Below are positions 1 through 55,079 of a stretch of 55,079 nucleotides of DNA, piece after piece. Origin of the DNA: an uncultured Candidatus Saccharibacteria bacterium. Lineage in GTDB: Bacteria; Patescibacteriota; UBA1384; CAJBMM01. The notes beneath the pieces were generated by a model. The model did not search any database and was not told the origin of the DNA. It saw only the letters and a list, made by a program, of their open reading frames with translations. The DNA is taken from the NCBI GenBank assembly GCA_964561525.1, contig CAZLPY010000001.1, positions 1 through 55,079 of the forward strand, read 5' to 3'. Positions within the stretch are counted from its first letter, which is position 1, and the number at the start of each line of letters is the position of its first letter. The position numbers and the translations under genes are program-made.

Positions 1-506
1 ATAGAAGCGCGCAGATGGAACATTTGGGTCGAGTATGTTTCACGAAGACATTTCGTTTTACCGTACACATCGAGTGCATCATGGGGATCGCTTTCAACAT
101 ACGAGCCTTTGGCCCCAGAGTACACGCAATCCGTGGCAATTTGGATTACCTTGGCACCAGTTTGCTCGGCTGCTTTGGCTAAATAATGAGGAAATAGGGC
201 ATTGATGTTGATCGCCCGCACTGTCTCATCGGCGTTATCGTCATGAATATAGACCTTGATAATGCCGATGCAATTAATCACCCAGTCCATACCTTCTAGC
301 ACCTCTGACAGAGTATCTACCGATGGTTCGGCTACGTCCAGCGACCTCCAAGCTACATCGGTCAGATGTTCTTTGAGTAGGCGCGCTTCGGCGTCGTTTC
401 GCACCGTTGCAGTAACTGCAAAATTAGCCTCGCGGGAGAGCACATCGCACACCATGCTACCCAGCATGCCCGCCGCACCCATTACTAATACATTTGTTTT
501 CGCCAT
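1..506 (-). CDS. RmlD-like NAD(P)-dependent sugar-nucleotide reductase/epimerase (SDR); C-terminal part lies beyond the window edge
   Basis: I translated the minus strand from the ATG at 506. It reads MAKTNVLVMGAAGMLGSMV (Rossmann glycine motif) ... IATDCVYSGAKGSYVESDPHDALDVYGKTK (YxxxK). The frame stays open to position 1. It is absent from the ORF track because there is no stop in the window. Confidence 0.6.
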   Translation of the reverse strand, partial: MAKTNVLVMGAAGMLGSMVCDVLSREANFAVTATVRNDAEARLLKEHLTDVAWRSLDVAEPSVDTLSEVLEGMDWVINCIGIIKVYIHDDNADETVRAININALFPHYLAKAAEQTGAKVIQIATDCVYSGAKGSYVESDPHDALDVYGKTKCLRETYSTQMFHLRAS

Positions 507-643
507 ATCTGCACTATCTTAGCCGAAATGCCCCCCGCATTCAACCAAGAGATATCAATTGACATAACATGCAAAATATGATTAAATGTAGGCGTCTTAC
601 TGATCTTTCCCAAATGTGATGACGTTTCTCAAAGGAGGCAGAC

Positions 644-814
644 GTGCTAAATCACTCTGTAGGCACCATGAAGTCTTATGAGCTTATGGCCGGCCTGATC
701 ATTTTCGTCGCACTCGTCGGAGCTTTGATCGGGTCTATGGTCCGACGCCAGGAGCCGATCAGGATGACCATCGGCAGAGTTGGAAAGGACATTGGGCATG
801 CCACAAATCGCTGA
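644..814 (+). CDS. possible small membrane protein (56 aa)
   Basis: GTG start lies 5 nt after AGGAGG (633..638). My translation is VLNHSVGTMKSYELMAGLIIFVALVGALIGSMVRRQEPIRMTIGRVGKDIGHATNR, with one hydrophobic helix. It is below the ORF-track size cutoff and overlaps the next ORF. Weak call. Confidence 0.25.
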   Translation: MLNHSVGTMKSYELMAGLIIFVALVGALIGSMVRRQEPIRMTIGRVGKDIGHATNR

Positions 815-1070
815 ACCAATACTTCCGCTCGAGCACAGAATGATGTTGCGCCTGCTGGCTCGTTGGATGACCATGCGTCGAGCCGAAGGGCGCGAGGAGA
901 GCATACACGTATCTGAACTTCATGCGGCGTGCGATAAAATCCAACTATCGCTCCATTTCGATCACATCGAGCATCTCATCGAGCAGGGCTGGTTGCGTGA
1001 GGACGATGATCACCTGTCATTCACAGACGAAGATCACCGACACAGGGCGCTTGAATTGCGCAAGGAATAA
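780..1070 (+). CDS. hypothetical small acidic protein
   Basis: 96-aa ORF with protein-like composition, followed directly by a strong terminator hairpin. The start is uncertain; an ATG at 798 is also possible. I recognised no family. Confidence 0.4.
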   Translation: MERTLGMPQIAEPILPLEHRMMLRLLARWMTMRRAEGREESIHVSELHAACDKIQLSLHFDHIEHLIEQGWLREDDDHLSFTDEDHRHRALELRKE

Positions 1071-1081
1071 TATGCGCCGCC

Positions 1082-1123
1082 ACGGGTGGGTCGTACAATC
1101 ACGACTCCACCCGTTTTTATTTG
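1082..1123 (+). terminator. rho-independent terminator
   Basis: Long hairpin: ACGGGTGG+GTCGT pairs with ACGAC+CCACCCGT, followed by TTTTTATTT. Confidence 0.7.
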
Positions 1124-1136
1124 TCAAAAATTACGC

Positions 1137-1178
1137 AAAAAAATAAGGCGGCCGGGATTGTTCGTCCCGCCGCCTTTT
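1137..1178 (-). terminator. rho-independent terminator, possibly bidirectional
   Basis: AAGGCGGCCGGGA pairs with TCCCGCCGCCTT. There is an A-run on the plus side (a T-run on the minus strand) just after the stop of the 1191..1823 gene. Confidence 0.65.
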
Positions 1179-1190
1179 GACATCTCCATT

Positions 1191-1823
1191 TCAGGTGAGC
1201 AATCCGCGCTGCTTCAGATTGACCTCGAGCAGCTCGGCGTTCCTGAATTGGTGGACCTGCAACCCAAGCGCCCGACCCTCCTTCACTTCCTCGTCGCTGT
1301 CATCGATCAGTAGTATTTCGGACGGGTCGAGACGGAAACCGCGACGGCTTTCGATCTTCTCGGCAAATCGGACGAAGCCCCCGGGGTCACGTTTGCGGAT
1401 GCCCAATTCATGAGACCGAACGACATGCCCGAACTGTGACAAGTCGATTAAGTCGTCCTCGATCCGGCGCGTTTGCCATCGATTGGTGTTTGTTGGAAAC
1501 ACGAGGGCTGTACCACCTACGTAGAAGCATGCGATGATACTTTCCACCCGCTGATCAACCTCGGTCATATGCGCGGCGTGGGCTTCATACATTTGTCGGA
1601 ACGAGATCTGCTCCGGAGACAGCCCAAGACGCGCACGCTGCAGGCGATAGAACTGCTGCTCATCGAGAATCCCGCGGGAGAAATCTTCATAGTCCTCGTT
1701 GGCGAAAAAGCTCTCCGCTTTTTCACGCGGCACCCCATACTGTTCCATCAACATTCGATGAGTGATAGCATGGTCAGCCATCACGATCACATTTCCTACA
1801 TCCATCCATACTTCATGGATCAT
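1191..1823 (-). CDS. HAD-superfamily-like hydrolase with an atypical motif I
   Basis: WMDVGNVIV sits at the N-terminus, in DxG form rather than DxD. FPTNTN and LLIDDSDEEV resemble HAD motifs II and IV. An AGGAGG lies upstream of the ATG. Confidence 0.45.
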   Translation of the reverse strand: MIHEVWMDVGNVIVMADHAITHRMLMEQYGVPREKAESFFANEDYEDFSRGILDEQQFYRLQRARLGLSPEQISFRQMYEAHAAHMTEVDQRVESIIACFYVGGTALVFPTNTNRWQTRRIEDDLIDLSQFGHVVRSHELGIRKRDPGGFVRFAEKIESRRGFRLDPSEILLIDDSDEEVKEGRALGLQVHQFRNAELLEVNLKQRGLLT

Positions 1824-1889
1824 AATGGCCTCCTAAAGGTGAATTGAGGCGGCGAGGAAATGAATATTCGCCGCCTCGTGTTCTTTGCC

Positions 1890-2915
1890 TTATACAGGCG
1901 GCAGCCAGCCGAGTGCGCGTAGCGCCGGGAGCGAGAGGTGGGAAAGTGCCCGGTCCAGATTCTCACCTTCCAGAATGACATGAAGCGCGCTTTCATGAAC
2001 GCCGCCATCCGGATGCATGACGTAGGCGATCGGTGCCTTCCCTTTACCGCGCGTGGTGATGCCAACGATGGTGCGATTGAGCGCCACCCATTCGGGCTCA
2101 CCTTCTCGTCCCGGCCGGCTTTCCGTGTCGAGCACCCTCCAGTCATGACCGGGGAGGTGAAGCTTGGCCCAAGCGACGAGTGAGAATTCACCCACGTGTC
2201 CGGGTGAGACGATGCCTCTGCGACCATCGAGCTCGTCGCTGCCAATATCGAGAAACTCGAGCATGGCATTGTGATTCTTCCGGAGCCCAGGCATGACCAC
2301 GTTCCACCAGTGCTCCTGCTCTTCATCGAGCTTGTTTTGGTAGGCAGCTTGAGCCTCAGGCAGGACGAACCCAACCCAGCCATAGTCGCTGTAAAAGCCG
2401 AGCTCGACTGATTCGCCGAGCATTTCGGCCGCCAGGTCGAAGTCGCCAGCCATGCCACCAGCAGGTTCGGCACAGTTGCGAATGGAGTTGGCTCCTGTGG
2501 TGCGTACCTCTGCCAGATAAGTCAGGTCGCCCCAGGGGCCACCGTACCAATCGGCCAGTTTCGCCATCAAAGGCTCGGACAGGCGGCGAAGGCGATCGCT
2601 CTCAACGAGCATAGCCACCGCGCCACCCATGAATCCGTAGTACCTATACTTCCCGGGCACACGGTCGCGCAAGAGCGGGTAGAGGTTCATCTGCTCTTCT
2701 GCAACATCAGACGACAGCTCAGCAAATGCCTCTTCGAGGCTAGATGGCCTCCTGGAGTGTCTGCCAAACGTTTCCAGCGTCGTGGCGACAATGCGCCTGT
2801 CATCGGTCACTTCTACCTTGAGCAGGTTTTGGACCCACTTGAATCGATCATGCACTGCATCGATCCTCCGTTTCAGTTGTAATATGTCCTGATATACATC
2901 AAGACGCCTGCACAC
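1890..2915 (-). CDS. hypothetical protein (341 aa)
   Basis: Long ORF with ordinary protein composition. I recognised no family. It appears GC-richer than the neighbouring glycan locus. Confidence 0.55.
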   Translation of the reverse strand: MCRRLDVYQDILQLKRRIDAVHDRFKWVQNLLKVEVTDDRRIVATTLETFGRHSRRPSSLEEAFAELSSDVAEEQMNLYPLLRDRVPGKYRYYGFMGGAVAMLVESDRLRRLSEPLMAKLADWYGGPWGDLTYLAEVRTTGANSIRNCAEPAGGMAGDFDLAAEMLGESVELGFYSDYGWVGFVLPEAQAAYQNKLDEEQEHWWNVVMPGLRKNHNAMLEFLDIGSDELDGRRGIVSPGHVGEFSLVAWAKLHLPGHDWRVLDTESRPGREGEPEWVALNRTIVGITTRGKGKAPIAYVMHPDGGVHESALHVILEGENLDRALSHLSLPALRALGWLPPV

Positions 2916-2987
2916 CGAAAAACTGTGCGCAATGAACGCATTATGTCATAAATTTGACAAGAGAGCAATATGATGAAAGAAATTATT

Positions 2988-3045
2988 GTCTTCCCGAATT
3001 TATTTCGGGATCCCATTGAGATTCTGAAACGAGTTCAGAATGACA
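2988..3045. repeat. 58-nt palindromic (REP/MITE-like) intergenic element, copy 1
   Basis: Sequence gtcttcccgaatttatttcgggatcccattgagattctgaaacgagttcagaatgaca. It has two internal hairpins plus TGTCTT/ATGACA ends. A homologous copy lies at 23817..23874. Confidence 0.6.
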
Positions 3046-3053
3046 ATGGGCGG

Positions 3054-3527
3054 CTAGCGCTCGACGATGCCCCAGACGTCCCAATGTCGGGCGTCGTAGC
3101 GAAAGTCGTCACCCTTCGATTCTTCCAAAGTTGATGTAGAAAAAAACATCAGTTGGGTGTCTTCAGATAGCGTCATGAAGCCGTTGGCGTAGCCGGCTGG
3201 AATAAAAAGCACTGAGGGCTTAATGCTCGAAAGAATGTGGCGATGCACTTCCGTACTTTTTGATGGCTTGTCCCAATCGTCCACTTTGACTGCTGCCACT
3301 ACCGCTGAACCTGAGACGACCAGCACAAATTTAGATTCCTTTTTATGGGCATGCCAGGCGCGCACAAACCCTTGGCGATGGTTTGAAACCATGTAAAAGC
3401 GTTTCACGGCATCGAACGAAAAATCGTTCACAAAGGTCACCTGCCCGCGATCATCAATCGAGAGACCCCCTTCAATGAGGCGGGGAAGTTCAATTTTTGA
3501 GTGTTTTTCGTTCATGAATGCTCGCAT
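3054..3527 (-). CDS. RmlC/FdtA-like cupin sugar-nucleotide epimerase/isomerase
   Basis: The 157-aa protein shows a cupin pattern: FVRAWHAHKKESKFVLVVSGS ... LFIPAGYANGF. It sits directly downstream of two SDR sugar-nucleotide genes. An alternative start is at 3515. Confidence 0.65.
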   Translation of the reverse strand: MRAFMNEKHSKIELPRLIEGGLSIDDRGQVTFVNDFSFDAVKRFYMVSNHRQGFVRAWHAHKKESKFVLVVSGSAVVAAVKVDDWDKPSKSTEVHRHILSSIKPSVLFIPAGYANGFMTLSEDTQLMFFSTSTLEESKGDDFRYDARHWDVWGIVER

Positions 3528-3530
3528 GGG

Positions 3531-3645
3531 TAAATGTCTAATTTCTAATATTTAATGTCTAATTAAACCCCAATGCAACAATGACTGATTGGACATTTTG
3601 GCATTGGATATTGATTAGAAATTCGTCATTTGATATTCGTCATTT
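3531..3645. repeat. AT-rich intergenic repeat, family B copy 1
   Basis: Contains internal direct repeats: aatgtctaat twice and attcgtcattt twice. Its reverse complement aligns in blocks with 54921..54993 (gaaatgacgaat, atttctaat, ccaat, gcattgg, taattag). Confidence 0.45.
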
Positions 3646-4596
3646 TCTAACTTCTCTTTGTAACAACGCCTGATATTTCTTCAGATATTGTTCATTAGAA
3701 TAGCGTGGATTGCCTACATCGCGCAAGCGCCTCTCGACTAACAACGTTTTGATCTGTAGAATACCGTCATCGATTGAATATCGGGATTTAAATCCAAGCT
3801 CCTTCCTCGCTTTATCCGAGTTGGCGCGATAGTTCCGGGTGTCCACCAAACTAACCTCTTTCACCTCAATGCTTGTTCCTGGAAAATGCTTTTGGACTTT
3901 TTTGGCTAAATCGATGATGCGAATATTTTCGGTGTGCAAGTTGAAGATGCCGCGATGGTCAGTTGCAAGATTATCCACAATCGCTTGGGCTGCATCACGA
4001 ACATGCAACAGCGGCCGGCCCTGCTGCCCACCCAAAATATGCAACGTATGATCTGTGTAAGCTTTCATCGCGAGGGTGTTAAGGATGAGGTCGAGCCGAA
4101 TGCGTGCGTATGTATCACTTACACCAAACAAGGTGCCTAGACGAAAAATGATCGCATTTTTGTCTTTTAGATATGGCTCTGCCTGCAATTTCGTAGCCGA
4201 GTAAACTGAGAGCGGATCGGTCGGGGAGGTTTCATTATGGTCTCCATTCTGCGCGCCATAAACCGAGCAGGTCGACATGAAGATGATGCGGCCATTGAAG
4301 TGCCGGGCAAGCCATTGCACACTATCTTGATTGACTATTTTAGTTAGTTTTGGATCAAGGTCACAAGCCGCGTCACCCACCAAAGCGGCTAACCACACCA
4401 CACAATCAGCCCACTTCAGCTGAGGCAGTAACACAGCGTGGTCACGAATATCGCCATAGACAAAATCGACTGGCTTACGATAGGCCTCCTCATAGAGTAG
4501 TCCGTCGAAAACACGCACAGTATGCTTTGACTGGGATAGCCGATCAGTGACGGCGCCGCCCACGTAGCCTGCTCCGCCGACAACCAGTACGTTCAC
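3640..4596 (-). CDS. NAD-dependent epimerase/dehydratase family SDR
   Basis: VLVVGGAGYVGGAV Rossmann motif and SVYSATK (YxxxK). I set the start at the GTG at 4596, which lies 7 nt after AGGAG. The ORF-track start at 4671 would overlap the upstream gene by 62 nt. Confidence 0.75.
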   Translation of the reverse strand: MNVLVVGGAGYVGGAVTDRLSQSKHTVRVFDGLLYEEAYRKPVDFVYGDIRDHAVLLPQLKWADCVVWLAALVGDAACDLDPKLTKIVNQDSVQWLARHFNGRIIFMSTCSVYGAQNGDHNETSPTDPLSVYSATKLQAEPYLKDKNAIIFRLGTLFGVSDTYARIRLDLILNTLAMKAYTDHTLHILGGQQGRPLLHVRDAAQAIVDNLATDHRGIFNLHTENIRIIDLAKKVQKHFPGTSIEVKEVSLVDTRNYRANSDKARKELGFKSRYSIDDGILQIKTLLVERRLRDVGNPRYSNEQYLKKYQALLQREVRK

Positions 4597-4609
4597 AGGC
4601 TTTGCTCCT

Positions 4610-5674
4610 TTAGCGCAATAACTCTTCTTCGTAATGCAGTGTTTGCCCAACGCGAAGTTCATGCTCGTCAAGTAACTTGGCCAGCTGCAAGCGAGTCATC
4701 ACTGAACTACCCGAACTGTATTCTTTTTTGAGAGCTGGCTTTGTGATCTTCTTTTTGACTAACTCTGGAAGCACTGGTTGAACTACATAATAGTCACCGT
4801 TTTCGTAGGTGTGCCAGGCTTCTTCGTCAGAGATCATAATTTCGTGAATTTTTTCACCAGGACGGATACCGGTAAATACAATCTTGATCTTACGTTTTTC
4901 AATCAGCTCTTTTACTAAATCAACGATGCGTGATGACCGCACATGCGGCACATAGGTTTCGCCCCGTTTGGCATCTTTGATCGCTGCAATGATGGTATCA
5001 ACTGCGCTCTCGAGCGGCAACAGAAATCGTGTCATGTCTTTAGTAGTGACCGTCACCGGACCGCCTTTTTTAATCTGATCGTGAAACAGCGGGATCACGG
5101 AGCCGCGCGAGGCCAATACGTTGCCGTAGCGTACACAAATGAAGCGAGTCGTCGGAATAGTCACATTGGCGCTAATAAAAATGCGCTCTTGCAGTGCTTT
5201 GGTCATACCCATCACACACACCGGCTTGCAGGCTTTGTCGGTCGAGACCCCAACCACCGTTTCTACCGGTAAATCATGCTCCTTAATAGCACGCACAATG
5301 TTTTCTGGCCCATTGACGTTGGTCTGCACCGCCTCATGCGGAAAATATTCACACGACGGCACCTGCTTTAAGGCCGCCGCATTAATCACAATATCCGCTT
5401 TTTTGAGCACCGCTACCACACTGCGATAGTTGCGCACATCGCCCAAATGAAACTCGAGCAGTCGAGCAAAATTATTGTAGATTACTTCGTCGGTTGAGTG
5501 TCGTTTGTGTTGATATTCCAGCCGCATATAGTGTTGCTTCGCTTCATCACGCGAAAACACAATAATTTTTTTTGGTGTACCGGCGCTGCCACTTAACAGC
5601 CGTCTGGTTAGCACCTTACCAAGCGAGCCCGTACCGCCGGTGATTACTACTACTTTGTTATCAAATATCGCCAT
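4610..5674 (-). CDS. UDP-GlcNAc 4,6-dehydratase, CapE/FnlA/WbjB-like (MxxxK type)
   Basis: Motifs: VVITGGTGSLG, AAALKQVPSCE, VSTDKACKPVCVMGMTKALQE (Met in place of the SDR Tyr, as in CapE/FnlA) and YGNVLASRGSVIPLF. Confidence 0.75.
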   Translation of the reverse strand: MAIFDNKVVVITGGTGSLGKVLTRRLLSGSAGTPKKIIVFSRDEAKQHYMRLEYQHKRHSTDEVIYNNFARLLEFHLGDVRNYRSVVAVLKKADIVINAAALKQVPSCEYFPHEAVQTNVNGPENIVRAIKEHDLPVETVVGVSTDKACKPVCVMGMTKALQERIFISANVTIPTTRFICVRYGNVLASRGSVIPLFHDQIKKGGPVTVTTKDMTRFLLPLESAVDTIIAAIKDAKRGETYVPHVRSSRIVDLVKELIEKRKIKIVFTGIRPGEKIHEIMISDEEAWHTYENGDYYVVQPVLPELVKKKITKPALKKEYSSGSSVMTRLQLAKLLDEHELRVGQTLHYEEELLR

Positions 5675-5867
5675 TGTACTCGTTTAGCTTTTGAGCCAGT
5701 CGTTCTGTTGGTCATATTATCACGATTTACCGAGCCGATTCAAGGATGTGATGATAGACGCCTATAATCATTGCTATGATCCCGCCAATTTTTGTGCTAC
5801 AGTTGCGCGCATCGGATGCTTAAATCAGACGCTTTCGACTACTCATAAGAACAAGCGAGAATGTACG

Positions 5868-6725
5868 ATGATTGCACTGCTCCGGCCAAAACAATGGATT
5901 AAAAACGGGTTGGTGTTGGCACCACTCATTTTTTCGCTTCATTTTGCAGCTGCAGATCTGCACCACATCATACTAGCGTTTGCTTCATTTTGCTTGGCCG
6001 CTAGCACCATCTATGTCTTAAATGACATCGCCGACACTGCTTCCGATCGCCAGCACCCCAAAAAGCGTTTTCGTCCGCTTGCTGCCGGCGCTGTGACCAT
6101 TAATCAAGCCATCGTACTGGCCGCATTATGCGCCGCCGGCTCACTCGTACTAGCATACTTTTTGCCAATCGGATTTATGGCTATTGTGCTAGCCTATATC
6201 GACTTAAACATCGCCTACTCACTGTGGCTGAAGCGACTGTTGATTATTGACGTGATGACTATCGCCATCGGCTTTGTGTTACGCGTGATCGGAGGGGCGA
6301 TCGCGATAGGCGTGGTAGTATCGCACTGGATCTTGATCTGCACCTTTTTTGTAGCGCTTTTTATCGGCTTCGCCAAACGCAAGAATGAAAACGATGTGAT
6401 GCAGACAGGTTCAAAGCATCATCGCTCAGTATTATTACACTACACACCAGATTTCTTAAACCAACTGATTGCCCTTACTTCGGGTATGTCAATCATCGGC
6501 TATGCCCTTTATACCATCGATCCGGAAACGATCAGGCGTTTTGGTACTGATCGGCTCATCTACACCCTGCCAATCGTGGTCTACGGTATTTTTCGCTACT
6601 TTCACCTCATCTATAACACCACGGATGGTGGCGATCCTAGTCAGATTTTTTTCACAGACACTGCCTTAGCGATCACCATCGCCGTCTGGCTGATTAGTTT
6701 TGCTCTTCTCGTCGCCGTGCATTAG
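5868..6725 (+). CDS. UbiA-family polyprenyl-phosphate phosphoribosyltransferase (decaprenyl-phosphate phosphoribosyltransferase-like)
   Basis: LLRPKQWIKNGLVLAPLIF and NDIADTASDRQHPKKRFRPLAAG (NDxxD motif), with multiple TM helices. I set the start at the ATG at 5868. The ORF-track 5' extension from 5691 looks non-coding. Confidence 0.75.
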   Translation: MIALLRPKQWIKNGLVLAPLIFSLHFAAADLHHIILAFASFCLAASTIYVLNDIADTASDRQHPKKRFRPLAAGAVTINQAIVLAALCAAGSLVLAYFLPIGFMAIVLAYIDLNIAYSLWLKRLLIIDVMTIAIGFVLRVIGGAIAIGVVVSHWILICTFFVALFIGFAKRKNENDVMQTGSKHHRSVLLHYTPDFLNQLIALTSGMSIIGYALYTIDPETIRRFGTDRLIYTLPIVVYGIFRYFHLIYNTTDGGDPSQIFFTDTALAITIAVWLISFALLVAVH

Positions 6726-6787
6726 CCAGTTGTGTGAAACCGAGGTTGTGGTTGATAATACAATGAAATGTTCATGGTGATTAACGT

Positions 6788-8935
6788 ATGACTATTCGTA
6801 AAAACATTCGGCAAGACGTGTTATTGAAAATGCTGGCTACACTACTGCTGATCGTTTTTTTGGTTATTCCCGGCACTGCGGCTACGCGGTTTCAAGGCTT
6901 GCCACTGACTAATTGGCAGCTGGCGCTTAGCTTTGTTGCTTTGACTGTTTTGTGGGCCACCAACTGGCCAAAAACTTTACGTCTAAAGCAATTGCTGATC
7001 GGATCACTGATGATGCTGATTGTGCTACAAGTAGTAGGGCAGTTCGCCTTTGGCCATTATGGCTGGTCGCTCTGTACCGCCTACGGATTGCAACTAGAGA
7101 ATGAGGCTCTGCCCAAGCACTGTGAGCCGAGCGCACAGGTCCGGGTGCGTAGCGACGTTACTCAAATTATCCCCACGGTTGATTTGAACGATCGCAACTT
7201 ACCGCTCTATTTTATGAACAACGGTAGCTACAATTTTTATCTTCCCGATCAACCCGACCGCCAACATCTGCCCTACCGCATGCGAGTTGCTACAATTGCT
7301 AATGCGCAACAGAACGCCTCCGTAACGGTCTCAACAAACATCCCAAATACTCATCTCTACTTAAGCGGCATAGACCACATCGTCGCAATCAATCAAGATG
7401 CAAGTTTTGAACTACCAGCTCGCACGGAGACCAGTGTAAGCGTGGTGTATAGCACTACCAGGCAGCCGACCGATCGGCTAAGCGTCACATTGCACCACGC
7501 CACCCCGTTTCATAACGGACCCGCTCGATCAGCGTGGTTGCTATGGCTCTACATCTCAGTATTTGGGCTTGTTCTACTGACGTTTGCCACCACCATCGCG
7601 GGCTTGATGATTCAAGATTTACGCAGTCGACCGTCAATCGTCCAGAGAGTGTTAGTGATGTGGTTGCTGTGGCTTATCGTCTCCTTCTACCTACCGATAT
7701 TGGTTTATCCGCTGTTTGGAGTGACGGTCGGAGCGATCACACTGACATTACTCATATTACAATCCCGCAAGCACACGCTTTCGTTTTGGCCAATACTGTT
7801 GTTCGGCGTGTTCGCCTTTGTGTTTGTGTCCCGCGTCATACCCTATCCGTACGCTTTGCTATTCTCTGGCGGAAACGACGAGTTGGGGCACGAAACGTTC
7901 GCTCGTCTGGTAGTAACGGCTAGCAATTGGCACGATTTTGTCGAGGGCGGAGAAGGTGGCCTGTTTTACTATCAGCCGTTTCATCGTTATGTACTGGCCA
8001 TGTTCCACAAACTGACAGGGGATTCAATGTGGGGTCCGTATGTTATTCAAACATTTGTGATGGCCATGACAGCTTTTTTTACCTCACAACTGATGTTTCG
8101 CCTCAGCCGGTGGGCTGGCATGGCCTTTGTCGTTCTCTTTACCATTTTTTCGTTGCATCCCAGCGTATCAGCCTTTTCGCTAGCTCAAACCGGCTATCAA
8201 CAAAGCATCGCTACCCCACTATTTTTATTAGCGATCATGCTAACCGCATCGTTTTATATCATGAAAGAGCGCCGTCTGCTGCCTCATTTTGGACTGGGGC
8301 TGCTATTTGGCAGCATTGTGATGATGCGCACCGATTTTTTACCGGCGCTGCTCGGCTTATTGATTTATGCACTTGCTTATTGGAAAATACACAGTTTTCG
8401 TCAATCTGTAGCGCCTATCTCCGCTCTATTCGTTGGATTAGCAGTGATTCCACTGTGCATATTATGGCGCAACATCGATATCGCACATCAAACGCTGTTG
8501 TTTCCAACCTCGGGCATGGTTAACTTATCACCACAGTTTTGGCCGTTGTTCCATTACCACGGCGGGCCGGTAGCCATCTCCGGCGTTACTATGCTGACCA
8601 CGGTGATCAAGCATTACCAGCATGATCCAGGCACTCTATTACACATACTGCGCGGTAATGTACTAAACGGCATGATCGGCACCGGGGTGCATCGCAAAGT
8701 GCTGTGGGTCTTATGGATTGTCAGCGTCATTACTGCCTTGATCTATCCTAAACTGAAGGCCCATCGCACATTGATATTACTATTGCTTGGATTTTTGCTG
8801 CCGGTGCTGCTGGTTTCATCGTTCTTTATCATGCACAATGGCTGGGCTATGCTGGTGCATTTTGATTATCTGATGATTGTAATCAGCGCCCTCGTTGTTG
8901 GTCTGTTATTCGACCGAACCGCAAACCGCGCTTAA
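6788..8935 (+). CDS. GT-C fold (ArnT/PMT-like) integral membrane glycosyltransferase with an N-terminal extracytoplasmic domain
   Basis: 715 aa with many TM helices. An acidic DE motif (GGNDELGHE) follows an early TM bundle. A soluble stretch of about 150 aa lies between TM helices near the N-terminus. It is adjacent to the lipid-linked pentose donor synthase. Confidence 0.55.
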   Translation: MTIRKNIRQDVLLKMLATLLLIVFLVIPGTAATRFQGLPLTNWQLALSFVALTVLWATNWPKTLRLKQLLIGSLMMLIVLQVVGQFAFGHYGWSLCTAYGLQLENEALPKHCEPSAQVRVRSDVTQIIPTVDLNDRNLPLYFMNNGSYNFYLPDQPDRQHLPYRMRVATIANAQQNASVTVSTNIPNTHLYLSGIDHIVAINQDASFELPARTETSVSVVYSTTRQPTDRLSVTLHHATPFHNGPARSAWLLWLYISVFGLVLLTFATTIAGLMIQDLRSRPSIVQRVLVMWLLWLIVSFYLPILVYPLFGVTVGAITLTLLILQSRKHTLSFWPILLFGVFAFVFVSRVIPYPYALLFSGGNDELGHETFARLVVTASNWHDFVEGGEGGLFYYQPFHRYVLAMFHKLTGDSMWGPYVIQTFVMAMTAFFTSQLMFRLSRWAGMAFVVLFTIFSLHPSVSAFSLAQTGYQQSIATPLFLLAIMLTASFYIMKERRLLPHFGLGLLFGSIVMMRTDFLPALLGLLIYALAYWKIHSFRQSVAPISALFVGLAVIPLCILWRNIDIAHQTLLFPTSGMVNLSPQFWPLFHYHGGPVAISGVTMLTTVIKHYQHDPGTLLHILRGNVLNGMIGTGVHRKVLWVLWIVSVITALIYPKLKAHRTLILLLLGFLLPVLLVSSFFIMHNGWAMLVHFDYLMIVISALVVGLLFDRTANRA

Positions 8936-9579
8936 GGCTTTTGCACTACTAAAGCGTAGTGGTTGTACGGCGAATGAAAACTAGTCGGATAATGTAGCAA
9001 AACGTCTCCACCTAACTTGGTATAATAATCTTGATAAAACGCTACAGGATGATAAGTCAGAGGCTGACCCGCCATCAATGAATCGTGTAAATAGTTCCAG
9101 TAGTACTTCCAGCGGGGGCGAGTACCCACATCCTTCATAAGAATCGTCCCACCGGGCCTCAGCATTGACCACAACTTGGTAATTAACTTTTCCTGTTCAC
9201 CTTTGGCTAAATGATGCATTAAATCGATATAGATAATGGCGTCATACTGTTTTTGATCTTTTAATTTGGTCACGTCTTGGGCTGTAAAGGTGATGTTCGG
9301 TACGTCAGTCAGGCTCTCACTTGCATGCGCTATTCGATCTTGCTGCAGATCAGACGCTATAAATTTCAGGTGTGGGTTTTGCACTGCAAAAATAGTCTCG
9401 AGCGTGCCGTAGCCACAACCCAAACAAAGCACTGTTCCGGCCGGAAGGGTGCTGATGATCTCCGATAACCAATCGACTGGGAAAATAGAGAGGCGTAAAA
9501 AATTATACAACCGCACTTTTTTATTCGTAGTGCGGTAATGTTTGTGCAAAATTGCACTATGGCGACGGTATGCAGACAT
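8932..9579 (-). CDS. class I SAM-dependent methyltransferase
   Basis: VLCLGCGYGTLE (motif I) and AIIYIDLMHHL. The stop codons overlap convergently with those of the GT-C gene. Confidence 0.7.
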   Translation of the reverse strand: MSAYRRHSAILHKHYRTTNKKVRLYNFLRLSIFPVDWLSEIISTLPAGTVLCLGCGYGTLETIFAVQNPHLKFIASDLQQDRIAHASESLTDVPNITFTAQDVTKLKDQKQYDAIIYIDLMHHLAKGEQEKLITKLWSMLRPGGTILMKDVGTRPRWKYYWNYLHDSLMAGQPLTYHPVAFYQDYYTKLGGDVLLHYPTSFHSPYNHYALVVQKP

Positions 9580-9702
9580 AAAAACACCTTCTTTTTATTA
9601 GGCAATTAATTGATTCTACACTTCTTTTGGATTCGGTAACAAGCATTTTTAAGCAAAGATTCTGTCACTCTCTTTGCAGATTCAATATGTTACACTATTT
9701 GC

Positions 9703-10362
9703 ATGAAGCAACGTGCGGAATTGCATTGTCACAGCCATTACTCCAAGGACTGCAACTTGTCCGTCCACGCGATAATCGACCGCTGCGCTCAAAAACAGAT
9801 CAATGTGATTGCCCTCACCGATCACAACGAAATCGCAGGGGCACTGGAGCTGCGCAAGCAAGCACCAGAGTGGCTTCGGGTAATAGTTGGTGAAGAGATT
9901 GCCACTAATGAAGGTGATGTGATCGGGTTATTTTTACAAGGGCGCATAGCACCAAAGCAACCAATAATGCAGACCATTACAGCGATTCACGACCAAGGCG
10001 GATTAGTATTACTGCCTCACCCATTTGATCGCCTGCGACACGAAGCAGTGGGCAAAAAGGTAGTCCCATCAATCTTGCGAGAGATTGATTTTATCGAAAC
10101 CTTCAACGCCCGCTGTATATTTCCGGGCGATAATCACGCCGCCGCTCACGTTGCCGAAACGGAGCGCATTCCGGGATTTGTCGGCTCGGATGCCCATTTG
10201 GCCAGTGAATACGGCAATGCCCTGAACATTATTGAGGGAGAATGGAATAGCACTGAGCAATTTGCAGAGCGCCTGCGGCAAGCACACTTCATTACCCAGA
10301 CCGCGAGTCCGGTCGTACATTTACAAACCAAACTAGTCAAAATGCGAAAGCGCCGGCCTTAA
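9703..10362 (+). CDS. PHP-domain metal-dependent phosphoesterase
   Basis: AELHCHSHYSKDC, ALTDHNEIAG and PHPFDR are typical PHP histidine clusters. Confidence 0.7.
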   Translation: MKQRAELHCHSHYSKDCNLSVHAIIDRCAQKQINVIALTDHNEIAGALELRKQAPEWLRVIVGEEIATNEGDVIGLFLQGRIAPKQPIMQTITAIHDQGGLVLLPHPFDRLRHEAVGKKVVPSILREIDFIETFNARCIFPGDNHAAAHVAETERIPGFVGSDAHLASEYGNALNIIEGEWNSTEQFAERLRQAHFITQTASPVVHLQTKLVKMRKRRP

Positions 10363-10364
10363 GG

Positions 10365-11549
10365 CTAGTGAGACTGCGCTGCAATCTCTCGATACATGTT
10401 GATCACCTGCTCGGCGATGCTTTTTTGTTGCAAACGCTGCCGAGCTACCTGCCAGTTCAACGCTGCGGCTTTATTAACTAAATCATCATCTTGCAAAGCC
10501 TGACGCAACGCATGGGCGACTGCCGCGGCGTCCTCTGGCGGAACAATTGACCCAGTTTGGGCATTACGGATCCATTCATCAGCGCACGAAGTGTCGGATT
10601 GGATTGGGTAAGATCCCATTACCATGGCCTCGAGCACCGCAGTACTAATGGCATCGCTCATACCAAGCGCTATTGAAATGCGGGCAGCACCTTGTAAGCG
10701 CAAGATTTCGTTATGACTGGTTCCACGAGGAATAAGGCGTGTTTTGATGCCTGTGCGCTGTTCAAACCGGCCTAGGGCTTGTGCTACGGCTGCATCAGCA
10801 GAATAAACAACCACCGTGTAGTCCCGTAATAGTGCCTGACAGTCCTCTAGCGCCTCGAGAGCGGTCAAGGCACGTCCAGACCAGCCTTGATACCCTTTGA
10901 GCATAATGAGCTTCCGCGACGACGTGAGGCCCTTTTGGCGCAATTCCCGCGTGCCGGCTAAATCGAACCCCCCGCTGTTCGGCAACACCGGCAGCACTTT
11001 CCCTCGAAACCCAAGCTCTTTGGCCAATCGGACGTCCCGTGCGCATTCACTGGAATAATAATTTGCCTTAGCAAGCACTTGCTTTATCCTCTCCCGATGC
11101 TTTTGGTCCCGACCAAACAGGTAAATGTCACTGCCCCAATTAGTCACGATCCACGGGGGAAAGGGCTGGGTGGTCTCCTGTTTTGCTTCAAGAGTTAGGT
11201 ATCCTCCGCCTTGAATTTCTAGTGAATGGATAACGTCTGGCTTCAGTGTGTCGATCAACTTGGCTAATTGCCGCGCACGATGCGCGGGCTGAAATAGTCG
11301 CTTTAAGCGCCTTGCCGCCGCTGCGATATATTTTTGTTGTAGATTGAGACCTTTCGTTTGCACTGACTGATCAGTATGCAGCTCTCGTGCGTAAATGGAA
11401 TGATGCACGGCAACGTGTCTCAGTGCGGGATGATTTTCGCCATAATCACCACTGGGAAATAGGTGGATCTGGATTCCAGAACCGTGCAGCTGATCAATCC
11501 AACGTGCCGTATGGATGCTTTCCGATTTTGCCACGATCAATAATTTCAT
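10365..11549 (-). CDS. GT4-family (GT-B) glycosyltransferase
   Basis: 394 aa. The C-terminal region ISTAVLEAMVMGSYPIQSD resembles the GT-B EX7E region. It lies in glycan-operon context. Confidence 0.65.
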   Translation of the reverse strand: MKLLIVAKSESIHTARWIDQLHGSGIQIHLFPSGDYGENHPALRHVAVHHSIYARELHTDQSVQTKGLNLQQKYIAAAARRLKRLFQPAHRARQLAKLIDTLKPDVIHSLEIQGGGYLTLEAKQETTQPFPPWIVTNWGSDIYLFGRDQKHRERIKQVLAKANYYSSECARDVRLAKELGFRGKVLPVLPNSGGFDLAGTRELRQKGLTSSRKLIMLKGYQGWSGRALTALEALEDCQALLRDYTVVVYSADAAVAQALGRFEQRTGIKTRLIPRGTSHNEILRLQGAARISIALGMSDAISTAVLEAMVMGSYPIQSDTSCADEWIRNAQTGSIVPPEDAAAVAHALRQALQDDDLVNKAAALNWQVARQRLQQKSIAEQVINMYREIAAQSH

Positions 11550-11554
11550 AATGC

Positions 11555-14293
11555 TTAAGACTTTGCTTTTTTCGGTTTTGATCTACGATCCATAATAAGG
11601 TGATACGCAAACTGTGCAGCACGGAATTTGCCGATGCGATGTCTTAGTCGGGTAAGCACCTCTGGCAGCGTGATCTGCTCTTGACCAAAAAGCGGTTTCA
11701 AAATGCGGCGACGGTAAAAAAACTCTGCCCGGAATGTTAGATGCTGCAAGGTGCGGCTTGATGCTGGAACATTGTGACCGCGCACTCGAGCAATAGCCAC
11801 ATCCTGAAACACGCGTTCAAGATACTGTCTCCAGCGCTCGACCGAATCATGAACCGTTAGCTTTTTATCCAAAATAACCTGACGTGGACTAAAACGGTGG
11901 TTTGGTACTAAATTGATCGCGGCCGCAAAATCGGGTCCAAAGATACCGGCACGGGCCCGTTCGTGCTCGCTAAAGCCACGGAATACGCCGACGTTTTGCA
12001 TCACTACCGGTACGTCACACAAGCACGCCTCAACTGCAGCCAAACACTGTGTCTCAACGTCCGAGCCAATGATAAAAAAATCGGCACAATTCAATAATTT
12101 TGCCAGCAACTTCTGATCGATCCGACTGTATACTCGTGCATTCGGAGATTCGAAGGCCTCATCCTTTTTGGTCACCAATATCCAGGTGATGTCCGAAAAC
12201 TGCTTGATGCAGGAAGCGACACGTGACCAGCCTTTGGTCTCGGAAAAATCGCCGACAAAAATGCCGATACGCTCATCACCAAATTCAAGCTCGCGCCGCA
12301 CTGCCTGCTTATCCATCGGGGTAAATACCGTCTCGTCTGAGCCGACGGTCAGTAACGTAAAATCGTACTCAGGATACGACATCAGTACTTGGTACGAATT
12401 GGTGACGAGACGATTGGCCAAATGAATGGTTTTTTCTTGCTGCACTGATGGTCGCCCCATCGCGCGTAAATTATCTTGTAGGAAAGCAATGGTGACGCGC
12501 GCCTTATCGATTAAATCTATAAATGTTGCGTTCTGTATCAGTACGGTAGTCTGTGGATGATGAGTCTCAATGTACTGGGACGCTTTTTTGGCGAAGTTCC
12601 CTTGGCTGCCTACCAGTCGAGTATCGACGCCGTAGCTCGAGGGCAAACCTTCCAGCAAAAAATCCCATAGTACACGCTCTCCCATCGATCCAGTCACCAA
12701 GTCGTTGCAGATGGCAACATGCTTGTCCGCTTGCTCTTCAATAGATGCCGAGCTCGATTTTTCTCCTTGTTGGAAGTGATAGACGATCGAATCAAACGCG
12801 GTGACATGACGTACCCCAATCTGCTCCATTTTTTGGATTAAAATGGCATCACCTGAAATCAGTTGCTCTCCCTCTTTGGCGATGTTAGGGTGATGAATAC
12901 CTGAATCTGGTGTAGCGTTGCCGGGTGGATAGCCGCCAATTTTTTGAAAATGGTCTTTTCGCATCAACAGTGGCATGTACAAACCGCCATCTTCAACCGT
13001 TGGCTTCGCTGCAACAGCGGCGTAATGCTGGAAACCATCCTCGTCAAACGAGTCGATCGTGCTGCCAAAGTTTTTTTCGATACCAAAGGTTCCGCTACGG
13101 AGTCGCCCAGATTCTACCAAGCGAGAAGCCACACAGTTTTTGCCGTCATATACCGCAAAAAGATTATCCAGCCAGCCAGGCGTAAATGCCATGTCGGAGT
13201 TGATAAAAACCAGAAAATCGCCTTTTGCCTGCTTTGCCGCAAAATTATAGGCGCGGTACACATTGTTGATATACCATTCTTTTTTGTGCTCCGCAGTATT
13301 TTGCCAGACATGATGCGGGATGTAGTTATCTCTTAAATAATCGAGCACCGGCTGCTCTGCATCATTGGTGACGAAAAAAAACTCGACGTTCGTCATATCA
13401 GTGTATTTCAGTACTTGTTCGTGCACAAACTGTAACCAATCGACACTTTTGTATACTAAACAGGCAATCGAGAACCGGGGACGCTGCACCGCTTCACGAT
13501 AGGATTCAACCGAGGCTAAGCCTTCAGCGAATAATAGGGTATGTGGCGGTGATTCATCCTGATATAAACCGGGTGGAAACAGCTTTTGTGGTACTTTGTT
13601 AAGCTCGAGCTGGTCTTCACTAATGAAACGATCCAACATGTTGTAGCCCCGTTGACCATGCGCTCGGTAGGTAAGATACTTATAGGCCAGGTTTTTTTGA
13701 TCGGCAAAGCCATAATGCAGCACCGCTAAACGATCACTTTTCGCTACTCGTTCCACAGATGGCGGTACCAAAATCTGATGCAGACCCTCGCCCGGCTCCG
13801 CGTACAAAAGATTATTTGTGACTCGCCACAGCCGCGTATACCAGCCATCTCCATACAGACTATCTAGGCGCTCATAGGTCGCGCTGCGCCACAAGTTAAT
13901 CTCGCGCAAACTGATGCCGTCCAGATCTTGTTGCATACACTCGTGGCATAGGTGTTGCAGTTGCCGTTCTGCACCCGCGGTCAGCACCTCATCCGCATCG
14001 AGCCACAGAATAAAATCGGGTTTTAGTGTTAGTGCTTTGTCCAAAAGCTGCTGCTTGTGGGCTAACTCATGGCCAAAATTGTTTTTGCTGCCGCGGATCA
14101 ATTGTACTGGCTGATCAAGCAGATACTCGAACGTGCCGTCAGTCGATCCATCGTCGTACATTACCAGTTCGTCAACGACCGGGCGGACATATTGCAAAAA
14201 GCGCATCAGATTGCCTTTTTCCAGCTCGTTATAGACCTGACAAATCCCAACTATTTTATAGCGAGACTCTGTCGCTAGTGCTTTTCTTGCCAT
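11555..14293 (-). CDS. three-domain glycosyltransferase (GT2 + GT2 + GT4-like), candidate glycan polymerase
   Basis: Domain 1: VMYDDGSTDGT ... WLDADEVL. Domain 2: FSIACLVYKS ... FINSDMAF. Domain 3: FFIIGSDVETQCLAAVEACLCDVPVVM. It overlaps the upstream methyltransferase gene by 19 nt. Confidence 0.7.
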   Translation of the reverse strand: MARKALATESRYKIVGICQVYNELEKGNLMRFLQYVRPVVDELVMYDDGSTDGTFEYLLDQPVQLIRGSKNNFGHELAHKQQLLDKALTLKPDFILWLDADEVLTAGAERQLQHLCHECMQQDLDGISLREINLWRSATYERLDSLYGDGWYTRLWRVTNNLLYAEPGEGLHQILVPPSVERVAKSDRLAVLHYGFADQKNLAYKYLTYRAHGQRGYNMLDRFISEDQLELNKVPQKLFPPGLYQDESPPHTLLFAEGLASVESYREAVQRPRFSIACLVYKSVDWLQFVHEQVLKYTDMTNVEFFFVTNDAEQPVLDYLRDNYIPHHVWQNTAEHKKEWYINNVYRAYNFAAKQAKGDFLVFINSDMAFTPGWLDNLFAVYDGKNCVASRLVESGRLRSGTFGIEKNFGSTIDSFDEDGFQHYAAVAAKPTVEDGGLYMPLLMRKDHFQKIGGYPPGNATPDSGIHHPNIAKEGEQLISGDAILIQKMEQIGVRHVTAFDSIVYHFQQGEKSSSASIEEQADKHVAICNDLVTGSMGERVLWDFLLEGLPSSYGVDTRLVGSQGNFAKKASQYIETHHPQTTVLIQNATFIDLIDKARVTIAFLQDNLRAMGRPSVQQEKTIHLANRLVTNSYQVLMSYPEYDFTLLTVGSDETVFTPMDKQAVRRELEFGDERIGIFVGDFSETKGWSRVASCIKQFSDITWILVTKKDEAFESPNARVYSRIDQKLLAKLLNCADFFIIGSDVETQCLAAVEACLCDVPVVMQNVGVFRGFSEHERARAGIFGPDFAAAINLVPNHRFSPRQVILDKKLTVHDSVERWRQYLERVFQDVAIARVRGHNVPASSRTLQHLTFRAEFFYRRRILKPLFGQEQITLPEVLTRLRHRIGKFRAAQFAYHLIMDRRSKPKKAKS

Positions 14294-14862
14294 TGCAACT
14301 GCTCTTTTCGTTTTCGGCAGATGGTTACTCCGGGATGCACTGGAATCGTGACCATTTCATAGTCCTTACAGTAGTGAGATAGCTCAGCGATCGCCTTGTA
14401 TCCATCACCACAATAGCCGGGCTGCATCTGCACTTCATCCTTGGGATGTCCGTCGTGCATGATAATTAAGCCATGATCGCGCACTAGTGGGAAAAAGGCT
14501 TCAAAATCGGCTTTGACAGATTTTGCCGAGTGATCTGCATCGATGAACAGCATATCAATGACGATCTTCTTTTTGCTTAAATGTTTGGCTAGTTCAAGCG
14601 TGCTACCGTGGAAAAACGAGGCTTTAGGGGAACGAATCATGAATTCACCGGCACTCTCAGCCATATCAACTCCAATAAGCTGATCAGCGTAAGGCACAAT
14701 CTGATTGAACAATATGCATTGGTATAGGCCCAATTCAACGTAAACCTTTGGTCTAACCACTTGCGCAAGATGCACAATAAATTCCTCATGCCAGTTTGGG
14801 GCTACTCCGGGCATGCTTTGCTTGTCTTTAAATAGGCGCTGCAGGATTGTCCTTGTGTTCAT
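14275..14862 (-). CDS. class I SAM-dependent methyltransferase (TylF/O-MT-like)
   Basis: YVELGLYQC ... LFIDADHSAKSVKADFEAFFPLVRDHGLIIMHD. There is an ATGA overlap with the wzt-like gene. Confidence 0.6.
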   Translation of the reverse strand: MNTRTILQRLFKDKQSMPGVAPNWHEEFIVHLAQVVRPKVYVELGLYQCILFNQIVPYADQLIGVDMAESAGEFMIRSPKASFFHGSTLELAKHLSKKKIVIDMLFIDADHSAKSVKADFEAFFPLVRDHGLIIMHDGHPKDEVQMQPGYCGDGYKAIAELSHYCKDYEMVTIPVHPGVTICRKRKEQLQWQEKH

Positions 14863-16118
14863 GTGCTCCTCGCTTGTTTATTAGCAGAAACATTGTTCCA
14901 ATGGCACGGGTACAATACTACACCATCATAATGCTGTCCGATTACCTGATCAGGATCGGTTGAAAGTCTTTCCACGGTGAAGGTGGTAGCTTCAGGTATC
15001 CAATCGGTAACCTCGGTCCCATTTGCGCCAAGGCCAATGGCGTACATTCCAGGACCAAAGATATTGGGGTCAAAGTTTACCCGAAATACCACCGGTCCGG
15101 GACTTAGGTTTTGTAGCAAATCTTGCGAAGTTGCGAACGAGTTAAATAAGGGGTAGCCAAGCGACGAGTTCACATTAAACCCTAAGTTCCAATCGTTAGT
15201 TTGGCGATGCAGGAGCCCATGGATTTCAATTGAAAACGTTTCTCCGAGTGTAATAGTAGAGCTCGCTCGGCCTTTTGCATTGATGATACGTAGACGCTGA
15301 AACTGAAACGCACTACTTTCAAGTGAGTTTTTGCGTGCATCGCTTCCGGAAAGATCAACGTCAGCGGTATCGCCTGAGTGTGCTTCAGACAAATATTTAC
15401 CAACGATCGTAGCGGTCGGACCAATATCAACCATTGTGCCTTTATCCAGCCATAGCGTGCGCTGGCACAACTCGTTAATAACCGCCATATTATGGCTAAC
15501 AAAGATGATGGTACGTCCCTCTTGCCCCACCTCGCCCATTTTATTCAAGCATTTTTTTTGAAATCGAGCGTCCCCTACTGCCAGCACCTCATCCACAATC
15601 AGAATCTCCGGCTCTAAATGCGCTGCTACAGCAAAAGCCAGACGCACGTACATGCCGGACGAATAGCGCTTAACCGGAGTATCGAGGAATTGCCCGATCT
15701 CCGCAAAATCGACAATTTGATCAAATTTACGTTTCACTTCGGCTCGCGACATCCCGAGCACTGCTCCGTTCAGATAGATATTTTCACGGCCGGTCAGCTC
15801 AGGATGAAACCCCGTTCCGACTTCCAGAAGCGACGCCACTCGGCCACGCAGGGTAATGCGGCCACGAGATGGCGGGGTAATTTGAGATAATATTTTAAGC
15901 AGCGTGCTTTTGCCAGCGCCATTCCGACCGATTACGCCGATAGCCTCGCCCGGACCTATATCCAACGTCAGATCTTTAAGAGCCCAGAACTTATTTTTTT
16001 GACTGGGACGCTTGCCAAAAATGCCTGCAATTGCGTCGCGCAGCGACAGATATGATTGTGTGGCACCAAGAGTGTATTGCTTGCCAACGCCTTCAATTGA
16101 AATAATCGGATTGCTCAT
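14859..16118 (-). CDS. wzt: polysaccharide ABC exporter ATP-binding protein (Wzt/TagH-like) with a C-terminal extension
   Basis: Walker A GRNGAGKST, signature YSSGMYVRL, Walker B ILIVDE. An extra C-terminal domain of about 170 aa follows. Confidence 0.85.
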   Translation of the reverse strand: MSNPIISIEGVGKQYTLGATQSYLSLRDAIAGIFGKRPSQKNKFWALKDLTLDIGPGEAIGVIGRNGAGKSTLLKILSQITPPSRGRITLRGRVASLLEVGTGFHPELTGRENIYLNGAVLGMSRAEVKRKFDQIVDFAEIGQFLDTPVKRYSSGMYVRLAFAVAAHLEPEILIVDEVLAVGDARFQKKCLNKMGEVGQEGRTIIFVSHNMAVINELCQRTLWLDKGTMVDIGPTATIVGKYLSEAHSGDTADVDLSGSDARKNSLESSAFQFQRLRIINAKGRASSTITLGETFSIEIHGLLHRQTNDWNLGFNVNSSLGYPLFNSFATSQDLLQNLSPGPVVFRVNFDPNIFGPGMYAIGLGANGTEVTDWIPEATTFTVERLSTDPDQVIGQHYDGVVLYPCHWNNVSANKQARST

Positions 16119-16130
16119 CTTTCGATACCT

Positions 16131-16964
16131 TTACAACACATCTGCAAAAAAACGTTCTGTTTTTTTGAAATAACTCATCCCGGCCGCGAGCATCAGTACG
16201 CTGATTGCGGCAGTTGCGGCCAACGTATGCCAGTTCACCGGGCCAGTAGACAATAAACTAGTACGGGCTGAGGAGATGACGCCAGCCATCGGATTTAAGA
16301 AAACAATCCACTGGAATCGCGCTGGAATAATGCTTGAAGGATAAATCACCGGAGTGAGGAACAGTAAAATTTGGATGAAAAACGGCAGCACGTAGCGCAC
16401 ATCACGATATTTGGTGTTGATGGCAGCAAAAAATAAGCCGATACCAGAGGCACTACACAAAGCGAGCACAAATAGCAACGGCAACAGCACTAAGCCAAGC
16501 AATGAGGGGGTGAAGTGATAATACAACATAATCACAAACAGAATGATCAGCGCGAATAAAAAATCAACCGCTGGTGTGACAGAGGTGCTAATTGGCAAAA
16601 TCAAGCGCGGAAAATAGACCTTTTTGACCATATTTTCATTATCAATCATGCTCGATGAAGCACCGCTCAAGGCAGTAATAAAGTACGTCCACAGCAACAG
16701 TCCGGTGTAGACGAAGATAGGGTAGGGGATTCCGTCAGATGGAATGTGGGCAAAGTTGCCAAAAAAAATGGTGAACACCACCATGGTCAGGAACGGTTGC
16801 AGGATGGCCCACAACACCCCAAGGGCAGTCTGTTTATAGCGTACTTTGATGTCGCGCCATACGAAAATATAAAAAAGCTCCCGAAAGCGCCATAATTCTG
16901 ACCACTGATTTCGCAGGCTTTTGCCGGGTTCGATCACAATTTCGGGTTTCGGTGTGCTATCCAT
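16131..16964 (-). CDS. wzm: polysaccharide ABC exporter permease (ABC-2 type, Wzm/TagG-like)
   Basis: 277 aa, with about six TM helices. It sits immediately upstream of the wzt-like gene. Confidence 0.8.
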   Translation of the reverse strand: MDSTPKPEIVIEPGKSLRNQWSELWRFRELFYIFVWRDIKVRYKQTALGVLWAILQPFLTMVVFTIFFGNFAHIPSDGIPYPIFVYTGLLLWTYFITALSGASSSMIDNENMVKKVYFPRLILPISTSVTPAVDFLFALIILFVIMLYYHFTPSLLGLVLLPLLFVLALCSASGIGLFFAAINTKYRDVRYVLPFFIQILLFLTPVIYPSSIIPARFQWIVFLNPMAGVISSARTSLLSTGPVNWHTLAATAAISVLMLAAGMSYFKKTERFFADVL

Positions 16965-17092
16965 AAATTCCGGTACTTGATCTTATCATTAGGCGAATTG
17001 TATCAGATTATCGCTGCTGCATCCATCACAAATTAAAATGCGGCCTAAAAATCTGTGAGGCACCTATAATGAGATATTCGAACAGCATCGAT

Positions 17093-18388
17093 TTAAAGAG
17101 ACTGATAGATCACACCAGAGCGCTTGAATTCAGGAAAAGCATGCCGAACATCGATAATTACCGGACGCATCCCGGCAGCTCCCATAATCTGATGCTGCAG
17201 CTGTAAAAAGATCTGATGAGGAGTGGCGATGATCACTGCATCGTATGTTTTTTGTAGATCAGGCACTGCCGTGACCCCGAATTCATGCGTGATATCTGAG
17301 TCGGTAAGTAGTGGATCATACCCGCTTACAAGAGCTCCTAACTGTTGTAGCCGCTTGATGGTCAATGCAATTTTCGAATTGCGCAGATCTTTGACGTTTT
17401 CCTTAAAGGTCAATCCCATCACCAAAATACGCGCTCCAGCAACGTCACGCTTCGCTTCCGTTAAGCCACGCACACAAAGGTCGGCCACAAATTCTGGCAT
17501 ATAATCGTTTACCCTGCGACCGGCGGTCACCACCTCTGGGCGATACCCAACTTCCAGCGCTTTTTGCACTAAATAGTAAGGGTCGACCCCAATACAATGA
17601 CCACCCACCAAACCGGGCGTGAATTGCAAAAAGTTCCATTTGGTACTTGCAGCCGCCAAAACGTCATGGGTATCTATATCAAGACGATGAAAAATTAACG
17701 AAAGTTCATTCATCAGGGCGATATTTAAGTCGCGTTGCGTGTTTTCGATCACCTTGGCCGCCTCCGCGGTTTTGATAGTTTTAGCCCGAAATACACCGGC
17801 TTTGCACACCAATCCGTACACCTCGGCGATACGGTCGGAGGATGCCTGATCCATTCCGGCTACCACTTTGACGATTTTTTCCAAGGAGTGCTCGTGATCG
17901 CCTGGATTAATACGCTCCGGAGAGTAGCCGACCTTAAAATCGCGCCCGCACTTAAGGCCAGACGCCTTTTCCAATATCGGCGCGCATATTTCTTCCGTTA
18001 CCCCGGGATAGACCGTTGATTCGTAGACCACAATCGATCCGGGTTGGATGTTTCTGCCAACCATTTCACTTGCCTTTTCGACCAGGCTTAAATCTGGTTT
18101 GTTCAGAGCATCAACCGGCGTTGGCACCGCCACAATTACAAAATTAGCTTGTTTGATATCGGCCTGGTCAGTACTGTAGATCACTTTGGCCGATGCAAAC
18201 TCCGATTTGCTTAATTCTCCGGTTGCATCAATCGCAGTCCTAAGCTCGTCAACCCGCCGCTGGTTTACATCAAATCCATATGTTTTGACACCGGACCGGC
18301 CAAATGCCAGTGCCAGTGGCAACCCAACATAACCAAGGCCGACCACACACACCGTCAAATCGGAGGTAGTTACTGGTTTTTGTACCAT
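17093..18388 (-). CDS. UDP-N-acetylhexosamine 6-dehydrogenase-like nucleotide-sugar dehydrogenase (TviB/WbpO/WecC family)
   Basis: VCVVGLGYVGLPLALAFG Rossmann motif and the GGHCIGVDPYY catalytic Cys motif. 431 aa. Confidence 0.8.
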   Translation of the reverse strand: MVQKPVTTSDLTVCVVGLGYVGLPLALAFGRSGVKTYGFDVNQRRVDELRTAIDATGELSKSEFASAKVIYSTDQADIKQANFVIVAVPTPVDALNKPDLSLVEKASEMVGRNIQPGSIVVYESTVYPGVTEEICAPILEKASGLKCGRDFKVGYSPERINPGDHEHSLEKIVKVVAGMDQASSDRIAEVYGLVCKAGVFRAKTIKTAEAAKVIENTQRDLNIALMNELSLIFHRLDIDTHDVLAAASTKWNFLQFTPGLVGGHCIGVDPYYLVQKALEVGYRPEVVTAGRRVNDYMPEFVADLCVRGLTEAKRDVAGARILVMGLTFKENVKDLRNSKIALTIKRLQQLGALVSGYDPLLTDSDITHEFGVTAVPDLQKTYDAVIIATPHQIFLQLQHQIMGAAGMRPVIIDVRHAFPEFKRSGVIYQSL

Positions 18389-19299
18389 GCAATAGTTTCC
18401 TTTAATCCTTGCTCAAAATCGACAATTGGCTGGTATCCGATGAGCTGTTTTGCTTTTGCGATATCGGCTTTTGAATGCATCACATCACCGGCGCGCGAGT
18501 GATCATATTGCGGCTCAATGTTCGTTCCTAGCGCTTGATTGATCATCAGAACCACCCTATTTAAGCTGAAACTGCCACCACAGGCGATGTTGAGCATCTC
18601 CCCCGATACGGCACTCTCGGCCGCTAAGATATTAGCATGCACATTGTTTGCCACATAGGTAAAGTCGCGCGATTGCGTGCCATCACCGTTGATCACCGGG
18701 GACCGCCCATCGAGCATTGCGGTAATAAACTTCGGAATGACCGCCGAATACTGACTGGCGGGGTCTTGATAGGGTCCAAACACATTAAAGTAGCGCAAGC
18801 TTAGCGTGGGTAGCCCATAGGTACTGGCAAAAATACGACAATATTCTTCTGCCGTAAACTTTGTCAACGCGTACGGGGAGAGAGGATGAGCCGGCAGGTC
18901 TTCCTTTTTCCATTCGACTGCGACGTTGCCGTAAGCTGAACTGGAAGAGGCATAGATCGTTTTTTTTACCTCAGCATCTCGGGCTGCTAAGAGTACATTT
19001 AGAGTACCAGTGATGTTCACCGCGTGAGAGGACAGCGGGTCAGCGATTGAACGGGGCACTGAAGGCAACGCTGCCAAATGAAACACGTAATCGACACCGT
19101 GAAAATGCGGCTTGATTCCTTCCAAATCGCGAATGTCTACCTCAATCAGCTTGATATCGTGCTTAATATCTGCCAAATTAGACCTTCTACCGGTAGCGAA
19201 CGTGTCGATTACAGTGACGTTGTAGCCTTTTTTGAGCAAAGCTCTAGTCAGGTGCGATCCAATAAAACCGCCGCCGCCGGTTACTAAGGCCGTTTTCAT
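18370..19299 (-). CDS. NAD-dependent nucleotide-sugar epimerase (TviC/WbpP-like)
   Basis: ALVTGGGGFIGSHL and SPYALTK (YxxxK). It is paired with the TviB-like dehydrogenase, with a 19-nt overlap. Confidence 0.75.
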   Translation of the reverse strand: MKTALVTGGGGFIGSHLTRALLKKGYNVTVIDTFATGRRSNLADIKHDIKLIEVDIRDLEGIKPHFHGVDYVFHLAALPSVPRSIADPLSSHAVNITGTLNVLLAARDAEVKKTIYASSSSAYGNVAVEWKKEDLPAHPLSPYALTKFTAEEYCRIFASTYGLPTLSLRYFNVFGPYQDPASQYSAVIPKFITAMLDGRSPVINGDGTQSRDFTYVANNVHANILAAESAVSGEMLNIACGGSFSLNRVVLMINQALGTNIEPQYDHSRAGDVMHSKADIAKAKQLIGYQPIVDFEQGLKETIAWYKNQ

Positions 19300-19454
19300 T
19301 GCTGCAGCTCCAGCCTCGCTTCTCGCAGATAGCTCGCAGCGAATTGGTTGCTCTGGAGAGCAACGCTGTTCGCAAGCGCACTGTAGTTACTCACTTTGTT
19401 CGCAACAATACTCCCGAAGGTCGTTAGTTGTTCGCTTGGGGTCACAACCATCAT
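19296..19454 (-). CDS. unannotated 52-aa ORF, translationally coupled at both ends
   Basis: My translation is MMVVTPSEQLTTFGSIVANKVSNYSALANSVALQSNQFAASYLREARLELQQ. Its ATG overlaps the TGA of the DUF2304 gene (ATGA), and its TGA overlaps the ATG of the epimerase gene (ATGA). It is below the ORF-track cutoff. Confidence 0.5.
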   Translation of the reverse strand: MMVVTPSEQLTTFGSIVANKVSNYSALANSVALQSNQFAASYLREARLELQQ

Positions 19455-19807
19455 CGCTTCACTTTCTGCTTATCCCGACTCGCCGCATGCTCGCGGAGGG
19501 CAAGATCTGACGTTAAATCATTTAAATCACGTTCTAGGCGTTCAGCCTTCAAATAAATGCGATACGAGAGAAATAGTAAAAACACAATAGCCACCCCGAT
19601 GACCGTACCAACTCCGGCTTGCGGCCCTAAGATATTAATACGCAACCAGTCGGCGATGCGCGGGAAATAGGCAAATACTAACACTGAGCTCCACACCGCC
19701 AACCAAAACAAAAAAACCGGCCATGGCTCGCGACGACGGCGATATTCATCATACGATTTTATCAGCACAAATAATGAAAATAGCGTGACAATGACTTTGA
19801 CTAACAT
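19451..19807 (-). CDS. DUF2304-family small membrane protein
   Basis: 118 aa with 3-4 TM helices plus a charged C-terminal helix. It shows the typical pairing directly downstream of a DPM1-like GT2. Confidence 0.6.
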   Translation of the reverse strand: MLVKVIVTLFSLFVLIKSYDEYRRRREPWPVFLFWLAVWSSVLVFAYFPRIADWLRINILGPQAGVGTVIGVAIVFLLFLSYRIYLKAERLERDLNDLTSDLALREHAASRDKQKVKR

Positions 19808-19811
19808 AACG

Positions 19812-20495
19812 TTACCTAGTAATGGCTCTGACCGTCAGCCGAATAATAATGTTGAGGCCGTTTGTAATACTCTGGCCTTTTTTGCGCGAATACGCGGTGT
19901 AGATAGTATCTACCGGCACCTCAACCAGCCTCAGATGAGCACGTCGAATTGCACCTAAAATTTCGCTGCAAATTTCGTAGCCACTCGACGAAAGGCGCAT
20001 GCGCTGAAGCGCGGCCTGATTATAAGCCCGAAACCCAGATTGCGAATCAGTGGTCGCCGCTCCGCCATACAATCGAGTGATCGAATTCATCAGCTTGTTA
20101 CCAAAAATTTTTAGTAATGGCATGCCCGATGCGTTGACCAGGCGTGTCCCAATCACTACATCACTTTCCCCGGCCAAAATCGGCGCGATCACGGCGGGTA
20201 AATCAGCTGGATTGTGTTGGCCATCGCTGTCAATCGTAACCGCAATATCAGCGCGCAACTTTTTAGCCTGTTGAATGCCGGTTTTGGTGGCGACGCCAAC
20301 ACCCCGATTCATACGATGCCGCACCACCATCGCCCCATGCTGCTCCGCCACTTCGGCAGTGTTATCGGTCGATCCGTCATCGATCACCAACGTCATCACT
20401 CTGTCTATTCCAAGGATGCTCGTTGGCACAGCATCGAGCACAGACCCAATAATGGATGCCTCGTTAAAGGCTGGTAAGATAATGGCTAATTTCAT
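19812..20495 (-). CDS. GT2 polyprenol-phosphate glycosyltransferase (DPM1/GtrB-like)
   Basis: AIILPAFNEA, VIDDGSTDNT and TIDSDGQHNP motifs. Confidence 0.8.
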   Translation of the reverse strand: MKLAIILPAFNEASIIGSVLDAVPTSILGIDRVMTLVIDDGSTDNTAEVAEQHGAMVVRHRMNRGVGVATKTGIQQAKKLRADIAVTIDSDGQHNPADLPAVIAPILAGESDVVIGTRLVNASGMPLLKIFGNKLMNSITRLYGGAATTDSQSGFRAYNQAALQRMRLSSSGYEICSEILGAIRRAHLRLVEVPVDTIYTAYSRKKGQSITNGLNIIIRLTVRAITR

Positions 20496-20736
20496 TGGTA
20501 CAGTACGTTCACAAATAGCTGATCATGTGATGATCAGTGCTTACTTCTAGTTATAGATCGAATTATACCAAAACGCAAGTTGCAAATATGGTTTGGTTAA
20601 TTGTCGAGTATCAGCACCCTGCTATGTACTATGTGATAGGCAGAGACATCTATGTTACTTCAGTCTATTGAATCTTCAGTTCATCAGTGGCACAATCGGG
20701 ACGACGTTACGATCTTTTACAATCGAGGGTAGATTC

Positions 20737-22080
20737 ATGACCAATACGATCACGCGACGGCAGTTTATGCACGACGGCGCAACCTACTTGGTGGCGAACT
20801 ACGGCGTGCGTACGGAAGATCAATCCGAACGACGAATGGCTTTGATTCATCTCGCCGGTACAGGATCGACTACACAATTCCCGACTTCCGGTCGAGTATG
20901 CCTGTTTATTCACGGTATGAATAACCCGGTTGAGCAAATGACGCTGCCCGCGGAACTGGCTGTAGATCATGGACTGTGCGAGAGCGCCTACGGCGTGATG
21001 TACCCGTGGTGGAAACAGGTTGAACAAAACGGGCGGGACTTGCGCACATTGCTTCGTCGCATCCCTGCAACTCAAAAATTGATCGTGGTGGCGCATTCGC
21101 TTGGCGGAGTAGTGGCACGATACGCTATCGAACAAGACGATTCAGACACAGACAACGTGTCCAGTCGCATCGCAACCTTGGTGCTGCTTGGGGTACCCAA
21201 TCAAGGTACTAAAATTGCTCGCGTATCAAAGCTCTGGCAGGCCATCCTTGGCCAGACCGACTATCGCTTGATACTCCCACTTGCGCGGCAACTTGATCCT
21301 GATTCGCCGGAAGGCAAAGCATTGTTTGGGCAATTGAACGGCAGGGTAGTCAATCGATTGTGTCGCTATCCCATCTTTGCGTTTGCTGGCAAAAACAGTA
21401 TCAGCTGGGAACTCGGGCTCGGTGGCAATTTGGCGGTCAATAACTATCCTGGCAAGGATTGCGACGGCTTAGTAAGCGCGGAGAGTGCTTTGTCCGTACC
21501 GAGCGACGCCAACTTCGGTCGTCAATCCTGCGGCCAATCAAACGTCCTTGCAGCAAACCACAGCGAGCTCATACAAAAACCTAATATCGTCGCCCAGTGG
21601 TTGGCAATGGTGCAGCATGATCAATCAAAAGCCGGCCCCATAATGACCATCAGTCCGGAGCCCTTACGTGATGGTGAGCCAGCGCTCGGATGGCGCTACG
21701 AAGTGCACTTCGCTAATCACGCGCATTATGCCTGCACGATCACCGAATGGGGGATGCGCACTTTCGACCGCAGCGGTAATGAGCTGATGCGGCAGTGGCA
21801 CAACAACGCTACTGATCAAAAACAGATATTCCCGCAGGACCGTACTGGCTGCCATTACGTTGTGCCGGCGCATGGGGCGATGCAAGTGCCGTTTTTCGCC
21901 CTATACGACCGACAGCGTCACAATTACTCTGCCGCTCCCAGTCAACTGCGCGCAAAGACGGTCGAGATGTATTGTGCTGGCAGATTGGCAAACGGGATTA
22001 CAGTCGAATCGCGCATTGCCTTTACGCTGACCGATCCTGCCGATCCGCGTCTCACCCCACCCCGTAATGCACACGTTTGA
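20737..22080 (+). CDS. alpha/beta hydrolase (PGAP1/lipase-like) with a C-terminal domain of unknown function
   Basis: FIHGMNNP and the VVAHSLGGVVARY nucleophile elbow (GxSxG-type). I set the start at the ATG at 20737, after GAGGG. The ORF-track extension from 20593 is unlikely to be coding. Confidence 0.65.
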   Translation: MTNTITRRQFMHDGATYLVANYGVRTEDQSERRMALIHLAGTGSTTQFPTSGRVCLFIHGMNNPVEQMTLPAELAVDHGLCESAYGVMYPWWKQVEQNGRDLRTLLRRIPATQKLIVVAHSLGGVVARYAIEQDDSDTDNVSSRIATLVLLGVPNQGTKIARVSKLWQAILGQTDYRLILPLARQLDPDSPEGKALFGQLNGRVVNRLCRYPIFAFAGKNSISWELGLGGNLAVNNYPGKDCDGLVSAESALSVPSDANFGRQSCGQSNVLAANHSELIQKPNIVAQWLAMVQHDQSKAGPIMTISPEPLRDGEPALGWRYEVHFANHAHYACTITEWGMRTFDRSGNELMRQWHNNATDQKQIFPQDRTGCHYVVPAHGAMQVPFFALYDRQRHNYSAAPSQLRAKTVEMYCAGRLANGITVESRIAFTLTDPADPRLTPPRNAHV

Positions 22081-22161
22081 AATCAAATGGTCCTTATCAA
22101 CACTTGATGCGGACCTATTTTTGTGGACGAGGAAGGTATTTTATGTTATGATTTTATTCAT

Positions 22162-22251
22162 GGAGAGGTGTCCGAGTGGTTTATGGAGCCAGTCTTGAAA
22201 ACTGGAGTGCCTGAAAGGGTACCGTGAGTTCGAATCTCACCCTCTCCGCCA
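22162..22251 (+). tRNA. tRNA-Ser (anticodon UGA), CCA encoded
   Basis: Hand-folded. Acceptor GGAGAGG/CCTCTCC, anticodon stem CCAGT/ACTGG with loop CTTGAAA, a long variable arm, and T arm GTGAG-TTCGAAT-CTCAC. Confidence 0.9.
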
Positions 22252-22344
22252 GCTATAATCTATTCTTGTTAAGAGAAGCCTGCCTGTTTTTAAATAGTTA
22301 GACTTTCCTTAACAAATCATCACTTGCATGAAAGTGAGGCTGTC

Positions 22345-22614
22345 ATGAGTCGGATCAATGTACTGAATACCAACGTTGAGCACGGTGATAACGAAGTATT
22401 GATCGCCATTCGAACCGATGGCATGCCGATATCGCAGTATGATTTCGAGCGTTGTTGGCGGCATGATGGTGTCATCTTCAATGCCCTGCTCGAGGCAGCT
22501 TACATCTCCGCCGATGGAACAGCACTAGTCTGGTTCCGTCAGAACATGGTGAAACCTTTTCGCGACCCTAAGAAAAACTGGATAAGCATATTCCACTACG
22601 TCCGGCTAGATTAA
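22345..22614 (+). CDS. hypothetical protein (89 aa)
   Basis: The ATG at 22345 lies 5 nt after GTGAGG. The ORF is followed by a terminator at 22633..22666. I recognised no family. Confidence 0.5.
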   Translation: MSRINVLNTNVEHGDNEVLIAIRTDGMPISQYDFERCWRHDGVIFNALLEAAYISADGTALVWFRQNMVKPFRDPKKNWISIFHYVRLD

Positions 22615-22632
22615 CTCGTTTCGTGAGACTTC

Positions 22633-22666
22633 AAGGCCTATTGCAACTCTGCTCTAGGCCTTTTCA
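22633..22666 (+). terminator. rho-independent terminator
   Basis: AAGGCCTA pairs with TAGGCCTT, followed by a T-run. Confidence 0.6.
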
Positions 22667-22746
22667 ATTGTTTTCTTGTTGAGCTCGCGGCTAAGGTGTA
22701 ACTAAGGACGGTTGAGATTGTCCTAGCAATAATTAACAGGAGACCG

Positions 22747-23757
22747 GTGATGACTCATGCCTTAATTGGCACCATAGATATTGGTGCTAACAAGAGCCTG
22801 TTTGGCTCTGCGATGAGGCATGAGGGACAGTGGTCCGTTATGCATACTCATGAGCAGAGCACCGAGGAGCTGCAGGGGGCGCTCGATCTGATGCGAATCA
22901 TCAATGAGCAGGTCTGCGAAGCTCAGATCCGTGCGGGACGGCGTTTTGATCTGCTAAGCATTTCTACCGCTGGCGTGCTCGATCTTGAGCGCGGAATGAT
23001 CCTGCACGCTGATCGGCTCGGATTGCACAATGTGCCGCTGCGTCAGCTTGTTAAGGATGCTTTCGGCGTCCCTACCGTCATCGGGAAGGACGGCGACATG
23101 GCTATCCTTGGCGAAGCCCGTTTCGGAGTTGGTCGCGGCACATCCAATTTTATGCGCTTGACCGTCGGATCAGGTATCGGCTTTGGTCTCATCCAAAACG
23201 GACATCTGATCCAAGGCGTAGAAATTGGCTGTCTACAGGTGACCGATCGTTCCTACATTCCGTGCAGCCGCTGCGGCAAGCATAACTGTTTGCGCATGAT
23301 TGCACCCGGCAATGCGATTGAAGGAGCAGTCGTTCATTTCATCGAACAAAAGCAGCCGAGTACGCTGCGACGCCAATTCGATCTCGGCATTCCCTTAAAG
23401 GTGCCATTGATCGGAAGTGCGGCTGCACGCGGTGACGCGCTTGCGCGATCACTTATTAATGCCTCAACTCGAGCCATTGGTGAAGCGATTCACCAGCTTC
23501 AGCGCGCATACCACATCGAGATGTGCGTGATAGGCGGAGGCGTTGCCAATCTCGGACCGATGTTTATCGATCCCATACGGGCATATGTGCCGCAAGTCAG
23601 AATCACCGAATCTGACCTAAACGGCCACGCGGGCTTGTATGGGGCGATCGAAAACGCCACCACTCATCATCCTGATCTTTTGCTGGCAGATCAGACTCGC
23701 TTGACGCATGTGCCAGAAATCTTCCAGCCAGCTTTCGCTGGTTCCGCTGTCGGGTAG
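22747..23757 (+). CDS. ROK-family sugar kinase/regulator-like protein
   Basis: IGTIDIGANK, DGDMAILGEARFG and a Cys cluster PCSRCGKHNCL. The real start is probably the ATG at 22750, 7 nt after AGGAG. Confidence 0.7.
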   Translation: MMTHALIGTIDIGANKSLFGSAMRHEGQWSVMHTHEQSTEELQGALDLMRIINEQVCEAQIRAGRRFDLLSISTAGVLDLERGMILHADRLGLHNVPLRQLVKDAFGVPTVIGKDGDMAILGEARFGVGRGTSNFMRLTVGSGIGFGLIQNGHLIQGVEIGCLQVTDRSYIPCSRCGKHNCLRMIAPGNAIEGAVVHFIEQKQPSTLRRQFDLGIPLKVPLIGSAAARGDALARSLINASTRAIGEAIHQLQRAYHIEMCVIGGGVANLGPMFIDPIRAYVPQVRITESDLNGHAGLYGAIENATTHHPDLLLADQTRLTHVPEIFQPAFAGSAVG

Positions 23758-23816
23758 ACGAATCCATGATTTGTCTACCCTATTTTTCTATTTATTTCTG
23801 AGCTGACATCTTTGAT

Positions 23817-23874
23817 GTCATCCTGAATTTAGTTCAGGATCCCACTAAAATTCCGAAACAAGTCCGAAATGACA
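23817..23874. repeat. 58-nt palindromic (REP/MITE-like) intergenic element, copy 2
   Basis: Sequence gtcatcctgaatttagttcaggatcccactaaaattccgaaacaagtccgaaatgaca. It is collinear with 2988..3045 and has TGTCAT/ATGACA terminal inverted repeats. Confidence 0.6.
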
Positions 23875-23927
23875 GTTTTGTAAATTTACAACTAGGCAAC
23901 TGTCACTAAATTTGATATTATTACACC

Positions 23928-25583
23928 ATGATTCACCGCCTTAAGACAAATACCGAAACTCTACAGCAACATTTTCCTGACACCTACCGTCAGTTTTTTG
24001 CGATCTCCCAGCGGGTTGCCTCCGCTTCGCACTCCTTCCTTTGGGCGGGCGATTTTGCTGGCTTTTACGGCGGCCTGATGATGACACAAAAACTGCCCTT
24101 CCGAGCTTACACCGGCTTTGAAACCACCTTTGATCATGCTATCTCGATCGCACCTGAATACACTACGTTTGAGCCGGCGGAGCAGCAATTTGTACAGCGT
24201 CCGCTCGACAGTGACCTTAAAAAAAACTTGCAACAGTATCTGCAAAAGCACTTTTTGCAGCATCCGCATTTTACCGGCATAACGGTACACATCTTGACCG
24301 AAATGCCACTTGGTCATAGCTTGGGCGCGAACGGCGCCATCGCGGCTAGCCTGGCACGGCTACTTCACGATAGTGATGACGTTGATGTCATATTTAAAAC
24401 AGCCCGAAATATCTTGTCCGCCAGTCAATCTGGCCATTCTTCCGGCGTCTCCGCCTACGCGGCACTGGCTAATAGCACGACACCGATTGTATTTCATGCA
24501 GGAGACGGACAACCCTACGCTAAGTCAATTGATCAACTAATCAAACTGGAAAAATCTGCGGCCTGGCCAATTGATTTTGGCCTGATCTACACCGGATCTG
24601 AGACGAACGCGGAGAGCGTGGTACTGGCCAATGATCACGCTATCGCTGAGCTTGATACGGCAGCTGGTGAACTCAATGATTTACTACATAACCATACCAA
24701 TCTCGATTTCAAAACTACCTACATTAACATGCTCAACATGACTAGTGGTCTGCTCGTCACCGCCTTGTCCGATTTGTTCAAAAAAGGGGTCAGTAATGCC
24801 CGGCTTGATAGCCTGTTTAGCACCATGAATCAGTATCAAAACCTGTTACACATTCTGGAGGTCTCAAACTCCACTACCGATTTGTTGTATGGCCGCATTC
24901 ATCAACTCGCTAACAAGCAGGTGAATGACGTTGGCTCAGGCGCCAAGATATCCGGCATCGGGAAAGGCGGAGCCCTGCTGTTTGCCCTACCCTACGCTAC
25001 CCATCGCGCTGATTTGATTGCGTTGATCGAACAAGTGCGCACCACAACCGGTAAATCAGTCTGGCTCGATTACGCCTCATGGATCGATGGAGTGGAGACA
25101 AAAGGGGCTGTTTTGGAACAAGATATCGCAAAAGGTATTTACTCCTCATTCATCGGGCGTGACGTGCGAAACGTTACGGTTCTCCGTCAAGGGACCCAAA
25201 GCGATCAGGTGTTGACCAACGAGCACTTTGCCGAATTTGCGCCGACTATTGATCTACTACTCGACAAAACCACCAGCAAAATCTCTATCGCTGGCACCAC
25301 CGTCACTAGCAAAGAATTGCCCAGTCAAAAAGCGACAGTGGCGATTGTGGCTGATTTGATTATGGCTCCCAATTTTACTCTCACCAACGATCAGCTACCA
25401 GGCACCTACGGCACCAATCGCTACGACCTGCACGGTAAAATCGTTTTGCCACTCATTAAACAGGTGAAAGAGTTGACGGGCCGCGATTTGCAACTAAGCA
25501 TTCAGGGCAATATGTACGACCATTACACCCTTTCACTCAATCCCTCCAATATTGTCATTGGCGTGGTTGAACAAAAAGTGTGA
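23928..25583 (+). CDS. GHMP-kinase-like protein fused to a C-terminal domain resembling an OmpR/PhoB-type winged helix
   Basis: GHMP motif II-like MPLGHSLGANGAIAASLARLL and motif III-like KISGIGKGGALLFALP. The last ~150 aa show a Trans_reg_C-like pattern (KISIAGTTVTSKELPSQKATVAIVADLI ... RYDLHGKIVLPLIKQVKEL). Confidence 0.5.
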   Translation: MIHRLKTNTETLQQHFPDTYRQFFAISQRVASASHSFLWAGDFAGFYGGLMMTQKLPFRAYTGFETTFDHAISIAPEYTTFEPAEQQFVQRPLDSDLKKNLQQYLQKHFLQHPHFTGITVHILTEMPLGHSLGANGAIAASLARLLHDSDDVDVIFKTARNILSASQSGHSSGVSAYAALANSTTPIVFHAGDGQPYAKSIDQLIKLEKSAAWPIDFGLIYTGSETNAESVVLANDHAIAELDTAAGELNDLLHNHTNLDFKTTYINMLNMTSGLLVTALSDLFKKGVSNARLDSLFSTMNQYQNLLHILEVSNSTTDLLYGRIHQLANKQVNDVGSGAKISGIGKGGALLFALPYATHRADLIALIEQVRTTTGKSVWLDYASWIDGVETKGAVLEQDIAKGIYSSFIGRDVRNVTVLRQGTQSDQVLTNEHFAEFAPTIDLLLDKTTSKISIAGTTVTSKELPSQKATVAIVADLIMAPNFTLTNDQLPGTYGTNRYDLHGKIVLPLIKQVKELTGRDLQLSIQGNMYDHYTLSLNPSNIVIGVVEQKV

Positions 25584-25864
25584 AAGCTGCCACGCGATGC
25601 TAGTGATCCTCGCTCGGCTAGCTCTGGCACCTTTCATGCTCATTGTCCAACTCTTAGGCAGAGATTGGACTACTTGCGCTGAAAAGGATGCCTCGAGCGT
25701 GCGAGCGTCGGAGTCACCACGCAATTTCTTCCATTTTTTTCTTAATCATCCTGATCTAAACTCATCTCAAGCAAGTGCCGATAAGCACATGGCGTTTGCT
25801 TGCACATCCTTTCCCAAGGCCCTAGGCCTTGTTAAATATAGTCTCTCGCATCATGGAGGACGTT

Positions 25865-26044
25865 ATGGAAAACGAAGGGAACAACGTGAAAACACTGATC
25901 AACGTCTCGCCTCATGATCCGCCATTTTATTATAGTGGCGACATCGATGATGTAGGCGGGGCATACGAAGCTGTTCGTGAGAAAGGGTCGTGGCTGATCA
26001 CGCCAACTCGACAGCCATCTACCCAACCGGCCGTGGCGTCCTAA
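25865..26044 (+). CDS. possible small protein (59 aa)
   Basis: ATG lies 6 nt after GGAGGA. Translation: MENEGNNVKTLINVSPHDPPFYYSGDIDDVGGAYEAVREKGSWLITPTRQPSTQPAVAS. A strong terminator lies about 70 nt downstream. Confidence 0.35.
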   Translation: MENEGNNVKTLINVSPHDPPFYYSGDIDDVGGAYEAVREKGSWLITPTRQPSTQPAVAS

Positions 26045-26115
26045 CAGACGTCTTCCCGCCTTTGAACGCAGCCGCAACTCGTTGCATCTGGCCACGCAGC
26101 GCCTGCGACTGCAAC

Positions 26116-26160
26116 CCCCTCAGTAACAAACTAACCCGTTGCTGAGGGGTTTTTATTTAT
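26116..26160 (+). terminator. rho-independent terminator
   Basis: CCCCTCAGTAAC pairs with GTTGCTGAGGGG (11 of 12), followed by TTTTTATTTAT. Confidence 0.7.
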
Positions 26161-26189
26161 CTGTCTGAACCTGTTACAATCACAACCGT

Positions 26190-26858
26190 ATGAATCTCAA
26201 AGCTATTATATTCGACCTTGATGCCACCCTTATCACCACCGATGACGTGAGCTATCAAGCCATCCGCAGTTACCTACAGGAAAAACATGCGCATGAAATT
26301 GAGCCACAGCACTACGGCCACACTATCGGCCACTCAAATGAGGATTTTATTCGAGTACTGCAGGAAAAGACCGGTCTTGCCGTGAATGGTTCAGAGATGA
26401 TTCCAGAGATTCGGGCACGGGCTGATTATGCCCAGATGAAATTAAAACCCGGCGCCCGAGAGCTGTTAGATTTTTTGCATCATCATAAGCTCAAAATCGC
26501 CCTCGCCACCACTACTTCACGTGCTCGCTTTGAAGCAAAGACAGGGCATTTAGATATTGCGCGCTATTTTGATGTGGTGGTGACCGGTGATGATGTTACA
26601 AAATTAAAACCGGATCCTGAGCTGTACCTCACTGCACTAAAAAAATTAGATCTCACCACCAAGCAGTGTGTGATCGTGGAAGATAACGAATCAGGGGTTC
26701 AAGCCGGTCAAGCGGCCGGCTGCACCGTGTTGTTTGTGCCAAATAGCTACGCGGCTGATGCTGATGAGACCACTGCAAAATATCAAGTCGAACGCTTCCA
26801 TACTCTCGCTGATATCATTACATATCTAAGACCTCAGCTCCCAAATTCTAAATTCTAG
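26190..26858 (+). CDS. HAD-family hydrolase (beta-phosphoglucomutase/phosphatase-like)
   Basis: IIFDLDATLITTD (DxDxT), ALATTTS, KLKPDPELY and VIVEDNESGVQAGQAAG. Confidence 0.8.
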   Translation: MNLKAIIFDLDATLITTDDVSYQAIRSYLQEKHAHEIEPQHYGHTIGHSNEDFIRVLQEKTGLAVNGSEMIPEIRARADYAQMKLKPGARELLDFLHHHKLKIALATTTSRARFEAKTGHLDIARYFDVVVTGDDVTKLKPDPELYLTALKKLDLTTKQCVIVEDNESGVQAGQAAGCTVLFVPNSYAADADETTAKYQVERFHTLADIITYLRPQLPNSKF

Positions 26859-26885
26859 CCCTGTGGTGAGCTTGTCGAATCCATC

Positions 26886-27428
26886 CTACATTCCAACGAT
26901 GCGCGAAATGCGATCTGACAATGTTTCTTCCGCTGTTTCCTGAGGCAATACTTCACCAAGCAGCTCCTCGACGTCAGCTGGCGCAACATCCTCAATAATG
27001 ATCGATTGAGGCAAGCCGAATCGCCTGGTAGACCACAACCGCAAGATGTGGTGATTGTCAAAATCGAGCACTCCAAACGATTTAAACTGCTCAAACGGCA
27101 CAACCTCGCCATCAATAATGATACCCTGTTCATGGATACCAAAGGTGCCTTGCGTTGGCTTGATGAAGCTGCGGCGAAGTAACCCAAGCGTGGCCAGCAC
27201 CAGCACCGGAATAACCAACCATAGTGATACTTCAAGATAATTGCGCAGTACTACTGCCACGATGATGGCGGCTCCGCCAATCATCACCACACTAGAAATC
27301 CAACGGCTATCTTGGGGTGCCGCGATAAACTTATCTGCTTGCCACACAATCGCCGCTTCCGTTAGATCCGCACTGTCGTCAGATTTATGAGGTTTGATTG
27401 ATTGTTTTTTCGTCGGTACTTGCGCCAT
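26886..27428 (-). CDS. membrane protein with a cytoplasmic PH-like C-terminal domain (hypothetical)
   Basis: Two TM helices (ISSVVMIGGAAIIVAVV and LWLVIPVLVLATLGLL). I set the start at the ATG at 27428 (MAQVPTKK). Confidence 0.55.
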   Translation of the reverse strand: MAQVPTKKQSIKPHKSDDSADLTEAAIVWQADKFIAAPQDSRWISSVVMIGGAAIIVAVVLRNYLEVSLWLVIPVLVLATLGLLRRSFIKPTQGTFGIHEQGIIIDGEVVPFEQFKSFGVLDFDNHHILRLWSTRRFGLPQSIIIEDVAPADVEELLGEVLPQETAEETLSDRISRIVGM

Positions 27429-27490
27429 GATATCTTCATTGCATACCAAAAAGCCTAAAAAATCAAATTATTACCACATATTCAGCTGAT

Positions 27491-27530
27491 CAAAAATCAA
27501 AAAAGACTCTGTCAATAAGAGTCTTTCTTT
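27491..27530 (-). terminator. rho-independent terminator; the ancestral terminator of the tRNA-Ser/tRNA-Arg unit
   Basis: AAGACTCT pairs with AGAGTCTT. On the minus strand it is followed by TTTTTGATTTTTG. It lies about 10 nt beyond the E1 left junction. Confidence 0.65.
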
Positions 27531-27539
27531 ACAAAATAC

Positions 27540-27547
27540 TGGTATGC
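27540..27547. repeat. E1 left junction core (attL): copy of the last 8 nt of tRNA-Arg
   Basis: tggtatgc is identical to 32404..32411, the reverse complement of the tRNA-Arg 3' end GCATACCA. Confidence 0.55.
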
Positions 27548-27736
27548 GAACCACCCGATTTATGGAACCAAATTGCGCTTGAACTCAGAGAGCTATCTCA
27601 AATCTTCGGCTTTGAGAATAGTCGCTTACTCGAACACGCTTATAGTTAATTACGAGGCTGTAATGGAACAAGGGCAGGCTCAACTGCATATTAATACCGA
27701 TGAGCTTAGCAGCCCTTATTGATACTTTTAACGAGA

Positions 27737-29035
27737 TCAATCATCTAGGAGGCCGACATCCTTCAAACGCTCATAGAACTCTTTGCCTTGCTGGCCAGTC
27801 TTAATTGCTTCCTCGATAACAGGTTTTTTAATGTAATGTTTCTCACCGAAAGTCATACCTACGCCGTCACTTGGTGATAACTGTCGCATAACCTCTCTGC
27901 TAGTTGCCCGCAGCTTACTTGGTAGGCGTTTTGCAGTACCCATCAATTTCCACCGCTCCGCACTTCTGCCTGTAATGCCAAACGTTAAGCGACCAGTCGT
28001 GATGGCGTAGTCCGCCCCTATTTCTTTGACCTTACTATTAAACTCCCGATTGGTTTGAATTTGATAATCTCGGGATTCGTATTGCTTAAAAATACCGATG
28101 ATTTGGTCGGCAACGGTGAGACCAAGGCCTTTGCCAACTCGGGCCAACTCTTCAGCAGCCTTATCTTTGTCACCAGACATTGCTAAACCAACCGCTTCTA
28201 GGGTCGATTTTGCCATTTCGTATAAGAGTTGGGTTTTTTCTGGATACTCGGTAGTACGTCCAGCTTGCCTGAAGGCCACGATCATTTCAGGGAGAATTTC
28301 TAGGGGAACAAGAGATGTGTAACCTTTGATTATGCCTTTTTTCCAAGGTACGGAAATTTCCGTATCTTGAATTTGCTTATAGTGCGCACTTAAAACAAAG
28401 TTCGAAAATGTTGTTTTGGCTAGCCATTCGATAAATTGATCTGAGCGAACGCCAATGAATTGAGCAATGGAGGGTAAGCTAATAAGAATGAAGCTCTTAA
28501 CATGCACGCTGTCGATTATTTCGGTGTCAACTTTTACCCATACAATTTCTTCGGGGAGAACTTGAGCCATGGAGGCATTAGTTAAAGATTCGTCGGGCAG
28601 GTCATTATTCGAGGTCTCTACCGCATCATTACCGCTAGCAACCAATTCAATGGCTTCTTCCTGTCCACCTTCCCATTCAAGAATGTGGGTAATTTTGAGT
28701 AGGAGATCTTCCTCAGTCTCTTTATCAGTATTGACTGAGATACCTTTACCGAACAACCCATCAATTACTATTCGTTTGCCCTGCACAGTATCGTAAAAAA
28801 TGCGTAGCTTAGTGCTATCAATTTCAGGGTATCTCGTCTTTATTTTGAGCTCTAGGTCTTTTAGGAGCTCCGCGAGAATGCGGCTACCCACGTAGCATGT
28901 CTGTCCTCTAAAACGCATCGTTTGAATCCTGCCACTTTCTGCCAAACGATAGACCCGCTGCCTATAAAAATACTTTGCCCCGAGCTCTTCTTCGATCTCA
29001 GTGGGGGTGAGCAAGTCAAAATGATGATCTCTCAT
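27737..29035 (-). CDS. hypothetical DNA-binding protein of E1 (N-terminal excisionase/MerR-like HTH)
   Basis: 432 aa. The N-terminus LTPTEIEEELGAKYFYRQRVYRLAESGRIQTMRFRGQTCYV resembles an excisionase-type HTH. I did not recognise the rest. Confidence 0.5.
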   Translation of the reverse strand: MRDHHFDLLTPTEIEEELGAKYFYRQRVYRLAESGRIQTMRFRGQTCYVGSRILAELLKDLELKIKTRYPEIDSTKLRIFYDTVQGKRIVIDGLFGKGISVNTDKETEEDLLLKITHILEWEGGQEEAIELVASGNDAVETSNNDLPDESLTNASMAQVLPEEIVWVKVDTEIIDSVHVKSFILISLPSIAQFIGVRSDQFIEWLAKTTFSNFVLSAHYKQIQDTEISVPWKKGIIKGYTSLVPLEILPEMIVAFRQAGRTTEYPEKTQLLYEMAKSTLEAVGLAMSGDKDKAAEELARVGKGLGLTVADQIIGIFKQYESRDYQIQTNREFNSKVKEIGADYAITTGRLTFGITGRSAERWKLMGTAKRLPSKLRATSREVMRQLSPSDGVGMTFGEKHYIKKPVIEEAIKTGQQGKEFYERLKDVGLLDD

Positions 29036-29104
29036 GATACATTCCTGTTACACTTCTAACACGTTAATGTAACAGGAGAGATGTGTCAATAGGGGTTCGG
29101 TAAA

Positions 29105-29323
29105 TCAGAATTTGACTAGTACAGACAGCTCTTTACCTAATACCTGAGAGATAAGCCAGAGCTTTTTTAACGTTGGATTTCGAAGCCCGCGCTCTAAAAG
29201 AGAAATATAAGTACGATCAACGCCAATTTCTTCAGCGAGCTTTTGCTGACTCATACCAGCTTCAGTTCGCAGCTTAGCGAGCTGAAGGCCAAATTTTACA
29301 GTAATTTCATCTAATTGCGACAT
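29105..29323 (-). CDS. XRE-family HTH transcriptional regulator
   Basis: LAKLRTEAGMSQQKLAEEIGVDRTYISLLERGLRNPTLKKL. I set the start at the ATG at 29323; the longer track ORF adds a Cys/Phe-rich junk-like leader. Confidence 0.75.
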   Translation of the reverse strand: MSQLDEITVKFGLQLAKLRTEAGMSQQKLAEEIGVDRTYISLLERGLRNPTLKKLWLISQVLGKELSVLVKF

Positions 29324-29351
29324 GTAGTCACAGAATAGAAGACAAAAACAT

Positions 29352-29369
29352 AGCTGTATGCGGACAGCT
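29352..29369. promoter_or_regulatory. candidate operator in the divergent promoter region of E1
   Basis: Perfect inverted repeat AGCTGT-N6-ACAGCT between the XRE gene and the divergent membrane-protein gene. Confidence 0.3.
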
Positions 29370-29427
29370 TGTCTCAATTTTACTGCTATGTTATTGTTCG
29401 GTTAATAGAAAATTATAGAGGATTATT

Positions 29428-30153
29428 ATGACATCATTCGCAACAATAATACTGCTTGTATCAATAATCGGGTTAATTATTGCGGTGATCAAACCATCGT
29501 TACTAGAGCGAGTATTCAAGGATCAAAAGATTGGCCGTGGAAAGGCAATACTTGCTTCTACTGCACTCTTTGTCTTGTCATTCTTTATGTTCGTATTATC
29601 GCCGAGCGATAAACAGCCCCAACCAGTAGCGCAAACACAACCCGTAACTCAATCGGTAGCAGAAACCGCTACAACTAAGCCGGTCGCCAGTACTCCTACT
29701 ACACCTCAAACAATAGAGGATAAGTTATGGCAAGCGGTTGATACCGCATTGAAGCAGCGAACAAACATTAAAGTGAGCTACGACGAAAAAGAAAAAGTAG
29801 CGTTCATCGAACACACAGATGCGGATGCATATACCGCTGAAAGCTTTGTTAAGCAAGCTTATGCAATGTTTGTCTTATTCGGCCAAGAAGTTTTCAAGAT
29901 TGACGGTGTAGAGCATGTAAATGCGCAAAATAAGACTACGTTCACAGATCAATACGGCAAAAATAGTATTGAGAGCGGGGTAACGATTGAAATGACCAAG
30001 GCAAATTTTAGTAAATTTGATTGGAAGAATCTTGAATACCAGCAAGTAAACACCCGCATACAAGCAGCTAGTGACATTTATATTATCCGACAGGCATTAG
30101 CTAACGACATCAAAGATCAATCGAAGCTCTATCTCAAATTAAGCTATCCATAA
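29428..30153 (+). CDS. membrane-anchored hypothetical protein
   Basis: N-terminal TM helices, a Pro/Thr/Gln-rich linker (PQPVAQTQPVTQ...TPTTPQT), then a globular C-terminal domain. GAGGA lies upstream of the ATG. Confidence 0.6.
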   Translation: MTSFATIILLVSIIGLIIAVIKPSLLERVFKDQKIGRGKAILASTALFVLSFFMFVLSPSDKQPQPVAQTQPVTQSVAETATTKPVASTPTTPQTIEDKLWQAVDTALKQRTNIKVSYDEKEKVAFIEHTDADAYTAESFVKQAYAMFVLFGQEVFKIDGVEHVNAQNKTTFTDQYGKNSIESGVTIEMTKANFSKFDWKNLEYQQVNTRIQAASDIYIIRQALANDIKDQSKLYLKLSYP

Positions 30154-30181
30154 GATTTAGGGGGCATGCTCTCATTTTTTA

Positions 30182-30676
30182 CTATTCAGCGAGCTCTATA
30201 CCAAATCTTTGAATCTCTTCTTCCAGTTCAGCCTCATTATAGGGAGTCTGATCAGCAGTATGAGATTTTCGCATACCGAGTTCTAATTCTAGCTTTTGAA
30301 CATGCGCTTCTAAATTAATAACTCTATGGGCTTCTAAGAGTTTTCCAGCTAATAAGGCGATGGTGCTCGCTGTCTTAGTGTCGATGTCACCCTCTTGTGT
30401 GGCCATACGGACGCGATTAATTGTGTCGGCAAGTAAATTGATTACACTATGTCCATCGGTCAATTCTAAGGGCTCAAGACGGCAAACATAGTGCGCATGA
30501 GCTATGCGCCCACCTCTCGACTGTGCCAATTTCTTATCTGCATCGCTGATTTCAGGACTATGGAGATAGCAGTAATCAGCGCCTGTCATAGCATAGGCAT
30601 TACATTGTGAACCGTCTTCTTTGACATAACTACATTTCATAACATAACTCGAGTTACTTAGTGTTGACACCCACAT
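30182..30676 (-). CDS. hypothetical protein with an N-terminal Cys/His zinc-ribbon-like motif
   Basis: MKCSYVKEDGSQCNAYAMTGADYCYLH, followed by a helical C-terminus. The start may be the ATG at 30640. Confidence 0.5.
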   Translation of the reverse strand: MWVSTLSNSSYVMKCSYVKEDGSQCNAYAMTGADYCYLHSPEISDADKKLAQSRGGRIAHAHYVCRLEPLELTDGHSVINLLADTINRVRMATQEGDIDTKTASTIALLAGKLLEAHRVINLEAHVQKLELELGMRKSHTADQTPYNEAELEEEIQRFGIELAE

Positions 30677-30790
30677 TGTAAATGAATAGGATTGATTTAT
30701 AAATTATTAGGAGAGCTTGCCAAACACCTTTTGTCTCGAGTGCCGGTAAATTTTACCTAAACAAACACCGCCACTTGGTCAGGTGTTTTT

Positions 30791-30937
30791 GTGTCCAATA
30801 AAGGAAAAAAGCGAGACTCACTAGACGAGGCGACAGTTCATCAAGAGCTGGATGCTTGGGCTGATCTTATGATTGATTTCTATTTGAGCGAACACTATGA
30901 TCAAAATAGTGAGTGTAAGGAAAATCCAAATGGCTAA
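30791..30937 (+). CDS. small ORF (48 aa) overlapping the E1 recombinase start; candidate recombinase accessory protein
   Basis: GTG start after AGGTG. Translation: VSNKGKKRDSLDEATVHQELDAWADLMIDFYLSEHYDQNSECKENPNG. Its stop overlaps the recombinase ATG by 8 nt. The LMIDFYL segment resembles LLDCWL in the E2 counterpart (43812..44162). Confidence 0.4.
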   Translation: MSNKGKKRDSLDEATVHQELDAWADLMIDFYLSEHYDQNSECKENPNG

Positions 30938-32486
30938 TGCTGTAATTTATTGCCGCGTCTCAACGAACGAGCAAGTCGTAGAGGGTAGTAGTCTTATTAC
31001 CCAGCAGAAGGCGTGTGAGGATTATGCGGACAAGAATGGGTATATTATCGTCGAGCGGTTTATTGAAGAGGGAGAGAGCGCTAAAACGGCAAATAGACCT
31101 ACATTGAAGCAATTGCTGGATTATTGCCAACGAAACCATAAGCAAATTGAAGCGCTGATTATTCCTAAAATTGACCGCCTATCAAGGGATGCCTTAGACT
31201 ATGCTACTTTACGTGTTTTCTTTAAGAAGTTGGGTATAGCACTTATTTCCGTATCCGAACCTCTTTCAGATGACCCGACAGGGCGTTTTCTAGAGACGGT
31301 ATTGTCAGGTGCATCGCAGTTGGACAATGAGATACGGACGGAGCGAGCTACCGCAGGGATGAAACAAGCCGTGCAGGAAGGCCGCTATGTGTCAAAGGCA
31401 CCAGTCGGGTATAAAAACGTTGTTTTTAATGACAAAAAGAACATCGCTCCCGATAAAGGTAAGGCAAAATTTGTTGTCAAGGCATTTGAGATGGTGGCGA
31501 GCGGTAAGTATAGCGTTGAGGAGGTACGTCGAATTTTAGAAGCAGAAGGATTTAGAGGGTATAGAGAGGCGAAGATTTCGAAATCTAGCTTTGCTACCAT
31601 GTTACGCAAAAAGACTTATATTGGGCTCATTGAAGCATTTGGCTTAAATATTACTGGATCGTACCCATTTGTGCCGATTGTTGAAGTTGCTGTGTTTGAA
31701 AAGGCGCAGAGTGTATTGAGAAAAGAGCGAGCACCTAATGCATCGCGGTATTCTAAAGAAAACCCAGATTTCCCCCTACGCGGCATCGTAATGTGCCAGA
31801 ATGGTCATAAACTTACCGCAGCATGGTCAACTGGTCGTAATGCGAAGTACGCGTTGTACAGGTGCAATATATGCAAACGGAGTAGCAAACGTAAGCTTGA
31901 CCTTGAAAACGGATTCAAGGCGTACTTAGGTGAATTTGAATATAGCCAATTAGAAACCAAGGCCTTAGAGGCGCGTATCCATGCAAAATGGAATGAAAGG
32001 AATAAAGCAGCGATTGATCATAGAATGCAGTTAAACCTTGAAATTGATCTACTCAAGCAAGATCAAAAGATCTTAGCCAAAAAGGTTGTACAGGGTATTA
32101 TTCCTGATCGAGTTGGTAAAGAAGAAGCAGAGGAAATGGAGAATCGTATTGAAGAATTGCAGTCGACGCTATCTGAAATACCTCAAATCGAGGCTGAAGC
32201 AGACAAAGTAATTGAATATGCTACACAATTTTTAACAGGGATTGGGAATCGGTGGGAAAAAGTTGATCTTAAAGTAAAGCAGCGGTTCCAAAGCTTCGCT
32301 TTTCCTGAAGGTTTTACCTATTACGACAACGGAGAATTTGGAACCACCAAAATCCCGATCATTTTTAAGCAAAAAGCATCTATTTTGGGACAAAATTCTA
32401 GTGTGGTATGCCTGAGAGGACTTGAACCTCTGACCTTCGGCTCCGCAAGCCGACGCTCTATCCAACTGAGCTACAGGCACGAATGA
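30930..32486 (+). CDS. large serine recombinase (E1 integrase); the last ~25 codons read antisense through tRNA-Arg
   Basis: MANAVIYCRVSTNEQ (catalytic Ser), IDRLSRD, a recombinase domain, a zinc ribbon (CQNGHKL...YRCNICKRS) and a coiled-coil region. The ORF crosses the junction core at 32404..32411. Confidence 0.85.
   Translation: MANAVIYCRVSTNEQVVEGSSLITQQKACEDYADKNGYIIVERFIEEGESAKTANRPTLKQLLDYCQRNHKQIEALIIPKIDRLSRDALDYATLRVFFKKLGIALISVSEPLSDDPTGRFLETVLSGASQLDNEIRTERATAGMKQAVQEGRYVSKAPVGYKNVVFNDKKNIAPDKGKAKFVVKAFEMVASGKYSVEEVRRILEAEGFRGYREAKISKSSFATMLRKKTYIGLIEAFGLNITGSYPFVPIVEVAVFEKAQSVLRKERAPNASRYSKENPDFPLRGIVMCQNGHKLTAAWSTGRNAKYALYRCNICKRSSKRKLDLENGFKAYLGEFEYSQLETKALEARIHAKWNERNKAAIDHRMQLNLEIDLLKQDQKILAKKVVQGIIPDRVGKEEAEEMENRIEELQSTLSEIPQIEAEADKVIEYATQFLTGIGNRWEKVDLKVKQRFQSFAFPEGFTYYDNGEFGTTKIPIIFKQKASILGQNSSVVCLRGLEPLTFGSASRRSIQLSYRHE
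32404..32480 (-). tRNA. tRNA-Arg (anticodon GCG), CCA encoded
   Basis: Hand-folded. Acceptor GTGCCTG/CAGGCAT (G1-U72 wobble), D arm GCTC-AGTTGGATA-GAGC, anticodon stem TCGGC/GCCGA with loop TTGCGGA, and T arm AGAGG-TTCAAGT-CCTCT. Confidence 0.85.
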
Positions 32487-32634
32487 GACCTGGACTGGCA
32501 CAAAGATGCTAGTGACTCTTCGCCCTTAGCTTGAGCGATGTTCCGGCTCATCCCCAGCCTTTTTAGTAAAAAATCTGGGTTCTTGCGCAAAACAATCGCT
32601 TTCAGGCGGCGGGCTTGAGGTCACCAAGCGTCGA

Positions 32635-32652
32635 TGGCGGAGAGGGTGGGAT
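32635..32652. repeat. E2 left junction core (attL): copy of the last 18 nt of tRNA-Ser(GCU), one mismatch
   Basis: tggcggagagggTgggat here versus tggcggagagggAgggat at 45674..45691. Confidence 0.7.
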
Positions 32653-32722
32653 AAAACTTGAACACCTTTTGGAATGGCTAGACCAGTTACGGCTGGCCTA
32701 CTCTGAAGATTAACACTTCCGT

Positions 32723-33187
32723 TTATTTTTTCGCAAGGTTTCGGATGACCTCAATTTCTGAAATTATATTGTAAATTTTGATTTCTTTTCCAAGCGTATA
32801 TTCCTTAGACGAGAAACTGTCATTATTCTTTCGGGAAGGCTTTGGGTAACCAAGTTTATCCAATGTAAACAAGTCGACAACGCGATGGTATCTCTTGTTT
32901 TTAGTATTGGAGCTAATTAGGTATATATAATCACGGCCATTTTTCTTGTTGTCATCGGGATCCGTATCCGTCTTACCTTTTTCCTGAAAGTCTCTATTTG
33001 CGTCTTCGTAACACCGGCTAGCTTCATAGTCCCCAGGTCTTTTCTCTCTTTTAAAACAATACAAGGTGTATTTGTTCTGAAAAAAACGATACAAGGCAAT
33101 TGCAGCTAAAGTAACCAACAATAACCCTAGAGTATTTTGAGTTGTCCATTCAACAAATTCTTTTATTAAGGTGATATTTAACGTCAT
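32723..33187 (-). CDS. hypothetical membrane-anchored protein
   Basis: 154 aa, one N-terminal TM helix (LGLLLVTLAAIALYRFF), Lys/Asp-rich. It is very AT-rich with no clear SD sequence. Confidence 0.45.
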   Translation of the reverse strand: MTLNITLIKEFVEWTTQNTLGLLLVTLAAIALYRFFQNKYTLYCFKREKRPGDYEASRCYEDANRDFQEKGKTDTDPDDNKKNGRDYIYLISSNTKNKRYHRVVDLFTLDKLGYPKPSRKNNDSFSSKEYTLGKEIKIYNIISEIEVIRNLAKK

Positions 33188-33225
33188 GGTTTTCTATTTG
33201 GGCGCAGTCCAAATGGCGATAACTT

Positions 33226-33444
33226 TTAAAGAATATCGAACGACTTGAGCTTTAAGACTCTAATGACGTCATAAAGCTTATCAAGGGAAGGGTTTACTTC
33301 GCCACGTTCAATCTGAGAGTAATAACTCCCGTTCATACCTGCTTGGTCGGCGACCTCGTTTTGGGTCAGTCGAGCCTTTTCGCGAGCTGCTCGTAACTTT
33401 TCACCGAGCGCTTTACGCAGATGTTCGTTATTTTTGCTGGTCAT
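33226..33444 (-). CDS. XRE-family HTH transcriptional regulator
   Basis: LRAAREKARLTQNEVADQAGMNGSYYSQIERGEVNPSLDKL. TGGTATGAT (an extended -10-like sequence, 33453..33461) lies 8 nt upstream of the ATG, so the transcript could be leaderless. Confidence 0.75.
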   Translation of the reverse strand: MTSKNNEHLRKALGEKLRAAREKARLTQNEVADQAGMNGSYYSQIERGEVNPSLDKLYDVIRVLKLKSFDIL

Positions 33445-33492
33445 ACGCCGCTATCATACCAGATTCGGCGCAAAAGGTACAGGAGTGGGTAC

Positions 33493-34491
33493 TTACTCTT
33501 TCTCGATATTCTTTAGTACAAAATACCCATCTTCGCTATGAAGCCTAAGTTTGATCTCCGTATCCATCTTTATAATTCCTCTGCCCGGAGGGAAAAGCTC
33601 AATTTCTTTTTCCTCAAGTGCGATTGACGATACCATACCGAGCACTTGCGCATAGTCTGAAGGGTTGTAGGTATCAATTTCTCTCCAATTTTGGATTGCT
33701 TGAATTGGCTTGATAGGACCAGTAGTAACATTGGCAGAGCGTAGAGTTTTATTTCTTACATCGTAGATTCCGACTACTTCTTCAAGTTGTACCGCGCCTT
33801 CGCATGCTCTTGTTTTTACTTCGTAGTTAAAGGCTAAACGATCGGGGGTAAAAAGTTTACCATCCTTATCTACTATTTGAAATTCCGTAGGACTCTCTAT
33901 GGTGACAGTGTGAGTTCCTTTAAGATGGGGAAGAAGGCTGGAATTCCATGGCTCCTTGAATAGCTCGAGACAGCTTATTCTTTCTTCTCCAGTGTTATGA
34001 ATGAGCATGATTTGGTCTAGCGGCATACCTGAAAAGTCACCTCCGTTTGCATGAGCATCCAGCTCTATGCCCTCAACAAAGTAATCTACAAGTAAGGTTT
34101 TCTGGGAAACGGAGAATTTGACTTCCTCATCAGCCGAGTCAATAAGATGAAATAGTTGAATATTCTTATGATCTGCCCACTTCACTGCCCCTTGAGTGTA
34201 GTTAGAATTAGAGATGATGGCGCCCCGCTTCGTACCCAAATCTTCCAATTTCGAAATAAAGGCTTCAATCTCATGATCCCCGACGGTAACTTTCCAGTTC
34301 TTGCACTCTATTGCCAGGAAATCGAACTCTTCTGGACTAATAACTTGCAGATCCACCTCCCGACTATCGTTGGTAATCCGGCCCTTAATTTCCACCTTTG
34401 GTAGGACCTGAGTTTCAGGGGTAGATAGCCGCTTATATAACTGCTCAGCCTTATTCTGATAACGGTCACCTTTTTCTTGCGCTTTACTCAT
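33493..34491 (-). CDS. Mrr-like restriction endonuclease domain fused to an unknown C-terminal domain
   Basis: The N-terminal PD-(D/E)xK pattern matches the Mrr catalytic domain: EVDLQVISPEEFDFLAIECKNWKVTVGDHEIEAFISKLEDLGTKRGAIISNSNYTQGA. About 200 aa of beta-rich sequence follow, with no family I recognise. Confidence 0.6.
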   Translation of the reverse strand: MSKAQEKGDRYQNKAEQLYKRLSTPETQVLPKVEIKGRITNDSREVDLQVISPEEFDFLAIECKNWKVTVGDHEIEAFISKLEDLGTKRGAIISNSNYTQGAVKWADHKNIQLFHLIDSADEEVKFSVSQKTLLVDYFVEGIELDAHANGGDFSGMPLDQIMLIHNTGEERISCLELFKEPWNSSLLPHLKGTHTVTIESPTEFQIVDKDGKLFTPDRLAFNYEVKTRACEGAVQLEEVVGIYDVRNKTLRSANVTTGPIKPIQAIQNWREIDTYNPSDYAQVLGMVSSIALEEKEIELFPPGRGIIKMDTEIKLRLHSEDGYFVLKNIEKE

Positions 34492-34502
34492 GGTAAGCTT
34501 TG

Positions 34503-35786
34503 CTATTTCAACAAGTCATCAAGCGTACAAGACAATAGCGCAGACCGATTCAGGACAATCTGCTCTGCCTGGTTTAGATTTTCTGCAGTCATACGAATGA
34601 ATTTTGTCCGGATGGTATCACCGAGCACCACCCCGTTAGATTTCCGAAGGTAGTCCTCAGTTTTCTTGGCAAACAGTGTTGCGAACAGTTTGAGTTTATT
34701 TTCTGAAGCCGGACTGGTGGTAGTTCCATTCATTTTGATCTCAATAAGCTTGGTTACATCCTGATTCGGCTCACCCGGTAAATCATCTCCTCTGATCCAA
34801 AATTCGCTCATAGGGTATATAACACGGACACGAGCAGCAGGATCATCTTCGGTGAGGTACCAGAAGACAAAGGAGAAAACATCACTCATAACGTCATGAT
34901 GAATATCTACTTTCTCTAGTTTGGTAACCGTGTAGATCTGATACTCCTTCAGCAACCGCAAGTAGCTCTCTCGCCAGCTCTGCAGCCAGTGCTCAATGTA
35001 TGACCGATCGATAAAGAGCGGGAATAAGTCCTGTTCGAGGTTTTTGTTATTGACTTTATTCATCTGTAAAGTCAGCCGGTCAAAAAGAGCCCGGGGATCT
35101 TTTACGTCAACGTTCTTGGCAATTAAGTAATCGAGATCAGGCACAATTTTCTTACCCATATACCACAAGAGATCGTAAATATCCCGGCCTTTTTCTTCGT
35201 AGTTCTCTTTTCCAACTCCACGGGTTCCGCGCAAGAAAATGGCGGCAATTTTACTGGCCATGAGTGCGGACATGTTATAGGTAACGATCACAAAAGAAAG
35301 CTGGTCGTGGTTAATCGGTACCCGCTCGGTCGCCACTTTTGCTGCCACAAAATGATTAAGGTCGAGCTTTACATGCACCTGACTCGACGGATTACCGACG
35401 GCCAACTCCTCATTGACGTGAAATCGCAGCAGCAGGCCGCGTTCGCCCATTACTTTTACGGTCAAAAACTCCTCAGTTGCACTGTATTTATCCGCAAAAT
35501 AGGTTTCAATTTCCTGTTTCAGCTCATCGAGAAACGACCGATTAACCACCTCGGTCACTTCAAAATCCAAATCAACCGACATACGGTCTAGGCCGTGGCA
35601 AATCCGTAAGGCTGAGCCGCCATACATAATCCACTTGCTATACTCTGGGTGGTGATAGATAAAATTAAGCACATAAAACTGCAGCTCTTCTTTGAGAGCA
35701 TTGCGCCGAGTTTCGGCATCTAAATCGCTATAGCTACCCAGGCTATCCAGCTTTTTCTTAAGAATAGATAGAAGCATTTCACTCAT
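34503..35786 (-). CDS. AbiEii/AbiGii-family nucleotidyltransferase toxin with a long C-terminal extension
   Basis: MYGGSALRICHGLDRMSVDLDFEV is the typical AbiEii NTase motif. At 427 aa it is longer than I recall for typical family members (roughly 250-300 aa). It overlaps the AbiEi gene by 8 nt. Confidence 0.75.
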   Translation of the reverse strand: MSEMLLSILKKKLDSLGSYSDLDAETRRNALKEELQFYVLNFIYHHPEYSKWIMYGGSALRICHGLDRMSVDLDFEVTEVVNRSFLDELKQEIETYFADKYSATEEFLTVKVMGERGLLLRFHVNEELAVGNPSSQVHVKLDLNHFVAAKVATERVPINHDQLSFVIVTYNMSALMASKIAAIFLRGTRGVGKENYEEKGRDIYDLLWYMGKKIVPDLDYLIAKNVDVKDPRALFDRLTLQMNKVNNKNLEQDLFPLFIDRSYIEHWLQSWRESYLRLLKEYQIYTVTKLEKVDIHHDVMSDVFSFVFWYLTEDDPAARVRVIYPMSEFWIRGDDLPGEPNQDVTKLIEIKMNGTTTSPASENKLKLFATLFAKKTEDYLRKSNGVVLGDTIRTKFIRMTAENLNQAEQIVLNRSALLSCTLDDLLK

Positions 35787-36399
35787 GGCGCATGTACTCC
35801 TTTACTAACTGGTTAAATTTTTTCTGTTCGGTTTCAGGCATCTCATCAAAATCAATCCGCAGCTCTTCAATCAGTGGCTGAATTTCCTCGAACTGAATAC
35901 CGCGAAACCGGCTGGTACGAAAATAGAGCAAGTCAAACAGAGCTTTGGCTGGAGAAGCGATAAAGAAATCAAACTCTCCCGACACCAGCGAAAAATCAGT
36001 AAACAGTCTCTTATCTATTGACTGATAGCTAAACGTGCCAGCCTTTGTCTGATATTCCCGAGTGACCTTTGGGGTTATAGAGGTAATGCCGTAAATAGCT
36101 TCGGTGGCCAGATTGTAGTACTGCAGGGCTGCCCATGAGCTGACATAGGAAGGAGTACGGATAATATTAGCTAAATAAAACCGGTAGGCGTTATTACTCT
36201 TGTGTTTGCTATAAAAATCAGACGAGACGTACAAACCCTTTTTTAAGGGGATTATTTCCTTACCGCGCAAAAACCGGCTGATGTAGGTATCAACGCTAGC
36301 AGAGGTCAAGCCCAACTGTTCTCCAAGCTGACGAATAGTCTGCTTAGTGAAATGGGGTAGAGTCTCAAGTTGAGTTAAGAGGTTATTACTACTTTTCAT
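35779..36399 (-). CDS. AbiEi-family antitoxin/transcriptional regulator
   Basis: The N-terminal wHTH ends in IPLKKGLYV. It lies immediately upstream of, and overlaps, the AbiEii gene. Confidence 0.65.
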   Translation of the reverse strand: MKSSNNLLTQLETLPHFTKQTIRQLGEQLGLTSASVDTYISRFLRGKEIIPLKKGLYVSSDFYSKHKSNNAYRFYLANIIRTPSYVSSWAALQYYNLATEAIYGITSITPKVTREYQTKAGTFSYQSIDKRLFTDFSLVSGEFDFFIASPAKALFDLLYFRTSRFRGIQFEEIQPLIEELRIDFDEMPETEQKKFNQLVKEYMRHE

Positions 36400-36503
36400 A
36401 ATTATGACACTAATGTATCAAATGTGAAAAGTATTGTCAAGCCATTCTTAAACAATTCCTCATAACAGCTCAGCCTTCGGATGGAATTTTAATAGCCCGC
36501 CGG

Positions 36504-37880
36504 TTAGGGCGGGCTATTGGACGTGTCCTGAAGGAGCCTCTTAAGCTCCTCTTGAATTCGGACGCGAATGAAGCGAGGCAGTTTTGTAAGTTCTTCGTTA
36601 CCCACTGCCGGAGAGATGTGCGGGCGGACAAACGTATACCCGGAGGGCAACCACTCAAGCACACTGATCTCAGTTTCGGCCTCGAAGGCCAGAATGGCTT
36701 GGCGGTGCACTTCGGTCATATTCGCTCGCCGCTTGTGTCCTCTTACACGATGCGGAGTGCTAATCCGCGGATTTGCCAGAGGCGTCCTCGGTAAGACGGA
36801 CTGGCCGCTTCGAGAACTTCTGGGAATGTAAATCCAGCTGCTACCCTCACTTTCGGGCGGCCTGGTTGGTCCACCTGCTTCCGTCTCGTCCCCATTCCCA
36901 CGCCATATTGCTGTAGAAATCGGGATATCGACAGTAGTTACCAAATCGTGGTAGATCTGCACGGCGAGCCAATCAAAGAAGTCGATTGAGCCTCTGTCTT
37001 CATACTCCCGCTGAGAAGCATCAATCAAACTTGTGCTCCGAAGAGCGTCGTAGAGGTGAATGTACGACCCGCTGTCCAGCTCGATGCGGGCGAGAAGGTC
37101 ATGGGCGTTTGTATCCCAGATACTCCTCCTTGCTTTGAGAGTGACTGATGACACGCCAGGTAGTCCAGCGATTTTCACACAGGCACCCTCCGAGTCGACG
37201 GTGTACCGTTGGTTATAGTAGGCCGCCTCCATCAAGTCTTTGTTGCGAAGCGAGCTGGCTCTACCGCTCCACCTTTTATCCTGCAACACCGAGGCGTTAT
37301 GACAGTATTCGGGTTGTGGGATAAGGTCAACATCACTTTGGGCGATGTATTCTAGCGGCAGACTGTAGTAGTGAGCCAGTTCCACCAAGCGACGTGGTGA
37401 AGCCGGCTGAGATAGTTTTTTCCACGCGGGCTTGCTATAGCGAGTGCCGACCAGAGCCCGATATGGATCGCCGAGCAGAATCTGAATCATGGCAGTCACT
37501 TGGCTCATGATTGCTGACTGTTCGACGAGATTGTCGTAGAACTGCAGGTCCGAAGCAAAGTGCTTGAAGGCTGAAACGAGACTGTAGTAATTCTCTCGCT
37601 CGATCATCTTGACCAGGCCAACCACCTCGTCTCGGAATACCCGTTCGTAGGAAGGAGTAAGGTTGTCCGGATCGGAATCCGGGCCTACCTCGTTGGCTAA
37701 CGCCCCGTAGATTTGATACGCCCGGTTGACAACGTCTTGGTCACCTCTGGGCCTCAATGTGGGAGGCGCCTCATGAACCGTGATGCTGTCTGGCATTGGG
37801 CTTGCATACGCCCAGTTTTCACGCAGAGAATCCCATACCAAACCGGCGCAAACACGAATTACTCTTGGATCGCTCCACAT
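36504..37880 (-). CDS. hypothetical protein (458 aa), GC-richer cargo gene of E2
   Basis: AAGGAGAG lies upstream of the ATG. The C-terminal basic motif is STPHRVRGHKRRANMTEVHRQAILAFEAETEISVLEWLPSGYTFVRPH. I recognised no family. Its composition contrasts visibly with the AT-rich neighbours. Confidence 0.6.
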   Translation of the reverse strand: MWSDPRVIRVCAGLVWDSLRENWAYASPMPDSITVHEAPPTLRPRGDQDVVNRAYQIYGALANEVGPDSDPDNLTPSYERVFRDEVVGLVKMIERENYYSLVSAFKHFASDLQFYDNLVEQSAIMSQVTAMIQILLGDPYRALVGTRYSKPAWKKLSQPASPRRLVELAHYYSLPLEYIAQSDVDLIPQPEYCHNASVLQDKRWSGRASSLRNKDLMEAAYYNQRYTVDSEGACVKIAGLPGVSSVTLKARRSIWDTNAHDLLARIELDSGSYIHLYDALRSTSLIDASQREYEDRGSIDFFDWLAVQIYHDLVTTVDIPISTAIWRGNGDETEAGGPTRPPESEGSSWIYIPRSSRSGQSVLPRTPLANPRISTPHRVRGHKRRANMTEVHRQAILAFEAETEISVLEWLPSGYTFVRPHISPAVGNEELTKLPRFIRVRIQEELKRLLQDTSNSPP

Positions 37881-37904
37881 TGCTTATCTCTCCTTGTTAA
37901 GGTG

Positions 37905-37933
37905 TGTTTGCGAGAAAACATTTCTCACAAACA
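37905..37933. promoter_or_regulatory. candidate operator palindrome between divergent genes
   Basis: TGTTTGCGAGAAA-ACA-TTTCTCACAAACA. The arms are complementary at 12 of 13 positions. Confidence 0.35.
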
Positions 37934-38104
37934 ATCTGAGATCATAGCATATCCAGAGTAAATTGTCAAGTTCTGGTGGCTTCGCGCAGTCTTGATTACA
38001 CTTCTTCCCAAATCTCGTTCTGCACCTAGAAATTTCCTTCCTGATCTGGTATAAGTAAAAGACTCATCGTATTGATGAATCACTCGGTAAAAGGAGCTTA
38101 GATA

Positions 38105-38431
38105 ATGCGCGATTACGATCGAAAAACGCTCTCAGATATGATGGGCGTGGATTGGACTGCTGACGCAGTCAGCGGTGAGCCCGGTACATCAGCAATCTTT
38201 CGAGAGATAGTGACGGTGGTAGAACAAGTGATTCGAGAGGGTGCTCACAGCCTGATCAATGAGGGCCCCGTGCCGCTTGCCGAGCGAATTGTCTCTCATC
38301 TGGCTCGTACCTACCGCTTTTCGCCATCTCCGCTTGAAGTGACCACCGCTGAGCGAGAAAAAGACACGGTTATTGGCACATTTGTGTGGATTGGACGAGC
38401 ATATCATTTCACTGCAACACCTTCAAAGTGA
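38105..38431 (+). CDS. hypothetical protein (108 aa)
   Basis: AAAGGAG lies 7 nt upstream of the ATG, and a terminator follows. I recognised no family. Confidence 0.55.
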   Translation: MRDYDRKTLSDMMGVDWTADAVSGEPGTSAIFREIVTVVEQVIREGAHSLINEGPVPLAERIVSHLARTYRFSPSPLEVTTAEREKDTVIGTFVWIGRAYHFTATPSK

Positions 38432-38476
38432 GAATGTGCGATCCATCAAACGAATCAATCTCCACATCGGATTCTT

Positions 38477-38514
38477 GGGGTGACCACTGTGTATAGTGGT
38501 CACCCTTCTTCATT
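38477..38514 (+). terminator. rho-independent terminator, possibly bidirectional
   Basis: GGGGTGACCACT pairs with AGTGGTCACCC, followed by TTCTTCATT. Confidence 0.55.
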
Positions 38515-39296
38515 CAAATTTCTTCCCAAATCTCACTCATCACACCCTCTGCTTTCACCGACTCCTGAGTAGCAAACCAGAGCCGTAAATCATTCAACAC
38601 GTCATTCTCCTCTTTAAGTTTCTTCACATACCGTTTGGCATAAATAAGCGTGGGCTTGTCTGGACAAACAAATAGGAGAGTTGGAAAATCGTTCTGTGTC
38701 TCGGCCTCCCAGGTACCGCTTTCGGCAAACTCAACGTACTCGCGGATGCGTTTGCGGATAGAGTACTTGGGCAGGGTAGGCGAAAAAGCCTCGAGCAAAT
38801 ATGCCACTGCCTTCTTGCCTTTTTCTTTCACCAGAACCAGATTTGGCCGGAGCTCCGAGAGGAACTGGAACTTCGAGCCATCCATCAAGATTTGTGCCTC
38901 GGTGTGAACCCACCAGACGAGCGCGTGCTGGGTCTCATTTTCCGTAAACGATAGGGCAATATCTCCCAGCAGAACCCGCTGCTGGATAAAGGCGTCGCTT
39001 CGGGTATCCTCCTTGTAGCGCTTTCTTAACTCTGACCCTTCGATTCCTAGCGACTTCACATACCTGATGCCATTTGACCCAATATAGTAAATAGCCGGCT
39101 TGGTGTTCTCGCTAAACCCCCTGGAATAGATGCGTTTGAGATATTGTTTCTCGACTAGGTCAGGGAGCCAGATGTTGATAGTTTTCTTGTTTTTGTGGCG
39201 TAAAAAGGCTTGGATCTGAATGCGGTTGAGAAAGCGGTAATAGTAAATAAGGATAAGGATTGCCTGTTGTTGTTTGGTAATTGGTGGAAGGTTCAT
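38514..39296 (-). CDS. replication-relaxation family protein
   Basis: The N-terminal wHTH pattern ITKQQQAILILIYYYRFLNRIQIQAFL is typical of the Replic_Relax family. It is adjacent to the coupling-protein-like ATPase. Confidence 0.6.
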   Translation of the reverse strand: MNLPPITKQQQAILILIYYYRFLNRIQIQAFLRHKNKKTINIWLPDLVEKQYLKRIYSRGFSENTKPAIYYIGSNGIRYVKSLGIEGSELRKRYKEDTRSDAFIQQRVLLGDIALSFTENETQHALVWWVHTEAQILMDGSKFQFLSELRPNLVLVKEKGKKAVAYLLEAFSPTLPKYSIRKRIREYVEFAESGTWEAETQNDFPTLLFVCPDKPTLIYAKRYVKKLKEENDVLNDLRLWFATQESVKAEGVMSEIWEEI

Positions 39297-39438
39297 AAGG
39301 TGTCCGGTGTATGTGGTGGTATGTGGTGCTTTTTGCCAACCCCTCCTACTCCGATATAGTTAAGGGTAGGTGATACAATATTTTCATATCTGATCTGAAA
39401 CAGCAAGATATTTTGCCATCGCTCGTGATGGCAAAACT

Positions 39439-42330
39439 CTACCTCTTAATTCGCTGCTTTTTGGCCACTGTTTTCTTGAGTGTAGCCGGCTTTGCGGGGG
39501 TTGTTTGGCTAGCTCCAGATGAGCTTGTTGCAGTGAGTAGTTGACCCATCTGCTCCTCAATTAGTTCCCTTGGTGTGGCATAGTTTTTACGTGACTGGTC
39601 AATGATCTTTTCCGCCAGCTTGCTACTGCCCGGCTCAGAGATCGGAATGGTCTCCCCACTAAAACTGTCCTCGCTTACGCCGCTTGTTACTTTCATCAAG
39701 AACCGGTAGGGCGGCAGATTAACAATTTCGCCCTTTTCTACTTCTGGTTTCATGAACGGCAAGACAAAGGCTTCATCATCCGGGCCGGTTTTGAGGGAGA
39801 TTAAGGTACCGGCATTGCCAGAAATAACGCTGGTGATTTTACTGTCATCAATTTGGGCAATACTCTGGTGAGTAGGGATAAAGAAGACATGAAACTTGCG
39901 TGACTCAGAGAAGAGGCTGGTGAAGTGCGGCGTGGCAAAGTTCTGAAACTCGTCGATGTATACAAAGAAATCCTTGCGCTTCTCTTCCGGCATCCGAGCT
40001 CTGGCATAGGTGGCCAGTTGAATAAGAGAGACGATAACGGTGCCAAAGAAAGCGCTGCGCTCTTCTCCCAACTCTCCTTTGGAGAGGTTGACCAGCACAA
40101 TCTTGCCCTTATCCATTGCTTCGGCAATATTGACCGTACTCTCACTTTGCAACAGGATTCGTCTAGATAAAGGTGAAGTGAAGAACTCACCGAGCTTGTT
40201 CGTTAAGGGAGAGATAGCTTCAGCCTGCTGCATGGAGCCGAAGAGGGCAAATTCTTTGAGCCAGAATTGCTTGAGAATGGGGTCTTTGAGCCTAGTGGCA
40301 ACCTTCGTGCGATAGTTTTTGTCGGTTAGGAGCCGCTGCACGGTAAAGAGAGAAACATCTGGCTCATCCGAAGCCAAAGCTGTAAGCACTGCGTTTCTCA
40401 AAATATGCTCCATCCGCTGACCCCAGCGCTCTTTTGGGGTGATTTTCATAAACACCGACATCACAGAGCCAGTAATCCATTCATCCTCTTCCTCTTTGTC
40501 CGCAAAATGAATACCGGGATTAAGAATATTTAAGCCAACCGGAAAGTCTTTATCGGCTGGGTTAATGTAGATCACATCTTTGCGGCGGCTTTCTGGGATT
40601 AACGTCAGCAGCCTCTTCACCAAATCGCCATGTGGGTCAATCACTACCAACCCCTTGCCTTTGGCCATATCCTGCAAAGCCATTCCGGCAATGATGGTCG
40701 ATTTACCCATACCGGTCTTACCCACAATGTAGGTATGCTGGTGGCGCTGCTCGGCAGTTAAGCCAACGGGGATCTTCTCCCCACCATAGATATTCGTGCC
40801 TACTACGACATCCAACACATCTTCGTTACGCTTTTGCGAGAGCGGAGCCGGCAGGTCGCGGCTCTTAGCGGTAACCAGACCTTCCGTTTTGGTTGTTCCG
40901 GCGTAGGGGAAGTGGTAGAGATCGGTGAGTTCGGAGGGAGTAAGAATTAAATTAGTAAAGGTGGAGAGCCGGCGCTCAATAAACCGTGACCACAGAGGGG
41001 TAATGTCTGGAGAGATTTTCTTGAAGTCAAGCGATTGGTAGGGAGTCGCAAATAGCCCCACCGAGGCCATGAAGCCATGCAAGCGCTCACGTACCGTCTC
41101 TGAATCATTCCCAATAATAAGAAGTCTTGCAGAGGCTTCAAAAAGTGATTGGTCGATCTTTTCTTTTACTTGAGCTTGAAGATCGAGTTCGTAGGTATTA
41201 AGTTCCGGTCTAGGGGCTTTAGCGTAAGAAGAGGTAGATTTAATGTGGCTATCAAAGAGATGCCACCAGAGGTTAGCAAATAACTCGGCAGTCGCAGTCA
41301 GAATGCGCGTTACGACAATTAGGATAAACATTGGCACATCGATGGCTTGCTGCAGAGGAGTTTTAAATAATTCACTAGCTAATGGTTCAGCTTTAGCAAT
41401 CTTTCGCTTAATTCTCTCAAGGTGTTTGATTACTTTCCTGTGGCTGCGATTGACCGGTGAGACTACTACCTGAAAAGCCATTTGCTCACCTTTTTGTAGT
41501 TTGGTCATGTTGCCGGCAAGGTAAGCAATCGGGTCGTGTTCAGCGAGCGTCTTTTGAGTAGTGAGCGGCAGCACGAAGTCACTGGCCAATTTCAACTCAA
41601 CGATTCTTGCTTTCTGCTCATCTGCTTTCTTTTTCTCGAGCACATAGTCTTTCGCTGGTCGGATACTCAAGCCTGGGACATATGAGAGGAGACCTTTCTC
41701 AAGGATGTGCGCATCTACTTTCGGGACGGCAATGACGTATTTAATCCCGTGCTCGCGGGTAGCCACTAATTCAAGCGAATACCGCTTCTTATGCCCGAGG
41801 AACCGGTGCACGAAACTACGCTGGGCAGCTAAGGCATGCAGCAGGGTAAAAAATTGCTCAGTAGCATAGGCCGACTTGCTGGTGGAAGTAGGCACTGTGG
41901 CTTCTAAGAATACTAACGGCTCACGCCGTGCTAGCCGCAAGCGAATAAATTGCCGGGCAAAGAAGTAAATCAGCCAGAGAGCAATGAGGCCAAGCAGTAT
42001 AAAGATGACCGGGGTAATACTGAACTGGTATAGAAAGGCAAAAACCGCCAGCTTCCAGGAGAATGGCCCGGGAAAGAAGGCGGCGACAAAGATAAAGGTT
42101 TTTTGAAAGAAGGTAAGTGCCGTGTGATTATGTAGTGCCAACAAGAGGTCTCTGGCAAATTGGCCACCGGCATCGCTGTCCGGAAACGTCTTCGCAATTT
42201 TATCCAGCAACTCTGGTGTCAGCAGCGTGTAATCGATTGAAGATTTGAGGGGTTGGATTGGTGGGATTGAGCTGGGCACGACAAGCCCTTTCTCCCTCCG
42301 TTTATCGCCTGGCAGAAATAAGCTTTCCAA
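39439..42330 (-). CDS. type IV coupling protein-like / TraD-VirD4-FtsK-HerA-type membrane ATPase
   Basis: N-terminal TM helices, Walker A IVGKTGMGKST and Walker B FFVYIDEFQNF. The track ORF begins with TTG and there is no SD sequence, so the start is uncertain. Confidence 0.65.
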   Translation of the reverse strand: MESLFLPGDKRREKGLVVPSSIPPIQPLKSSIDYTLLTPELLDKIAKTFPDSDAGGQFARDLLLALHNHTALTFFQKTFIFVAAFFPGPFSWKLAVFAFLYQFSITPVIFILLGLIALWLIYFFARQFIRLRLARREPLVFLEATVPTSTSKSAYATEQFFTLLHALAAQRSFVHRFLGHKKRYSLELVATREHGIKYVIAVPKVDAHILEKGLLSYVPGLSIRPAKDYVLEKKKADEQKARIVELKLASDFVLPLTTQKTLAEHDPIAYLAGNMTKLQKGEQMAFQVVVSPVNRSHRKVIKHLERIKRKIAKAEPLASELFKTPLQQAIDVPMFILIVVTRILTATAELFANLWWHLFDSHIKSTSSYAKAPRPELNTYELDLQAQVKEKIDQSLFEASARLLIIGNDSETVRERLHGFMASVGLFATPYQSLDFKKISPDITPLWSRFIERRLSTFTNLILTPSELTDLYHFPYAGTTKTEGLVTAKSRDLPAPLSQKRNEDVLDVVVGTNIYGGEKIPVGLTAEQRHQHTYIVGKTGMGKSTIIAGMALQDMAKGKGLVVIDPHGDLVKRLLTLIPESRRKDVIYINPADKDFPVGLNILNPGIHFADKEEEDEWITGSVMSVFMKITPKERWGQRMEHILRNAVLTALASDEPDVSLFTVQRLLTDKNYRTKVATRLKDPILKQFWLKEFALFGSMQQAEAISPLTNKLGEFFTSPLSRRILLQSESTVNIAEAMDKGKIVLVNLSKGELGEERSAFFGTVIVSLIQLATYARARMPEEKRKDFFVYIDEFQNFATPHFTSLFSESRKFHVFFIPTHQSIAQIDDSKITSVISGNAGTLISLKTGPDDEAFVLPFMKPEVEKGEIVNLPPYRFLMKVTSGVSEDSFSGETIPISEPGSSKLAEKIIDQSRKNYATPRELIEEQMGQLLTATSSSGASQTTPAKPATLKKTVAKKQRIKR

Positions 42331-42415
42331 GCGTTATTTATGGCTCTGGTATATCAGATTTACAGATAAGGTGCAATCTAATACAAAAAGGTCATTTGGG
42401 AAGAGAGATAATTCT

Positions 42416-42451
42416 ATGAAAAAGGGCGACCACAAGACTAAGTGGTCGCCC
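42416..42451 (-). terminator. rho-independent terminator
   Basis: GGGCGACCAC pairs with GTGGTCGCCC. On the minus strand it is followed by TTTTTCAT. Confidence 0.6.
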
Positions 42452-42480
42452 GAAGGTCAACAATGCAACTTCCGCTCGAA

Positions 42481-42885
42481 TTACTCCGACGGTATCTCCA
42501 TGACGTGCCCCTTGTGATTGTGTGGTCGGCAGAAAAGCCGAATCCTCGGACTTTGGAAGCAGTACAGCCTGTTCGCATTCACCATCACCACACTTCCCTC
42601 AACGGTATAGGCATAATCTTCGGTGCGATCGACGCGGAACACCTGCACGCCCAGTCTGGTTTTCGGATTATCCTCGTGATTCCCGGGAATATCCTCGGAT
42701 TTATATTCGGTTTTCCGCCTAGAACTGATGGCGAAGTTTGCCAGATGGAGCATACTAGGTTCCGAGAAAGTTCCACTGGTCAATGATTGGCAAATCTCAA
42801 GCAGAGAAGGACAGCACTCAATTACATGCTGATCCGCCTCCAGGATGATCTTGCGACCTCGTCCGAAATCAAACACGAGTTCCAT
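42481..42885 (-). CDS. hypothetical protein (134 aa)
   Basis: GAGGAG lies 6 nt upstream of the ATG, and a minus-strand terminator lies downstream. I prefer this over the overlapping plus-strand ORF 42442..42786. Confidence 0.55.
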   Translation of the reverse strand: MELVFDFGRGRKIILEADQHVIECCPSLLEICQSLTSGTFSEPSMLHLANFAISSRRKTEYKSEDIPGNHEDNPKTRLGVQVFRVDRTEDYAYTVEGSVVMVNANRLYCFQSPRIRLFCRPHNHKGHVMEIPSE

Positions 42886-42930
42886 GTTAAGCTCCTCAGC
42901 TAGAATTAGCCCAATCAGGTGTCTCTGGAG

Positions 42931-43401
42931 TTATTCTCTCCATTGCACATCTTGCTTGGGCGGTGGCTCAGAGATAGACCCTGCTGCCACGGGGCGGGAG
43001 ATGAGGGGGAAATATCGTACTTTGCCTTCCTCTTCAAACCCTTCCACGCGACACCAGGAGAGAACAGCTTTCGCATCAATTTGGGCTCGCAGCTTCTCGA
43101 GGCTGTCCTCGAATAGTTCTAGAACCGTCTCGACATCACTTTCCGAGAAGCTACAATCGAGCGGATCCTGATACCACAGCCCCCAGGTGCCTGTGCCGTT
43201 CGGTCTACGGTTATTCACCCGCACAATCCAGTGGAGTTGGTCGGGCGGAAGATGAGCGAAGCAAGTGGGTCGTGCCAACCATCGGTATTGATGATCGTGG
43301 TTGACTGGCTGAGCCGCCAAGACGCGATTTGTTTCATGCGGATACCCTTCATCGGTCAGCTGAAAGAAGGGCAGAATATATTGGCCTAGAAATTGTCTCA
43401 C
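42931..43401 (-). CDS. hypothetical protein (156 aa)
   Basis: GTG start lies 6 nt after AAGGAG. I recognised no family. Confidence 0.55.
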   Translation of the reverse strand: MRQFLGQYILPFFQLTDEGYPHETNRVLAAQPVNHDHQYRWLARPTCFAHLPPDQLHWIVRVNNRRPNGTGTWGLWYQDPLDCSFSESDVETVLELFEDSLEKLRAQIDAKAVLSWCRVEGFEEEGKVRYFPLISRPVAAGSISEPPPKQDVQWRE

Positions 43402-43811
43402 CGTCTTCTCCTTCTGGGATGCTTATCCCAGATATGTTGCGTTGAGGCTCTTGAGATCCATCTGGTCGTAGATGATCACGCAATCCTCCAAAAACGGATG
43501 ATTGTAGGCTGTCTCTGTCTGGCCCTCCCTTTCAGGGGTTTCGAATTGTTAAATCAATGCGCCTCTCACCGAAGCGAGAAGTTGTTAAGTTATATCATTT
43601 ATCAGGTTAAATGTCAATATTTTAACCTCTGGAAGGAGCTTTTGAATCTCTTAAATAGCTCTTGTTTGATCGTATTCTCCTCGTTTTCCGACGAGCAGAT
43701 AAGAGGTATTTAAGAGGGTCGGAAGCGAGTGTTCACAGTTGGAAACCACCCTCTTGACATTATCATTATAACCATAATATACTATGGATATATCAATAAT
43801 AAGGAGAGTAT

Positions 43812-44162
43812 ATGAGCACTACTCAACTGTCATATTTGGGGCCGCAAACCGCCTTTAGCGCAGAGAATGATGGTGTTCGAACTGACTTCCAGAAGCCTGC
43901 CAAACCGGACACTTTTAAAGACCTGGTAATTGACGCGGCTCGTACTTCCGATGCCTTTCGTTCGATTATTCCCACAGCCCAGGAAGAAGGCCGCATTGCT
44001 AAAACCAGGCGGGTGATGGGGGATGACGTGAAAGACCTGTCTGACGAGCAACTTGAGGTATTTCTGACTGAATTCAATTTTCTGCTTGACTGCTGGCTCG
44101 ACCAGTACGAGCAGGAAGTGTTTGACGGCAAAACTTTACAACAAATCTTGCGGGAGGGCTAA
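43812..44162 (+). CDS. hypothetical protein (116 aa) abutting the E2 recombinase; candidate accessory/directionality factor
   Basis: AAGGAGAG lies upstream of the ATG. The stop TAA abuts the recombinase ATG (TAAATG). The C-terminus LSDEQLEVFLTEFNFLLDCWLDQYEQE resembles the E1 small ORF. Confidence 0.6.
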   Translation: MSTTQLSYLGPQTAFSAENDGVRTDFQKPAKPDTFKDLVIDAARTSDAFRSIIPTAQEEGRIAKTRRVMGDDVKDLSDEQLEVFLTEFNFLLDCWLDQYEQEVFDGKTLQQILREG

Positions 44163-45803
44163 ATGGACGCACTGGGGTTAGCAAACCTGAAAGGGCAGGA
44201 AAAAGCAGTGGTATATATCCGGGTCTCCACTGAGGAGCAGGTGGAAAACTACTCGCTCGATACCCAAGCCGAAATCTGCACCAAAGAAGCCCAGAAGCGC
44301 AATATGCAGGTACTGCACGTATTTCGAGAGGAAGGAAGGTCAGCCAAGACCATCACCAAGCGTCCGATTCTCGTTGAGATGCTGGAGTTCTGCCGCAAAC
44401 ACAAGAAAGAGGTAGATGCGGTGATCGTCTATAGGTTAGATAGGGTATCACGGCAGACCACCGATTATCTCACCATTCGCAAAAAGCTCTCCGAATACGA
44501 GATTAAACTGATCTCCGCCACTGAACCAACCGGCAACAGTCCGACTGAGAAGTTTATTGAGACCATGTTGGCTGGGTTTGCTCAGATGGATAACGACGTG
44601 CGGGGTGAGCGCAGCCGCAACGGCCTCCGAGCTCGCTTTATGAATGGCTTGTGCAGTTATGTTACTCACGGCTACTTAAATCAGCATGGCTATATCGGGA
44701 AAGACCCGGAGAGTTTTGAGCAATTCAAGCAGGCCTGGGAGTTACTGGGAACGGGCACGAAAACGCTGCGGGAGATTGGAGATCTTCTTTACGACCAGGG
44801 TGTGCGGCAGAAGAAAAAGGGCGGCAAACTCCTGCCTCAGACCTTAAACCGCATTTTCCGCAATAAGTTTTATACCGGCGTGGTGGTCTCCAAGAAATAC
44901 GCTATGGAGGTCAAGGGGCAGCATCCAGCCATGATTACCGAGGAGCTGTTTTACCGCGTTCAAGCGATTCTTGACGGCCGCAACGTCAACTTGAAGCCGT
45001 CACTGACTAGACGAAGAAAAGATAACGCTGAGTTCCCGCTACGCCGAATTATCAAATGTGCCGCCTGTGGCTCCTCCTATTCGGGGGCCTGGAGCCAGGG
45101 CAAGCGCTCTCGCTATGCTTACTATTTCTGTGCCAAACGCTGCACAGAGTGCGGCTCCAAAGGTGTGGATGAGATGCAGCAAGAAGCGTACAAGGAGCTG
45201 GTAAAGATCAAAATTAACCCTAAGGCCATCACCCTCTTTAACGCTTGGCTGCGCCAGAAATACTTCCAGCGCATCAGCGACCTGCAGAAACGGCTAGACG
45301 ATGCCGATGAGGAGCTCAAGAGCCTCTATGAGCTGCGCCAAACCCTTATTGAGAAGAATCTGAAGGGTATTTATTCGGACGAGATCTTTAAGGAGCAGAA
45401 CCGCCATATTGAAGGTAAAATAAAAAATATCCAGTTCACCAAAAATGACGAGGTACTGGACAAGTACAACCTGGAAAAAATTACTACATTCGTCGAAATA
45501 AAACTCTCAGATGTGCCCCTAACCTTCTCACATTCAACGCTCAATGAGGTTAGGGTACTGCTGTGTTCAATATTCCCAGAAGGCATGCCATATGGTCGAA
45601 ATGGCTTTGTGAACACGCCGCCCAGCCCGTTTTATCAGGTTTTTCTGGGCTTTCCGCATACGGCTATCCCTTCTGGCGGAGAGGGAGGGATTCGAACCCT
45701 CGCTACGTACAAAGTACGTACTACAGGTTTAGCAAACCCGCCCCTTGAGCCACTTGGGTACCTCTCCATGCTTCGAATATTTTATCACGTAACAGTCAAT
45801 TGA
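44163..45803 (+). CDS. large serine recombinase (E2 integrase); the last ~40 codons read antisense through tRNA-Ser
   Basis: KAVVYIRVSTEEQ (catalytic Ser), LDRVSRQ, a zinc ribbon (CAACGSSYSG...YFCAKRCTECGS) and a coiled coil. It is homologous to the E1 recombinase. Confidence 0.85.
   Translation: MDALGLANLKGQEKAVVYIRVSTEEQVENYSLDTQAEICTKEAQKRNMQVLHVFREEGRSAKTITKRPILVEMLEFCRKHKKEVDAVIVYRLDRVSRQTTDYLTIRKKLSEYEIKLISATEPTGNSPTEKFIETMLAGFAQMDNDVRGERSRNGLRARFMNGLCSYVTHGYLNQHGYIGKDPESFEQFKQAWELLGTGTKTLREIGDLLYDQGVRQKKKGGKLLPQTLNRIFRNKFYTGVVVSKKYAMEVKGQHPAMITEELFYRVQAILDGRNVNLKPSLTRRRKDNAEFPLRRIIKCAACGSSYSGAWSQGKRSRYAYYFCAKRCTECGSKGVDEMQQEAYKELVKIKINPKAITLFNAWLRQKYFQRISDLQKRLDDADEELKSLYELRQTLIEKNLKGIYSDEIFKEQNRHIEGKIKNIQFTKNDEVLDKYNLEKITTFVEIKLSDVPLTFSHSTLNEVRVLLCSIFPEGMPYGRNGFVNTPPSPFYQVFLGFPHTAIPSGGEGGIRTLATYKVRTTGLANPPLEPLGYLSMLRIFYHVTVN
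45674..45767 (-). tRNA. tRNA-Ser (anticodon GCU), CCA encoded
   Basis: Hand-folded. Acceptor GGAGAGG/CCTCTCC, anticodon stem CGGGT/ACCTG with loop TTGCTAA, a long variable arm, and T arm GAGGG-TTCGAAT-CCCTC. Confidence 0.85.
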
Positions 45804-45807
45804 GCAA
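45779..45807 (-). promoter_or_regulatory. candidate sigma70-type promoter of the tRNA-Ser(GCU)/tRNA-Arg unit
   Basis: On the minus strand: TTGCTC, a 17-nt spacer, then TAAAAT, ending 11 nt before the tRNA 5' end. Confidence 0.4.
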
Positions 45808-45855
45808 CATGCACATTCGCGCAATAAACTTGCGACAAAAAAATACCTTGCTGAC

Positions 45856-45895
45856 AAAAGAAAAACCGCACCAACCTATTAAAGGTCAGTGCGGT
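45856..45895 (-). terminator. rho-independent terminator
   Basis: ACCGCAC pairs with GTGCGGT. On the minus strand it is followed by TTTTTCTTTT, downstream of the 45918..46493 gene. Confidence 0.6.
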
Positions 45896-45917
45896 ATAAA
45901 TGCACAAAGGGAATACT

Positions 45918-46493
45918 CTACTCTCGTTGAAACCATGTTCTCTTCTGGTCTTCGGGATCGATATTGCACTCCTTGAGAATGTATTTGCTGTGCCTATATT
46001 CGTCCAGGTTCTTCACGATACGAGAATGATGTTCTACCAAATCCAAACTGCTATTCTCCTCATCATTGTTGTGCAGTACTTCTTTCACTGCATCCCATAT
46101 CGGAACTTCGAGCCAATATTTGTGCCACAACACCGCTGTCTCAATACTGTCATGGTGCCATTCGCCGAACCCTTGCGTTATTCGCACTTCGAATGCCCAG
46201 CTTCCCACGGGGTATACCTTGTCACCATTTTCACTTTGCAGCTCCTGCAGTTGCTCCGGCACACCGACGATAATTTGATCTTTGTAGCGACGAAGATGCA
46301 GATCATTGATTGTCAGGCCCTTACAAATCTCGAGAATGCGGGCTGCCAGTTTAGAGGTAATTGCGCGATATTCGCTCTCGGTCATACCCCGCAAAACTTC
46401 GGTCAGCGCTTTAGCTCCCCTCCAGCTATCCTCGACAGCCGCTTCCGGCTGTGTAGCATCTATGGGCTCATATCCCTGACGTTCGGTGCTCAT
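45918..46493 (-). CDS. hypothetical protein (191 aa)
   Basis: The minus-strand ORF has normal, charged protein composition and its own terminator. The overlapping plus-strand ORF 45900..46559 is Cys/Phe/His-rich and looks like a shadow ORF. Confidence 0.6.
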   Translation of the reverse strand: MSTERQGYEPIDATQPEAAVEDSWRGAKALTEVLRGMTESEYRAITSKLAARILEICKGLTINDLHLRRYKDQIIVGVPEQLQELQSENGDKVYPVGSWAFEVRITQGFGEWHHDSIETAVLWHKYWLEVPIWDAVKEVLHNNDEENSSLDLVEHHSRIVKNLDEYRHSKYILKECNIDPEDQKRTWFQRE

Positions 46494-46688
46494 TGCATGT
46501 CTCCTTGTTGTTTAGGTGTTTCACGCGTGACCGAGGTTTTGAGGCCTTTTTCAGCGTGATGCACCATCATAGCATAGTATTTTAACTTTGTCAATACCCT
46601 GATTGACATTATTAATCTTATTACTAGCATATTGACTCTACAAAAGCAATGATATATTATTACTATGTAAAACAATTATTGGACAGAT

Positions 46689-47426
46689 ATGCTAGATTTA
46701 AGTACACTACAATCCATCGGATTAACCAAAAGTGAAGCTGAGCTGTATGTAGTCAGCCTAGAATTAGGAGCGACATCGGCTATCCAGTTAGGCCAAAAAG
46801 CCGGTCTTTCGCGCCAAATGATTTACGTATTGCTGCCATCATTACTTGAAAAAGGCCTAATGAAGCAGGTATCAATTGGCAAGCGGCATTATTACCAGGC
46901 GGTGAACCCCGATGTGCTAACCGACAAAGCCAAAGAGGTGGTGAGGGAGGTTGAGCAACTGGTGCCGGAGTTAAAATCTCGGACCGCATCAAGCAAAGCG
47001 CTACCGCTGGTTACTATCTACGACAACCCAATCAGTATGCGCGAATGGTACCGGCAGTTCATGAAGGAGGCTAAGCGCGACGAGGTGATGTACATTTGGT
47101 CGTGCGTAGTGGATTGGTACGGCCTTGACCGCGAATTCTACGACAAATACATGCAGTTCCAAGCTAAGAAGGGCATTCAGACCTATGTGCTAGCGCCAGA
47201 TACCCCGAAGGTGCGCGAAGTAACTAAGGCAATTGGTAATCCGGCTAAGCAATATCGGTATTTGAAGGAGGGATGGAGTAGCGCAACCGAAACTTTGATA
47301 TGGCGAGACCAAATCCTATTGCTAACCATAAGCGGAAATGCTACTAATTTGATCGTGATCGAATCAGCCTCTTTAGCCGAGATGGAGCGAGCAAAATTTA
47401 TGCAAGCCTGGGTCAATAACAAATGA
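46689..47426 (+). CDS. TrmB-family transcriptional regulator
   Basis: The N-terminal wHTH is LGLTKSEAELYVVSLELGATSAIQLGQKAGLSRQMIYVLLPSLLEKGLM. Confidence 0.7.
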   Translation: MLDLSTLQSIGLTKSEAELYVVSLELGATSAIQLGQKAGLSRQMIYVLLPSLLEKGLMKQVSIGKRHYYQAVNPDVLTDKAKEVVREVEQLVPELKSRTASSKALPLVTIYDNPISMREWYRQFMKEAKRDEVMYIWSCVVDWYGLDREFYDKYMQFQAKKGIQTYVLAPDTPKVREVTKAIGNPAKQYRYLKEGWSSATETLIWRDQILLLTISGNATNLIVIESASLAEMERAKFMQAWVNNK

Positions 47427-48142
47427 AGGATCTTCAAGCCGCACTTAAAACATGGACGCTTGATACCCTGTTCCCGCGCAGTTGTGTTGGATGTGGAATG
47501 GCGGATCAGGCAATCTGTGACCAGTGTTTTGCGGAAATCGTGCGCATCGAACAGCAAGCGTGCTTTCGCTGCGGTAAAATCTCTGAGCTTGGGCGCACCT
47601 GCAGGACCTGCCGAGCACACTCGCATCTGTTTCAAGTGCTAGCTGCCGCTCATTATGCCGATGGGCCGCTCCGCGAAGCGTTGCACACCGTGAAATATCA
47701 TGGCCGGCTTGATCTGACCCGCCCACTCGTAGATTTAATCACGGGCAATCAACAGATTGATTGCTGGCTGCGGGCCCAAGATCCACAGCACACAATTCTC
47801 GTTCCAGTGCCGCTTGCACGCAGGCGGTTGTGGAAGCGCGGCTTTAATCAAAGTGCACTGCTGAGCCAGCACCTAAGCAACCAGTACGACCTACCCATGA
47901 ACACAAAACTGCTGCAGCGCAGGCGGAACACCGCTACCCAAGTAGCTTTGCACCGAGCAATGCGGCAGCAAAATGTGATGGACGCATTCGTGAGCTTGCG
48001 TAGCGAGACCATCAGCCGCCACACCATCATTTTAGTCGATGATATTATGACCACCGGAGCAACCTTGACCGCCTGCGCTGAGGCACTGCACTCGGCCGGT
48101 GCGCGCAGAATTTGTGCATTGGCCTTGGCCAGAGCGGAGTAG
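47423..48142 (+). CDS. comFC: ComF-family phosphoribosyltransferase-domain protein
   Basis: An N-terminal double CxxC zinc finger (CVGCG...CDQC, CFRCG...CRTC) and the PRT motif IILVDDIMTTGATL. There is an ATGA overlap with the trmB-like gene. Confidence 0.8.
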   Translation: MKDLQAALKTWTLDTLFPRSCVGCGMADQAICDQCFAEIVRIEQQACFRCGKISELGRTCRTCRAHSHLFQVLAAAHYADGPLREALHTVKYHGRLDLTRPLVDLITGNQQIDCWLRAQDPQHTILVPVPLARRRLWKRGFNQSALLSQHLSNQYDLPMNTKLLQRRRNTATQVALHRAMRQQNVMDAFVSLRSETISRHTIILVDDIMTTGATLTACAEALHSAGARRICALALARAE

Positions 48143-48227
48143 ACAAAATTGTAAATTCGAATTTAAAACTTGAGAGTTTAGCGCCATCGGATGTATACTA
48201 ACTAATGAGATTTAAGGAGTAGTAACT

Positions 48228-48590
48228 ATGACAAATGAATCATCGGATGAGCACACAGACGACGGACAGCTGGCCATTGACGTGTTCCAAACGGTGGAAA
48301 ATATCGTCCTCCAGGCCCCAATAGCGGGGGTGCGACCGGAGGATTTAGACATCGCCATCACCGATGAAACGGTAGTGATTAAAGGCGAGCGCCACAATCA
48401 ATTGAAATCAGAGGGTGACGAATATTTGGTGCAGGAGTGTTACTGGGGTCCATTTTCACGAACGTACGTACTGCCGGCTCAAGTAATCGCCGATAAAGCC
48501 TCCGCGGTGCTAAAAGAAGGCATCTTGACCATCAGCATCCCCAAAGATTCCCGCTCAAAAACACACACACTGACCGTTCAAGCAGGATAA
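48228..48590 (+). CDS. Hsp20/alpha-crystallin family small heat-shock protein
   Basis: LAIDVFQT ... VIKGER ... GPFSRTYVLP ... LKEGILTISIPK. AAGGAG lies upstream of the ATG. Confidence 0.8.
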   Translation: MTNESSDEHTDDGQLAIDVFQTVENIVLQAPIAGVRPEDLDIAITDETVVIKGERHNQLKSEGDEYLVQECYWGPFSRTYVLPAQVIADKASAVLKEGILTISIPKDSRSKTHTLTVQAG

Positions 48591-48592
48591 CC

Positions 48593-49489
48593 ATGATCAA
48601 TCGTCCACCAGTGCGGAAGGCGGTCATTCCGTGTGCTGGCTACGGCACGCGCTTTTTGCCGGCTACCAAGGCCAATCCGAAAGAGATGATGCCGATTGTG
48701 GATAAGCCAGTGATTCAATACATCATCGAAGAGGCGGTGGCTTCGGGCATTGAAGAGATTGTGTTGATCACCGGAAGCAACAAACGCGCCATTGAAGATC
48801 ATTTCGATTACAACTTTGAACTTGAGGAAATGCTGAAGCGGGCTGGCAAATTAGATCAATACCGCCAGATTCGCGAAATTTCGGACATGGCTAAGTTCAT
48901 CTACGTACGGCAAAAGGAGCAACTGGGCAACGGGCACGCGGTGCTGCAGGCCAAAGAAGTAATCGGCGACGAACCATTTGTGGTGATATGGGGCGATGAA
49001 TTATTTGACGCCAACCCTCCGCGCATTAAGCAAATGATTGATACTTATCAACAACATGGCGGAGCGGTGATCGCCTCGTATACTACGGACGACCCCGAAG
49101 CGCCATATCGCTACGGCATCGTGCGGGGTCGCCGCCTCGATGCTCACGTGACTGAGCTGGATGAAATTTTGGAAAAGCCGGGCGACGGGGTTGCCGGCCC
49201 ATGGCAAGTAGCGGTAGGAGGTTATGTGTTTCCCCCCAGTATTTTTAAGCATCTTGAGACCGTCCAACCGGGTAAAGGAGGTGAGATTTGGCTGGTTGAT
49301 GCCATCTCACAGTTAGCACGTGAGGAGCCGATATACGCCTACGAAATTGAAAATGGCCGCTACTATGATTGTGGCAATAAACTGGAGTATTTGAAGGTAA
49401 ATATTGATTTTGCTTTAAAAAGATCGGATATTGGTAGAGAGCTGCGGCAGTATTTGGAAGTTGTAATGAAGGGGCATGATGTCAAATAA
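48593..49489 (+). CDS. galU: UTP--glucose-1-phosphate uridylyltransferase
   Basis: KAVIPCAGYGTRFLPATKANPKEMMPIVDKPVIQYIIEEA is the canonical GalU N-terminus. 298 aa. Confidence 0.9.
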   Translation: MINRPPVRKAVIPCAGYGTRFLPATKANPKEMMPIVDKPVIQYIIEEAVASGIEEIVLITGSNKRAIEDHFDYNFELEEMLKRAGKLDQYRQIREISDMAKFIYVRQKEQLGNGHAVLQAKEVIGDEPFVVIWGDELFDANPPRIKQMIDTYQQHGGAVIASYTTDDPEAPYRYGIVRGRRLDAHVTELDEILEKPGDGVAGPWQVAVGGYVFPPSIFKHLETVQPGKGGEIWLVDAISQLAREEPIYAYEIENGRYYDCGNKLEYLKVNIDFALKRSDIGRELRQYLEVVMKGHDVK

Positions 49490-50879
49490 ACTATTCGCCA
49501 CAATTGCGGTGATTTTGGTGCTGGCTTTAATTGTAGGCGGCTCGATCATCTTGCTCGCCGGTGGTCGTAAATCGAGCACCTCAGGCACTTCCACCAGCAA
49601 AACAAATCCATCCGATAAAGTGACGTTAACCATTTGGCGCACCTTCGATGACAATACTGCCTTTAGCCAAGCCATTGATGCGTATCAGGCCGATCATCCC
49701 AACGTCACTATTCAATATCAAAAAAAGGATTTGGCCGATTATGAAGTGCAATCCCTGAACGCCCTCGCGGCCGGGACTGGACCGGATATCTGGAGCATTG
49801 ACGCTAACTGGATGGCTCGACACGTCAATAAGCTACTGCCCCTCCCTGATGATTTTTTTAAAAACGCTAAAACCAAGGAAGACCGCTCAAACGAGCAGTA
49901 TTACAACGCTACCTGGGCCCCGGTAACCGCCGGAGTGAACGTGATTGACCACAAGGTGTACGGCTTGCCGTTGTATTTGGATACCTTAGCGCTCTACATC
50001 AATAACGATTTATGGGGTGCGGCGCGGAATCAATATCGTCAAGATCACGCGAACGATAACAACTTCGATGACGCGCTATTTCGCCATCCACCAGCCACCT
50101 GGAATGAGCTGCTCGATGAGCTGCCCTATCTGACTAAAAAAGACAGTAGCGGAACCATCACCCAAGCCGGGGTTGCGCTTGGTACCAGCAATAACATTAC
50201 CAACTCAGCCGATATGTTGTCGCTGCTGATGCTACAAAACGGCACCAAAATGGTTGACACCGGCCAAAAAAGCGCCCGGTTTAATACATTTCAAAATGAT
50301 GCGTCGGGCAAACCGGTGTACAACGGCACCAACGCGCTCGATTTTTACACTAGCTTTGCTCGGGCCGATAAATCCAATTATTCATGGAACAGTACTGAAC
50401 CGGATTCGGTTCAAGCGTTCGTCGATGGCAAGGTGGCGATCATTATTGGCTACCAATACCTCACTCAAAGTTTGAAGCAACGTGCGCCAACGCTTGATTT
50501 TGATACGGCTCCGATGCCCCAAGTAAAGGGTGGTCAGCCTGTCAATTATGCTTCATTTTGGACTGAAACGGTGACTAACAACTCCAGACATGCGGACGTT
50601 GCGTGGGATTTTTTGGCCTCGTTGGCACTCCGCCCGATCACCTATTTGCAAGTGACTAAACGATCTTCTGCACTGCTGACAGACATCCAAACTAACTCAT
50701 CCGATGTGTTCCCATCGCAAAGCCTCACTGCTCAGATGTGGCCAAAGGGTAAATCGTCAGACGAGGTGGATGGCATCTTCAATCAGATGATCGATAACGT
50801 CGTAAACAAAAAACAGCCGCTGCAAAGCACCATCGATGCTGCTGCCTCTAGCGTGAGCTCGCTGCTGCAGAAAGACTGA
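49476..50879 (+). CDS. extracellular solute-binding protein (sugar ABC type), TM-anchored, with no cognate permease genes nearby
   Basis: An N-terminal TM anchor and family-1 SBP-like blocks (DIWSIDANWMARHV, YGLPLYLDTLALYINNDLW). It overlaps the galU end by 14 nt. Confidence 0.6.
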   Translation: MMSNKLFATIAVILVLALIVGGSIILLAGGRKSSTSGTSTSKTNPSDKVTLTIWRTFDDNTAFSQAIDAYQADHPNVTIQYQKKDLADYEVQSLNALAAGTGPDIWSIDANWMARHVNKLLPLPDDFFKNAKTKEDRSNEQYYNATWAPVTAGVNVIDHKVYGLPLYLDTLALYINNDLWGAARNQYRQDHANDNNFDDALFRHPPATWNELLDELPYLTKKDSSGTITQAGVALGTSNNITNSADMLSLLMLQNGTKMVDTGQKSARFNTFQNDASGKPVYNGTNALDFYTSFARADKSNYSWNSTEPDSVQAFVDGKVAIIIGYQYLTQSLKQRAPTLDFDTAPMPQVKGGQPVNYASFWTETVTNNSRHADVAWDFLASLALRPITYLQVTKRSSALLTDIQTNSSDVFPSQSLTAQMWPKGKSSDEVDGIFNQMIDNVVNKKQPLQSTIDAAASSVSSLLQKD

Positions 50880-50880
50880 G

Positions 50881-52068
50881 ATGTTTAAACGGAGGGCTTT
50901 TCTGGCGCTCTACTCAATGTCAGCTGGGCTATTTTTGATCTTGACCTCGCTCGGCTCACCGGTGCATGCCCAATCCAATAATCGATTTTCGCTTGAGGTA
51001 CCGGAGACAAAAACTGACTTTCCGATTGCGGGTGAAGTGGGAATAGATTTGGCAGGACGGCATCTGCCGCAGATCATCGTTGCCGTTGGTACAGACGGTC
51101 AAGCGATCGGCTACGATACGCTTGAACTGTGGATCGATAACTCCCGCAAAACACATTGGGACGGCGTTGCAGATACGCAAGTACTTTCTCCGTCGTCCTA
51201 TACCTGGTCAATGTGCGCCGGAAATGCATCCCCGTACAACGGCGCTCATACCGTCACGCTGCATGGTAAATCAGCGGTACAGCCTGATGATGTATTGGCC
51301 AGCTTGACCTTCTACACCTCTAACATCGATTCTGCCACCATCTGTCAAGCCGCTGATTCAAGCGGAGCTCCGACACTGACTTTATCTACTGCTAGTACCA
51401 CCAGTAATCCTAAGATTACCACCGCCACCTTGACTATTGCGGGCGTGGATGCAAGCCAGTTTTGTGGTCAAAACAGCGTGGTTCTGACCGTTAGCCCACC
51501 CGAGGTAAATAATGAAAAGGGTACGTTTTGCGGACCATCATCGCCGACTCTGCAGCAGGTCAGTTGGGACAGCTCAGGATCTGCTCCTGGTTCCTACACA
51601 TTGCAGGCCAAATCAGCCAATCAAACCAGTAGTGGATCAAACATTACCAGCAACAGAGCACAAGTTACGGTACAAAGTGACGGATCAGTCACCAATACAT
51701 CTGGATCAGCCTCACCCGCAGCTGGTACAACGAATCCTACAACAAACGCACCAAGCTCCGTTAGCCTTGGGCCACTAACCTTTACCGTGCCAAACTTGAG
51801 CCGCCTCGATGGTAAATCCCCCGCTGATTTAGCTGGGCAAGTGATTAACGTACTATTAGAGTACATCCTGATCGTGGTCAGCGCCTTTGCCTTATTTGCA
51901 TTCCTGTATAGTGGCGTTATGTACGGTCTGTCTTTCGGAGACGCCGCCAAGGCGGAAAAAGCGAAAAAGAACTTGCAATGGGCGGTATACGGGGTGATTG
52001 TGGTCATTCTAAGCGCTTCATTGCTTGGAATGATTAGCACCCTGCTCCACGCCATTAAGTCACCATAG
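50881..52068 (+). CDS. secreted ~300-aa domain fused to a C-terminal VirB2/TrbC-like pilin module
   Basis: Signal peptide ending in VHAQ, a Ser/Thr-rich region, then LFAFLYSGVMYGLSFGDAAKAEKAKKNLQWAVYGVIVVILSA. This last block matches the motif of the four downstream small proteins. Confidence 0.65.
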   Translation: MFKRRAFLALYSMSAGLFLILTSLGSPVHAQSNNRFSLEVPETKTDFPIAGEVGIDLAGRHLPQIIVAVGTDGQAIGYDTLELWIDNSRKTHWDGVADTQVLSPSSYTWSMCAGNASPYNGAHTVTLHGKSAVQPDDVLASLTFYTSNIDSATICQAADSSGAPTLTLSTASTTSNPKITTATLTIAGVDASQFCGQNSVVLTVSPPEVNNEKGTFCGPSSPTLQQVSWDSSGSAPGSYTLQAKSANQTSSGSNITSNRAQVTVQSDGSVTNTSGSASPAAGTTNPTTNAPSSVSLGPLTFTVPNLSRLDGKSPADLAGQVINVLLEYILIVVSAFALFAFLYSGVMYGLSFGDAAKAEKAKKNLQWAVYGVIVVILSASLLGMISTLLHAIKSP

Positions 52069-52077
52069 CGGATTATC

Positions 52078-52482
52078 ATGCACTCATTTATCCAGATTAT
52101 TTTAGACAAGGCGCGCCAGGCTAATCCATCAATTCGGGATCAAACCGATTTTGACCTGGGAACCGTGGTAGTACTGCTGGATTATCTCCGTACTTTCCTG
52201 GTCGGTATCGCCGCCTTTAACGCCATAATGGGCACGTTATTGGTGGGCTATCAGTACTTCACCGCCTTTGGCGACGAGGCAAAAGCAGCGGCCGCCAAAA
52301 AAACGCTATACTGGATTATCATTGGAATGATTGTTATCATCATGAGCGAAGTAATTGTGTACGAGATGGAGCGGGTGGTGATTGGCACCAACAGCCAGCC
52401 GGTGCCGATTCAGCAAACTACTAGTCCATTTACGAGCAGCCCCACCACACCAACCACTCCGACTACCCCAACCGGACCGTAA
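52078..52482 (+). CDS. VirB2/TrbC-like pilin paralog with a Pro/Thr-rich tail
   Basis: LVGYQYFTAFGDEAKAAAAKKTLYWIIIGMIVIIMS, with a C-terminal PTTPTTPTTPTGP tail. Confidence 0.65.
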   Translation: MHSFIQIILDKARQANPSIRDQTDFDLGTVVVLLDYLRTFLVGIAAFNAIMGTLLVGYQYFTAFGDEAKAAAAKKTLYWIIIGMIVIIMSEVIVYEMERVVIGTNSQPVPIQQTTSPFTSSPTTPTTPTTPTGP

Positions 52483-52485
52483 AAC

Positions 52486-52791
52486 ATGGCCATTGACGTT
52501 CCTCAAATCACTAAATTCTTTGAACCGATCCACCCCAGCGGTGCCCCGACAGCCACCTCACCAAGCTTTTTGCCAGAGATTGTTTTTTTTGTGGTCTATT
52601 TATTCCTCACAATCGCCGGTATCGTCACCACCATCGCTATTATCTACGGCGGTATTCTGTACATTACCTCCGCTGGCGATGAAGCCAAGGCTGGGAAGGG
52701 CCGCGCTGCGATTATCAACGGAGTAATCGGGTCAATTATTGTAATACTGTCAGCCGCTGCAATCCGTTCCATTCAAAAAGTATTGGGCTAA
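52486..52791 (+). CDS. VirB2/TrbC-like pilin paralog
   Basis: IIYGGILYITSAGDEAKAGKGRAAIINGVIGSIIVILSA. Two hydrophobic helices flank the charged loop. Confidence 0.7.
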   Translation: MAIDVPQITKFFEPIHPSGAPTATSPSFLPEIVFFVVYLFLTIAGIVTTIAIIYGGILYITSAGDEAKAGKGRAAIINGVIGSIIVILSAAAIRSIQKVLG

Positions 52792-52833
52792 ATTTGACAA
52801 TTGCCACGGTCATTGACTAAGCTTAAAAGATAA

Positions 52834-53244
52834 ATGAATACTAGCCTGCTATCTAAAACCTATGCAATCGCTTATGCCACGCTGGCGCAACTTGGGCCGG
52901 GTGGATCTGGCGGCACTGGAACCGTCGGCGGTTCGAGTACGATTGAGAATAAGCTCCGTCAAGAGCTTAATAGTGGCAATAACTACTACACGCCATTACA
53001 ACCGACGACTCAGGTCTACACGATCGGGCAACTGATAGATGCCATCATTACGTTCATTCTCTACGCCGCCGGAATTACGGCGACCATCTACTTGCTGTGG
53101 GCTGGCATCACCTACATCACTTCAGCCGGAGACGAAGCCAAGGCCACCAAGGCCCGGCAGGCCATTGTAAACGCCATTATCGGTATTATTGTGATAATAC
53201 TCGCTTTTGTGATTGAAAAAGCGGTGGCTAAGCTGTTCGCTTAA
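52834..53244 (+). CDS. VirB2/TrbC-like pilin paralog
   Basis: LLWAGITYITSAGDEAKATKARQAIVNAIIGIIVIILAFVIEKA. Confidence 0.7.
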   Translation: MNTSLLSKTYAIAYATLAQLGPGGSGGTGTVGGSSTIENKLRQELNSGNNYYTPLQPTTQVYTIGQLIDAIITFILYAAGITATIYLLWAGITYITSAGDEAKATKARQAIVNAIIGIIVIILAFVIEKAVAKLFA

Positions 53245-53308
53245 GTTTAAGAGTTTGCTTTTTTTTCCAAACCATATTACGATTGAATTATTGACTAGGA
53301 GGATCTGA

Positions 53309-53668
53309 ATGTTAGAACGAATTGGTGCGAGTATGTTACCGCACGCTTATGCACAGTTGACGGCAATTTGCCCAACCTCGAACGCGCGTTATCAAAGCCA
53401 GCAAGGCTATTTTCGAGCTTTATGCCCGGTTACGAGCGACGTGCCGATTGGCCAGTTGGTAGACAACATCATCACGCTTATTCTGTACGCCGCGGGAGCA
53501 TTAGCCGTCATTTACTTGCTCTATAGTGGTATTTTGTACATCACGGCCGGTGGTGACGACACCAAGGCCACCAAGGCCCGCACCGGTATCGTTAACGCCG
53601 TCATTGGTATTATCATCATCATTTTGGCCTTTGTGATCGAAAAAGCAGCCGCTCGCCTGTTTGCCTAG
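53309..53668 (+). CDS. VirB2/TrbC-like pilin paralog
   Basis: LLYSGILYITAGGDDTKATKARTGIVNAVIGIIIIILAFVIEKA. TAGGAGGA lies upstream of the ATG. Confidence 0.7.
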   Translation: MLERIGASMLPHAYAQLTAICPTSNARYQSQQGYFRALCPVTSDVPIGQLVDNIITLILYAAGALAVIYLLYSGILYITAGGDDTKATKARTGIVNAVIGIIIIILAFVIEKAAARLFA

Positions 53669-53687
53669 GAAATTTGGATATAAAAAT

Positions 53688-53727
53688 AGCGGGAGACTTC
53701 CATGTGGAAGCTCCCGCTTTTGTGTTT
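53688..53727. terminator. bidirectional rho-independent terminator
   Basis: AGCGGGAGACTTCC pairs with GGAAGCTCCCGCT. An A-run lies upstream and TTTTGTGTTTG downstream, between convergent genes. Confidence 0.7.
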
Positions 53728-53736
53728 GATCCTCGC

Positions 53737-54756
53737 CTAGCGCGGAATCTCAACGTCCAATACCCGCGAGTGCAGTGCGACCACAGTAGTTCCCCGATAC
53801 GACGTGACCTCAAGGGTCACAACACGACCGGAGATACCAACTACCACAGCCTCACCCATGACCGTGCCACCAGCTGCCCGACCAGCGCTGTCTCGCATCA
53901 CTTGCGTGAGGTTGAGATGCTGGCCGCGATGTACTGCAGCTGCTGTTTGATCGTCCACAATTGCCGAGACGATGTTCCGCCCCGTTACTTCAGTTGCGAA
54001 CGATACAACAGCGCGACGTTCGGTCAGTGTTTGACTGGCAGTGCTGTTTTGCAGTGCTAGTGCTACCCCAGCTAGCGCCATGAAGCTCGGCTCTTGATCT
54101 GACGATTGGAACGCTCCAAGATTCGTTCCGCGGAAAAAGTTGCCGAACGCAAGCTGGAGCTGTTTATCCGAGGCCCGCACCCCTTGTTTGCTGGCATCGC
54201 CACGAATGCGTAGCAGCACATCCCCGGGCTGACCGTTTGCTATCCTTGCCACGAATTTAAGATCGACACTTGTGTGAACCGTCCACTTGGCGTGACTGGA
54301 GGCAAACGACAGATCAATCGACTGAGGCGTATTGCGCCTGATAAACTTGCCGATGTCGCCCGGGAGGCTGTGCAGGATGTTTGGAACGCTGGTGTTACCT
54401 TGCATTCCCTCGCCGTCCTGTCGCTGCAGCTCGTCTACGATTGAGACGATTAGCAGTGCATCGGCTGATTCACGGTCGAGCGTCTCGTAGGCGCCGTAGC
54501 GCCCGAGTTGATCGGTTGCCATCTGCGCGATCATCTCGCGATTGGCGTATCCTTGAATGTCGATACGCTCGATATAGACGCGCAGCCCTTTGACAGCGGT
54601 ATTAACTTGCTGCTGCGAATTCGCATATTGACCGCGGCCTCCGTTTGACGAATGGACGCGAGAGTCGCGTCCCTCATCGGTATCATACCGACTCTGGGCA
54701 AAAGCAGGGGTGATCGCGCAAAGCACGACCAAAACGACGAAAAGAACTCGTTTCAT
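53737..54756 (-). CDS. secreted hypothetical protein (339 aa)
   Basis: Signal peptide MKRVLFVVLVVLCAITPAFAQ. I recognised no family with confidence. It appears slightly GC-richer than its neighbours. Confidence 0.55.
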   Translation of the reverse strand: MKRVLFVVLVVLCAITPAFAQSRYDTDEGRDSRVHSSNGGRGQYANSQQQVNTAVKGLRVYIERIDIQGYANREMIAQMATDQLGRYGAYETLDRESADALLIVSIVDELQRQDGEGMQGNTSVPNILHSLPGDIGKFIRRNTPQSIDLSFASSHAKWTVHTSVDLKFVARIANGQPGDVLLRIRGDASKQGVRASDKQLQLAFGNFFRGTNLGAFQSSDQEPSFMALAGVALALQNSTASQTLTERRAVVSFATEVTGRNIVSAIVDDQTAAAVHRGQHLNLTQVMRDSAGRAAGGTVMGEAVVVGISGRVVTLEVTSYRGTTVVALHSRVLDVEIPR

Positions 54757-54920
54757 CGGATTCCTCTTTCTATATCGTGAGATTGAGGCTTACGCCTCTC
54801 AATGAGTTAACGTTCGTTCACATCACCTATATAAGCATGATGAGAATGCTATAGAGTACCATATATTTTTATATCTGTCAATAGCTCTGAGCTCGAAGCA
54901 GCACAGTGGTAAGCACGGTA

Positions 54921-54993
54921 GTTATGAAATGACGAATGACAAATTAATAATTTCTAATGCCCCAATTGGCCATTTGAGCATTGGTATCTAATT
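54921..54993. repeat. AT-rich intergenic repeat, family B copy 2, inverted relative to 3531..3645, at the contig end
   Basis: It shares ordered blocks with the reverse complement of 3531..3645: gaaatgacgaat, atttctaat, ccaat, gcattgg, taattag. Confidence 0.45.
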
Positions 54994-55079
54994 AGATCGG
55001 AAGAGCGTCGTGGTAGGGAAAGTGTTTACGTCGGGGTGTAGATGGCGGTGGGCGCCGTTTCATTAAAAAAAAAGGGGGG
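54994..55079. other. Illumina adapter read-through plus poly-A/poly-G (assembly artefact, not biological)
   Basis: agatcggaagagcgtcgtg...tagggaaag...gtgtagat...ggtgg.cgccgt.tcatt matches the TruSeq universal adapter with errors. It is followed by A9 and G6. Confidence 0.9.

Follow-up and report, generated by a model that had tools for sequence, protein, structure and literature searches.

Two putative integrative elements with large serine recombinases at the 3' ends of adjacent tRNA genes, and a predicted exchange of the integrase C-terminal tail

To gain insight into two recombinase genes that converge on neighboring tRNA genes, we analyzed a 55,079-nucleotide stretch of DNA from an uncultured Candidatus Saccharibacteria bacterium (GCA_964561525.1, CAZLPY010000001.1:1-55079; hereafter, the window). 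Our analysis indicates that E1 (27548-32411, 4.9 kb) and E2 (32653-45691, 13 kb) are very probably independent integrative elements, each of which used its own large serine recombinase (LSR) to enter a separate tRNA gene at its 3' end. In both, the element attachment site appears to be embedded in the 3' part of the integrase gene; integration would therefore swap the tail of the integrase, and insertion is predicted to cut off the enzyme's own C-terminal tail. This reading draws on the anatomy of the element ends, a relative with an empty site, a matching split of the gene in related elements, and a related free circle with an intact integrase gene.

The proposed target is a two-gene unit comprising a promoter, tRNA-Ser(GCU), a spacer, tRNA-Arg(GCG) and a terminator. 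Both tRNA genes lie on the minus strand (tRNA-Arg at 32404..32480, Rfam 70.9 bits; tRNA-Ser at 45674..45767, Rfam 56.4 bits), and the ARAGORN, Rfam and domain matches agree with the original prediction of two LSR elements in the 3' ends of adjacent tRNA genes. The host spacer, from tRNA-Arg to the original 3' end of tRNA-Ser, occupies 32481..32634. An intrinsic terminator of the unit, expected on the minus strand close to the left end of E1, was found at 27499..27529 (a stem of 12 pairs, then a T run), and E1 now separates it from tRNA-Arg. Upstream of tRNA-Ser, a promoter-like TTGCTC-17-TAAAAT can be read from the sequence (45779..45807, minus strand). It scores below the threshold of a promoter scanner; a counterpart, TTGCTA-18-TAGAAT, stands at a comparable place before tRNA-Ser in the relative.

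This relative, a 1.04-Mb contig (L061/L062) and the sole close relative found, carries the predicted empty unit uninterrupted, in the order terminator, 27 nt, tRNA-Arg, 136 nt, tRNA-Ser and promoter, with no element between. The tRNA-Arg of the window is 100% identical to the uninterrupted gene over 84 nt, and conservation of the tRNA-Ser/tRNA-Arg spacer is limited to its first ~10 nt. The flanks of the window are syntenic with the relative (TrmB, 83-84%; GalU, 76%; a 551 amino acid protein, 60%). It should be noted that the relative's tRNA unit is inverted with respect to these flanks, so the history of the locus is more complicated than two clean insertions. A CPR-type host, as initially proposed, is plausible; the pointers are indirect and include the 1.04-Mb contig of the relative, a T4SS_pilin gene cluster, and homologues whose sources are named CPR2, Parcubacteria or Patescibacteria.

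E1 has a G+C content of 42.2%, below that of every 4.9-kb interval of the flanks (47.2-51.0%). Its attR1 core, TGGTATGC, corresponds to the last 8 nt of tRNA-Arg (32404-32411; antisense of GCAUACCA), and the displaced copy that forms the attL1 core lies at 27540..27547. This copy comprises the CCA, the discriminator base and 4 nt of the acceptor stem. The repeat on which the E1 junction was originally placed carries no statistical weight alone (4 matches in the window versus 1.5 expected); the attL1 core is instead validated because joining the ends of E1 (32411 to 27548) restores a reading frame. The resulting 538 amino acid ORF connects 30897..32411 in frame with a displaced 3' end of the integrase gene at 27548..27649 (plus strand; 33 codons, EPPDLWNQIALELRELSQIFGFENSRLLEHAYS, and a stop), and ends with a conserved C-terminal helix motif (LWNQ..EL..L). 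In its integrated form, LSR1 (30897..32486, plus strand) is a 529 amino acid protein with Resolvase and Recombinase domains, annotated by NCBI as 518 amino acids starting at Met12, and its last 25 codons are antisense tRNA-Arg. The remaining E1 ORFs encode a 432 amino acid cargo protein with no family match (27737..29035, minus), a 90 amino acid HTH_3 (Cro/CI-type) regulator (29105..29377, minus; E=4e-17), a 241 amino acid protein without assigned function (29428..30153, plus), a 164 amino acid protein with a weak small-terminase-like match (30182..30676, minus; phrog_10899, E=9e-4), and a small 48 amino acid protein whose ORF overlaps the start of LSR1 (30791..30937, plus).

E2 has a G+C content of 47.4%. 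Its attR2 core, TGGCGGAGAGGGAGGGAT, is the last 18 nt of tRNA-Ser (45674-45691), reaching from the CCA to the T stem, and the displaced copy, TGGCGGAGAGGGTGGGAT, lies with one mismatch at 32635..32652 (attL2 core). Allowing up to 3 mismatches, TGGCGGAGAGGGAGGGAT has 3 matches against 0.04 in shuffles. The third match corresponds to the end of another tRNA gene, the 3' end of tRNA-Ser(UGA). The 18-nt repeat is thus beyond chance, in agreement with the junction first proposed. The attL2 mismatch is synonymous in the LSR2 frame (GGA/GGT, Gly). Joining the E2 ends yields a 529 amino acid junction ORF, which brings in frame the displaced 3' end of the integrase gene at 32653..32713 (plus strand; I KLEHLLEWLDQLRLAYSED and a stop). 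This tail resembles the rare non-tRNA tails of homologues, as well as the tail at the left end of a neighboring element in another locus (L088). Integrated LSR2 (44163..45803, plus strand) is a 546 amino acid protein with Resolvase, Recombinase and Zn_ribbon_recom domains, and its last ~43 codons are antisense to tRNA-Ser and the promoter region.

The backbone of E2 includes a 72 amino acid HTH regulator (33226..33444, minus; 72-74% identity in L068 and L074) and a 260 amino acid Replic_Relax protein (38514..39296, minus; E=1.8e-11) conserved in L068, L074, L088 and L090. A small 116 amino acid ORF abuts the start of LSR2 (43812..44162, plus); its C-terminal 64 residues show 62% identity in L068 and L074, and the ORF is 49% identical in L088. 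E2 also encodes a 963 amino acid TraG/VirD4/HerA-like ATPase that is coupling-protein-like and also TraG/TrwB/HerA-like (39439..42330, minus), and, as cargo, a 332 amino acid Mrr_cat/NERD-type nuclease (33493..34491, minus), an AbiEii toxin (34503-35786, minus) and an AbiEi antitoxin (35779-36399, minus). With its Replic_Relax protein and coupling-protein-like ATPase, E2 may be a mobilizable element, with AbiE and the nuclease as cargo.

Both LSR ORFs read through the antisense tRNA and converge on its 3' end. The catalytic domain PF00239 is matched with E-values of 6.6e-33 (LSR1) and 9.6e-33 (LSR2), with PDB matches to the catalytic domains of TP901-1 integrase, TnpX and resolvase, and the RVST motif of the catalytic serine region is invariant across 32 homologues. 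PF07508 (Recombinase) is matched by both proteins; PF13408 reaches 24.7 bits in LSR2 against a cut-off of 25.3, and is also matched by many homologues. An AF2 model of an LSR1 homologue (P0159) has beta strands (299-327) that lead into long paired helices (346-421), and identity to the Listeria phage A118 integrase is ~30%. The scanned ORFs of E1 and E2 yielded no tyrosine recombinase domain; their recombinases are of the serine type only. LSR1 and LSR2 are homologous, as predicted, but to call the elements sisters overstates their relationship: the enzymes share 29% identity over 486 amino acids and fall in different clades, and the cargo is unrelated. The common module is a small ORF followed by the LSR. 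The small ORF is conserved beside LSRs of either clade and may encode a directionality factor or a regulator; homology searches identified no directionality factor.

The C-terminal helix restored in E1 recurs as a fuller motif, (L/F)WNQ…EL..L..I(L/F), at the end of non-fused LSR1 homologues, and a six-frame search of the window gave a single match, at the displaced E1 tail. An HMM built from the tail only also has its best window match at the predicted left end of E1, at a mere E=0.027, and it matches the far ends of two related elements at E=3e-10 (L077) and E=3e-9 (L078). In both of these integrated relatives, the integrase gene is split as in E1. A related free circle of 7,754 bp, assembled five times (L081-L085) with terminal overlaps of 141, 141, 127, 127 and 30 nt (the two of 141 nt come from k141 assemblies), carries an intact 525 amino acid integrase gene, and its P' arm matches the attL of L077.

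Comparison with further relatives extends this anatomy. Seven loci have LSR2 homologues that are 75-79% identical, and all of them overlap antisense tRNA-Ser(GCU); in L068, a 17-nt repeat (2793-2809 and 11509-11525) bounds an 8.7-kb element with the E2 backbone. A homologue at 54-56% identity abuts tRNA-Phe, and relatives of LSR1 are found at tRNA-Ala (L077), a tmRNA gene (L079) and a tRNA-like gene (L078). Among the E2-type homologues long enough to show the signature, 65 of 67 have an antisense T-loop peptide, in 56 of these at an identical offset (42) from the anchor. This suggests that both LSR families, which are apparently large and undescribed, widely target tRNA or tmRNA 3' ends. The tandem capture of neighboring tRNA genes was earlier judged unusual, but for several such elements to occupy adjacent or identical tRNA sites may not be exceptional in the family, as L088 has two LSR elements in tandem at one tRNA-Leu.

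Taken together, we propose that the attachment site of each element would carry a short stretch duplicating the 3' end of the tRNA, which would rebuild the tRNA upon insertion, with the original 3' end displaced to the other side of the element. As a free circle, the element would have a complete integrase gene ending in the C-terminal helix; after integration, the last ~20-33 codons would be separated from the rest of the gene by the length of the element, and the protein would end in antisense-tRNA codons. Strand exchange would probably follow the usual double-strand mechanism of serine integrases at a central dinucleotide. For this enzyme class, a 2-bp crossover takes place within attP and attB sites of ~40-50 bp, and recombining attL with attR requires a directionality factor. 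The blocks of identity are short, at 7-8 nt for elements of the E1 type and 17-18 nt for those of the E2 type, and the mismatch at position 13 of the E2 repeat would place the crossover within positions 1-12, probably at the GG of TGGCGGAG. The dyads described in the reconstructed attachment sites are present but not above chance, with 231 of 300 (attP1) and 46 of 300 (attP2) shuffles reaching their score. The tail swap may make the integrase differ in activity depending on whether the element is free or integrated.

It is possible, if rather less likely, that both elements were truly inserted but are now fixed, immobile remnants, and that the split of the tail is incidental to the position of attP and plays no part in regulation. 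No conservation is seen for the E2-type tail, as the junction ORF of L068 ends after 4 codons (GGEAGKTVP and a stop), and tails that arise by reading through a tRNA are obviously accidental sequence. Against this, both LSR frames, both displaced tails and both small upstream ORFs are intact, and the free circular form of a related element is abundant. In addition, the E1-type C-terminal helix is kept at the protein level among homologues that are ~40% identical, and in some of them is located up to ~50 residues past the conserved core position S..V(D), a distance too great to be explained by constraint on the att-site DNA.

Two further explanations compete with independent insertion. Mobile elements frequently carry tRNA genes, and given that the 8-nt repeat lacks significance by itself, E1, tRNA-Arg and E2 might have arrived together as a single composite island that brought its own tRNA-Arg, with the E1 repeat arising by chance; we consider this highly improbable, because tRNA-Ser and the identical tRNA-Arg are adjacent without any element in the relative, joining the E1 ends re-creates a conserved reading frame, and E1 and E2 differ in G+C content and have LSRs of their own from different clades. 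Equally improbable is a chimeric assembly joined at tRNA sequences common to the host and plasmid-like elements: although the window is a metagenome-type contig and another contig of the relative (L063) breaks inside tRNA-Arg, which shows that assemblers struggle at this locus, host sequence on both sides of both elements is syntenic with L062, and the exact attL/attR anatomy recurs in independent assemblies (L068, L077, L078 and L088).

Among known systems, the closest precedent for the two independent LSR elements would be the ssrA islands of Dehalococcoides with the recombinase DsiB (PMC3146451), likened here on their described organization. In these islands, which are regarded as integrative mobilizable elements, the ~540 amino acid LSR DsiB adjoins the 3' end of the tmRNA gene, a 20-bp direct repeat of that end marks the far boundary, the cargo is variable, and several islands lie in tandem at one site (McMurdie et al., 2011, PMC3146451). 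Likewise, the LSR genes of E1 and E2 run toward the 3' end of the RNA gene that they target, a short repeat marks the other boundary, and the LSR1 homologue of L079 is also at a tmRNA gene. The DsiB islands target ssrA only, whereas the targets here include tRNA-Arg, -Ser, -Ala, -Phe and -Leu, the hosts are CPR-like, and the attachment site appears to lie inside the integrase reading frame. The ssrA islands have a six-gene integration module with a small serine recombinase, DsiA, and RecF-, ParB- and Mom-like genes (PMC3146451); neither a second serine recombinase, ParB or RecF domains, nor a Mom-like gene was seen in the scanned ORFs of E1 and E2.

E1 and E2 also resemble the Islander-type islands and prophages, whose tyrosine integrases target the 3' part of tRNA or tmRNA genes (Williams, 2002; Hudson et al., 2015, PMC4383910), in that an intact tRNA lies at one end and a displaced 3' fragment forms a direct repeat at the other, with the integrase gene between them; in both cases the tRNA gene would be rebuilt from an attP-borne copy, and tandem arrays occur. 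They differ in the enzyme, a serine and not a tyrosine recombinase, and in their shorter repeats. Since tRNA genes are normally targeted by tyrosine integrases, the E1 and E2 families would represent serine integrases with that habit.

With the LSRs of phages (A118/LI, TP901-1, Bxb1 and phiC31) and of the serine-recombinase IMEs of Firmicutes, which integrate within protein-coding genes or intergenic sites and often disrupt a gene (PMC5704250), the enzymes share Resolvase, Recombinase and zinc ribbon domains with a coiled coil, and short att identity. In the literature searched, we found no report of a phage-type LSR with attP inside its own reading frame. Such an arrangement is known for the SSV1-type integrases, tyrosine recombinases of archaeal viruses, in which the integrase gene itself contains attP and is therefore divided between the ends of the provirus upon insertion into a tRNA gene. 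The two elements described here are similar in that integration would split an integrase gene containing attP; however, the SSV1-type gene is split near its 5' part and thereby inactivated, whereas in E1 and E2 the last 20-33 codons alone are displaced, leaving the catalytic and DNA-binding domains intact.

The conclusion that two big, related serine-integrase families, abundant in CPR/Patescibacteria-type metagenome contigs, occupy the 3'-end niche of tRNA and tmRNA genes is well supported. In the window, ARAGORN and Rfam called two minus-strand tRNA genes, tRNA-Arg(GCG) at 32404-32480 and tRNA-Ser(GCU) at 45674-45767, and each gene is entered from the left by a plus-strand ORF encoding a large serine recombinase (LSR). 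LSR1 (30897-32486), which enters tRNA-Arg, encodes a 529 amino acid protein with Resolvase and Recombinase domains, and LSR2 (44163-45803), which enters tRNA-Ser, encodes a 546 amino acid protein with Resolvase, Recombinase and zinc ribbon domains. The PDB matches of their catalytic domains are the TP901-1 integrase, TnpX and resolvases, and among annotated phage enzymes the integrase of Listeria phage A118 is closest (~30% identity to the LSRs of the window). LSR1 and LSR2 are homologous (29% identity over 486 residues), with a similarity that ends ~40 nt ahead of each tRNA; the remaining 3' part of each ORF is the antisense of the tRNA gene. The original prediction of two separate LSR elements in the 3' ends of these genes, E1 (27548-32411) in tRNA-Arg and E2 (32653-45691) in tRNA-Ser, was confirmed as an observation and is supported as an interpretation. 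The description of these as sister elements is overstated, their relationship being confined to a module of a small ORF and the LSR. The G+C content of E1 (42.2%) is below that of all 4.9-kb flank windows, and that of E2 (47.4%) is at the lower edge of the flanks.

When metagenome contigs were scanned with a 69-nt piece of tRNA-Arg, a single locus was identified, on a 1.04-Mb contig of a relative (loci L061 and L062). In L061, the order is a terminator, 27 nt, tRNA-Arg, 136 nt, tRNA-Ser(GCU) and a promoter-like TTGCTA-18-TAGAAT, without E1 and without E2, and tRNA-Arg is 100% identical to that of the window over 84 nt. The flanks in L062 share with those of the window the genes encoding TrmB (83-84% identity), GalU (76%), a 551 amino acid protein (60%) and ComF (59%). 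Therefore, the compact unit expected once both elements are removed is present in this relative, which provides the related-genome comparison that the original prediction had called for. TrmB homologues at ≤55% identity showed no synteny with the window, so the comparison is limited to this one relative genome. A scan of genome contigs with ComF gave a best match of 37% identity and no close relative, exact-protein look-ups with two flank proteins returned nothing useful, and the inter-tRNA spacers of the window and L061 have too little homology to be informative.

The two genomes can be compared in other respects. A complication is that the tRNA-Ser(GCU)/tRNA-Arg unit is inverted with respect to the syntenic flanks (window 27491-45807 compared with L062 8194-8760), and between this unit and TrmB there is a 191/219-aa ORF in the window and two GerE-type genes, of 116 and 135 aa, in L062. 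Five consecutive T4SS_pilin (PF18895) genes of the window (50881-53668) form the same cluster in the relative (L062 14177-16816). The anticodon of tRNA-Arg is GCG in both genomes (window 32404-32480; L061 3808-3884). In most bacteria CGN codons are decoded by an ACG (inosine) tRNA, and the GCG anticodon may bear on decoding in this lineage.

For E2, the 18-nt 3' end of tRNA-Ser is found again, with one mismatch, at 32635-32652. Shuffled sequences yield 0.04 such matches per window, which places the repeat proposed as the E2 boundary beyond chance. A comparable arrangement was identified in an E2-type locus (L068), where the 17-nt tRNA end TGGCGGAGAGGCAGGGA is present again 8.7 kb leftward. The element bounded by the two copies shares its backbone with E2, comprising the LSR, the small ORF that abuts it, a Replic_Relax protein and an HTH regulator of 72 aa (72-74% identical). 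Only the cargo sets the two elements apart; that of E2 includes AbiEi/AbiEii, a nuclease of the Mrr/NERD type and a coupling-protein-like ATPase of 963 aa. In E2, the Mrr-like gene (332 aa) is not homologous to the genes of 323/329 aa that take the equivalent position in L068 and in another E2-type locus, L074. The mismatch between the repeats (GGA/GGT) is synonymous in the integrase frame and would disrupt the T stem in the tRNA, suggesting that the crossover occurs inside the first 12 nt. The displaced tRNA-Ser fragment TGGCGGAGAGGGTGGGAT (32635-32652) has the same sequence as the 3' end of the relative's tRNA-Ser(UGA) (L061 7508-7525), so that the E2 attachment site could fit further tRNA-Ser genes too; in the window, tRNA-Ser(UGA) departs from this fragment at one base.

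About 1,000 homologues of LSR2, and likewise of LSR1, were identified at E≤1e-30. The closest homologues of LSR2 (75-79% identical) are encoded in seven loci from independent samples, all overlapping antisense tRNA-Ser(GCU) as LSR2 does, and a homologue with 54-56% identity has tRNA-Phe as its site. Among the best 120 LSR2 homologues, 67 proteins are long enough to be scored, and 65 of these harbor the peptide G(I/T)RT, corresponding to the antisense T loop in one frame; in 56 of the 65, the peptide is at an identical offset (42) from a conserved motif. This indicates that the LSR2 family, as sampled, is almost always integrated at a tRNA 3' end and in one register. A scan of IMG/VR with LSR1, LSR2 and the LSR2 alignment retrieved one contig only. 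In another locus (L088 9716-21220), a tRNA-Leu(CAG) carries two LSR elements in tandem, the outer LSR (P0145) running through a 6-nt core (TGGTGC, 11513-11518) and on into the inner element's left end; the inner element encodes an N6_N4 methyltransferase and a ResIII helicase. Taking this tandem into account, the capture of neighbouring tRNA sites, originally regarded as unusual, may not be exceptional in this family.

For E1, the 8-nt 3' end of tRNA-Arg has a second copy at 27540-27547, and a minus-strand terminator of 12 pairs lies 10 nt from it. This 8-mer has four matches in the window versus 1.5 expected, which is not significant, and the repeat alone is no evidence of a junction. By the same count, an inverted TGGTATGC copy at 27441-27448, 92 nt left of the E1 junction and within the start of a 187-aa host ORF, is probably due to chance. 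The dyad symmetry proposed as evidence for the attachment sites of both elements exists, but it is not above that of shuffled sequences. The E1 junction is supported because joining the element ends restores a conserved integrase C-terminus. The homologues of LSR1, with identities of only about 40%, have C-termini of two kinds, these being antisense-tRNA peptides (G[FLIV]EP…SQLSY) and a conserved helix motif, (F/L)WNQ…EL..L..I. When 32411 is joined to 27548, the result is a 538-aa frame ending in …SSVVC-EPPDLWNQIALELRELSQIF… and a stop codon, which corresponds to the helix motif of the non-fused homologues and is the sole match to this motif in the six frames of the window. In addition, when the tails of non-fused homologues alone were used to build an HMM, its best match in the window fell at the predicted left end of E1 (E=0.027); L077 (E=3e-10) and L078 (E=3e-9), two other integrated relatives, are matched at their far ends as well.

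These relatives of LSR1 have diverse targets. L077 is located at tRNA-Ala(UGC), with a 7-nt core (GTGGACC) and a terminator immediately outside attL, the left element end. L078, with TGGTGGAC as its core, is located at a tRNA-like gene; this target (L078 11477-11550) resembles tRNA-Val(GAC), received no call by ARAGORN or the Rfam tRNA model, and may be a degenerate or unusual tRNA. In L079, the homologue is located at a tmRNA gene. This LSR (L079 370-3109) converges on the tmRNA and adjoins a small-terminase (Terminase_2) gene, suggesting that some members of the LSR1 family are phage-borne. An LSR homologue with an intact tail is encoded on a 50-kb contig (L090) and runs up to the contig end. 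Regarding the cargo of E1, PHROGs and PADLOC gave no result.

A further LSR1 homologue, P0159, is encoded by contigs of many samples that are circularly permuted. Terminal overlaps of 141, 141, 127, 127 and 30 nt are present in five of these contigs (the two 141-nt cases being k141 assemblies) and define a 7,754-bp circle. It carries an uninterrupted integrase gene, and its sequence spanning the core, TCTATGGTGGACCTAAGTTTACCAATTTGGAACCAA, agrees with the attL arm of L077. Hence, the LSR1 family provides observed examples of the element site attP and of both element ends, attL and attR. The circle (L081-L085) was found in 37 index blocks from many metagenome assemblies and carries genes for Peptidase_S49 and DUF4325 proteins besides that of the intact LSR; it corresponds to either an excised element or a small plasmid-/phage-like replicon. 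An AF2 model of P0159, read for secondary structure and confidence, predicts a low-confidence linker (490-498) followed by a terminal helix (501-524), with the attachment site in the linker stretch.

The attachment site is within the 3' end of the integrase gene. Upon integration, the tRNA is rebuilt from the element's copy, and the host 3' end is found at the far end together with the last 20-33 codons of the integrase. Strand exchange would take place at a central dinucleotide, like in other serine integrases, and for E2 this is predicted to be the GG in TGGCGGAG. The terminal helix is conserved in the protein even in cases where its distance from the conserved S..V(D) core position reaches about 50 residues, and this speaks for a function of the helix in the protein; the tail of the E2-type integrase (L068) shows no conservation. 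The full-length (free) and tail-less (integrated) integrases might differ in function, and an attachment site in the integrase's own frame might constitute a built-in state switch between a free form with the conserved C-terminal helix and an integrated form without it, although we consider it rather doubtful that such a switch is functionally real. If so, it could set or bias directionality, the free form being integration-competent and the integrated form silent or excision-biased, and would work together with a conserved small upstream ORF.

Small ORFs are located directly upstream of the LSR1 (30791-30937) and LSR2 (43812-44162) genes. Those of both LSR clades have a common motif, LSDE..F..EL..L(L/I)D.(Y/W)L, which is also present in the equivalently placed ORFs of L077, L079, L081, L068, L074 and L088. 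No family match was obtained in PHROGs for either ORF of the window, nor in Pfam for 43812-44162. For the role of directionality factor or regulator, the small upstream ORF is the candidate that suggests itself.

Beyond the claims of the original prediction, our analysis identified family-wide tRNA/tmRNA targeting, an attachment site in the integrase gene, a displaced conserved tail and a free circular relative. Mobile elements are poorly charted in small-genome bacteria, and tools that seek only tyrosine integrases in tRNA islands will overlook the elements described here. Concrete attP, attL and attR sequences, as well as those of the empty site attB, are now at hand for several new serine integrases, and since attB is a conserved tRNA 3' end, these families may be worth mining for integrases whose landing sites are predictable and conserved. 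The splitting of the integrase C-terminus upon integration represents a possible control of serine-integrase directionality. In addition, the antisense-tRNA peptide ending annotated proteins is a protein-only signature by which integration state can be scored in thousands of metagenomic homologues.

In textbooks, the tRNA/tmRNA 3'-end niche is reserved for tyrosine integrases. Island-finding practice presumes tyrosine integrases for islands in tRNA genes (PMC4383910), serine-recombinase mobilizable elements have been reviewed as inserting within and disrupting protein genes (PMC5704250), and Durrant et al. make no mention of tRNA in the text of their large LSR survey. Our search of the literature outside subscription journals and the TIGER database found no description of CPR-associated, tRNA-targeting serine-integrase families and no report that places attP within the gene of a serine integrase; such elements may nevertheless have been catalogued before. 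The nearest precedent corresponds to the ssrA islands of Dehalococcoides, in which a ~540-aa serine integrase, DsiB, adjoins the 3' end of the tmRNA gene, a 20-bp repeat is present and islands occur in tandem (PMC3146451). Like E1 and E2, these islands have a serine integrase at the 3' end and a repeat at the far end; unlike E1 and E2, they have another integration module and a single target.

Follow-up and report, generated by a model that had tools for sequence, protein, structure and literature searches.

A candidate integrative element whose large serine recombinase gene appears to be partitioned at a tRNA-Arg attachment site

The window, by which we mean the whole stretch of 55,079 nucleotides that was analysed, contains a candidate element, E1, that spans 27540..32411 (4,864 bp) and lies at the very 3' end of a tRNA-Arg gene. 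On the forward strand of E1, the ORF 30930..32486 (518 aa, or 529 aa from an alternative start at 30897) is, in the integrated state, a complete large serine recombinase (LSR). It matches the Pfam Resolvase and Recombinase families (PF00239, E = 7e-33; PF07508), and the R-V-S motif, which holds the conserved Ser nucleophile, is invariant in both homologue alignments. With a family profile, matches were obtained to the A118/LI and SPbeta integrases and to the RD-ZD regions of 4kis and 9dxh. The AF2 model of the E1 LSR reached a mean pLDDT of 84, and Foldseek matched it to full-length SPbeta, Bxb1, and phiC31 integrases, with E values down to 3e-18; the full-length structures matched were 9dxd, 9iu2, and 9rah. 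The E1 LSR meets the criteria of an N-terminal resolvase-type catalytic domain, a recombinase domain, and a zinc-ribbon domain with an embedded coiled coil.

Two forward-strand copies of the core TGGTATGC mark the proposed ends. The attL copy (27540-27547, discriminator position 27543) is antisense to the tRNA 3' end GCAUACCA, and the attR copy (32404-32411, discriminator position 32407) provides the codons V-V-C. The tRNA-Arg itself (anticodon gcg; 32404..32480, reverse strand; Rfam 70.9 bits) is intact and constitutes the attB B' arm; the antisense of its T-loop, TTGAACC, is found at 32422-32428, +15 from the discriminator. The LSR body extends to 32411, the last approximately 25 sense codons (32412-32483) are tRNA-Arg antisense, and the stop occupies 32484-32486. 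The integrated ORF reads ...QNSSVVC across the core and then LRGLEPLTFGSASRRSIQLSYRHE up to the stop; the linker QNSSVVC, in which the core falls, is predicted by AF2 to be disordered (pLDDT < 50 for residues 488-494). The initial annotation had stated that the recombinase ORF crosses the core and ends antisense inside the tRNA-Arg. ORF, Pfam, and Rfam data agree on the crossing and on the antisense orientation; the end of the ORF, however, is not inside the tRNA: the reading frame runs through all 77 nt, and the stop follows beyond the 5' end (32480). Convergent transcription through the tRNA-Arg follows from the layout only.

The 8-nt core repeat alone is not significant and gives no evidence for the ends of E1, as the 4 copies in the window compare with an expectation of 1.5, and at least 4 copies also turn up in 7 of 100 shuffles. 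We attribute an inverted copy at 27441-27448 and a third one at 23506 to chance, and repeat finding over 22-38 kb returned no long repeat for E1. The left end was placed at 27540 because of a helix profile, 12 integrated relatives, three circular contigs, and a 5-bp ZD shift, which are described below. Additional support for the ends comes from a terminator-like hairpin (12-pair stem, then a T-run) on the reverse strand of the host DNA at 27499..27529, outside the left core copy at a distance of 11 nt. When the empty site is reconstructed, this hairpin comes directly after the tRNA-Arg, and we read it as a terminator (27529..27499) displaced from the tRNA-Arg by E1. Relatives harbor similar hairpins in their attB left arms.

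An E1 cargo ORF of 432 aa (27737..29035, reverse strand), without a family match, could be a replication or maintenance protein. It is followed by a 90-aa HTH_3 (Cro/CI-type) regulator (29105..29377, reverse strand; PF01381, E = 4e-17; PHROG repressor families), a 241-aa ORF without a confident family match (29428..30153, forward strand), and a 164-aa ORF (30182..30676, reverse strand) for which only a family of small terminase subunits gave a weak match (E = 9e-4). A small forward-strand ORF of 48 aa with a GTG start (30791..30937) overlaps the recombinase start. This small ORF upstream of the LSR gene is kept in related elements, and a profile from 5 non-window small ORFs found its best window match at 30791..30937 (E = 0.014); we regard the product as a candidate accessory factor.

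The detached 3' end of the LSR ORF was located on the forward strand at 27548..27649. It consists of 33 codons, EPPDLWNQIALELRELSQIFGFENSRLLEHAYS, and a stop (27647-27649), and the tail beginning at 27548 is in frame with the LSR ORF across the core, as the initial annotation had predicted for the circularised frame. We submitted the window to a helix-only profile of 24 columns, which was built from 28 homologues using only the residues past the crossover. The frame 27431..27646 ranked first of 2,131 six-frame window segments (E = 0.0017; E = 0.00086 within 12 kb upstream of the LSR gene). The caution already attached to the 33 open codons was justified: such a run is not rare, and the significance comes from the profile. 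AF2 predicted a helix at residues 499-513 with only moderate confidence, the mean pLDDT being approximately 74 for residues 501-510 and 59 for residues 511-520. The helix tails end variably (...HAYS, ...LVEI, ...KPHHF, and others), with no conserved terminal tag.

Both types of C-terminus were found among relatives of E1. From the top 120 homologues, 78 carry antisense-tRNA-like tails and at least 28 carry the helix motif [FIL]WNQ..EL..L..I[LF]. Genome loci amounted to 80, and 38 of them overlap a tRNA. In 13 of these 38, the helix profile matched upstream on the same strand with E <= 0.01, and no match was obtained in three control sets (control strands and regions). Twelve of the 13 non-window loci with a significant match have the tail in frame (chance 1/3 each) and a 5-11-nt core at the tRNA 3' end. 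The elements of integrated relatives measure 4.6-10.3 kb; in one example (L008/L039), the target is a tRNA-Ala and the distal tail reads LSLPIWNQFINELKQLY... A helix-tailed homologue, P0014, is encoded on a 7,754-bp circle recovered from two samples, whose contigs overlap at their ends by 141 nt and are rotations of each other without a single mismatch, and the helix-tailed P0114 and P0090 are on contigs with 30-nt terminal overlaps. A tRNA scan of the P0014 and P0114 circles only (the P0090 contig was not included) found no tRNA. Helix-tailed and tRNA-tailed forms are 82-87% identical up to the crossover residue; for P0114 and P0025, the identity is 87% over residues 1-492, and the alignment ends at the crossover. 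The LSR ORFs of integrated copies are uniformly open up to the crossover.

Many chromosomal relatives from Bacteroidota and Armatimonadota carry the helix in an unpartitioned gene, and thus a helix tail does not always denote an episome. In these genes, the helix follows linkers of very different length and has no fixed spacing from the crossover-equivalent position. In IMG/VR, no more than 8 remote relatives were present, none exceeding 36% identity across its best-matching segment, and the database thus gave no episomal forms. Each of the two LSR clades, that of E1 and that of a second element, E2, has about 1,000 database homologues, and most top-scoring members are tRNA-antisense-tailed.

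These family data bear on several earlier proposals. The tail had been likened to a native amphipathic helix, and the same motif indeed occurs in a minority of homologues, on circular contigs, and at distal att sites. The proposal that the two topological states yield different C-termini is borne out by the presence of both tail forms among relatives, and the partition of the integrase gene by integration is supported for E1 by family-level evidence. The outcomes named as refuting (homologues ending before the core, a tRNA tail kept independently of the site, or the lack of a circular junction) were looked at, and none refutes the proposal.

For E1 itself, the predicted circular junction is ATTCTAGTG-TGGTATGC-GAACCACCC. 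Searches of JGI metagenome contigs with exact 26-27-mers returned zero matches for both this junction and the empty site. The E1 recombinase protein cluster has a single member, the E1 protein has no entry in the contig index, and tblastn with the host ORFs against all fetched loci gave no match. When host genes were searched, the named matches (Uhrbacteria and Parcubacteria) reached only 55-57% identity, which makes a Patescibacteria-type host a tentative assignment. Because the junction and the empty site were not found and the protein cluster has a single member, there is no direct evidence of E1 excision. That E1 is still mobile is an inference, as neither its own circle nor its empty site was found in JGI metagenome contigs.

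The attachment sites share a fixed geometry. In the detached tail, the codons W-N-Q(1) form an attP-type ZD-like motif, TGGAACC (27563-27569, forward strand), which lies 20 nt from the discriminator and mimics the antisense of the tRNA T-loop. Across the reconstructed sites, T[CT]GAAC stands at +15 in 16/16 attB, T[GC]GAAC stands at +20 in 15/16 attP, and GT at -1/0 is invariant (16/16). The criterion for LSR sites that the ZD-type motif be 5 bp closer to the centre in attB than in attP is met in the right arm only; in the left arms, we found nothing that could serve as an inverted counterpart to the ZD-like motif. A 5-bp shift of the ZD between attP and attB was reported by Rutherford et al. 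2013 (PMC3783163), and the motif positions of the E1 family match both this shift and the phiC31 footprints (RD at 4-15 and ZD at 17-27; base pairs 28-30 are not modelled). We infer that the ZD reads the tRNA T-loop, and the exact crossover dinucleotide is likewise inferred. The same applies to crossover at a two-bp central dinucleotide and to attP x attB catalysis by the E1 LSR, with which the invariant GT is consistent, although it is no demonstration.

Repeat finding in 22-38 kb also revealed a tRNA-Ser fragment, which defines E2. Its left end (32635..32713, forward strand) starts with an 18-nt tRNA-Ser 3' fragment, including a 12-nt exact core TGGCGGAGAGGG, and continues in frame to ...GGIKLEHLLEWLDQLRLAYSED and a stop; TTGAAC is found there at 32658-32663, that is, at +20. 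The E2 LSR (546 aa; 44163..45803, forward strand) runs antisense through all of tRNA-Ser(gct) (45674-45767, reverse strand). PF13408 is present in this LSR and in many homologues. The E2 LSR is only 29% identical to the E1 LSR, and E2 repeats the E1 anatomy and the +15/+20 geometry. For the integrated E2 homologues L092 and L095, no repeat of 9 nt or more was found within 10 kb upstream, and only two helix-tailed E2 homologues were seen.

It could be argued that the arrangement is a coincidence or an annotation artefact, in which the protein ends near the core, the read-through and the 27548 frame are accidental, and the true ends of the element are elsewhere. The chance-level 8-mer and the ordinary length of the open tail are compatible with this, as is the low GC content that extends on both sides of the tRNA-Arg from 27 to 36 kb. 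However, the low GC content to the right of the tRNA-Arg is accounted for by E2, and the best profile match in the window has both the position and the frame that were predicted. The in-frame tails at 12/13 non-window loci with zero control matches, the fixed +15/+20 spacing, and the displaced terminator also speak against it. We consider this explanation effectively refuted, with next to no weight remaining.

The codons of the tail separate two kinds of constraint. FWNQ is encoded by TTT TGG AAC CAA, and the Asn codon of W-N-Q is AAC in 18/18 tails versus 37% in the background, which indicates a constraint on the DNA. At the helix Glu, Leu, and Ile, synonymous variation occurs at the background ratio, which indicates a constraint on the protein. 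FWNQ conservation could be driven mainly by the DNA site and not by the protein, whereas the distal part of the helix is under protein-level selection.

This distinction bears on whether the tail is merely a neutral by-product, in which attP would overlap the 3' end of the gene through compactness and tRNA mimicry, the helix would be dispensable, the isoforms would be alike, and the apparent conservation of the tail would be the footprint of a DNA site. The fixed AAC of the FWNQ codons, a motif exactly at the position expected for the ZD motif, and post-helix residues that are unconserved and variable in length all fit this explanation, and solved LSR structures have disordered C-termini (28 aa in SPbeta and residues 590-605 in phiC31). 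However, E14, L18, I21, and L22 lie 42-66 nt from the centre, beyond the phiC31 attP ZD footprint (17-27 bp), and these residues are kept despite synonymous variation. The unpartitioned Bacteroidota and Armatimonadota relatives keep the helix as well, without the fixed spacing. Additionally, Abe et al. 2021, as cited in PMC11722253, reportedly found directionality to be affected by the extreme C-terminus of SPbeta SprA. We consider a neutral tail unlikely, although it retains some credibility.

The main reading, to which we assign a probability of roughly 0.85, is that E1 is an integrative element that partitions its own LSR gene at the tRNA-Arg, with attP in a linker of the ORF and the helix restored by excision. 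The anatomy, the in-frame tail, the family pattern, the circular forms of relatives, the motif geometry, and the selection on the distal helix have been established as its basis; the steps that follow are a model. E1 would have been inserted at the tRNA-Arg 3' end by its own LSR. The attP would lie within the LSR ORF, in the flexible linker codons (QNSSVVC) between the ZD and the conserved C-terminal amphipathic helix, and the crossover would take place at or adjoining the discriminator/CCA junction. Integration would leave the tRNA intact, move the last 33 codons to the far end (27548..27649), and fuse the ORF body to the tRNA antisense, and excision with circularisation would rebuild the helix-ended protein. 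The P' arm of attP would be written in the tail codons, TGG AAC C at 20 bp from the centre, mimicking the T-loop antisense T(C/T)GAACC at 15 bp from the centre in attB. The difference between +20 and +15 would be the 5-bp ZD register shift by which attP is told from attB.

The effect of the C-terminal swap has not been shown; it could be a direction bias, an inactivation of the enzyme, or neutral. One possibility, modelled on the SSV integrases, is a suicidal lock, in which the prophage enzyme, lacking its C-terminus, is inactive and integration can in effect be reversed only with enzyme from an intact episomal copy. Integrated copies abound (78/120 homologues and 38/80 genome loci), the E1 circle and empty site are missing from the JGI metagenome contigs, and archaeal tyrosine integrases offer a precedent (PMC7253208, PMC8371274). 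We nevertheless find a lock quite doubtful, as only approximately 33 residues past the last DNA-binding domain are lost and the catalytic, RD, ZD, and coiled-coil parts remain intact. In addition, the integrated ORFs are uniformly open to the crossover, and close lineages (up to 87% identical) are found in both states, which suggests frequent switching.

Within the preferred reading of a self-partitioned gene, the helix may be functional in the episomal enzyme, and its loss may alter the prophage enzyme, either in directionality or to inactivity, as a state-dependent switch. We hold this only tentatively and short of even odds. A more specific version is that the helix is a built-in directionality element and that a ZD reading the universal T-loop allows retargeting among many tRNAs; this is speculative, and we regard it as improbable. 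If it were true, the episomal enzyme with its helix could carry out only attP x attB integration, and the tRNA-tailed prophage enzyme could perform attL x attR excision, or work in both directions, with no need for an additional RDF. The topological state of the DNA would in that case determine which way a serine integrase works, and a single enzyme family could move between many tRNA targets by way of the T-loop.

Compared with the LSRs of A118/LI, Bxb1, phiC31, and SPbeta (SprA), the E1 family has the common domain order, namely a catalytic NTD, a recombinase domain, and a zinc-ribbon with a coiled coil. It also shares with them short att sites and an attP ZD motif placed 5 bp further out, and its central dinucleotide GT is non-palindromic, as in Bxb1. 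Unlike these LSRs, E1-family enzymes have attP inside their own ORF, target the 3' end of many different tRNA genes, apparently use the universal T-loop as the attB ZD motif, and change their C-terminus upon integration. Moreover, no RDF has been identified for the family, and its elements are only 4.6-12 kb long and almost absent from IMG/VR. No account of an LSR whose attP falls within its own ORF emerged from full-text searches of the accessible literature, which is not proof of absence. For SPbeta SprA, a short helical or hydrophobic element by the ZD/coiled-coil hinge controls direction, Int F532 matters, and the RDF helix is essential (PMC11722253). The amphipathic helix of E1 would be attached immediately behind the ZD. 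Its sequence does not resemble the SprA C-terminal element or the RDF helix; the link is an analogy only.

The C-terminal change also has a parallel in mycobacteriophage BPs, in which attP likewise lies in a coding sequence and the prophage and free forms differ in their C-termini, gp33 also by 33 residues; that switch is functional (PMC4557955). In BPs, however, the split gene is the repressor and the integrase is a tyrosine enzyme, whereas in E1 the integrase gene itself is split. An ssrA-like degradation tag is part of the segment lost in BPs; the E1-family tails share no conserved end of this kind and do not satisfy the criterion of an ssrA-like tag on the free form.

The SSV-type suicidal integrases (SSV1, pTN3, and pT26-2) provide a match in gene layout. 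There too, attP is part of the integrase ORF, which is split when the element enters a tRNA gene and rejoined when it leaves, and E1 meets this criterion of an internal attP with partition upon integration. It does not meet the criterion of a tyrosine recombinase fold, as the SSV-type integrases are archaeal tyrosine enzymes of a superfamily unrelated to the E1 serine recombinase. The SSV-type split gives two inactive pseudogenes; in E1, only approximately 33 codons past all known domains are detached and a read-through tail takes their place, which leaves all recognised domains on one fragment and the ORF open. A 2021 review knew self-disrupting recombinases only from archaea (PMC8371274). 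Our analysis bears on the question of how LSR direction may be controlled without, or alongside, an RDF. It also indicates that the LSR genes of both clades are currently annotated with meaningless tRNA-antisense C-termini, and it offers a practical rule for locating both element ends in the genomes of uncultivated bacteria. The suggested modular rule, T-loop equals ZD motif, could aid att prediction and LSR re-targeting in genome engineering. Taken against these known systems, the evidence supports the view that the principle of a self-partitioning integrase, treated so far as a peculiarity of archaeal tyrosine recombinases, extends to bacterial LSRs.

The E1 recombinase ORF (30897/30930..32486, + strand; 529/518 aa) encodes a large serine recombinase (LSR) with a Resolvase catalytic domain (E = 7e-33) and a Recombinase domain. 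On the opposite strand lies an intact tRNA-Arg (anticodon gcg; 32404..32480), on which ARAGORN and Rfam agree. The body of the recombinase ends ...ILGQNSSVVC, and its V-V-C codons (gTG GTA TGC) are the antisense of the tRNA-Arg 3' end, GCAUACCA. Past this 8-nt core, the integrated ORF continues as LRGLEPLTFGSASRRSIQLSYRHE* and crosses the whole tRNA. A second copy of the 8-mer was located at 27540-27547, beyond which the LSR frame extends as EPPDLWNQIALELRELSQIFGFENSRLLEHAYS*. The initial annotation accurately described an ORF crossing the core and a second core copy with an open in-frame tail, but it placed the stop inside tRNA-Arg; the stop codon (32484-32486) falls just past the tRNA 5' end. 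With four copies in the window and 1.5 expected, the core 8-mer is not significant; therefore, we sought evidence independent of the repeat. The two additional copies of the 8-mer (TGGTATGC), both on the other strand, lie at 27441-27448 (-), 92 nt from attL and just upstream of a 187-aa ORF, and at 23506-23513 (-). On the same counts, both were judged chance occurrences.

More than 1,000 homologues of the E1 LSR were found at approximately 40% identity, and the C-termini of the best 120 are of two kinds. About two-thirds of these 120 end in clear antisense-tRNA translations (for example, ..SSxVDPTGLEPATPSLQMRCSTR), and in at least 28 of the other 42 a variable linker leads into a C-terminal amphipathic helix with the motif [FIL]WNQ-x3-EL-x2-L-x2-I[LF]. 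The hypothetical E1 tail, DLWNQIALELRELSQIF, conforms to this motif. A helix profile was built from 28 homologue tails, using only the 24 positions downstream of the crossover, and searched across the full set of 2,131 six-frame segments in the window. Its top match was the frame 27431..27646 (E = 0.0017), with a runner-up at E = 0.17.

Circular forms were recovered for relatives of E1. Many samples contain the helix-tailed homologue P0014 on 7.8-8.8-kb contigs. Two such contigs, from different ENA samples, carry 141-nt terminal overlaps; once trimmed, they align with 0 mismatches as rotations of a single 7,754-bp circle. P0014 is also found on two JGI contigs with 127-nt overlaps, and the homologues P0114 and P0090 lie on Logan contigs of 12.2 and 10.4 kb with 30-nt terminal overlaps. 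A tRNA scan of the circles carrying P0014 and P0114 found no tRNA (the P0090 contig was outside the scan). Circular P0114 and the tRNA-tailed P0025 share 87% identity over residues 1-492, and their alignment stops at the crossover. For E1 itself, neither the circular junction nor the empty site was found among JGI metagenome contigs with exact 26-27-mers.

A scan for integrated relatives, restricted to one genome per species, resulted in 80 loci, in 38 of which the LSR ORF ends antisense within a tRNA. The commonest target is Ala-tgc, accompanied by Glu, Lys, Leu, Arg, Ile, Tyr, Val, and Met tRNAs. In 13 of the 38, the helix profile matched the same strand no more than 10 kb upstream (E <= 0.01), and the controls in these loci (opposite strand; downstream on either strand) gave no match. 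Of these 13 loci, 12 have a 5-11-nt copy of the tRNA 3' end just ahead of the helix match and a tail in frame with the ORF across the core, for which chance would give 1/3 per locus. The distal tails imply element sizes of 4.6-10.3 kb. At locus L008, the ORF ends in tRNA-Ala, and GTGGACC occurs about 8 kb upstream, followed in frame by LSLPIWNQFINELKQLYIITNANST*, near-identical to the tail of circular P0014. L008 also holds an additional 18-nt tRNA-Ala 3' fragment (GTGGACCCTAAGGGACTC, 3281-3298), about 190 bp outside attL of the integrated element, which may be a scar left by an earlier integration event or by one in tandem.

With the helix in frame at the distal end in nearly all matched loci and with circular helix-tailed relatives, the proposal that integration partitions the LSR gene is borne out; these data show two C-terminal isoforms matching the two topological states. 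The idea would have fallen if homologues ended before the core, if they conserved the tRNA-antisense tail whatever the insertion site, or if the circular junction did not exist. All of these were checked, and since relatives occur in circular, integrated, and interleaved forms, with in-frame distal tails and both tail types, none refutes it.

Other relatives are unpartitioned. Those at L040, L048, L057, L043, L060, and others, on long chromosomal contigs of Bacteroidota and Armatimonadota, keep the C-terminal helix, often after 30-60-residue linkers, and their ORFs do not end at a tRNA; the att sites of these relatives have to be elsewhere. The linkers before the helix are much longer in many of these relatives. 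Because so many of them keep the helix unpartitioned, it is inferred to be an ancestral part of the protein, and the position of attP ahead of the helix is likewise read as derived in the clades that target tRNAs.

The reconstructed helix-ended E1 protein was modeled by AF2 with 35 helix-tailed homologues (mean pLDDT 84), and the model matched full-length SPbeta, Bxb1, and phiC31 integrases in Foldseek. The pLDDT fell below 50 in three segments: 269-277, the crossover codons 488-494 (QNSSVVC), and the extreme C-terminus 518-527. In the model, a helix spans residues 499-513 (LWNQIALELRELSQI), with a mean pLDDT of approximately 74 for 501-510. Given the low values at 488-494, the att core is predicted to sit in a disordered linker, where codons would be free to match the tRNA end.

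For 16 elements, attP and attB were reconstructed and numbered from the tRNA discriminator (position 0). Both sites invariably have G-T at -1/0. The T-loop antisense T[CT]GAAC(C) lies at +15 in attB in 16/16, and T[GC]GAAC(C) at +20 in attP in 15/16, the exception being TACAACC. In E1, these motifs are TTGAACC (attB, 32422-32428, +15) and TGGAACC (attP, 27563-27569, +20). The zinc-ribbon domain (ZD) motif of the LI/A118 integrase is 5 bp nearer the centre in attB than in attP (PMC3783163). The phiC31 ZD contacts base pairs 17-27 of attP. Judged by this shift and footprint, the geometry is that expected of a bona fide LSR site pair centred at the discriminator/CCA junction. No recognizable partner or inverted copy of the ZD-like motif was found on the left arms of the reconstructed sites. 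The attP left arms of L022, L028, L029, and L023 contain a short palindrome (e.g., AAAGACGCCATTTCGGCGTCT; about -33 to -13 from the discriminator) in recombinase codons upstream of the crossover.

The FWNQ codons have a second meaning, since TTT TGG AAC CAA doubles as the P'-arm ZD motif. In 18/18 tails, Asn is encoded by AAC, which makes up only 37% of Asn codons across those genes. Farther along the tail, 42-66 nt from the centre, the conserved Glu, Leu, and Ile residues are encoded by varying synonymous codons (GAA:GAG 11:6 versus a 63% background; Leu as CTA, CTT, TTA, TTG, and CTC), which indicates protein-level selection on the outer helix. The sequences in these codon tests are mutually related, and the P values serve as a guide only. 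It remains open whether the overlap of gene and site is a neutral by-product that follows from a compact site.

We favor a functional difference between the helix-ended and tRNA-tailed isoforms, at a tentative probability of roughly 0.3-0.4; none has been shown. The helix might set or permit one direction of recombination, its loss altering that direction. In SPbeta, an essential helix of the directionality factor (RDF) is packed in between the ZD and the coiled-coil hinge, adjoining Int F532 of the extreme C-terminus, a region reported to affect directionality (PMC11722253). An RDF-free directionality switch, one form of the favored difference, is given a low probability of its own. Also open is a lock, in which the prophage-encoded enzyme would be inactive, by analogy with SSV-type integrases.

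Besides the recombinase, the genes of E1 are a Cro/CI-type regulator, a small conserved ORF, and three ORFs that match no family confidently. The small ORF (30791-30937; DAWADLMIDFYL) overlaps the LSR start and is conserved across related elements (L001 7073-7237; L007 7933-8199; L089 547-792; L090 302-568; L091 8208-8474), with the motif ALDYLAEVLVDAFL or LSDLLIDIYL in relatives. A profile of the non-window copies found its best window match at 30791-30937 (E = 0.014), and this ORF is a candidate accessory or directionality factor. On the tRNA-Arg strand, a terminator-like hairpin (27529..27499) lies 11 nt outside the left core and would directly follow tRNA-Arg in the reconstructed empty site; similar hairpins occur in the corresponding arm of relatives.

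The second element, E2 (~13 kb; 32635-45803), is bounded by an 18-nt tRNA-Ser 3' fragment (32635-32652) and tRNA-Ser(gct) (45674-45767). It encodes an Mrr-like (Mrr/NERD) nuclease (33493-34491), AbiEii (34503-35786), a Replic_Relax protein (38514-39296), a TrwB/HerA-like ATPase (39439-42330), and an LSR (44163..45803), 29% identical to that of E1, that runs antisense through the whole tRNA-Ser(gct). Joined at the core to its detached tail (32647-32713), the E2 LSR would end ...GGIKLEHLLEWLDQLRLAYSED*. Among its top 120 homologues, too, tRNA-antisense tails are in the majority, and two sequences end in a helix of the type LLE-x-I-x2-I. The E2 motifs TCGAACC (45692-45698) and TTGAAC (32658-32663) lie at +15/+20 as in E1, read in another frame, as L-E. 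Two neighboring tRNA genes each hold an LSR element, a different one in each, and the terminator of tRNA-Arg now lies 4.9 kb away from its gene. Judging from the element ends, the ancestral order appears to have been tRNA-Ser(gct), 154 bp (32481-32634), tRNA-Arg(gcg), and terminator. In the host sequence, ORF 50881-52068 has a T4SS_pilin domain (PF18895), and a sugar dehydrogenase has named homologues (Uhrbacteria, Parcubacteria) at 55-57% identity; on these two genes, the host is tentatively placed as a Patescibacteria-type bacterium.

The E1 enzyme passes the domain and site-geometry tests for membership of the large serine integrases, and the invariant G-T at -1/0 is consistent with a central crossover dinucleotide without demonstrating it. 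A full-text literature search returned no report of attP inside the own ORF of an LSR, and a 2021 review described self-disrupting recombinases as known only from archaea (PMC8371274). The E1 LSR has attP inside its own ORF in common with SSV-type integrases; however, it does not belong to that family, being a bacterial serine enzyme of which only the extreme C-terminus is detached. The arrangement also resembles the repressor switch of BPs, in which the prophage product is 33 residues shorter (PMC4557955). The segment is likewise 33 residues in E1, but BPs splits a repressor, and the segment lost there is a degradation tag.

Follow-up and report, generated by a model that had tools for sequence, protein, structure and literature searches.

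The locus analysed here raises the question of why the gene of a serine recombinase runs antisense through a tRNA gene, and whether its product would carry a different C-terminus when the surrounding element exists as a circle. The window, that is, the whole stretch of 55,079 nucleotides under analysis, contains two elements of this kind, E1 and E2, and the question is addressed mainly for E2. The reading preferred here, to which a probability of about 0.8 is given, is that E2 is a self-inserting element with its attP in the last codons of its own recombinase gene, and that the C-terminal helix of the enzyme is swapped on integration. Two features define the problem:

44163..45803, plus strand: large serine recombinase (LSR) gene of E2, integrated-state open reading frame (ORF) of 546 amino acids (Pfam, AF2, Foldseek)
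45674..45767, minus strand: intact tRNA-Ser(GCU) (ARAGORN), whose acceptor and T arm would be the B' half of the attachment site

The E2 recombinase is an LSR with catalytic, recombinase and zinc-ribbon domains and an inserted coiled-coil domain. Its Pfam domains are Resolvase, Recombinase and Zn_ribbon_recom, the last one below threshold. The match to PF00239 at residues 15-162 (E = 9.6e-33) shows that a resolvase-type catalytic domain is present, and the invariance of Y18, R20, V21 and S22 across 29 homologues marks the catalytic serine motif. PF07508 is matched with E = 5e-12, and PF13408 reaches 24.7 bits, slightly below its cut-off of 25.3. Sequence matches in the PDB are the catalytic domain of TP901-1 integrase and, over residues 215-431, the CTD of A118 integrase. 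Moreover, a Foldseek search with the AF2 model retrieved the SPbeta, Bxb1, phiC31 and LI integrases, with E-values from 1e-20 to 1e-14 for the first three and the best one (2.9e-20) for SPbeta.

In the integrated state the ORF ends with ...HTAIPSGGEGG followed by IRTLATYKVRTTGLANPPLEPLGYLSMLRIFYHVTVN and a stop. The last 43 codons comprise the tRNA-Ser(GCU) overlap and adjoining sequence, ~31 of them being antisense to the tRNA and 11 more lying past its 5' end. This agrees with an earlier note, made from the letters of the window, which had claimed a passage of about 40 codons, mostly antisense to the tRNA; ORF translation and ARAGORN both bear it out. The ends of the element are placed as follows:

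32635..45691, plus strand: element E2, ~13.0 kb from attL to attR, delimited by a direct repeat of 17/18 nt with a spacing of 13039
32635..32652, plus strand: attL identity block TGGCGGAGAGGGTGGGAT, a repeat of the tRNA-Ser(GCU) 3' end
45674..45691, plus strand: attR identity block TGGCGGAGAGGGAGGGAT, which encodes S-GGEGG-I of the ORF; crossover inferred in its first ~6 nt from the repeat and from relatives
32636..32713, plus strand: orphan tail segment, predicted to read GGEGGIKLEHLLEWLDQLRLAYSED and the stop TAA (32711-32713) in the circular form; conserved in 39 sites, with purifying selection in comparison with the closest relative, L223

Outside these ends lie a tRNA-Arg spacer on the left and tRNA-Ser with host genes on the right. 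The two blocks are identical at 17 of 18 positions, the first 12 exactly, and this match count was reached in none of 100 shuffles of the window, where the sole other near match is the 3' end of tRNA-Ser(UGA). T-stem pairing is kept solely in the tRNA-Ser(GCU) copy and not in the far-end copy. When the ends of E2 are joined, the ORF reads ...SGGEGGIKLEHLLEWLDQLRLAYSED up to a stop at 32711..32713, which would make a full-length circular-form protein of 529 amino acids; the claim of the earlier note held here, since reading from 32636 in the frame of the ORF gives the tail that it had reconstructed. The core at 45674-45685 lies 43 codons upstream of the integrated-state stop and ~25 upstream of the reconstructed one. 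The predicted attP junction of the circular form is …CCCTTCTGGCGGAGAGGGTGGGATAAAACTTGAAC…, and the predicted empty attB is …GTCGATGGCGGAGAGGGAGGGATTCGAACC…. On the other hand, the note had taken the 12/18-nt core as the junction, and this had to be refined. The repeat is real, but the 12-nt identity block is not itself the crossover because the core shared among relatives is narrower (attP and attB of the E2 clade share merely 6-12 nt), which places the crossover at roughly positions 3-6 of TGG(C/T)G(C/G), corresponding to the CCA, discriminator and top of the acceptor stem. LSRs recombine with a 2-bp stagger at a central dinucleotide; for E2, sequence alone bounds the position of this dinucleotide without giving its identity.

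The arrangement is not confined to this genome. Among ~1000 homologues of the E2 recombinase, most tails carry G-[ITS]-R-T, which is the antisense T-loop, and of 80 related Patescibacteria loci, 68 have a recombinase gene whose 3' end enters a tRNA gene in antisense. The tRNAs entered correspond to 12 amino-acid types, and a single reading frame is used in all 69 overlapping sites (the 68 loci and the window). This is what the earlier note had proposed to look for in other elements of the clade. The integrated tails, 4 to ~100 residues long and often hydrophobic, are dictated by the tRNA entered (...GIRTRDLL..., ...GTLTRGLVLGKDAL, or ...ERT and a stop), the antisense T-loop being their sole common feature. 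At the far ends, orphan in-frame tail segments were collected from 39 non-redundant attL-type sites in genome and metagenome contigs. For these, 8-9-nt tRNA-end repeats upstream of the recombinase gene (int) are mostly chance matches, and sites were kept only with the P' signature described below. Their consensus is G-A-L-D-x-L-x-F-E-H-L-L-x-W-L-D-Q-L-x-x-A-F-[DE]-x-S, with acidic or Ser-rich ends of variable length (…AYSED, …AFEESNSS, …FDSSNDTEKQV). The closest relative, L223, has an integrase 75% identical to that of E2, is likewise inserted in tRNA-Ser GCU, and has the tail GGLDGIIFEHLLEWLDQLRLAFEE followed by a stop. Also, natural in-frame P-core-P' junctions are found in the tandem array L002 and beside the decayed integrase remnant of L084. 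Two outcomes would have refuted the reading of the earlier note, a reconstructed tail without conservation and a tRNA-overlapping tail conserved as protein at other tRNAs. Neither was met, the former being conserved in the 39 sites and in L223, and the latter tracking the tRNA. The hosts are Patescibacteria and the elements 5-13-kb plasmid-like islands; IMG/VR holds one close relative only, and E2-type elements are not recognised there as viruses. A 3' end placed inside a tRNA is a property of the clade, with hundreds of related Patescibacteria elements alike.

These data bear on the simplest objection, that the overlap is an ORF-calling artefact, with a real gene end short of the tRNA and a chance match at 32635. 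In its favor, an open frame of ~25 codons has by itself about a one-in-three chance. Against it, no stop precedes the tRNA in the E2 ORF or in the 68 related loci, the frame being identical throughout; the repeat count is unmatched by any shuffle of the window; and the tail is conserved in 39 sites. This explanation is all but excluded.

With the self-inserting reading retained, the attachment sites can be compared through a motif present on both partners:

45691..45697, plus strand: antisense T-loop TTCGAAC in the tRNA, with GAAC at +21..+24 from the T of TGG (consensus of 69 attR sites)
32657..32663, plus strand: T-loop-like motif CTTGAAC in the P' arm, with GAAC at +26..+29, encoding L-E-(H)

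In 13 P' arms GAAC is found at +26..29, in the 69 tRNA B' arms at +21..24; such a 5-bp outward displacement in attP is the difference from attB that typifies LSRs. For LI integrase, the motif bound by the zinc-ribbon domain (ZD) is shifted by the same 5 bp, inward in attB relative to attP (PMC3783163). It is thus proposed that the tRNA T-loop is the ZD motif of the attB B' half-site, an inference from sequence and from the 5-bp rule of LI. A mirror of the P' motif was sought in the P arm, and none was convincing. In the resulting scheme, the final codons of int contain attP: its P arm encodes ...FLGFPHTAIPSG; the crossover would fall in the antisense CCA/discriminator/acceptor top (TGGCGG); and the P' arm with ~40 further bases encodes the real C-terminus, GGEGGIKLEHLLEWLDQLRLAYSED. 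On the chromosome, the B' half-site would be the acceptor and T arm of the tRNA, with the near-universal T-loop acting as the ZD motif. Because this T-loop would serve as the half-site motif, the spread of the clade over tRNAs for twelve amino-acid types would be accounted for.

A comparison with the structural model indicates where the exchange falls in the protein. The AF2 model of the E2 recombinase (pLDDT 78.6; a single-sequence model with pLDDT 37 was discarded) is folded up to about residue 495, with long helices at 353-426, a disordered linker at 500-511 that coincides with the crossover, and a helix at 512-527. Only residues past ~505 are exchanged, and all folded domains stay within one ORF. 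Integration would then leave the catalytic, recombinase, zinc-ribbon and coiled-coil domains whole, the cut falling in the disordered linker, and in place of the conserved helix, which is amphipathic and has an acidic, Ser-rich end, the protein would carry antisense-tRNA residues or stop inside the T-loop. The tail helix is of low confidence and docks nowhere in the model; the input alignment was almost without depth over the tail, so this has little bearing on docking.

The neighbouring element provides an independent case:

27540..32486, plus strand: element E1, ~4.9 kb

Its attL core TGGTATGC is at 27540, its orphan tail (27539-27649) ends in …EPPDLWNQIALELRELSQIFGFENSRLLEHAYS and a stop, and the 3' end of its recombinase gene (30897-32486) runs antisense into tRNA-Arg(GCG) at 32404-32480. 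The E1 clade does the same as the E2 clade in another frame, with G-x-E-P as the antisense T-loop in at least 75 of 144 representatives, and other representatives have contiguous native tails resembling the reconstructed tail of E1. Moreover, one E1-clade contig of 8,044 bp with a 30-nt terminal repeat is a circular assembly without the tRNA, in which the read-through ORF is seen directly. When the tail profiles are aligned between the clades (P = 1.8e-4), EHLLEWLDQLRLAYSED of E2 pairs with NQIALELRELSQIFGFENS of E1. This supports, together with the 39 conserved sites, the suggestion of the earlier note that the circular-form tail is a homologous C-terminus common to both elements, but not the likeness it had drawn between the ends LLEHAYS (E1) and LRLAYSED (E2), which fails as a homologous register since other segments are paired.

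The tail is constrained in two different ways along its length. Codons 5-6 and 9-11 hardly vary at any of their three positions, and in comparison with L223 pS is 0.13 over codons 2-12; the proximal tail, which is the P' arm of attP, is thus constrained as DNA, codons 5-12 included, and not by selection on the protein. In codons 13-24, E2 and L223 differ by 7.5 synonymous and 3.5 non-synonymous changes (pS 1.02, pN 0.12), and pN/pS is 0.38 across 65 moderately close pairs. For codons 15-24 in all sequences, pN/pS is 0.71 in the frame of the ORF, as against 0.96 and 1.11 when read off frame. Also, entropy in the distal tail is highest at the third codon position (p = 0.005 and 0.04), Leu15 and Leu18 are retained through most of the Leu codons, and no alternative frame or strand is consistently open in the tail sites checked. 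The distal tail is therefore under protein-level purifying selection, with a signal that is modest over all sequences and strong only in closer pairs.

This division matters for a second alternative, in which the overlap of attP with the 3' end of int reflects compact packing only, the tail having no function as protein and its conservation arising from the DNA-binding needs of P' and a frame open by chance. The DNA-type constraint of the proximal codons speaks for it, as do the reading of the same GAAC motif as E-H in one clade and W-N in the other, the stop before codon 24 in 9 of the 39 tails, the divergence of several others past W-L, and the low-confidence, undocked helix of the AF2 model. 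Nonetheless, conservation reaches ~30-40 nt past a normal half-site of ~25 bp and is coding in character there, the leucines are kept through different codons, no other frame is consistently open, and the tails of the E1 and E2 clades align as peptides despite a 1-nt offset of their DNA registers. Packing alone is considered unlikely.

For the E2 clade, an excised or circular molecule was not found: when metagenome contigs were searched for the P' motif, the ~22 true sites were all of the attL type. A profile of the reconstructed C-termini against a protein database retrieved short fragments only; the word index seemingly favours short proteins, so the search is uninformative on full-length forms. 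Three candidates for a circular form were considered. The non-tRNA tail of P0119 was rejected as a tandem array, and P0003 was rejected because its ORF runs through tRNA-Ser(GCU). P0060, with a divergent hydrophobic tail on a 2.8-kb contig, remains unresolved.

The lack of excised forms among metagenome contigs is one point in favor of a third alternative, in which the swap disables the enzyme, as in the archaeal 'suicidal' integrases, and the integrated form cannot excise, so that the element would move again only if a related newcomer provided an intact recombinase in trans. This would be consistent with the location of attP in the coding sequence of the enzyme, a feature of SSV-type integrases too (PMC8371274), and with tRNA targets that bear tandem arrays or decayed remnants (L002, L051, L084 and L223), a sign of repeated arrivals and poor departure. 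However, only a tail of ~25-35 residues past the last folded element is replaced, the catalytic and DNA-binding domains remaining in one ORF, and over hundreds of loci the genes of integrated elements have remained whole and well conserved, which is not expected of a dead gene. Disablement is thus regarded as improbable.

Returning to the preferred reading, the tail is present solely on the excised form, and therefore its function is inferred to be specific to that state. It would act only in the excised form and affect integration or its directionality, most likely by promoting or licensing attP x attB integration or by blocking re-excision, and the form of the enzyme would report the integration state of the element. 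No experiment on the tail or on the integrated-form enzyme supports this inference. Alternatively, one of the two C-termini could be a degradation tag that sets the level of recombinase, a stability switch comparable to the integration-dependent immunity of mycobacteriophages. The precedent is the BPs repressor, with a C-terminal exchange through attP in the gene, a difference of 33 residues and an ssrA-like tag (PMC4557955), and the arbitrary, often hydrophobic integrated tails would fit. Against this, an ssrA-like ...LAA end is absent from all 39 conserved tails, whose last residues are acidic or Ser-rich, and the integrated tails, so variable in length, have no common feature. This is the least credible option after the artefact.

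The remaining gene content of E2 is relevant to a bolder version of the preferred reading:

38514..39296, minus strand: Replic_Relax protein, element backbone
39439..42330, minus strand: TrwB/TraG-like, HerA/DUF87 ATPase, 963 amino acids
33493-34491, minus strand: cargo, Mrr/NERD nuclease
34503-35786, minus strand: cargo, AbiEii toxin
43812..44162, plus strand: small conserved ORF, 116 amino acids, abutting the start of int

The Replic_Relax gene also adjoins int in L002, L003 and L223, and the ATPase likely has a DNA-transfer function. As part of the main reading, then, E2 is likely a ~13-kb integrative element with Replic_Relax, a TrwB/HerA-type ATPase and defence cargo, inserted by its own LSR at the very 3' end of tRNA-Ser(GCU). 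A small upstream ORF with a W[LFIM][DENQ] motif was recovered at 80 recombinase loci among those examined, with sizes of 93-116 amino acids, and five such ORFs were aligned. The 116-residue ORF of E2 matched no Pfam or PHROG family; it is a possible accessory or directionality factor, a function that is only inferred. In LSRs, excision depends on a separate recombination directionality factor (RDF). The small protein contains a look-alike of the tail helix, FQyLiDsWLDeyEkq (hhalign P = 5.6e-4). In the bolder version, direction would be set by the tail swap itself. The helix FEHLLxWLDQL of the excised form would occupy, in cis, the zinc-ribbon/coiled-coil surface otherwise available to a directionality factor and allow integration only, and its loss on integration would free this surface for the small upstream protein to bind in trans and permit excision. 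This version is unlikely on present evidence; if true, the structure of its own gene would tell the enzyme whether it is integrated.

If the main reading is correct, several consequences follow. Self-altering recombinases would no longer be confined to Archaea but would occur in bacteria as well, and in an unrelated family, the serine recombinases. Each of the two isoforms would correspond to one substrate pair (attP x attB or attL x attR), offering a natural system for directionality, an active question. The T-loop half-site would explain a tRNA range of at least 12 amino-acid types and, as tRNA 3' ends are conserved and occur in every genome, would be of interest for genome engineering. The elements would also be a common type in Patescibacteria, whose genomes are small and whose mobile elements are little studied. 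For annotation, deposited sequences of the family finish with residues read from antisense tRNA, and the true C-terminus is encoded at the far end of the element, at a distance of kilobases. The literature searched contains no description of an LSR with a tail swap of this kind; subscription journals were poorly covered, so an earlier report is not excluded.

A comparison with phage-type LSRs (A118/LI, SPbeta SprA, Bxb1, phiC31 and TP901-1) reveals the same domain order, short att sites and scant attP/attB identity, and the E2 clade shares the 5-bp outward displacement of the distal half-site motif in attP relative to attB (PMC3783163). Unlike them, it targets the 3' ends of tRNAs of many isoacceptors with the T-loop as the proposed half-site motif, its attP lies inside the last codons of the enzyme so that integration changes the C-terminus, and its elements are 5-13-kb islands of Patescibacteria and not phages. 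In phiC31, a polypeptide fused to the integrase C-terminus (Int-gp3) switches directionality, and the very end of the integrase chain is located where the RDF binds the zinc-ribbon domain (bioRxiv 10.1101/2025.05.02.651858); because of this position, a natural C-terminal appendage would be well placed to influence direction. Whereas the artificial fusion adds a whole RDF, the appendage of E2 is a natural helix of ~20 residues with an untested effect. In mycobacteriophage BPs, attP lies in the repressor gene, the prophage and viral proteins differ by 33 residues at their C-termini, and an ssrA-like tag is removed (PMC4557955). As in that immunity system, the protein form in E2 is coupled to the integration state through an attP in a coding region, but in E2 the recombinase itself is altered, no ssrA-like end is present, and the BPs integrase is of the tyrosine type. 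A further parallel is with the 'suicidal' tyrosine integrases of the archaeal SSV type (SSV1, pTN3, pT26-2), compact 'all in one' modules with attP in the integrase gene and a tRNA target; self-disrupting recombinases are described in a review as confined to Archaea (PMC8371274). E2 likewise has attP in its own gene, a tRNA target and the parts of the gene at opposite ends of the element. However, the archaeal enzymes are tyrosine recombinases of the Phage_integr_3 type that are split into two inactive halves, whereas E2 encodes a serine recombinase and swaps only the terminal ~25-35-residue tail. It is likely, as part of the main reading, that E2 is the bacterial serine-recombinase counterpart of these archaeal integrases with attP in their own gene, in a milder form that leaves the enzyme intact and changes its C-terminus.

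The E2 recombinase (int, the large serine recombinase of the ~13-kb element E2, 32635..45691) was confirmed as an ORF overlapping a tRNA-Ser(GCU) gene found by ARAGORN. Its last 43 codons run antisense across the entire tRNA and 11 codons past it.

Recombinase-associated features of E2 and its neighbour E1
44163..45803, + strand: E2 recombinase ORF, 546 aa
45674..45767, opposite strand to the E2 recombinase ORF: tRNA-Ser(GCU)
43812-44162: small ORF, 116 aa, abutting the int start codon (TAAATG)
30897..32486: recombinase of the neighbouring element E1, 29% identical to that of E2, running antisense into tRNA-Arg(GCG)

The tRNA 3' end, TGGCGGAGAGGGAGGGAT (45674-45691), is repeated as TGGCGGAGAGGGTGGGAT at 32635-32652, a repeat reproduced by no shuffle of the window, and the two copies delimit a 13.0-kb element. 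Their single mismatch breaks the T-stem in the 32635 copy only, so the 45674 copy belongs to the working tRNA. Continued from 32636, the E2 frame reads GGEGGIKLEHLLEWLDQLRLAYSED and then TAA at 32711-32713; this orphan segment at the far end, joined to int in the circular form, is the tail. The earlier note had proposed the ORF, its antisense overlap and a reconstructed tail with that stop, and our reading matches it exactly. E2 also encodes a Replic_Relax protein, a 963-aa TrwB/HerA-type ATPase, an AbiEii toxin and an Mrr/NERD nuclease. The last two (33493-35786) are defence-type cargo, and an E1-clade relative (L228, 4808-14761) carries SMODS/S_4TM, AAA_15 and a type I restriction-modification system; small elements of the E1/E2 type may act as carriers of defence genes in Patescibacteria. 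The sole other near match (17/18) to the E2 att block in the window is the 3' end (22234-22251) of tRNA-Ser(UGA) (gene 22162-22251, + strand), perhaps a secondary target for E2-type elements, unoccupied here.

The E2 enzyme is a large serine recombinase and meets every sequence-testable feature of the family. Its domains are Resolvase (E = 9.6e-33), Recombinase and zinc ribbon, and PDB sequence searches match the TP901-1 catalytic domain and the A118 integrase C-terminal domain. Its AlphaFold model (39-sequence alignment, mean pLDDT 78.6) retrieves with Foldseek the SPbeta, Bxb1, phiC31 and LI serine integrases (E 3e-20 to 1e-11). The protein is predicted to be folded to about residue 495, disordered over residues 500-511, which span the crossover (…AIPSGGEGGIK…), and to form one low-confidence helix at residues 512-527. 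On this model, integration would cut a linker, all folded domains staying in one ORF.

The same arrangement is found across the E2 clade. Most C-termini among ~1000 homologues from a protein search show G-[I/T/S]-R-T, which is what GGnATTCGAACC, the antisense T-loop, encodes in one frame, and many of these ORFs end within the T-loop (…ERT or …GGWI, then stop). A genome scan with one genome per species gave 80 loci, nearly all labelled Patescibacteria (Berkelbacteria, Saccharibacteria, CPR2, Microgenomates and others), with a few MAGs otherwise labelled. In 68 of the 80, and in the window too, the recombinase ORF shares sequence with a tRNA gene on the opposite strand; the tRNAs hit are those for Ser, Glu, Leu, Met, Pro, Ala, Gln, Arg, Gly, Lys, Phe and Tyr, and the loci without overlap mostly end at contig edges. 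The frame is identical in 69/69 overlapping sites, where the antisense CCA (TGG) provides base 3 of an F/S codon and bases 1-2 of the G codon of a conserved 'FG'. Even at the 11 of these 69 targets that do not encode CCA (L029, L044, L056, L063, L065, L067, L069, L070, L074, L076 and L080), the frame relative to the T-loop is unchanged and the 'FG' codons are altered to fit. A tRNA-overlapping tail conserved as protein at other tRNAs would have refuted the proposal; instead, the tRNA-encoded tails follow the tRNA, the T-loop being their sole common feature, and the integrated C-terminus ranges from a clean truncation to an extension of ~100 residues. Where the T-loop is TTCAAGT or similar, as in many tRNA-Leu genes (e.g. 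L022, L040, L049-L051, L077, L080), its antisense is ACT TGA, and the integrated recombinase stops 4-5 residues past the crossover (…GADERT, then stop).

At the other end of the elements, 39 non-redundant attL-type sites were collected, upstream of recombinases and on metagenome contigs found by the DNA motif of P' (an arm of attP, the excised-form site). All share one layout, an unrelated flank, often with in-frame stops, followed by TGG, a conserved stretch and an in-frame segment with the consensus G-A-L-D-x-L-x-F-E-H-L-L-x-W-L-D-Q-L-x-x-A-F-[DE]-x-S… and a stop; 30 of the 39 are open for ≥24 codons. Where one contig holds both ends, the element is 5.5-13 kb long. Lack of tail conservation among homologues would have spoken against the earlier note, which saw a hint that the circular-form tail is the ancestral, homologous C-terminus; its observation is confirmed, and this interpretation is supported and extends to the whole clade.

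No excised E2-clade molecule was observed directly. Locus L002 holds a natural in-frame P-core-P' junction, its recombinase reading into the left end of a second element that itself ends in tRNA-Leu, and in L084 and L085 ~66 nt of an older recombinase 3' end are still fused in frame to the tail (…NTQISPFYRCFMDINDGKVGIGALERLSFEHLLSELDHIAKVFNSKVDQ, then stop). Relics of this kind occur at left junctions: that of L084 lies at 1383-1519, with the same in L085-L087, and L223 keeps a 17-nt tRNA 3' remnant 53 nt ahead of its P' site (2793, 2846). Two or more P'-type sites, or serial recombinases ending in one tRNA, occur in L002 (11500-11560, 21134-21220), L051 (1961, 5179), L039, L104, L118 and L159, indicating that related elements accrete in tandem at a shared tRNA gene.

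The proximal tail is constrained as DNA. The P' consensus is TGCcCTtGA.gCACTTt.aTTCGAACACCTTTTgg..TGG and that of the tRNA arm (B') TgC.g..ga.gGGA.TCGAACCc; counting from the T of TGG, GAAC occupies +26..29 in P' and +21..24 in the tRNA. The same 5-bp offset is known for the LI integrase, whose zinc-ribbon-domain motif is shifted 5 bp inward in attB relative to attP (PMC3783163). Codons 9-11 (GAA CAC CTT) are near-invariant even at third positions, and over codons 2-12 pS is only 0.13 between E2 and its closest relative, L223 (recombinase 75% identical, also in tRNA-Ser(GCU), tail GGLDGIIFEHLLEWLDQLRLAFEE before its stop). The distal tail is constrained as protein. Between the same two, codons 13-24 show 7.5 synonymous and 3.5 non-synonymous changes (pS 1.02, pN 0.12), and the distal pN/pS is 0.38 over 65 moderately close pairs. 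For codons 15-24 of all long tails, pN/pS is 0.71 in frame versus 0.96 and 1.11 out of frame, the third codon position has the highest entropy of the three (p = 0.005 and 0.04), and no alternative sense or antisense frame of the tail is consistently open. This coding-type constraint implies that the tail is translated and selected. When the element is integrated, the tail continues no upstream gene, and only its translation as the recombinase C-terminus on an excised or tandem form accounts for the selection.

The earlier note's proposal of the same architecture in E1 also held. A second copy of the E1 8-nt core TGGTATGC stands at 27540, from which the frame continues as EPPDLWNQIALELRELSQIFGFENSRLLEHAYS up to a stop; to its left lie host-type genes (ROK, HAD), so E1 is ~4.9 kb (27540-32486), directly upstream of E2. 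Its reconstructed tail (…DLWNQIALELRELSQIFGFENSRLLEHAYS, then stop) agrees with contiguous tails of database homologues, and the architecture is that of E2 in another reading frame. A full-library search with the E1 recombinase gave 144 full-length representatives, at least 75 of them ending in G-[FLIV]-E-P, the antisense T-loop in a different frame from the E2 clade, and others with contiguous tails like the reconstruction (e.g. …ENWNQIIEEVRAFSNL, …LRLYEIFQHENSF). The contig of homologue P0256 (L226, Logan; 8,044 bp) has no tRNA gene and a 30-nt terminal direct repeat, and its recombinase (904-2466) crosses an aTGGcg core into a native tail (…NMATLIIENWNQIIEEVRAFSNLKPAMVAC, then stop). Such a repeat is a circular-assembly signature, so here the read-through form is sighted directly. 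The P' GAAC keeps its position in both clades (+26..29); the E2 clade reads it as E-H, the E1 clade as W-N. The tail profiles align (P = 1.8e-4), pairing E2 EHLLEWLDQLRLAYSED with E1 NQIALELRELSQIFGFENS; the similarity that the earlier note saw at the tail ends failed in register, as other segments are paired.

The attL/attR identity is 12 nt in E2 and only 6-8 nt in relatives, and in L037 the two differ at positions 1-2. If geometry is conserved, the crossover probably falls at about positions 3-6 of TGG(C/T)G(C/G) (C74, discriminator, acceptor-stem top), an inference, the dinucleotide not being readable from sequence. The tRNA would then stay almost wholly host-derived, the element replacing the 3' trailer.

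In these elements, attP is embedded in the last int codons, the targets are tRNA 3' ends and the att sites follow the pattern usual for large serine recombinases; upon integration the protein loses a C-terminal segment that is conserved and under selection, and gains arbitrary sequence in its place. Only the excised form carries the tail, so by inference the tail acts there, perhaps in integration, in guarding against re-excision or in regulating the amount of enzyme. The phiC31 integrase has its extreme C-terminus at the surface that binds RDFs, and its direction switches when an RDF is fused there (bioRxiv 10.1101/2025.05.02.651858); by analogy an effect on directionality is plausible, although neither point tests it. 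The small upstream ORF (93-116 aa, same motif), of no known family, turned up at 80 of the recombinase loci examined and might be an accessory or directionality factor. Its motif FQyLiDsWLDeyEkq is similar to FEHLLxWLDQL in the recombinase tail (hhalign P = 5.6e-4). A cis/trans competition between tail and small-ORF motif is an interesting model, but we consider it unlikely and take the likeness as a lead. A further point, by inference only, is that int, transcribed head-on into an active tRNA gene, may be expressed less when integrated.

Finally, the literature searched, whose coverage was incomplete, describes neither serine integrases whose attP lies in the 3' end of their own gene nor serine integrases of Patescibacteria that target tRNAs. 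The archaeal 'suicidal' SSV-type integrases, self-splitting enzymes stated in a review to be exclusive to Archaea (PMC8371274), likewise have attP within their own gene and a tRNA target; however, they are tyrosine recombinases and are split into dead halves. In the integration-dependent immunity of BPs (PMC4557955) a C-terminus is exchanged on integration, as in E2, but there it is the repressor that changes, and what is lost is an ssrA-like tag, whereas E2-type tails carry no such tag.
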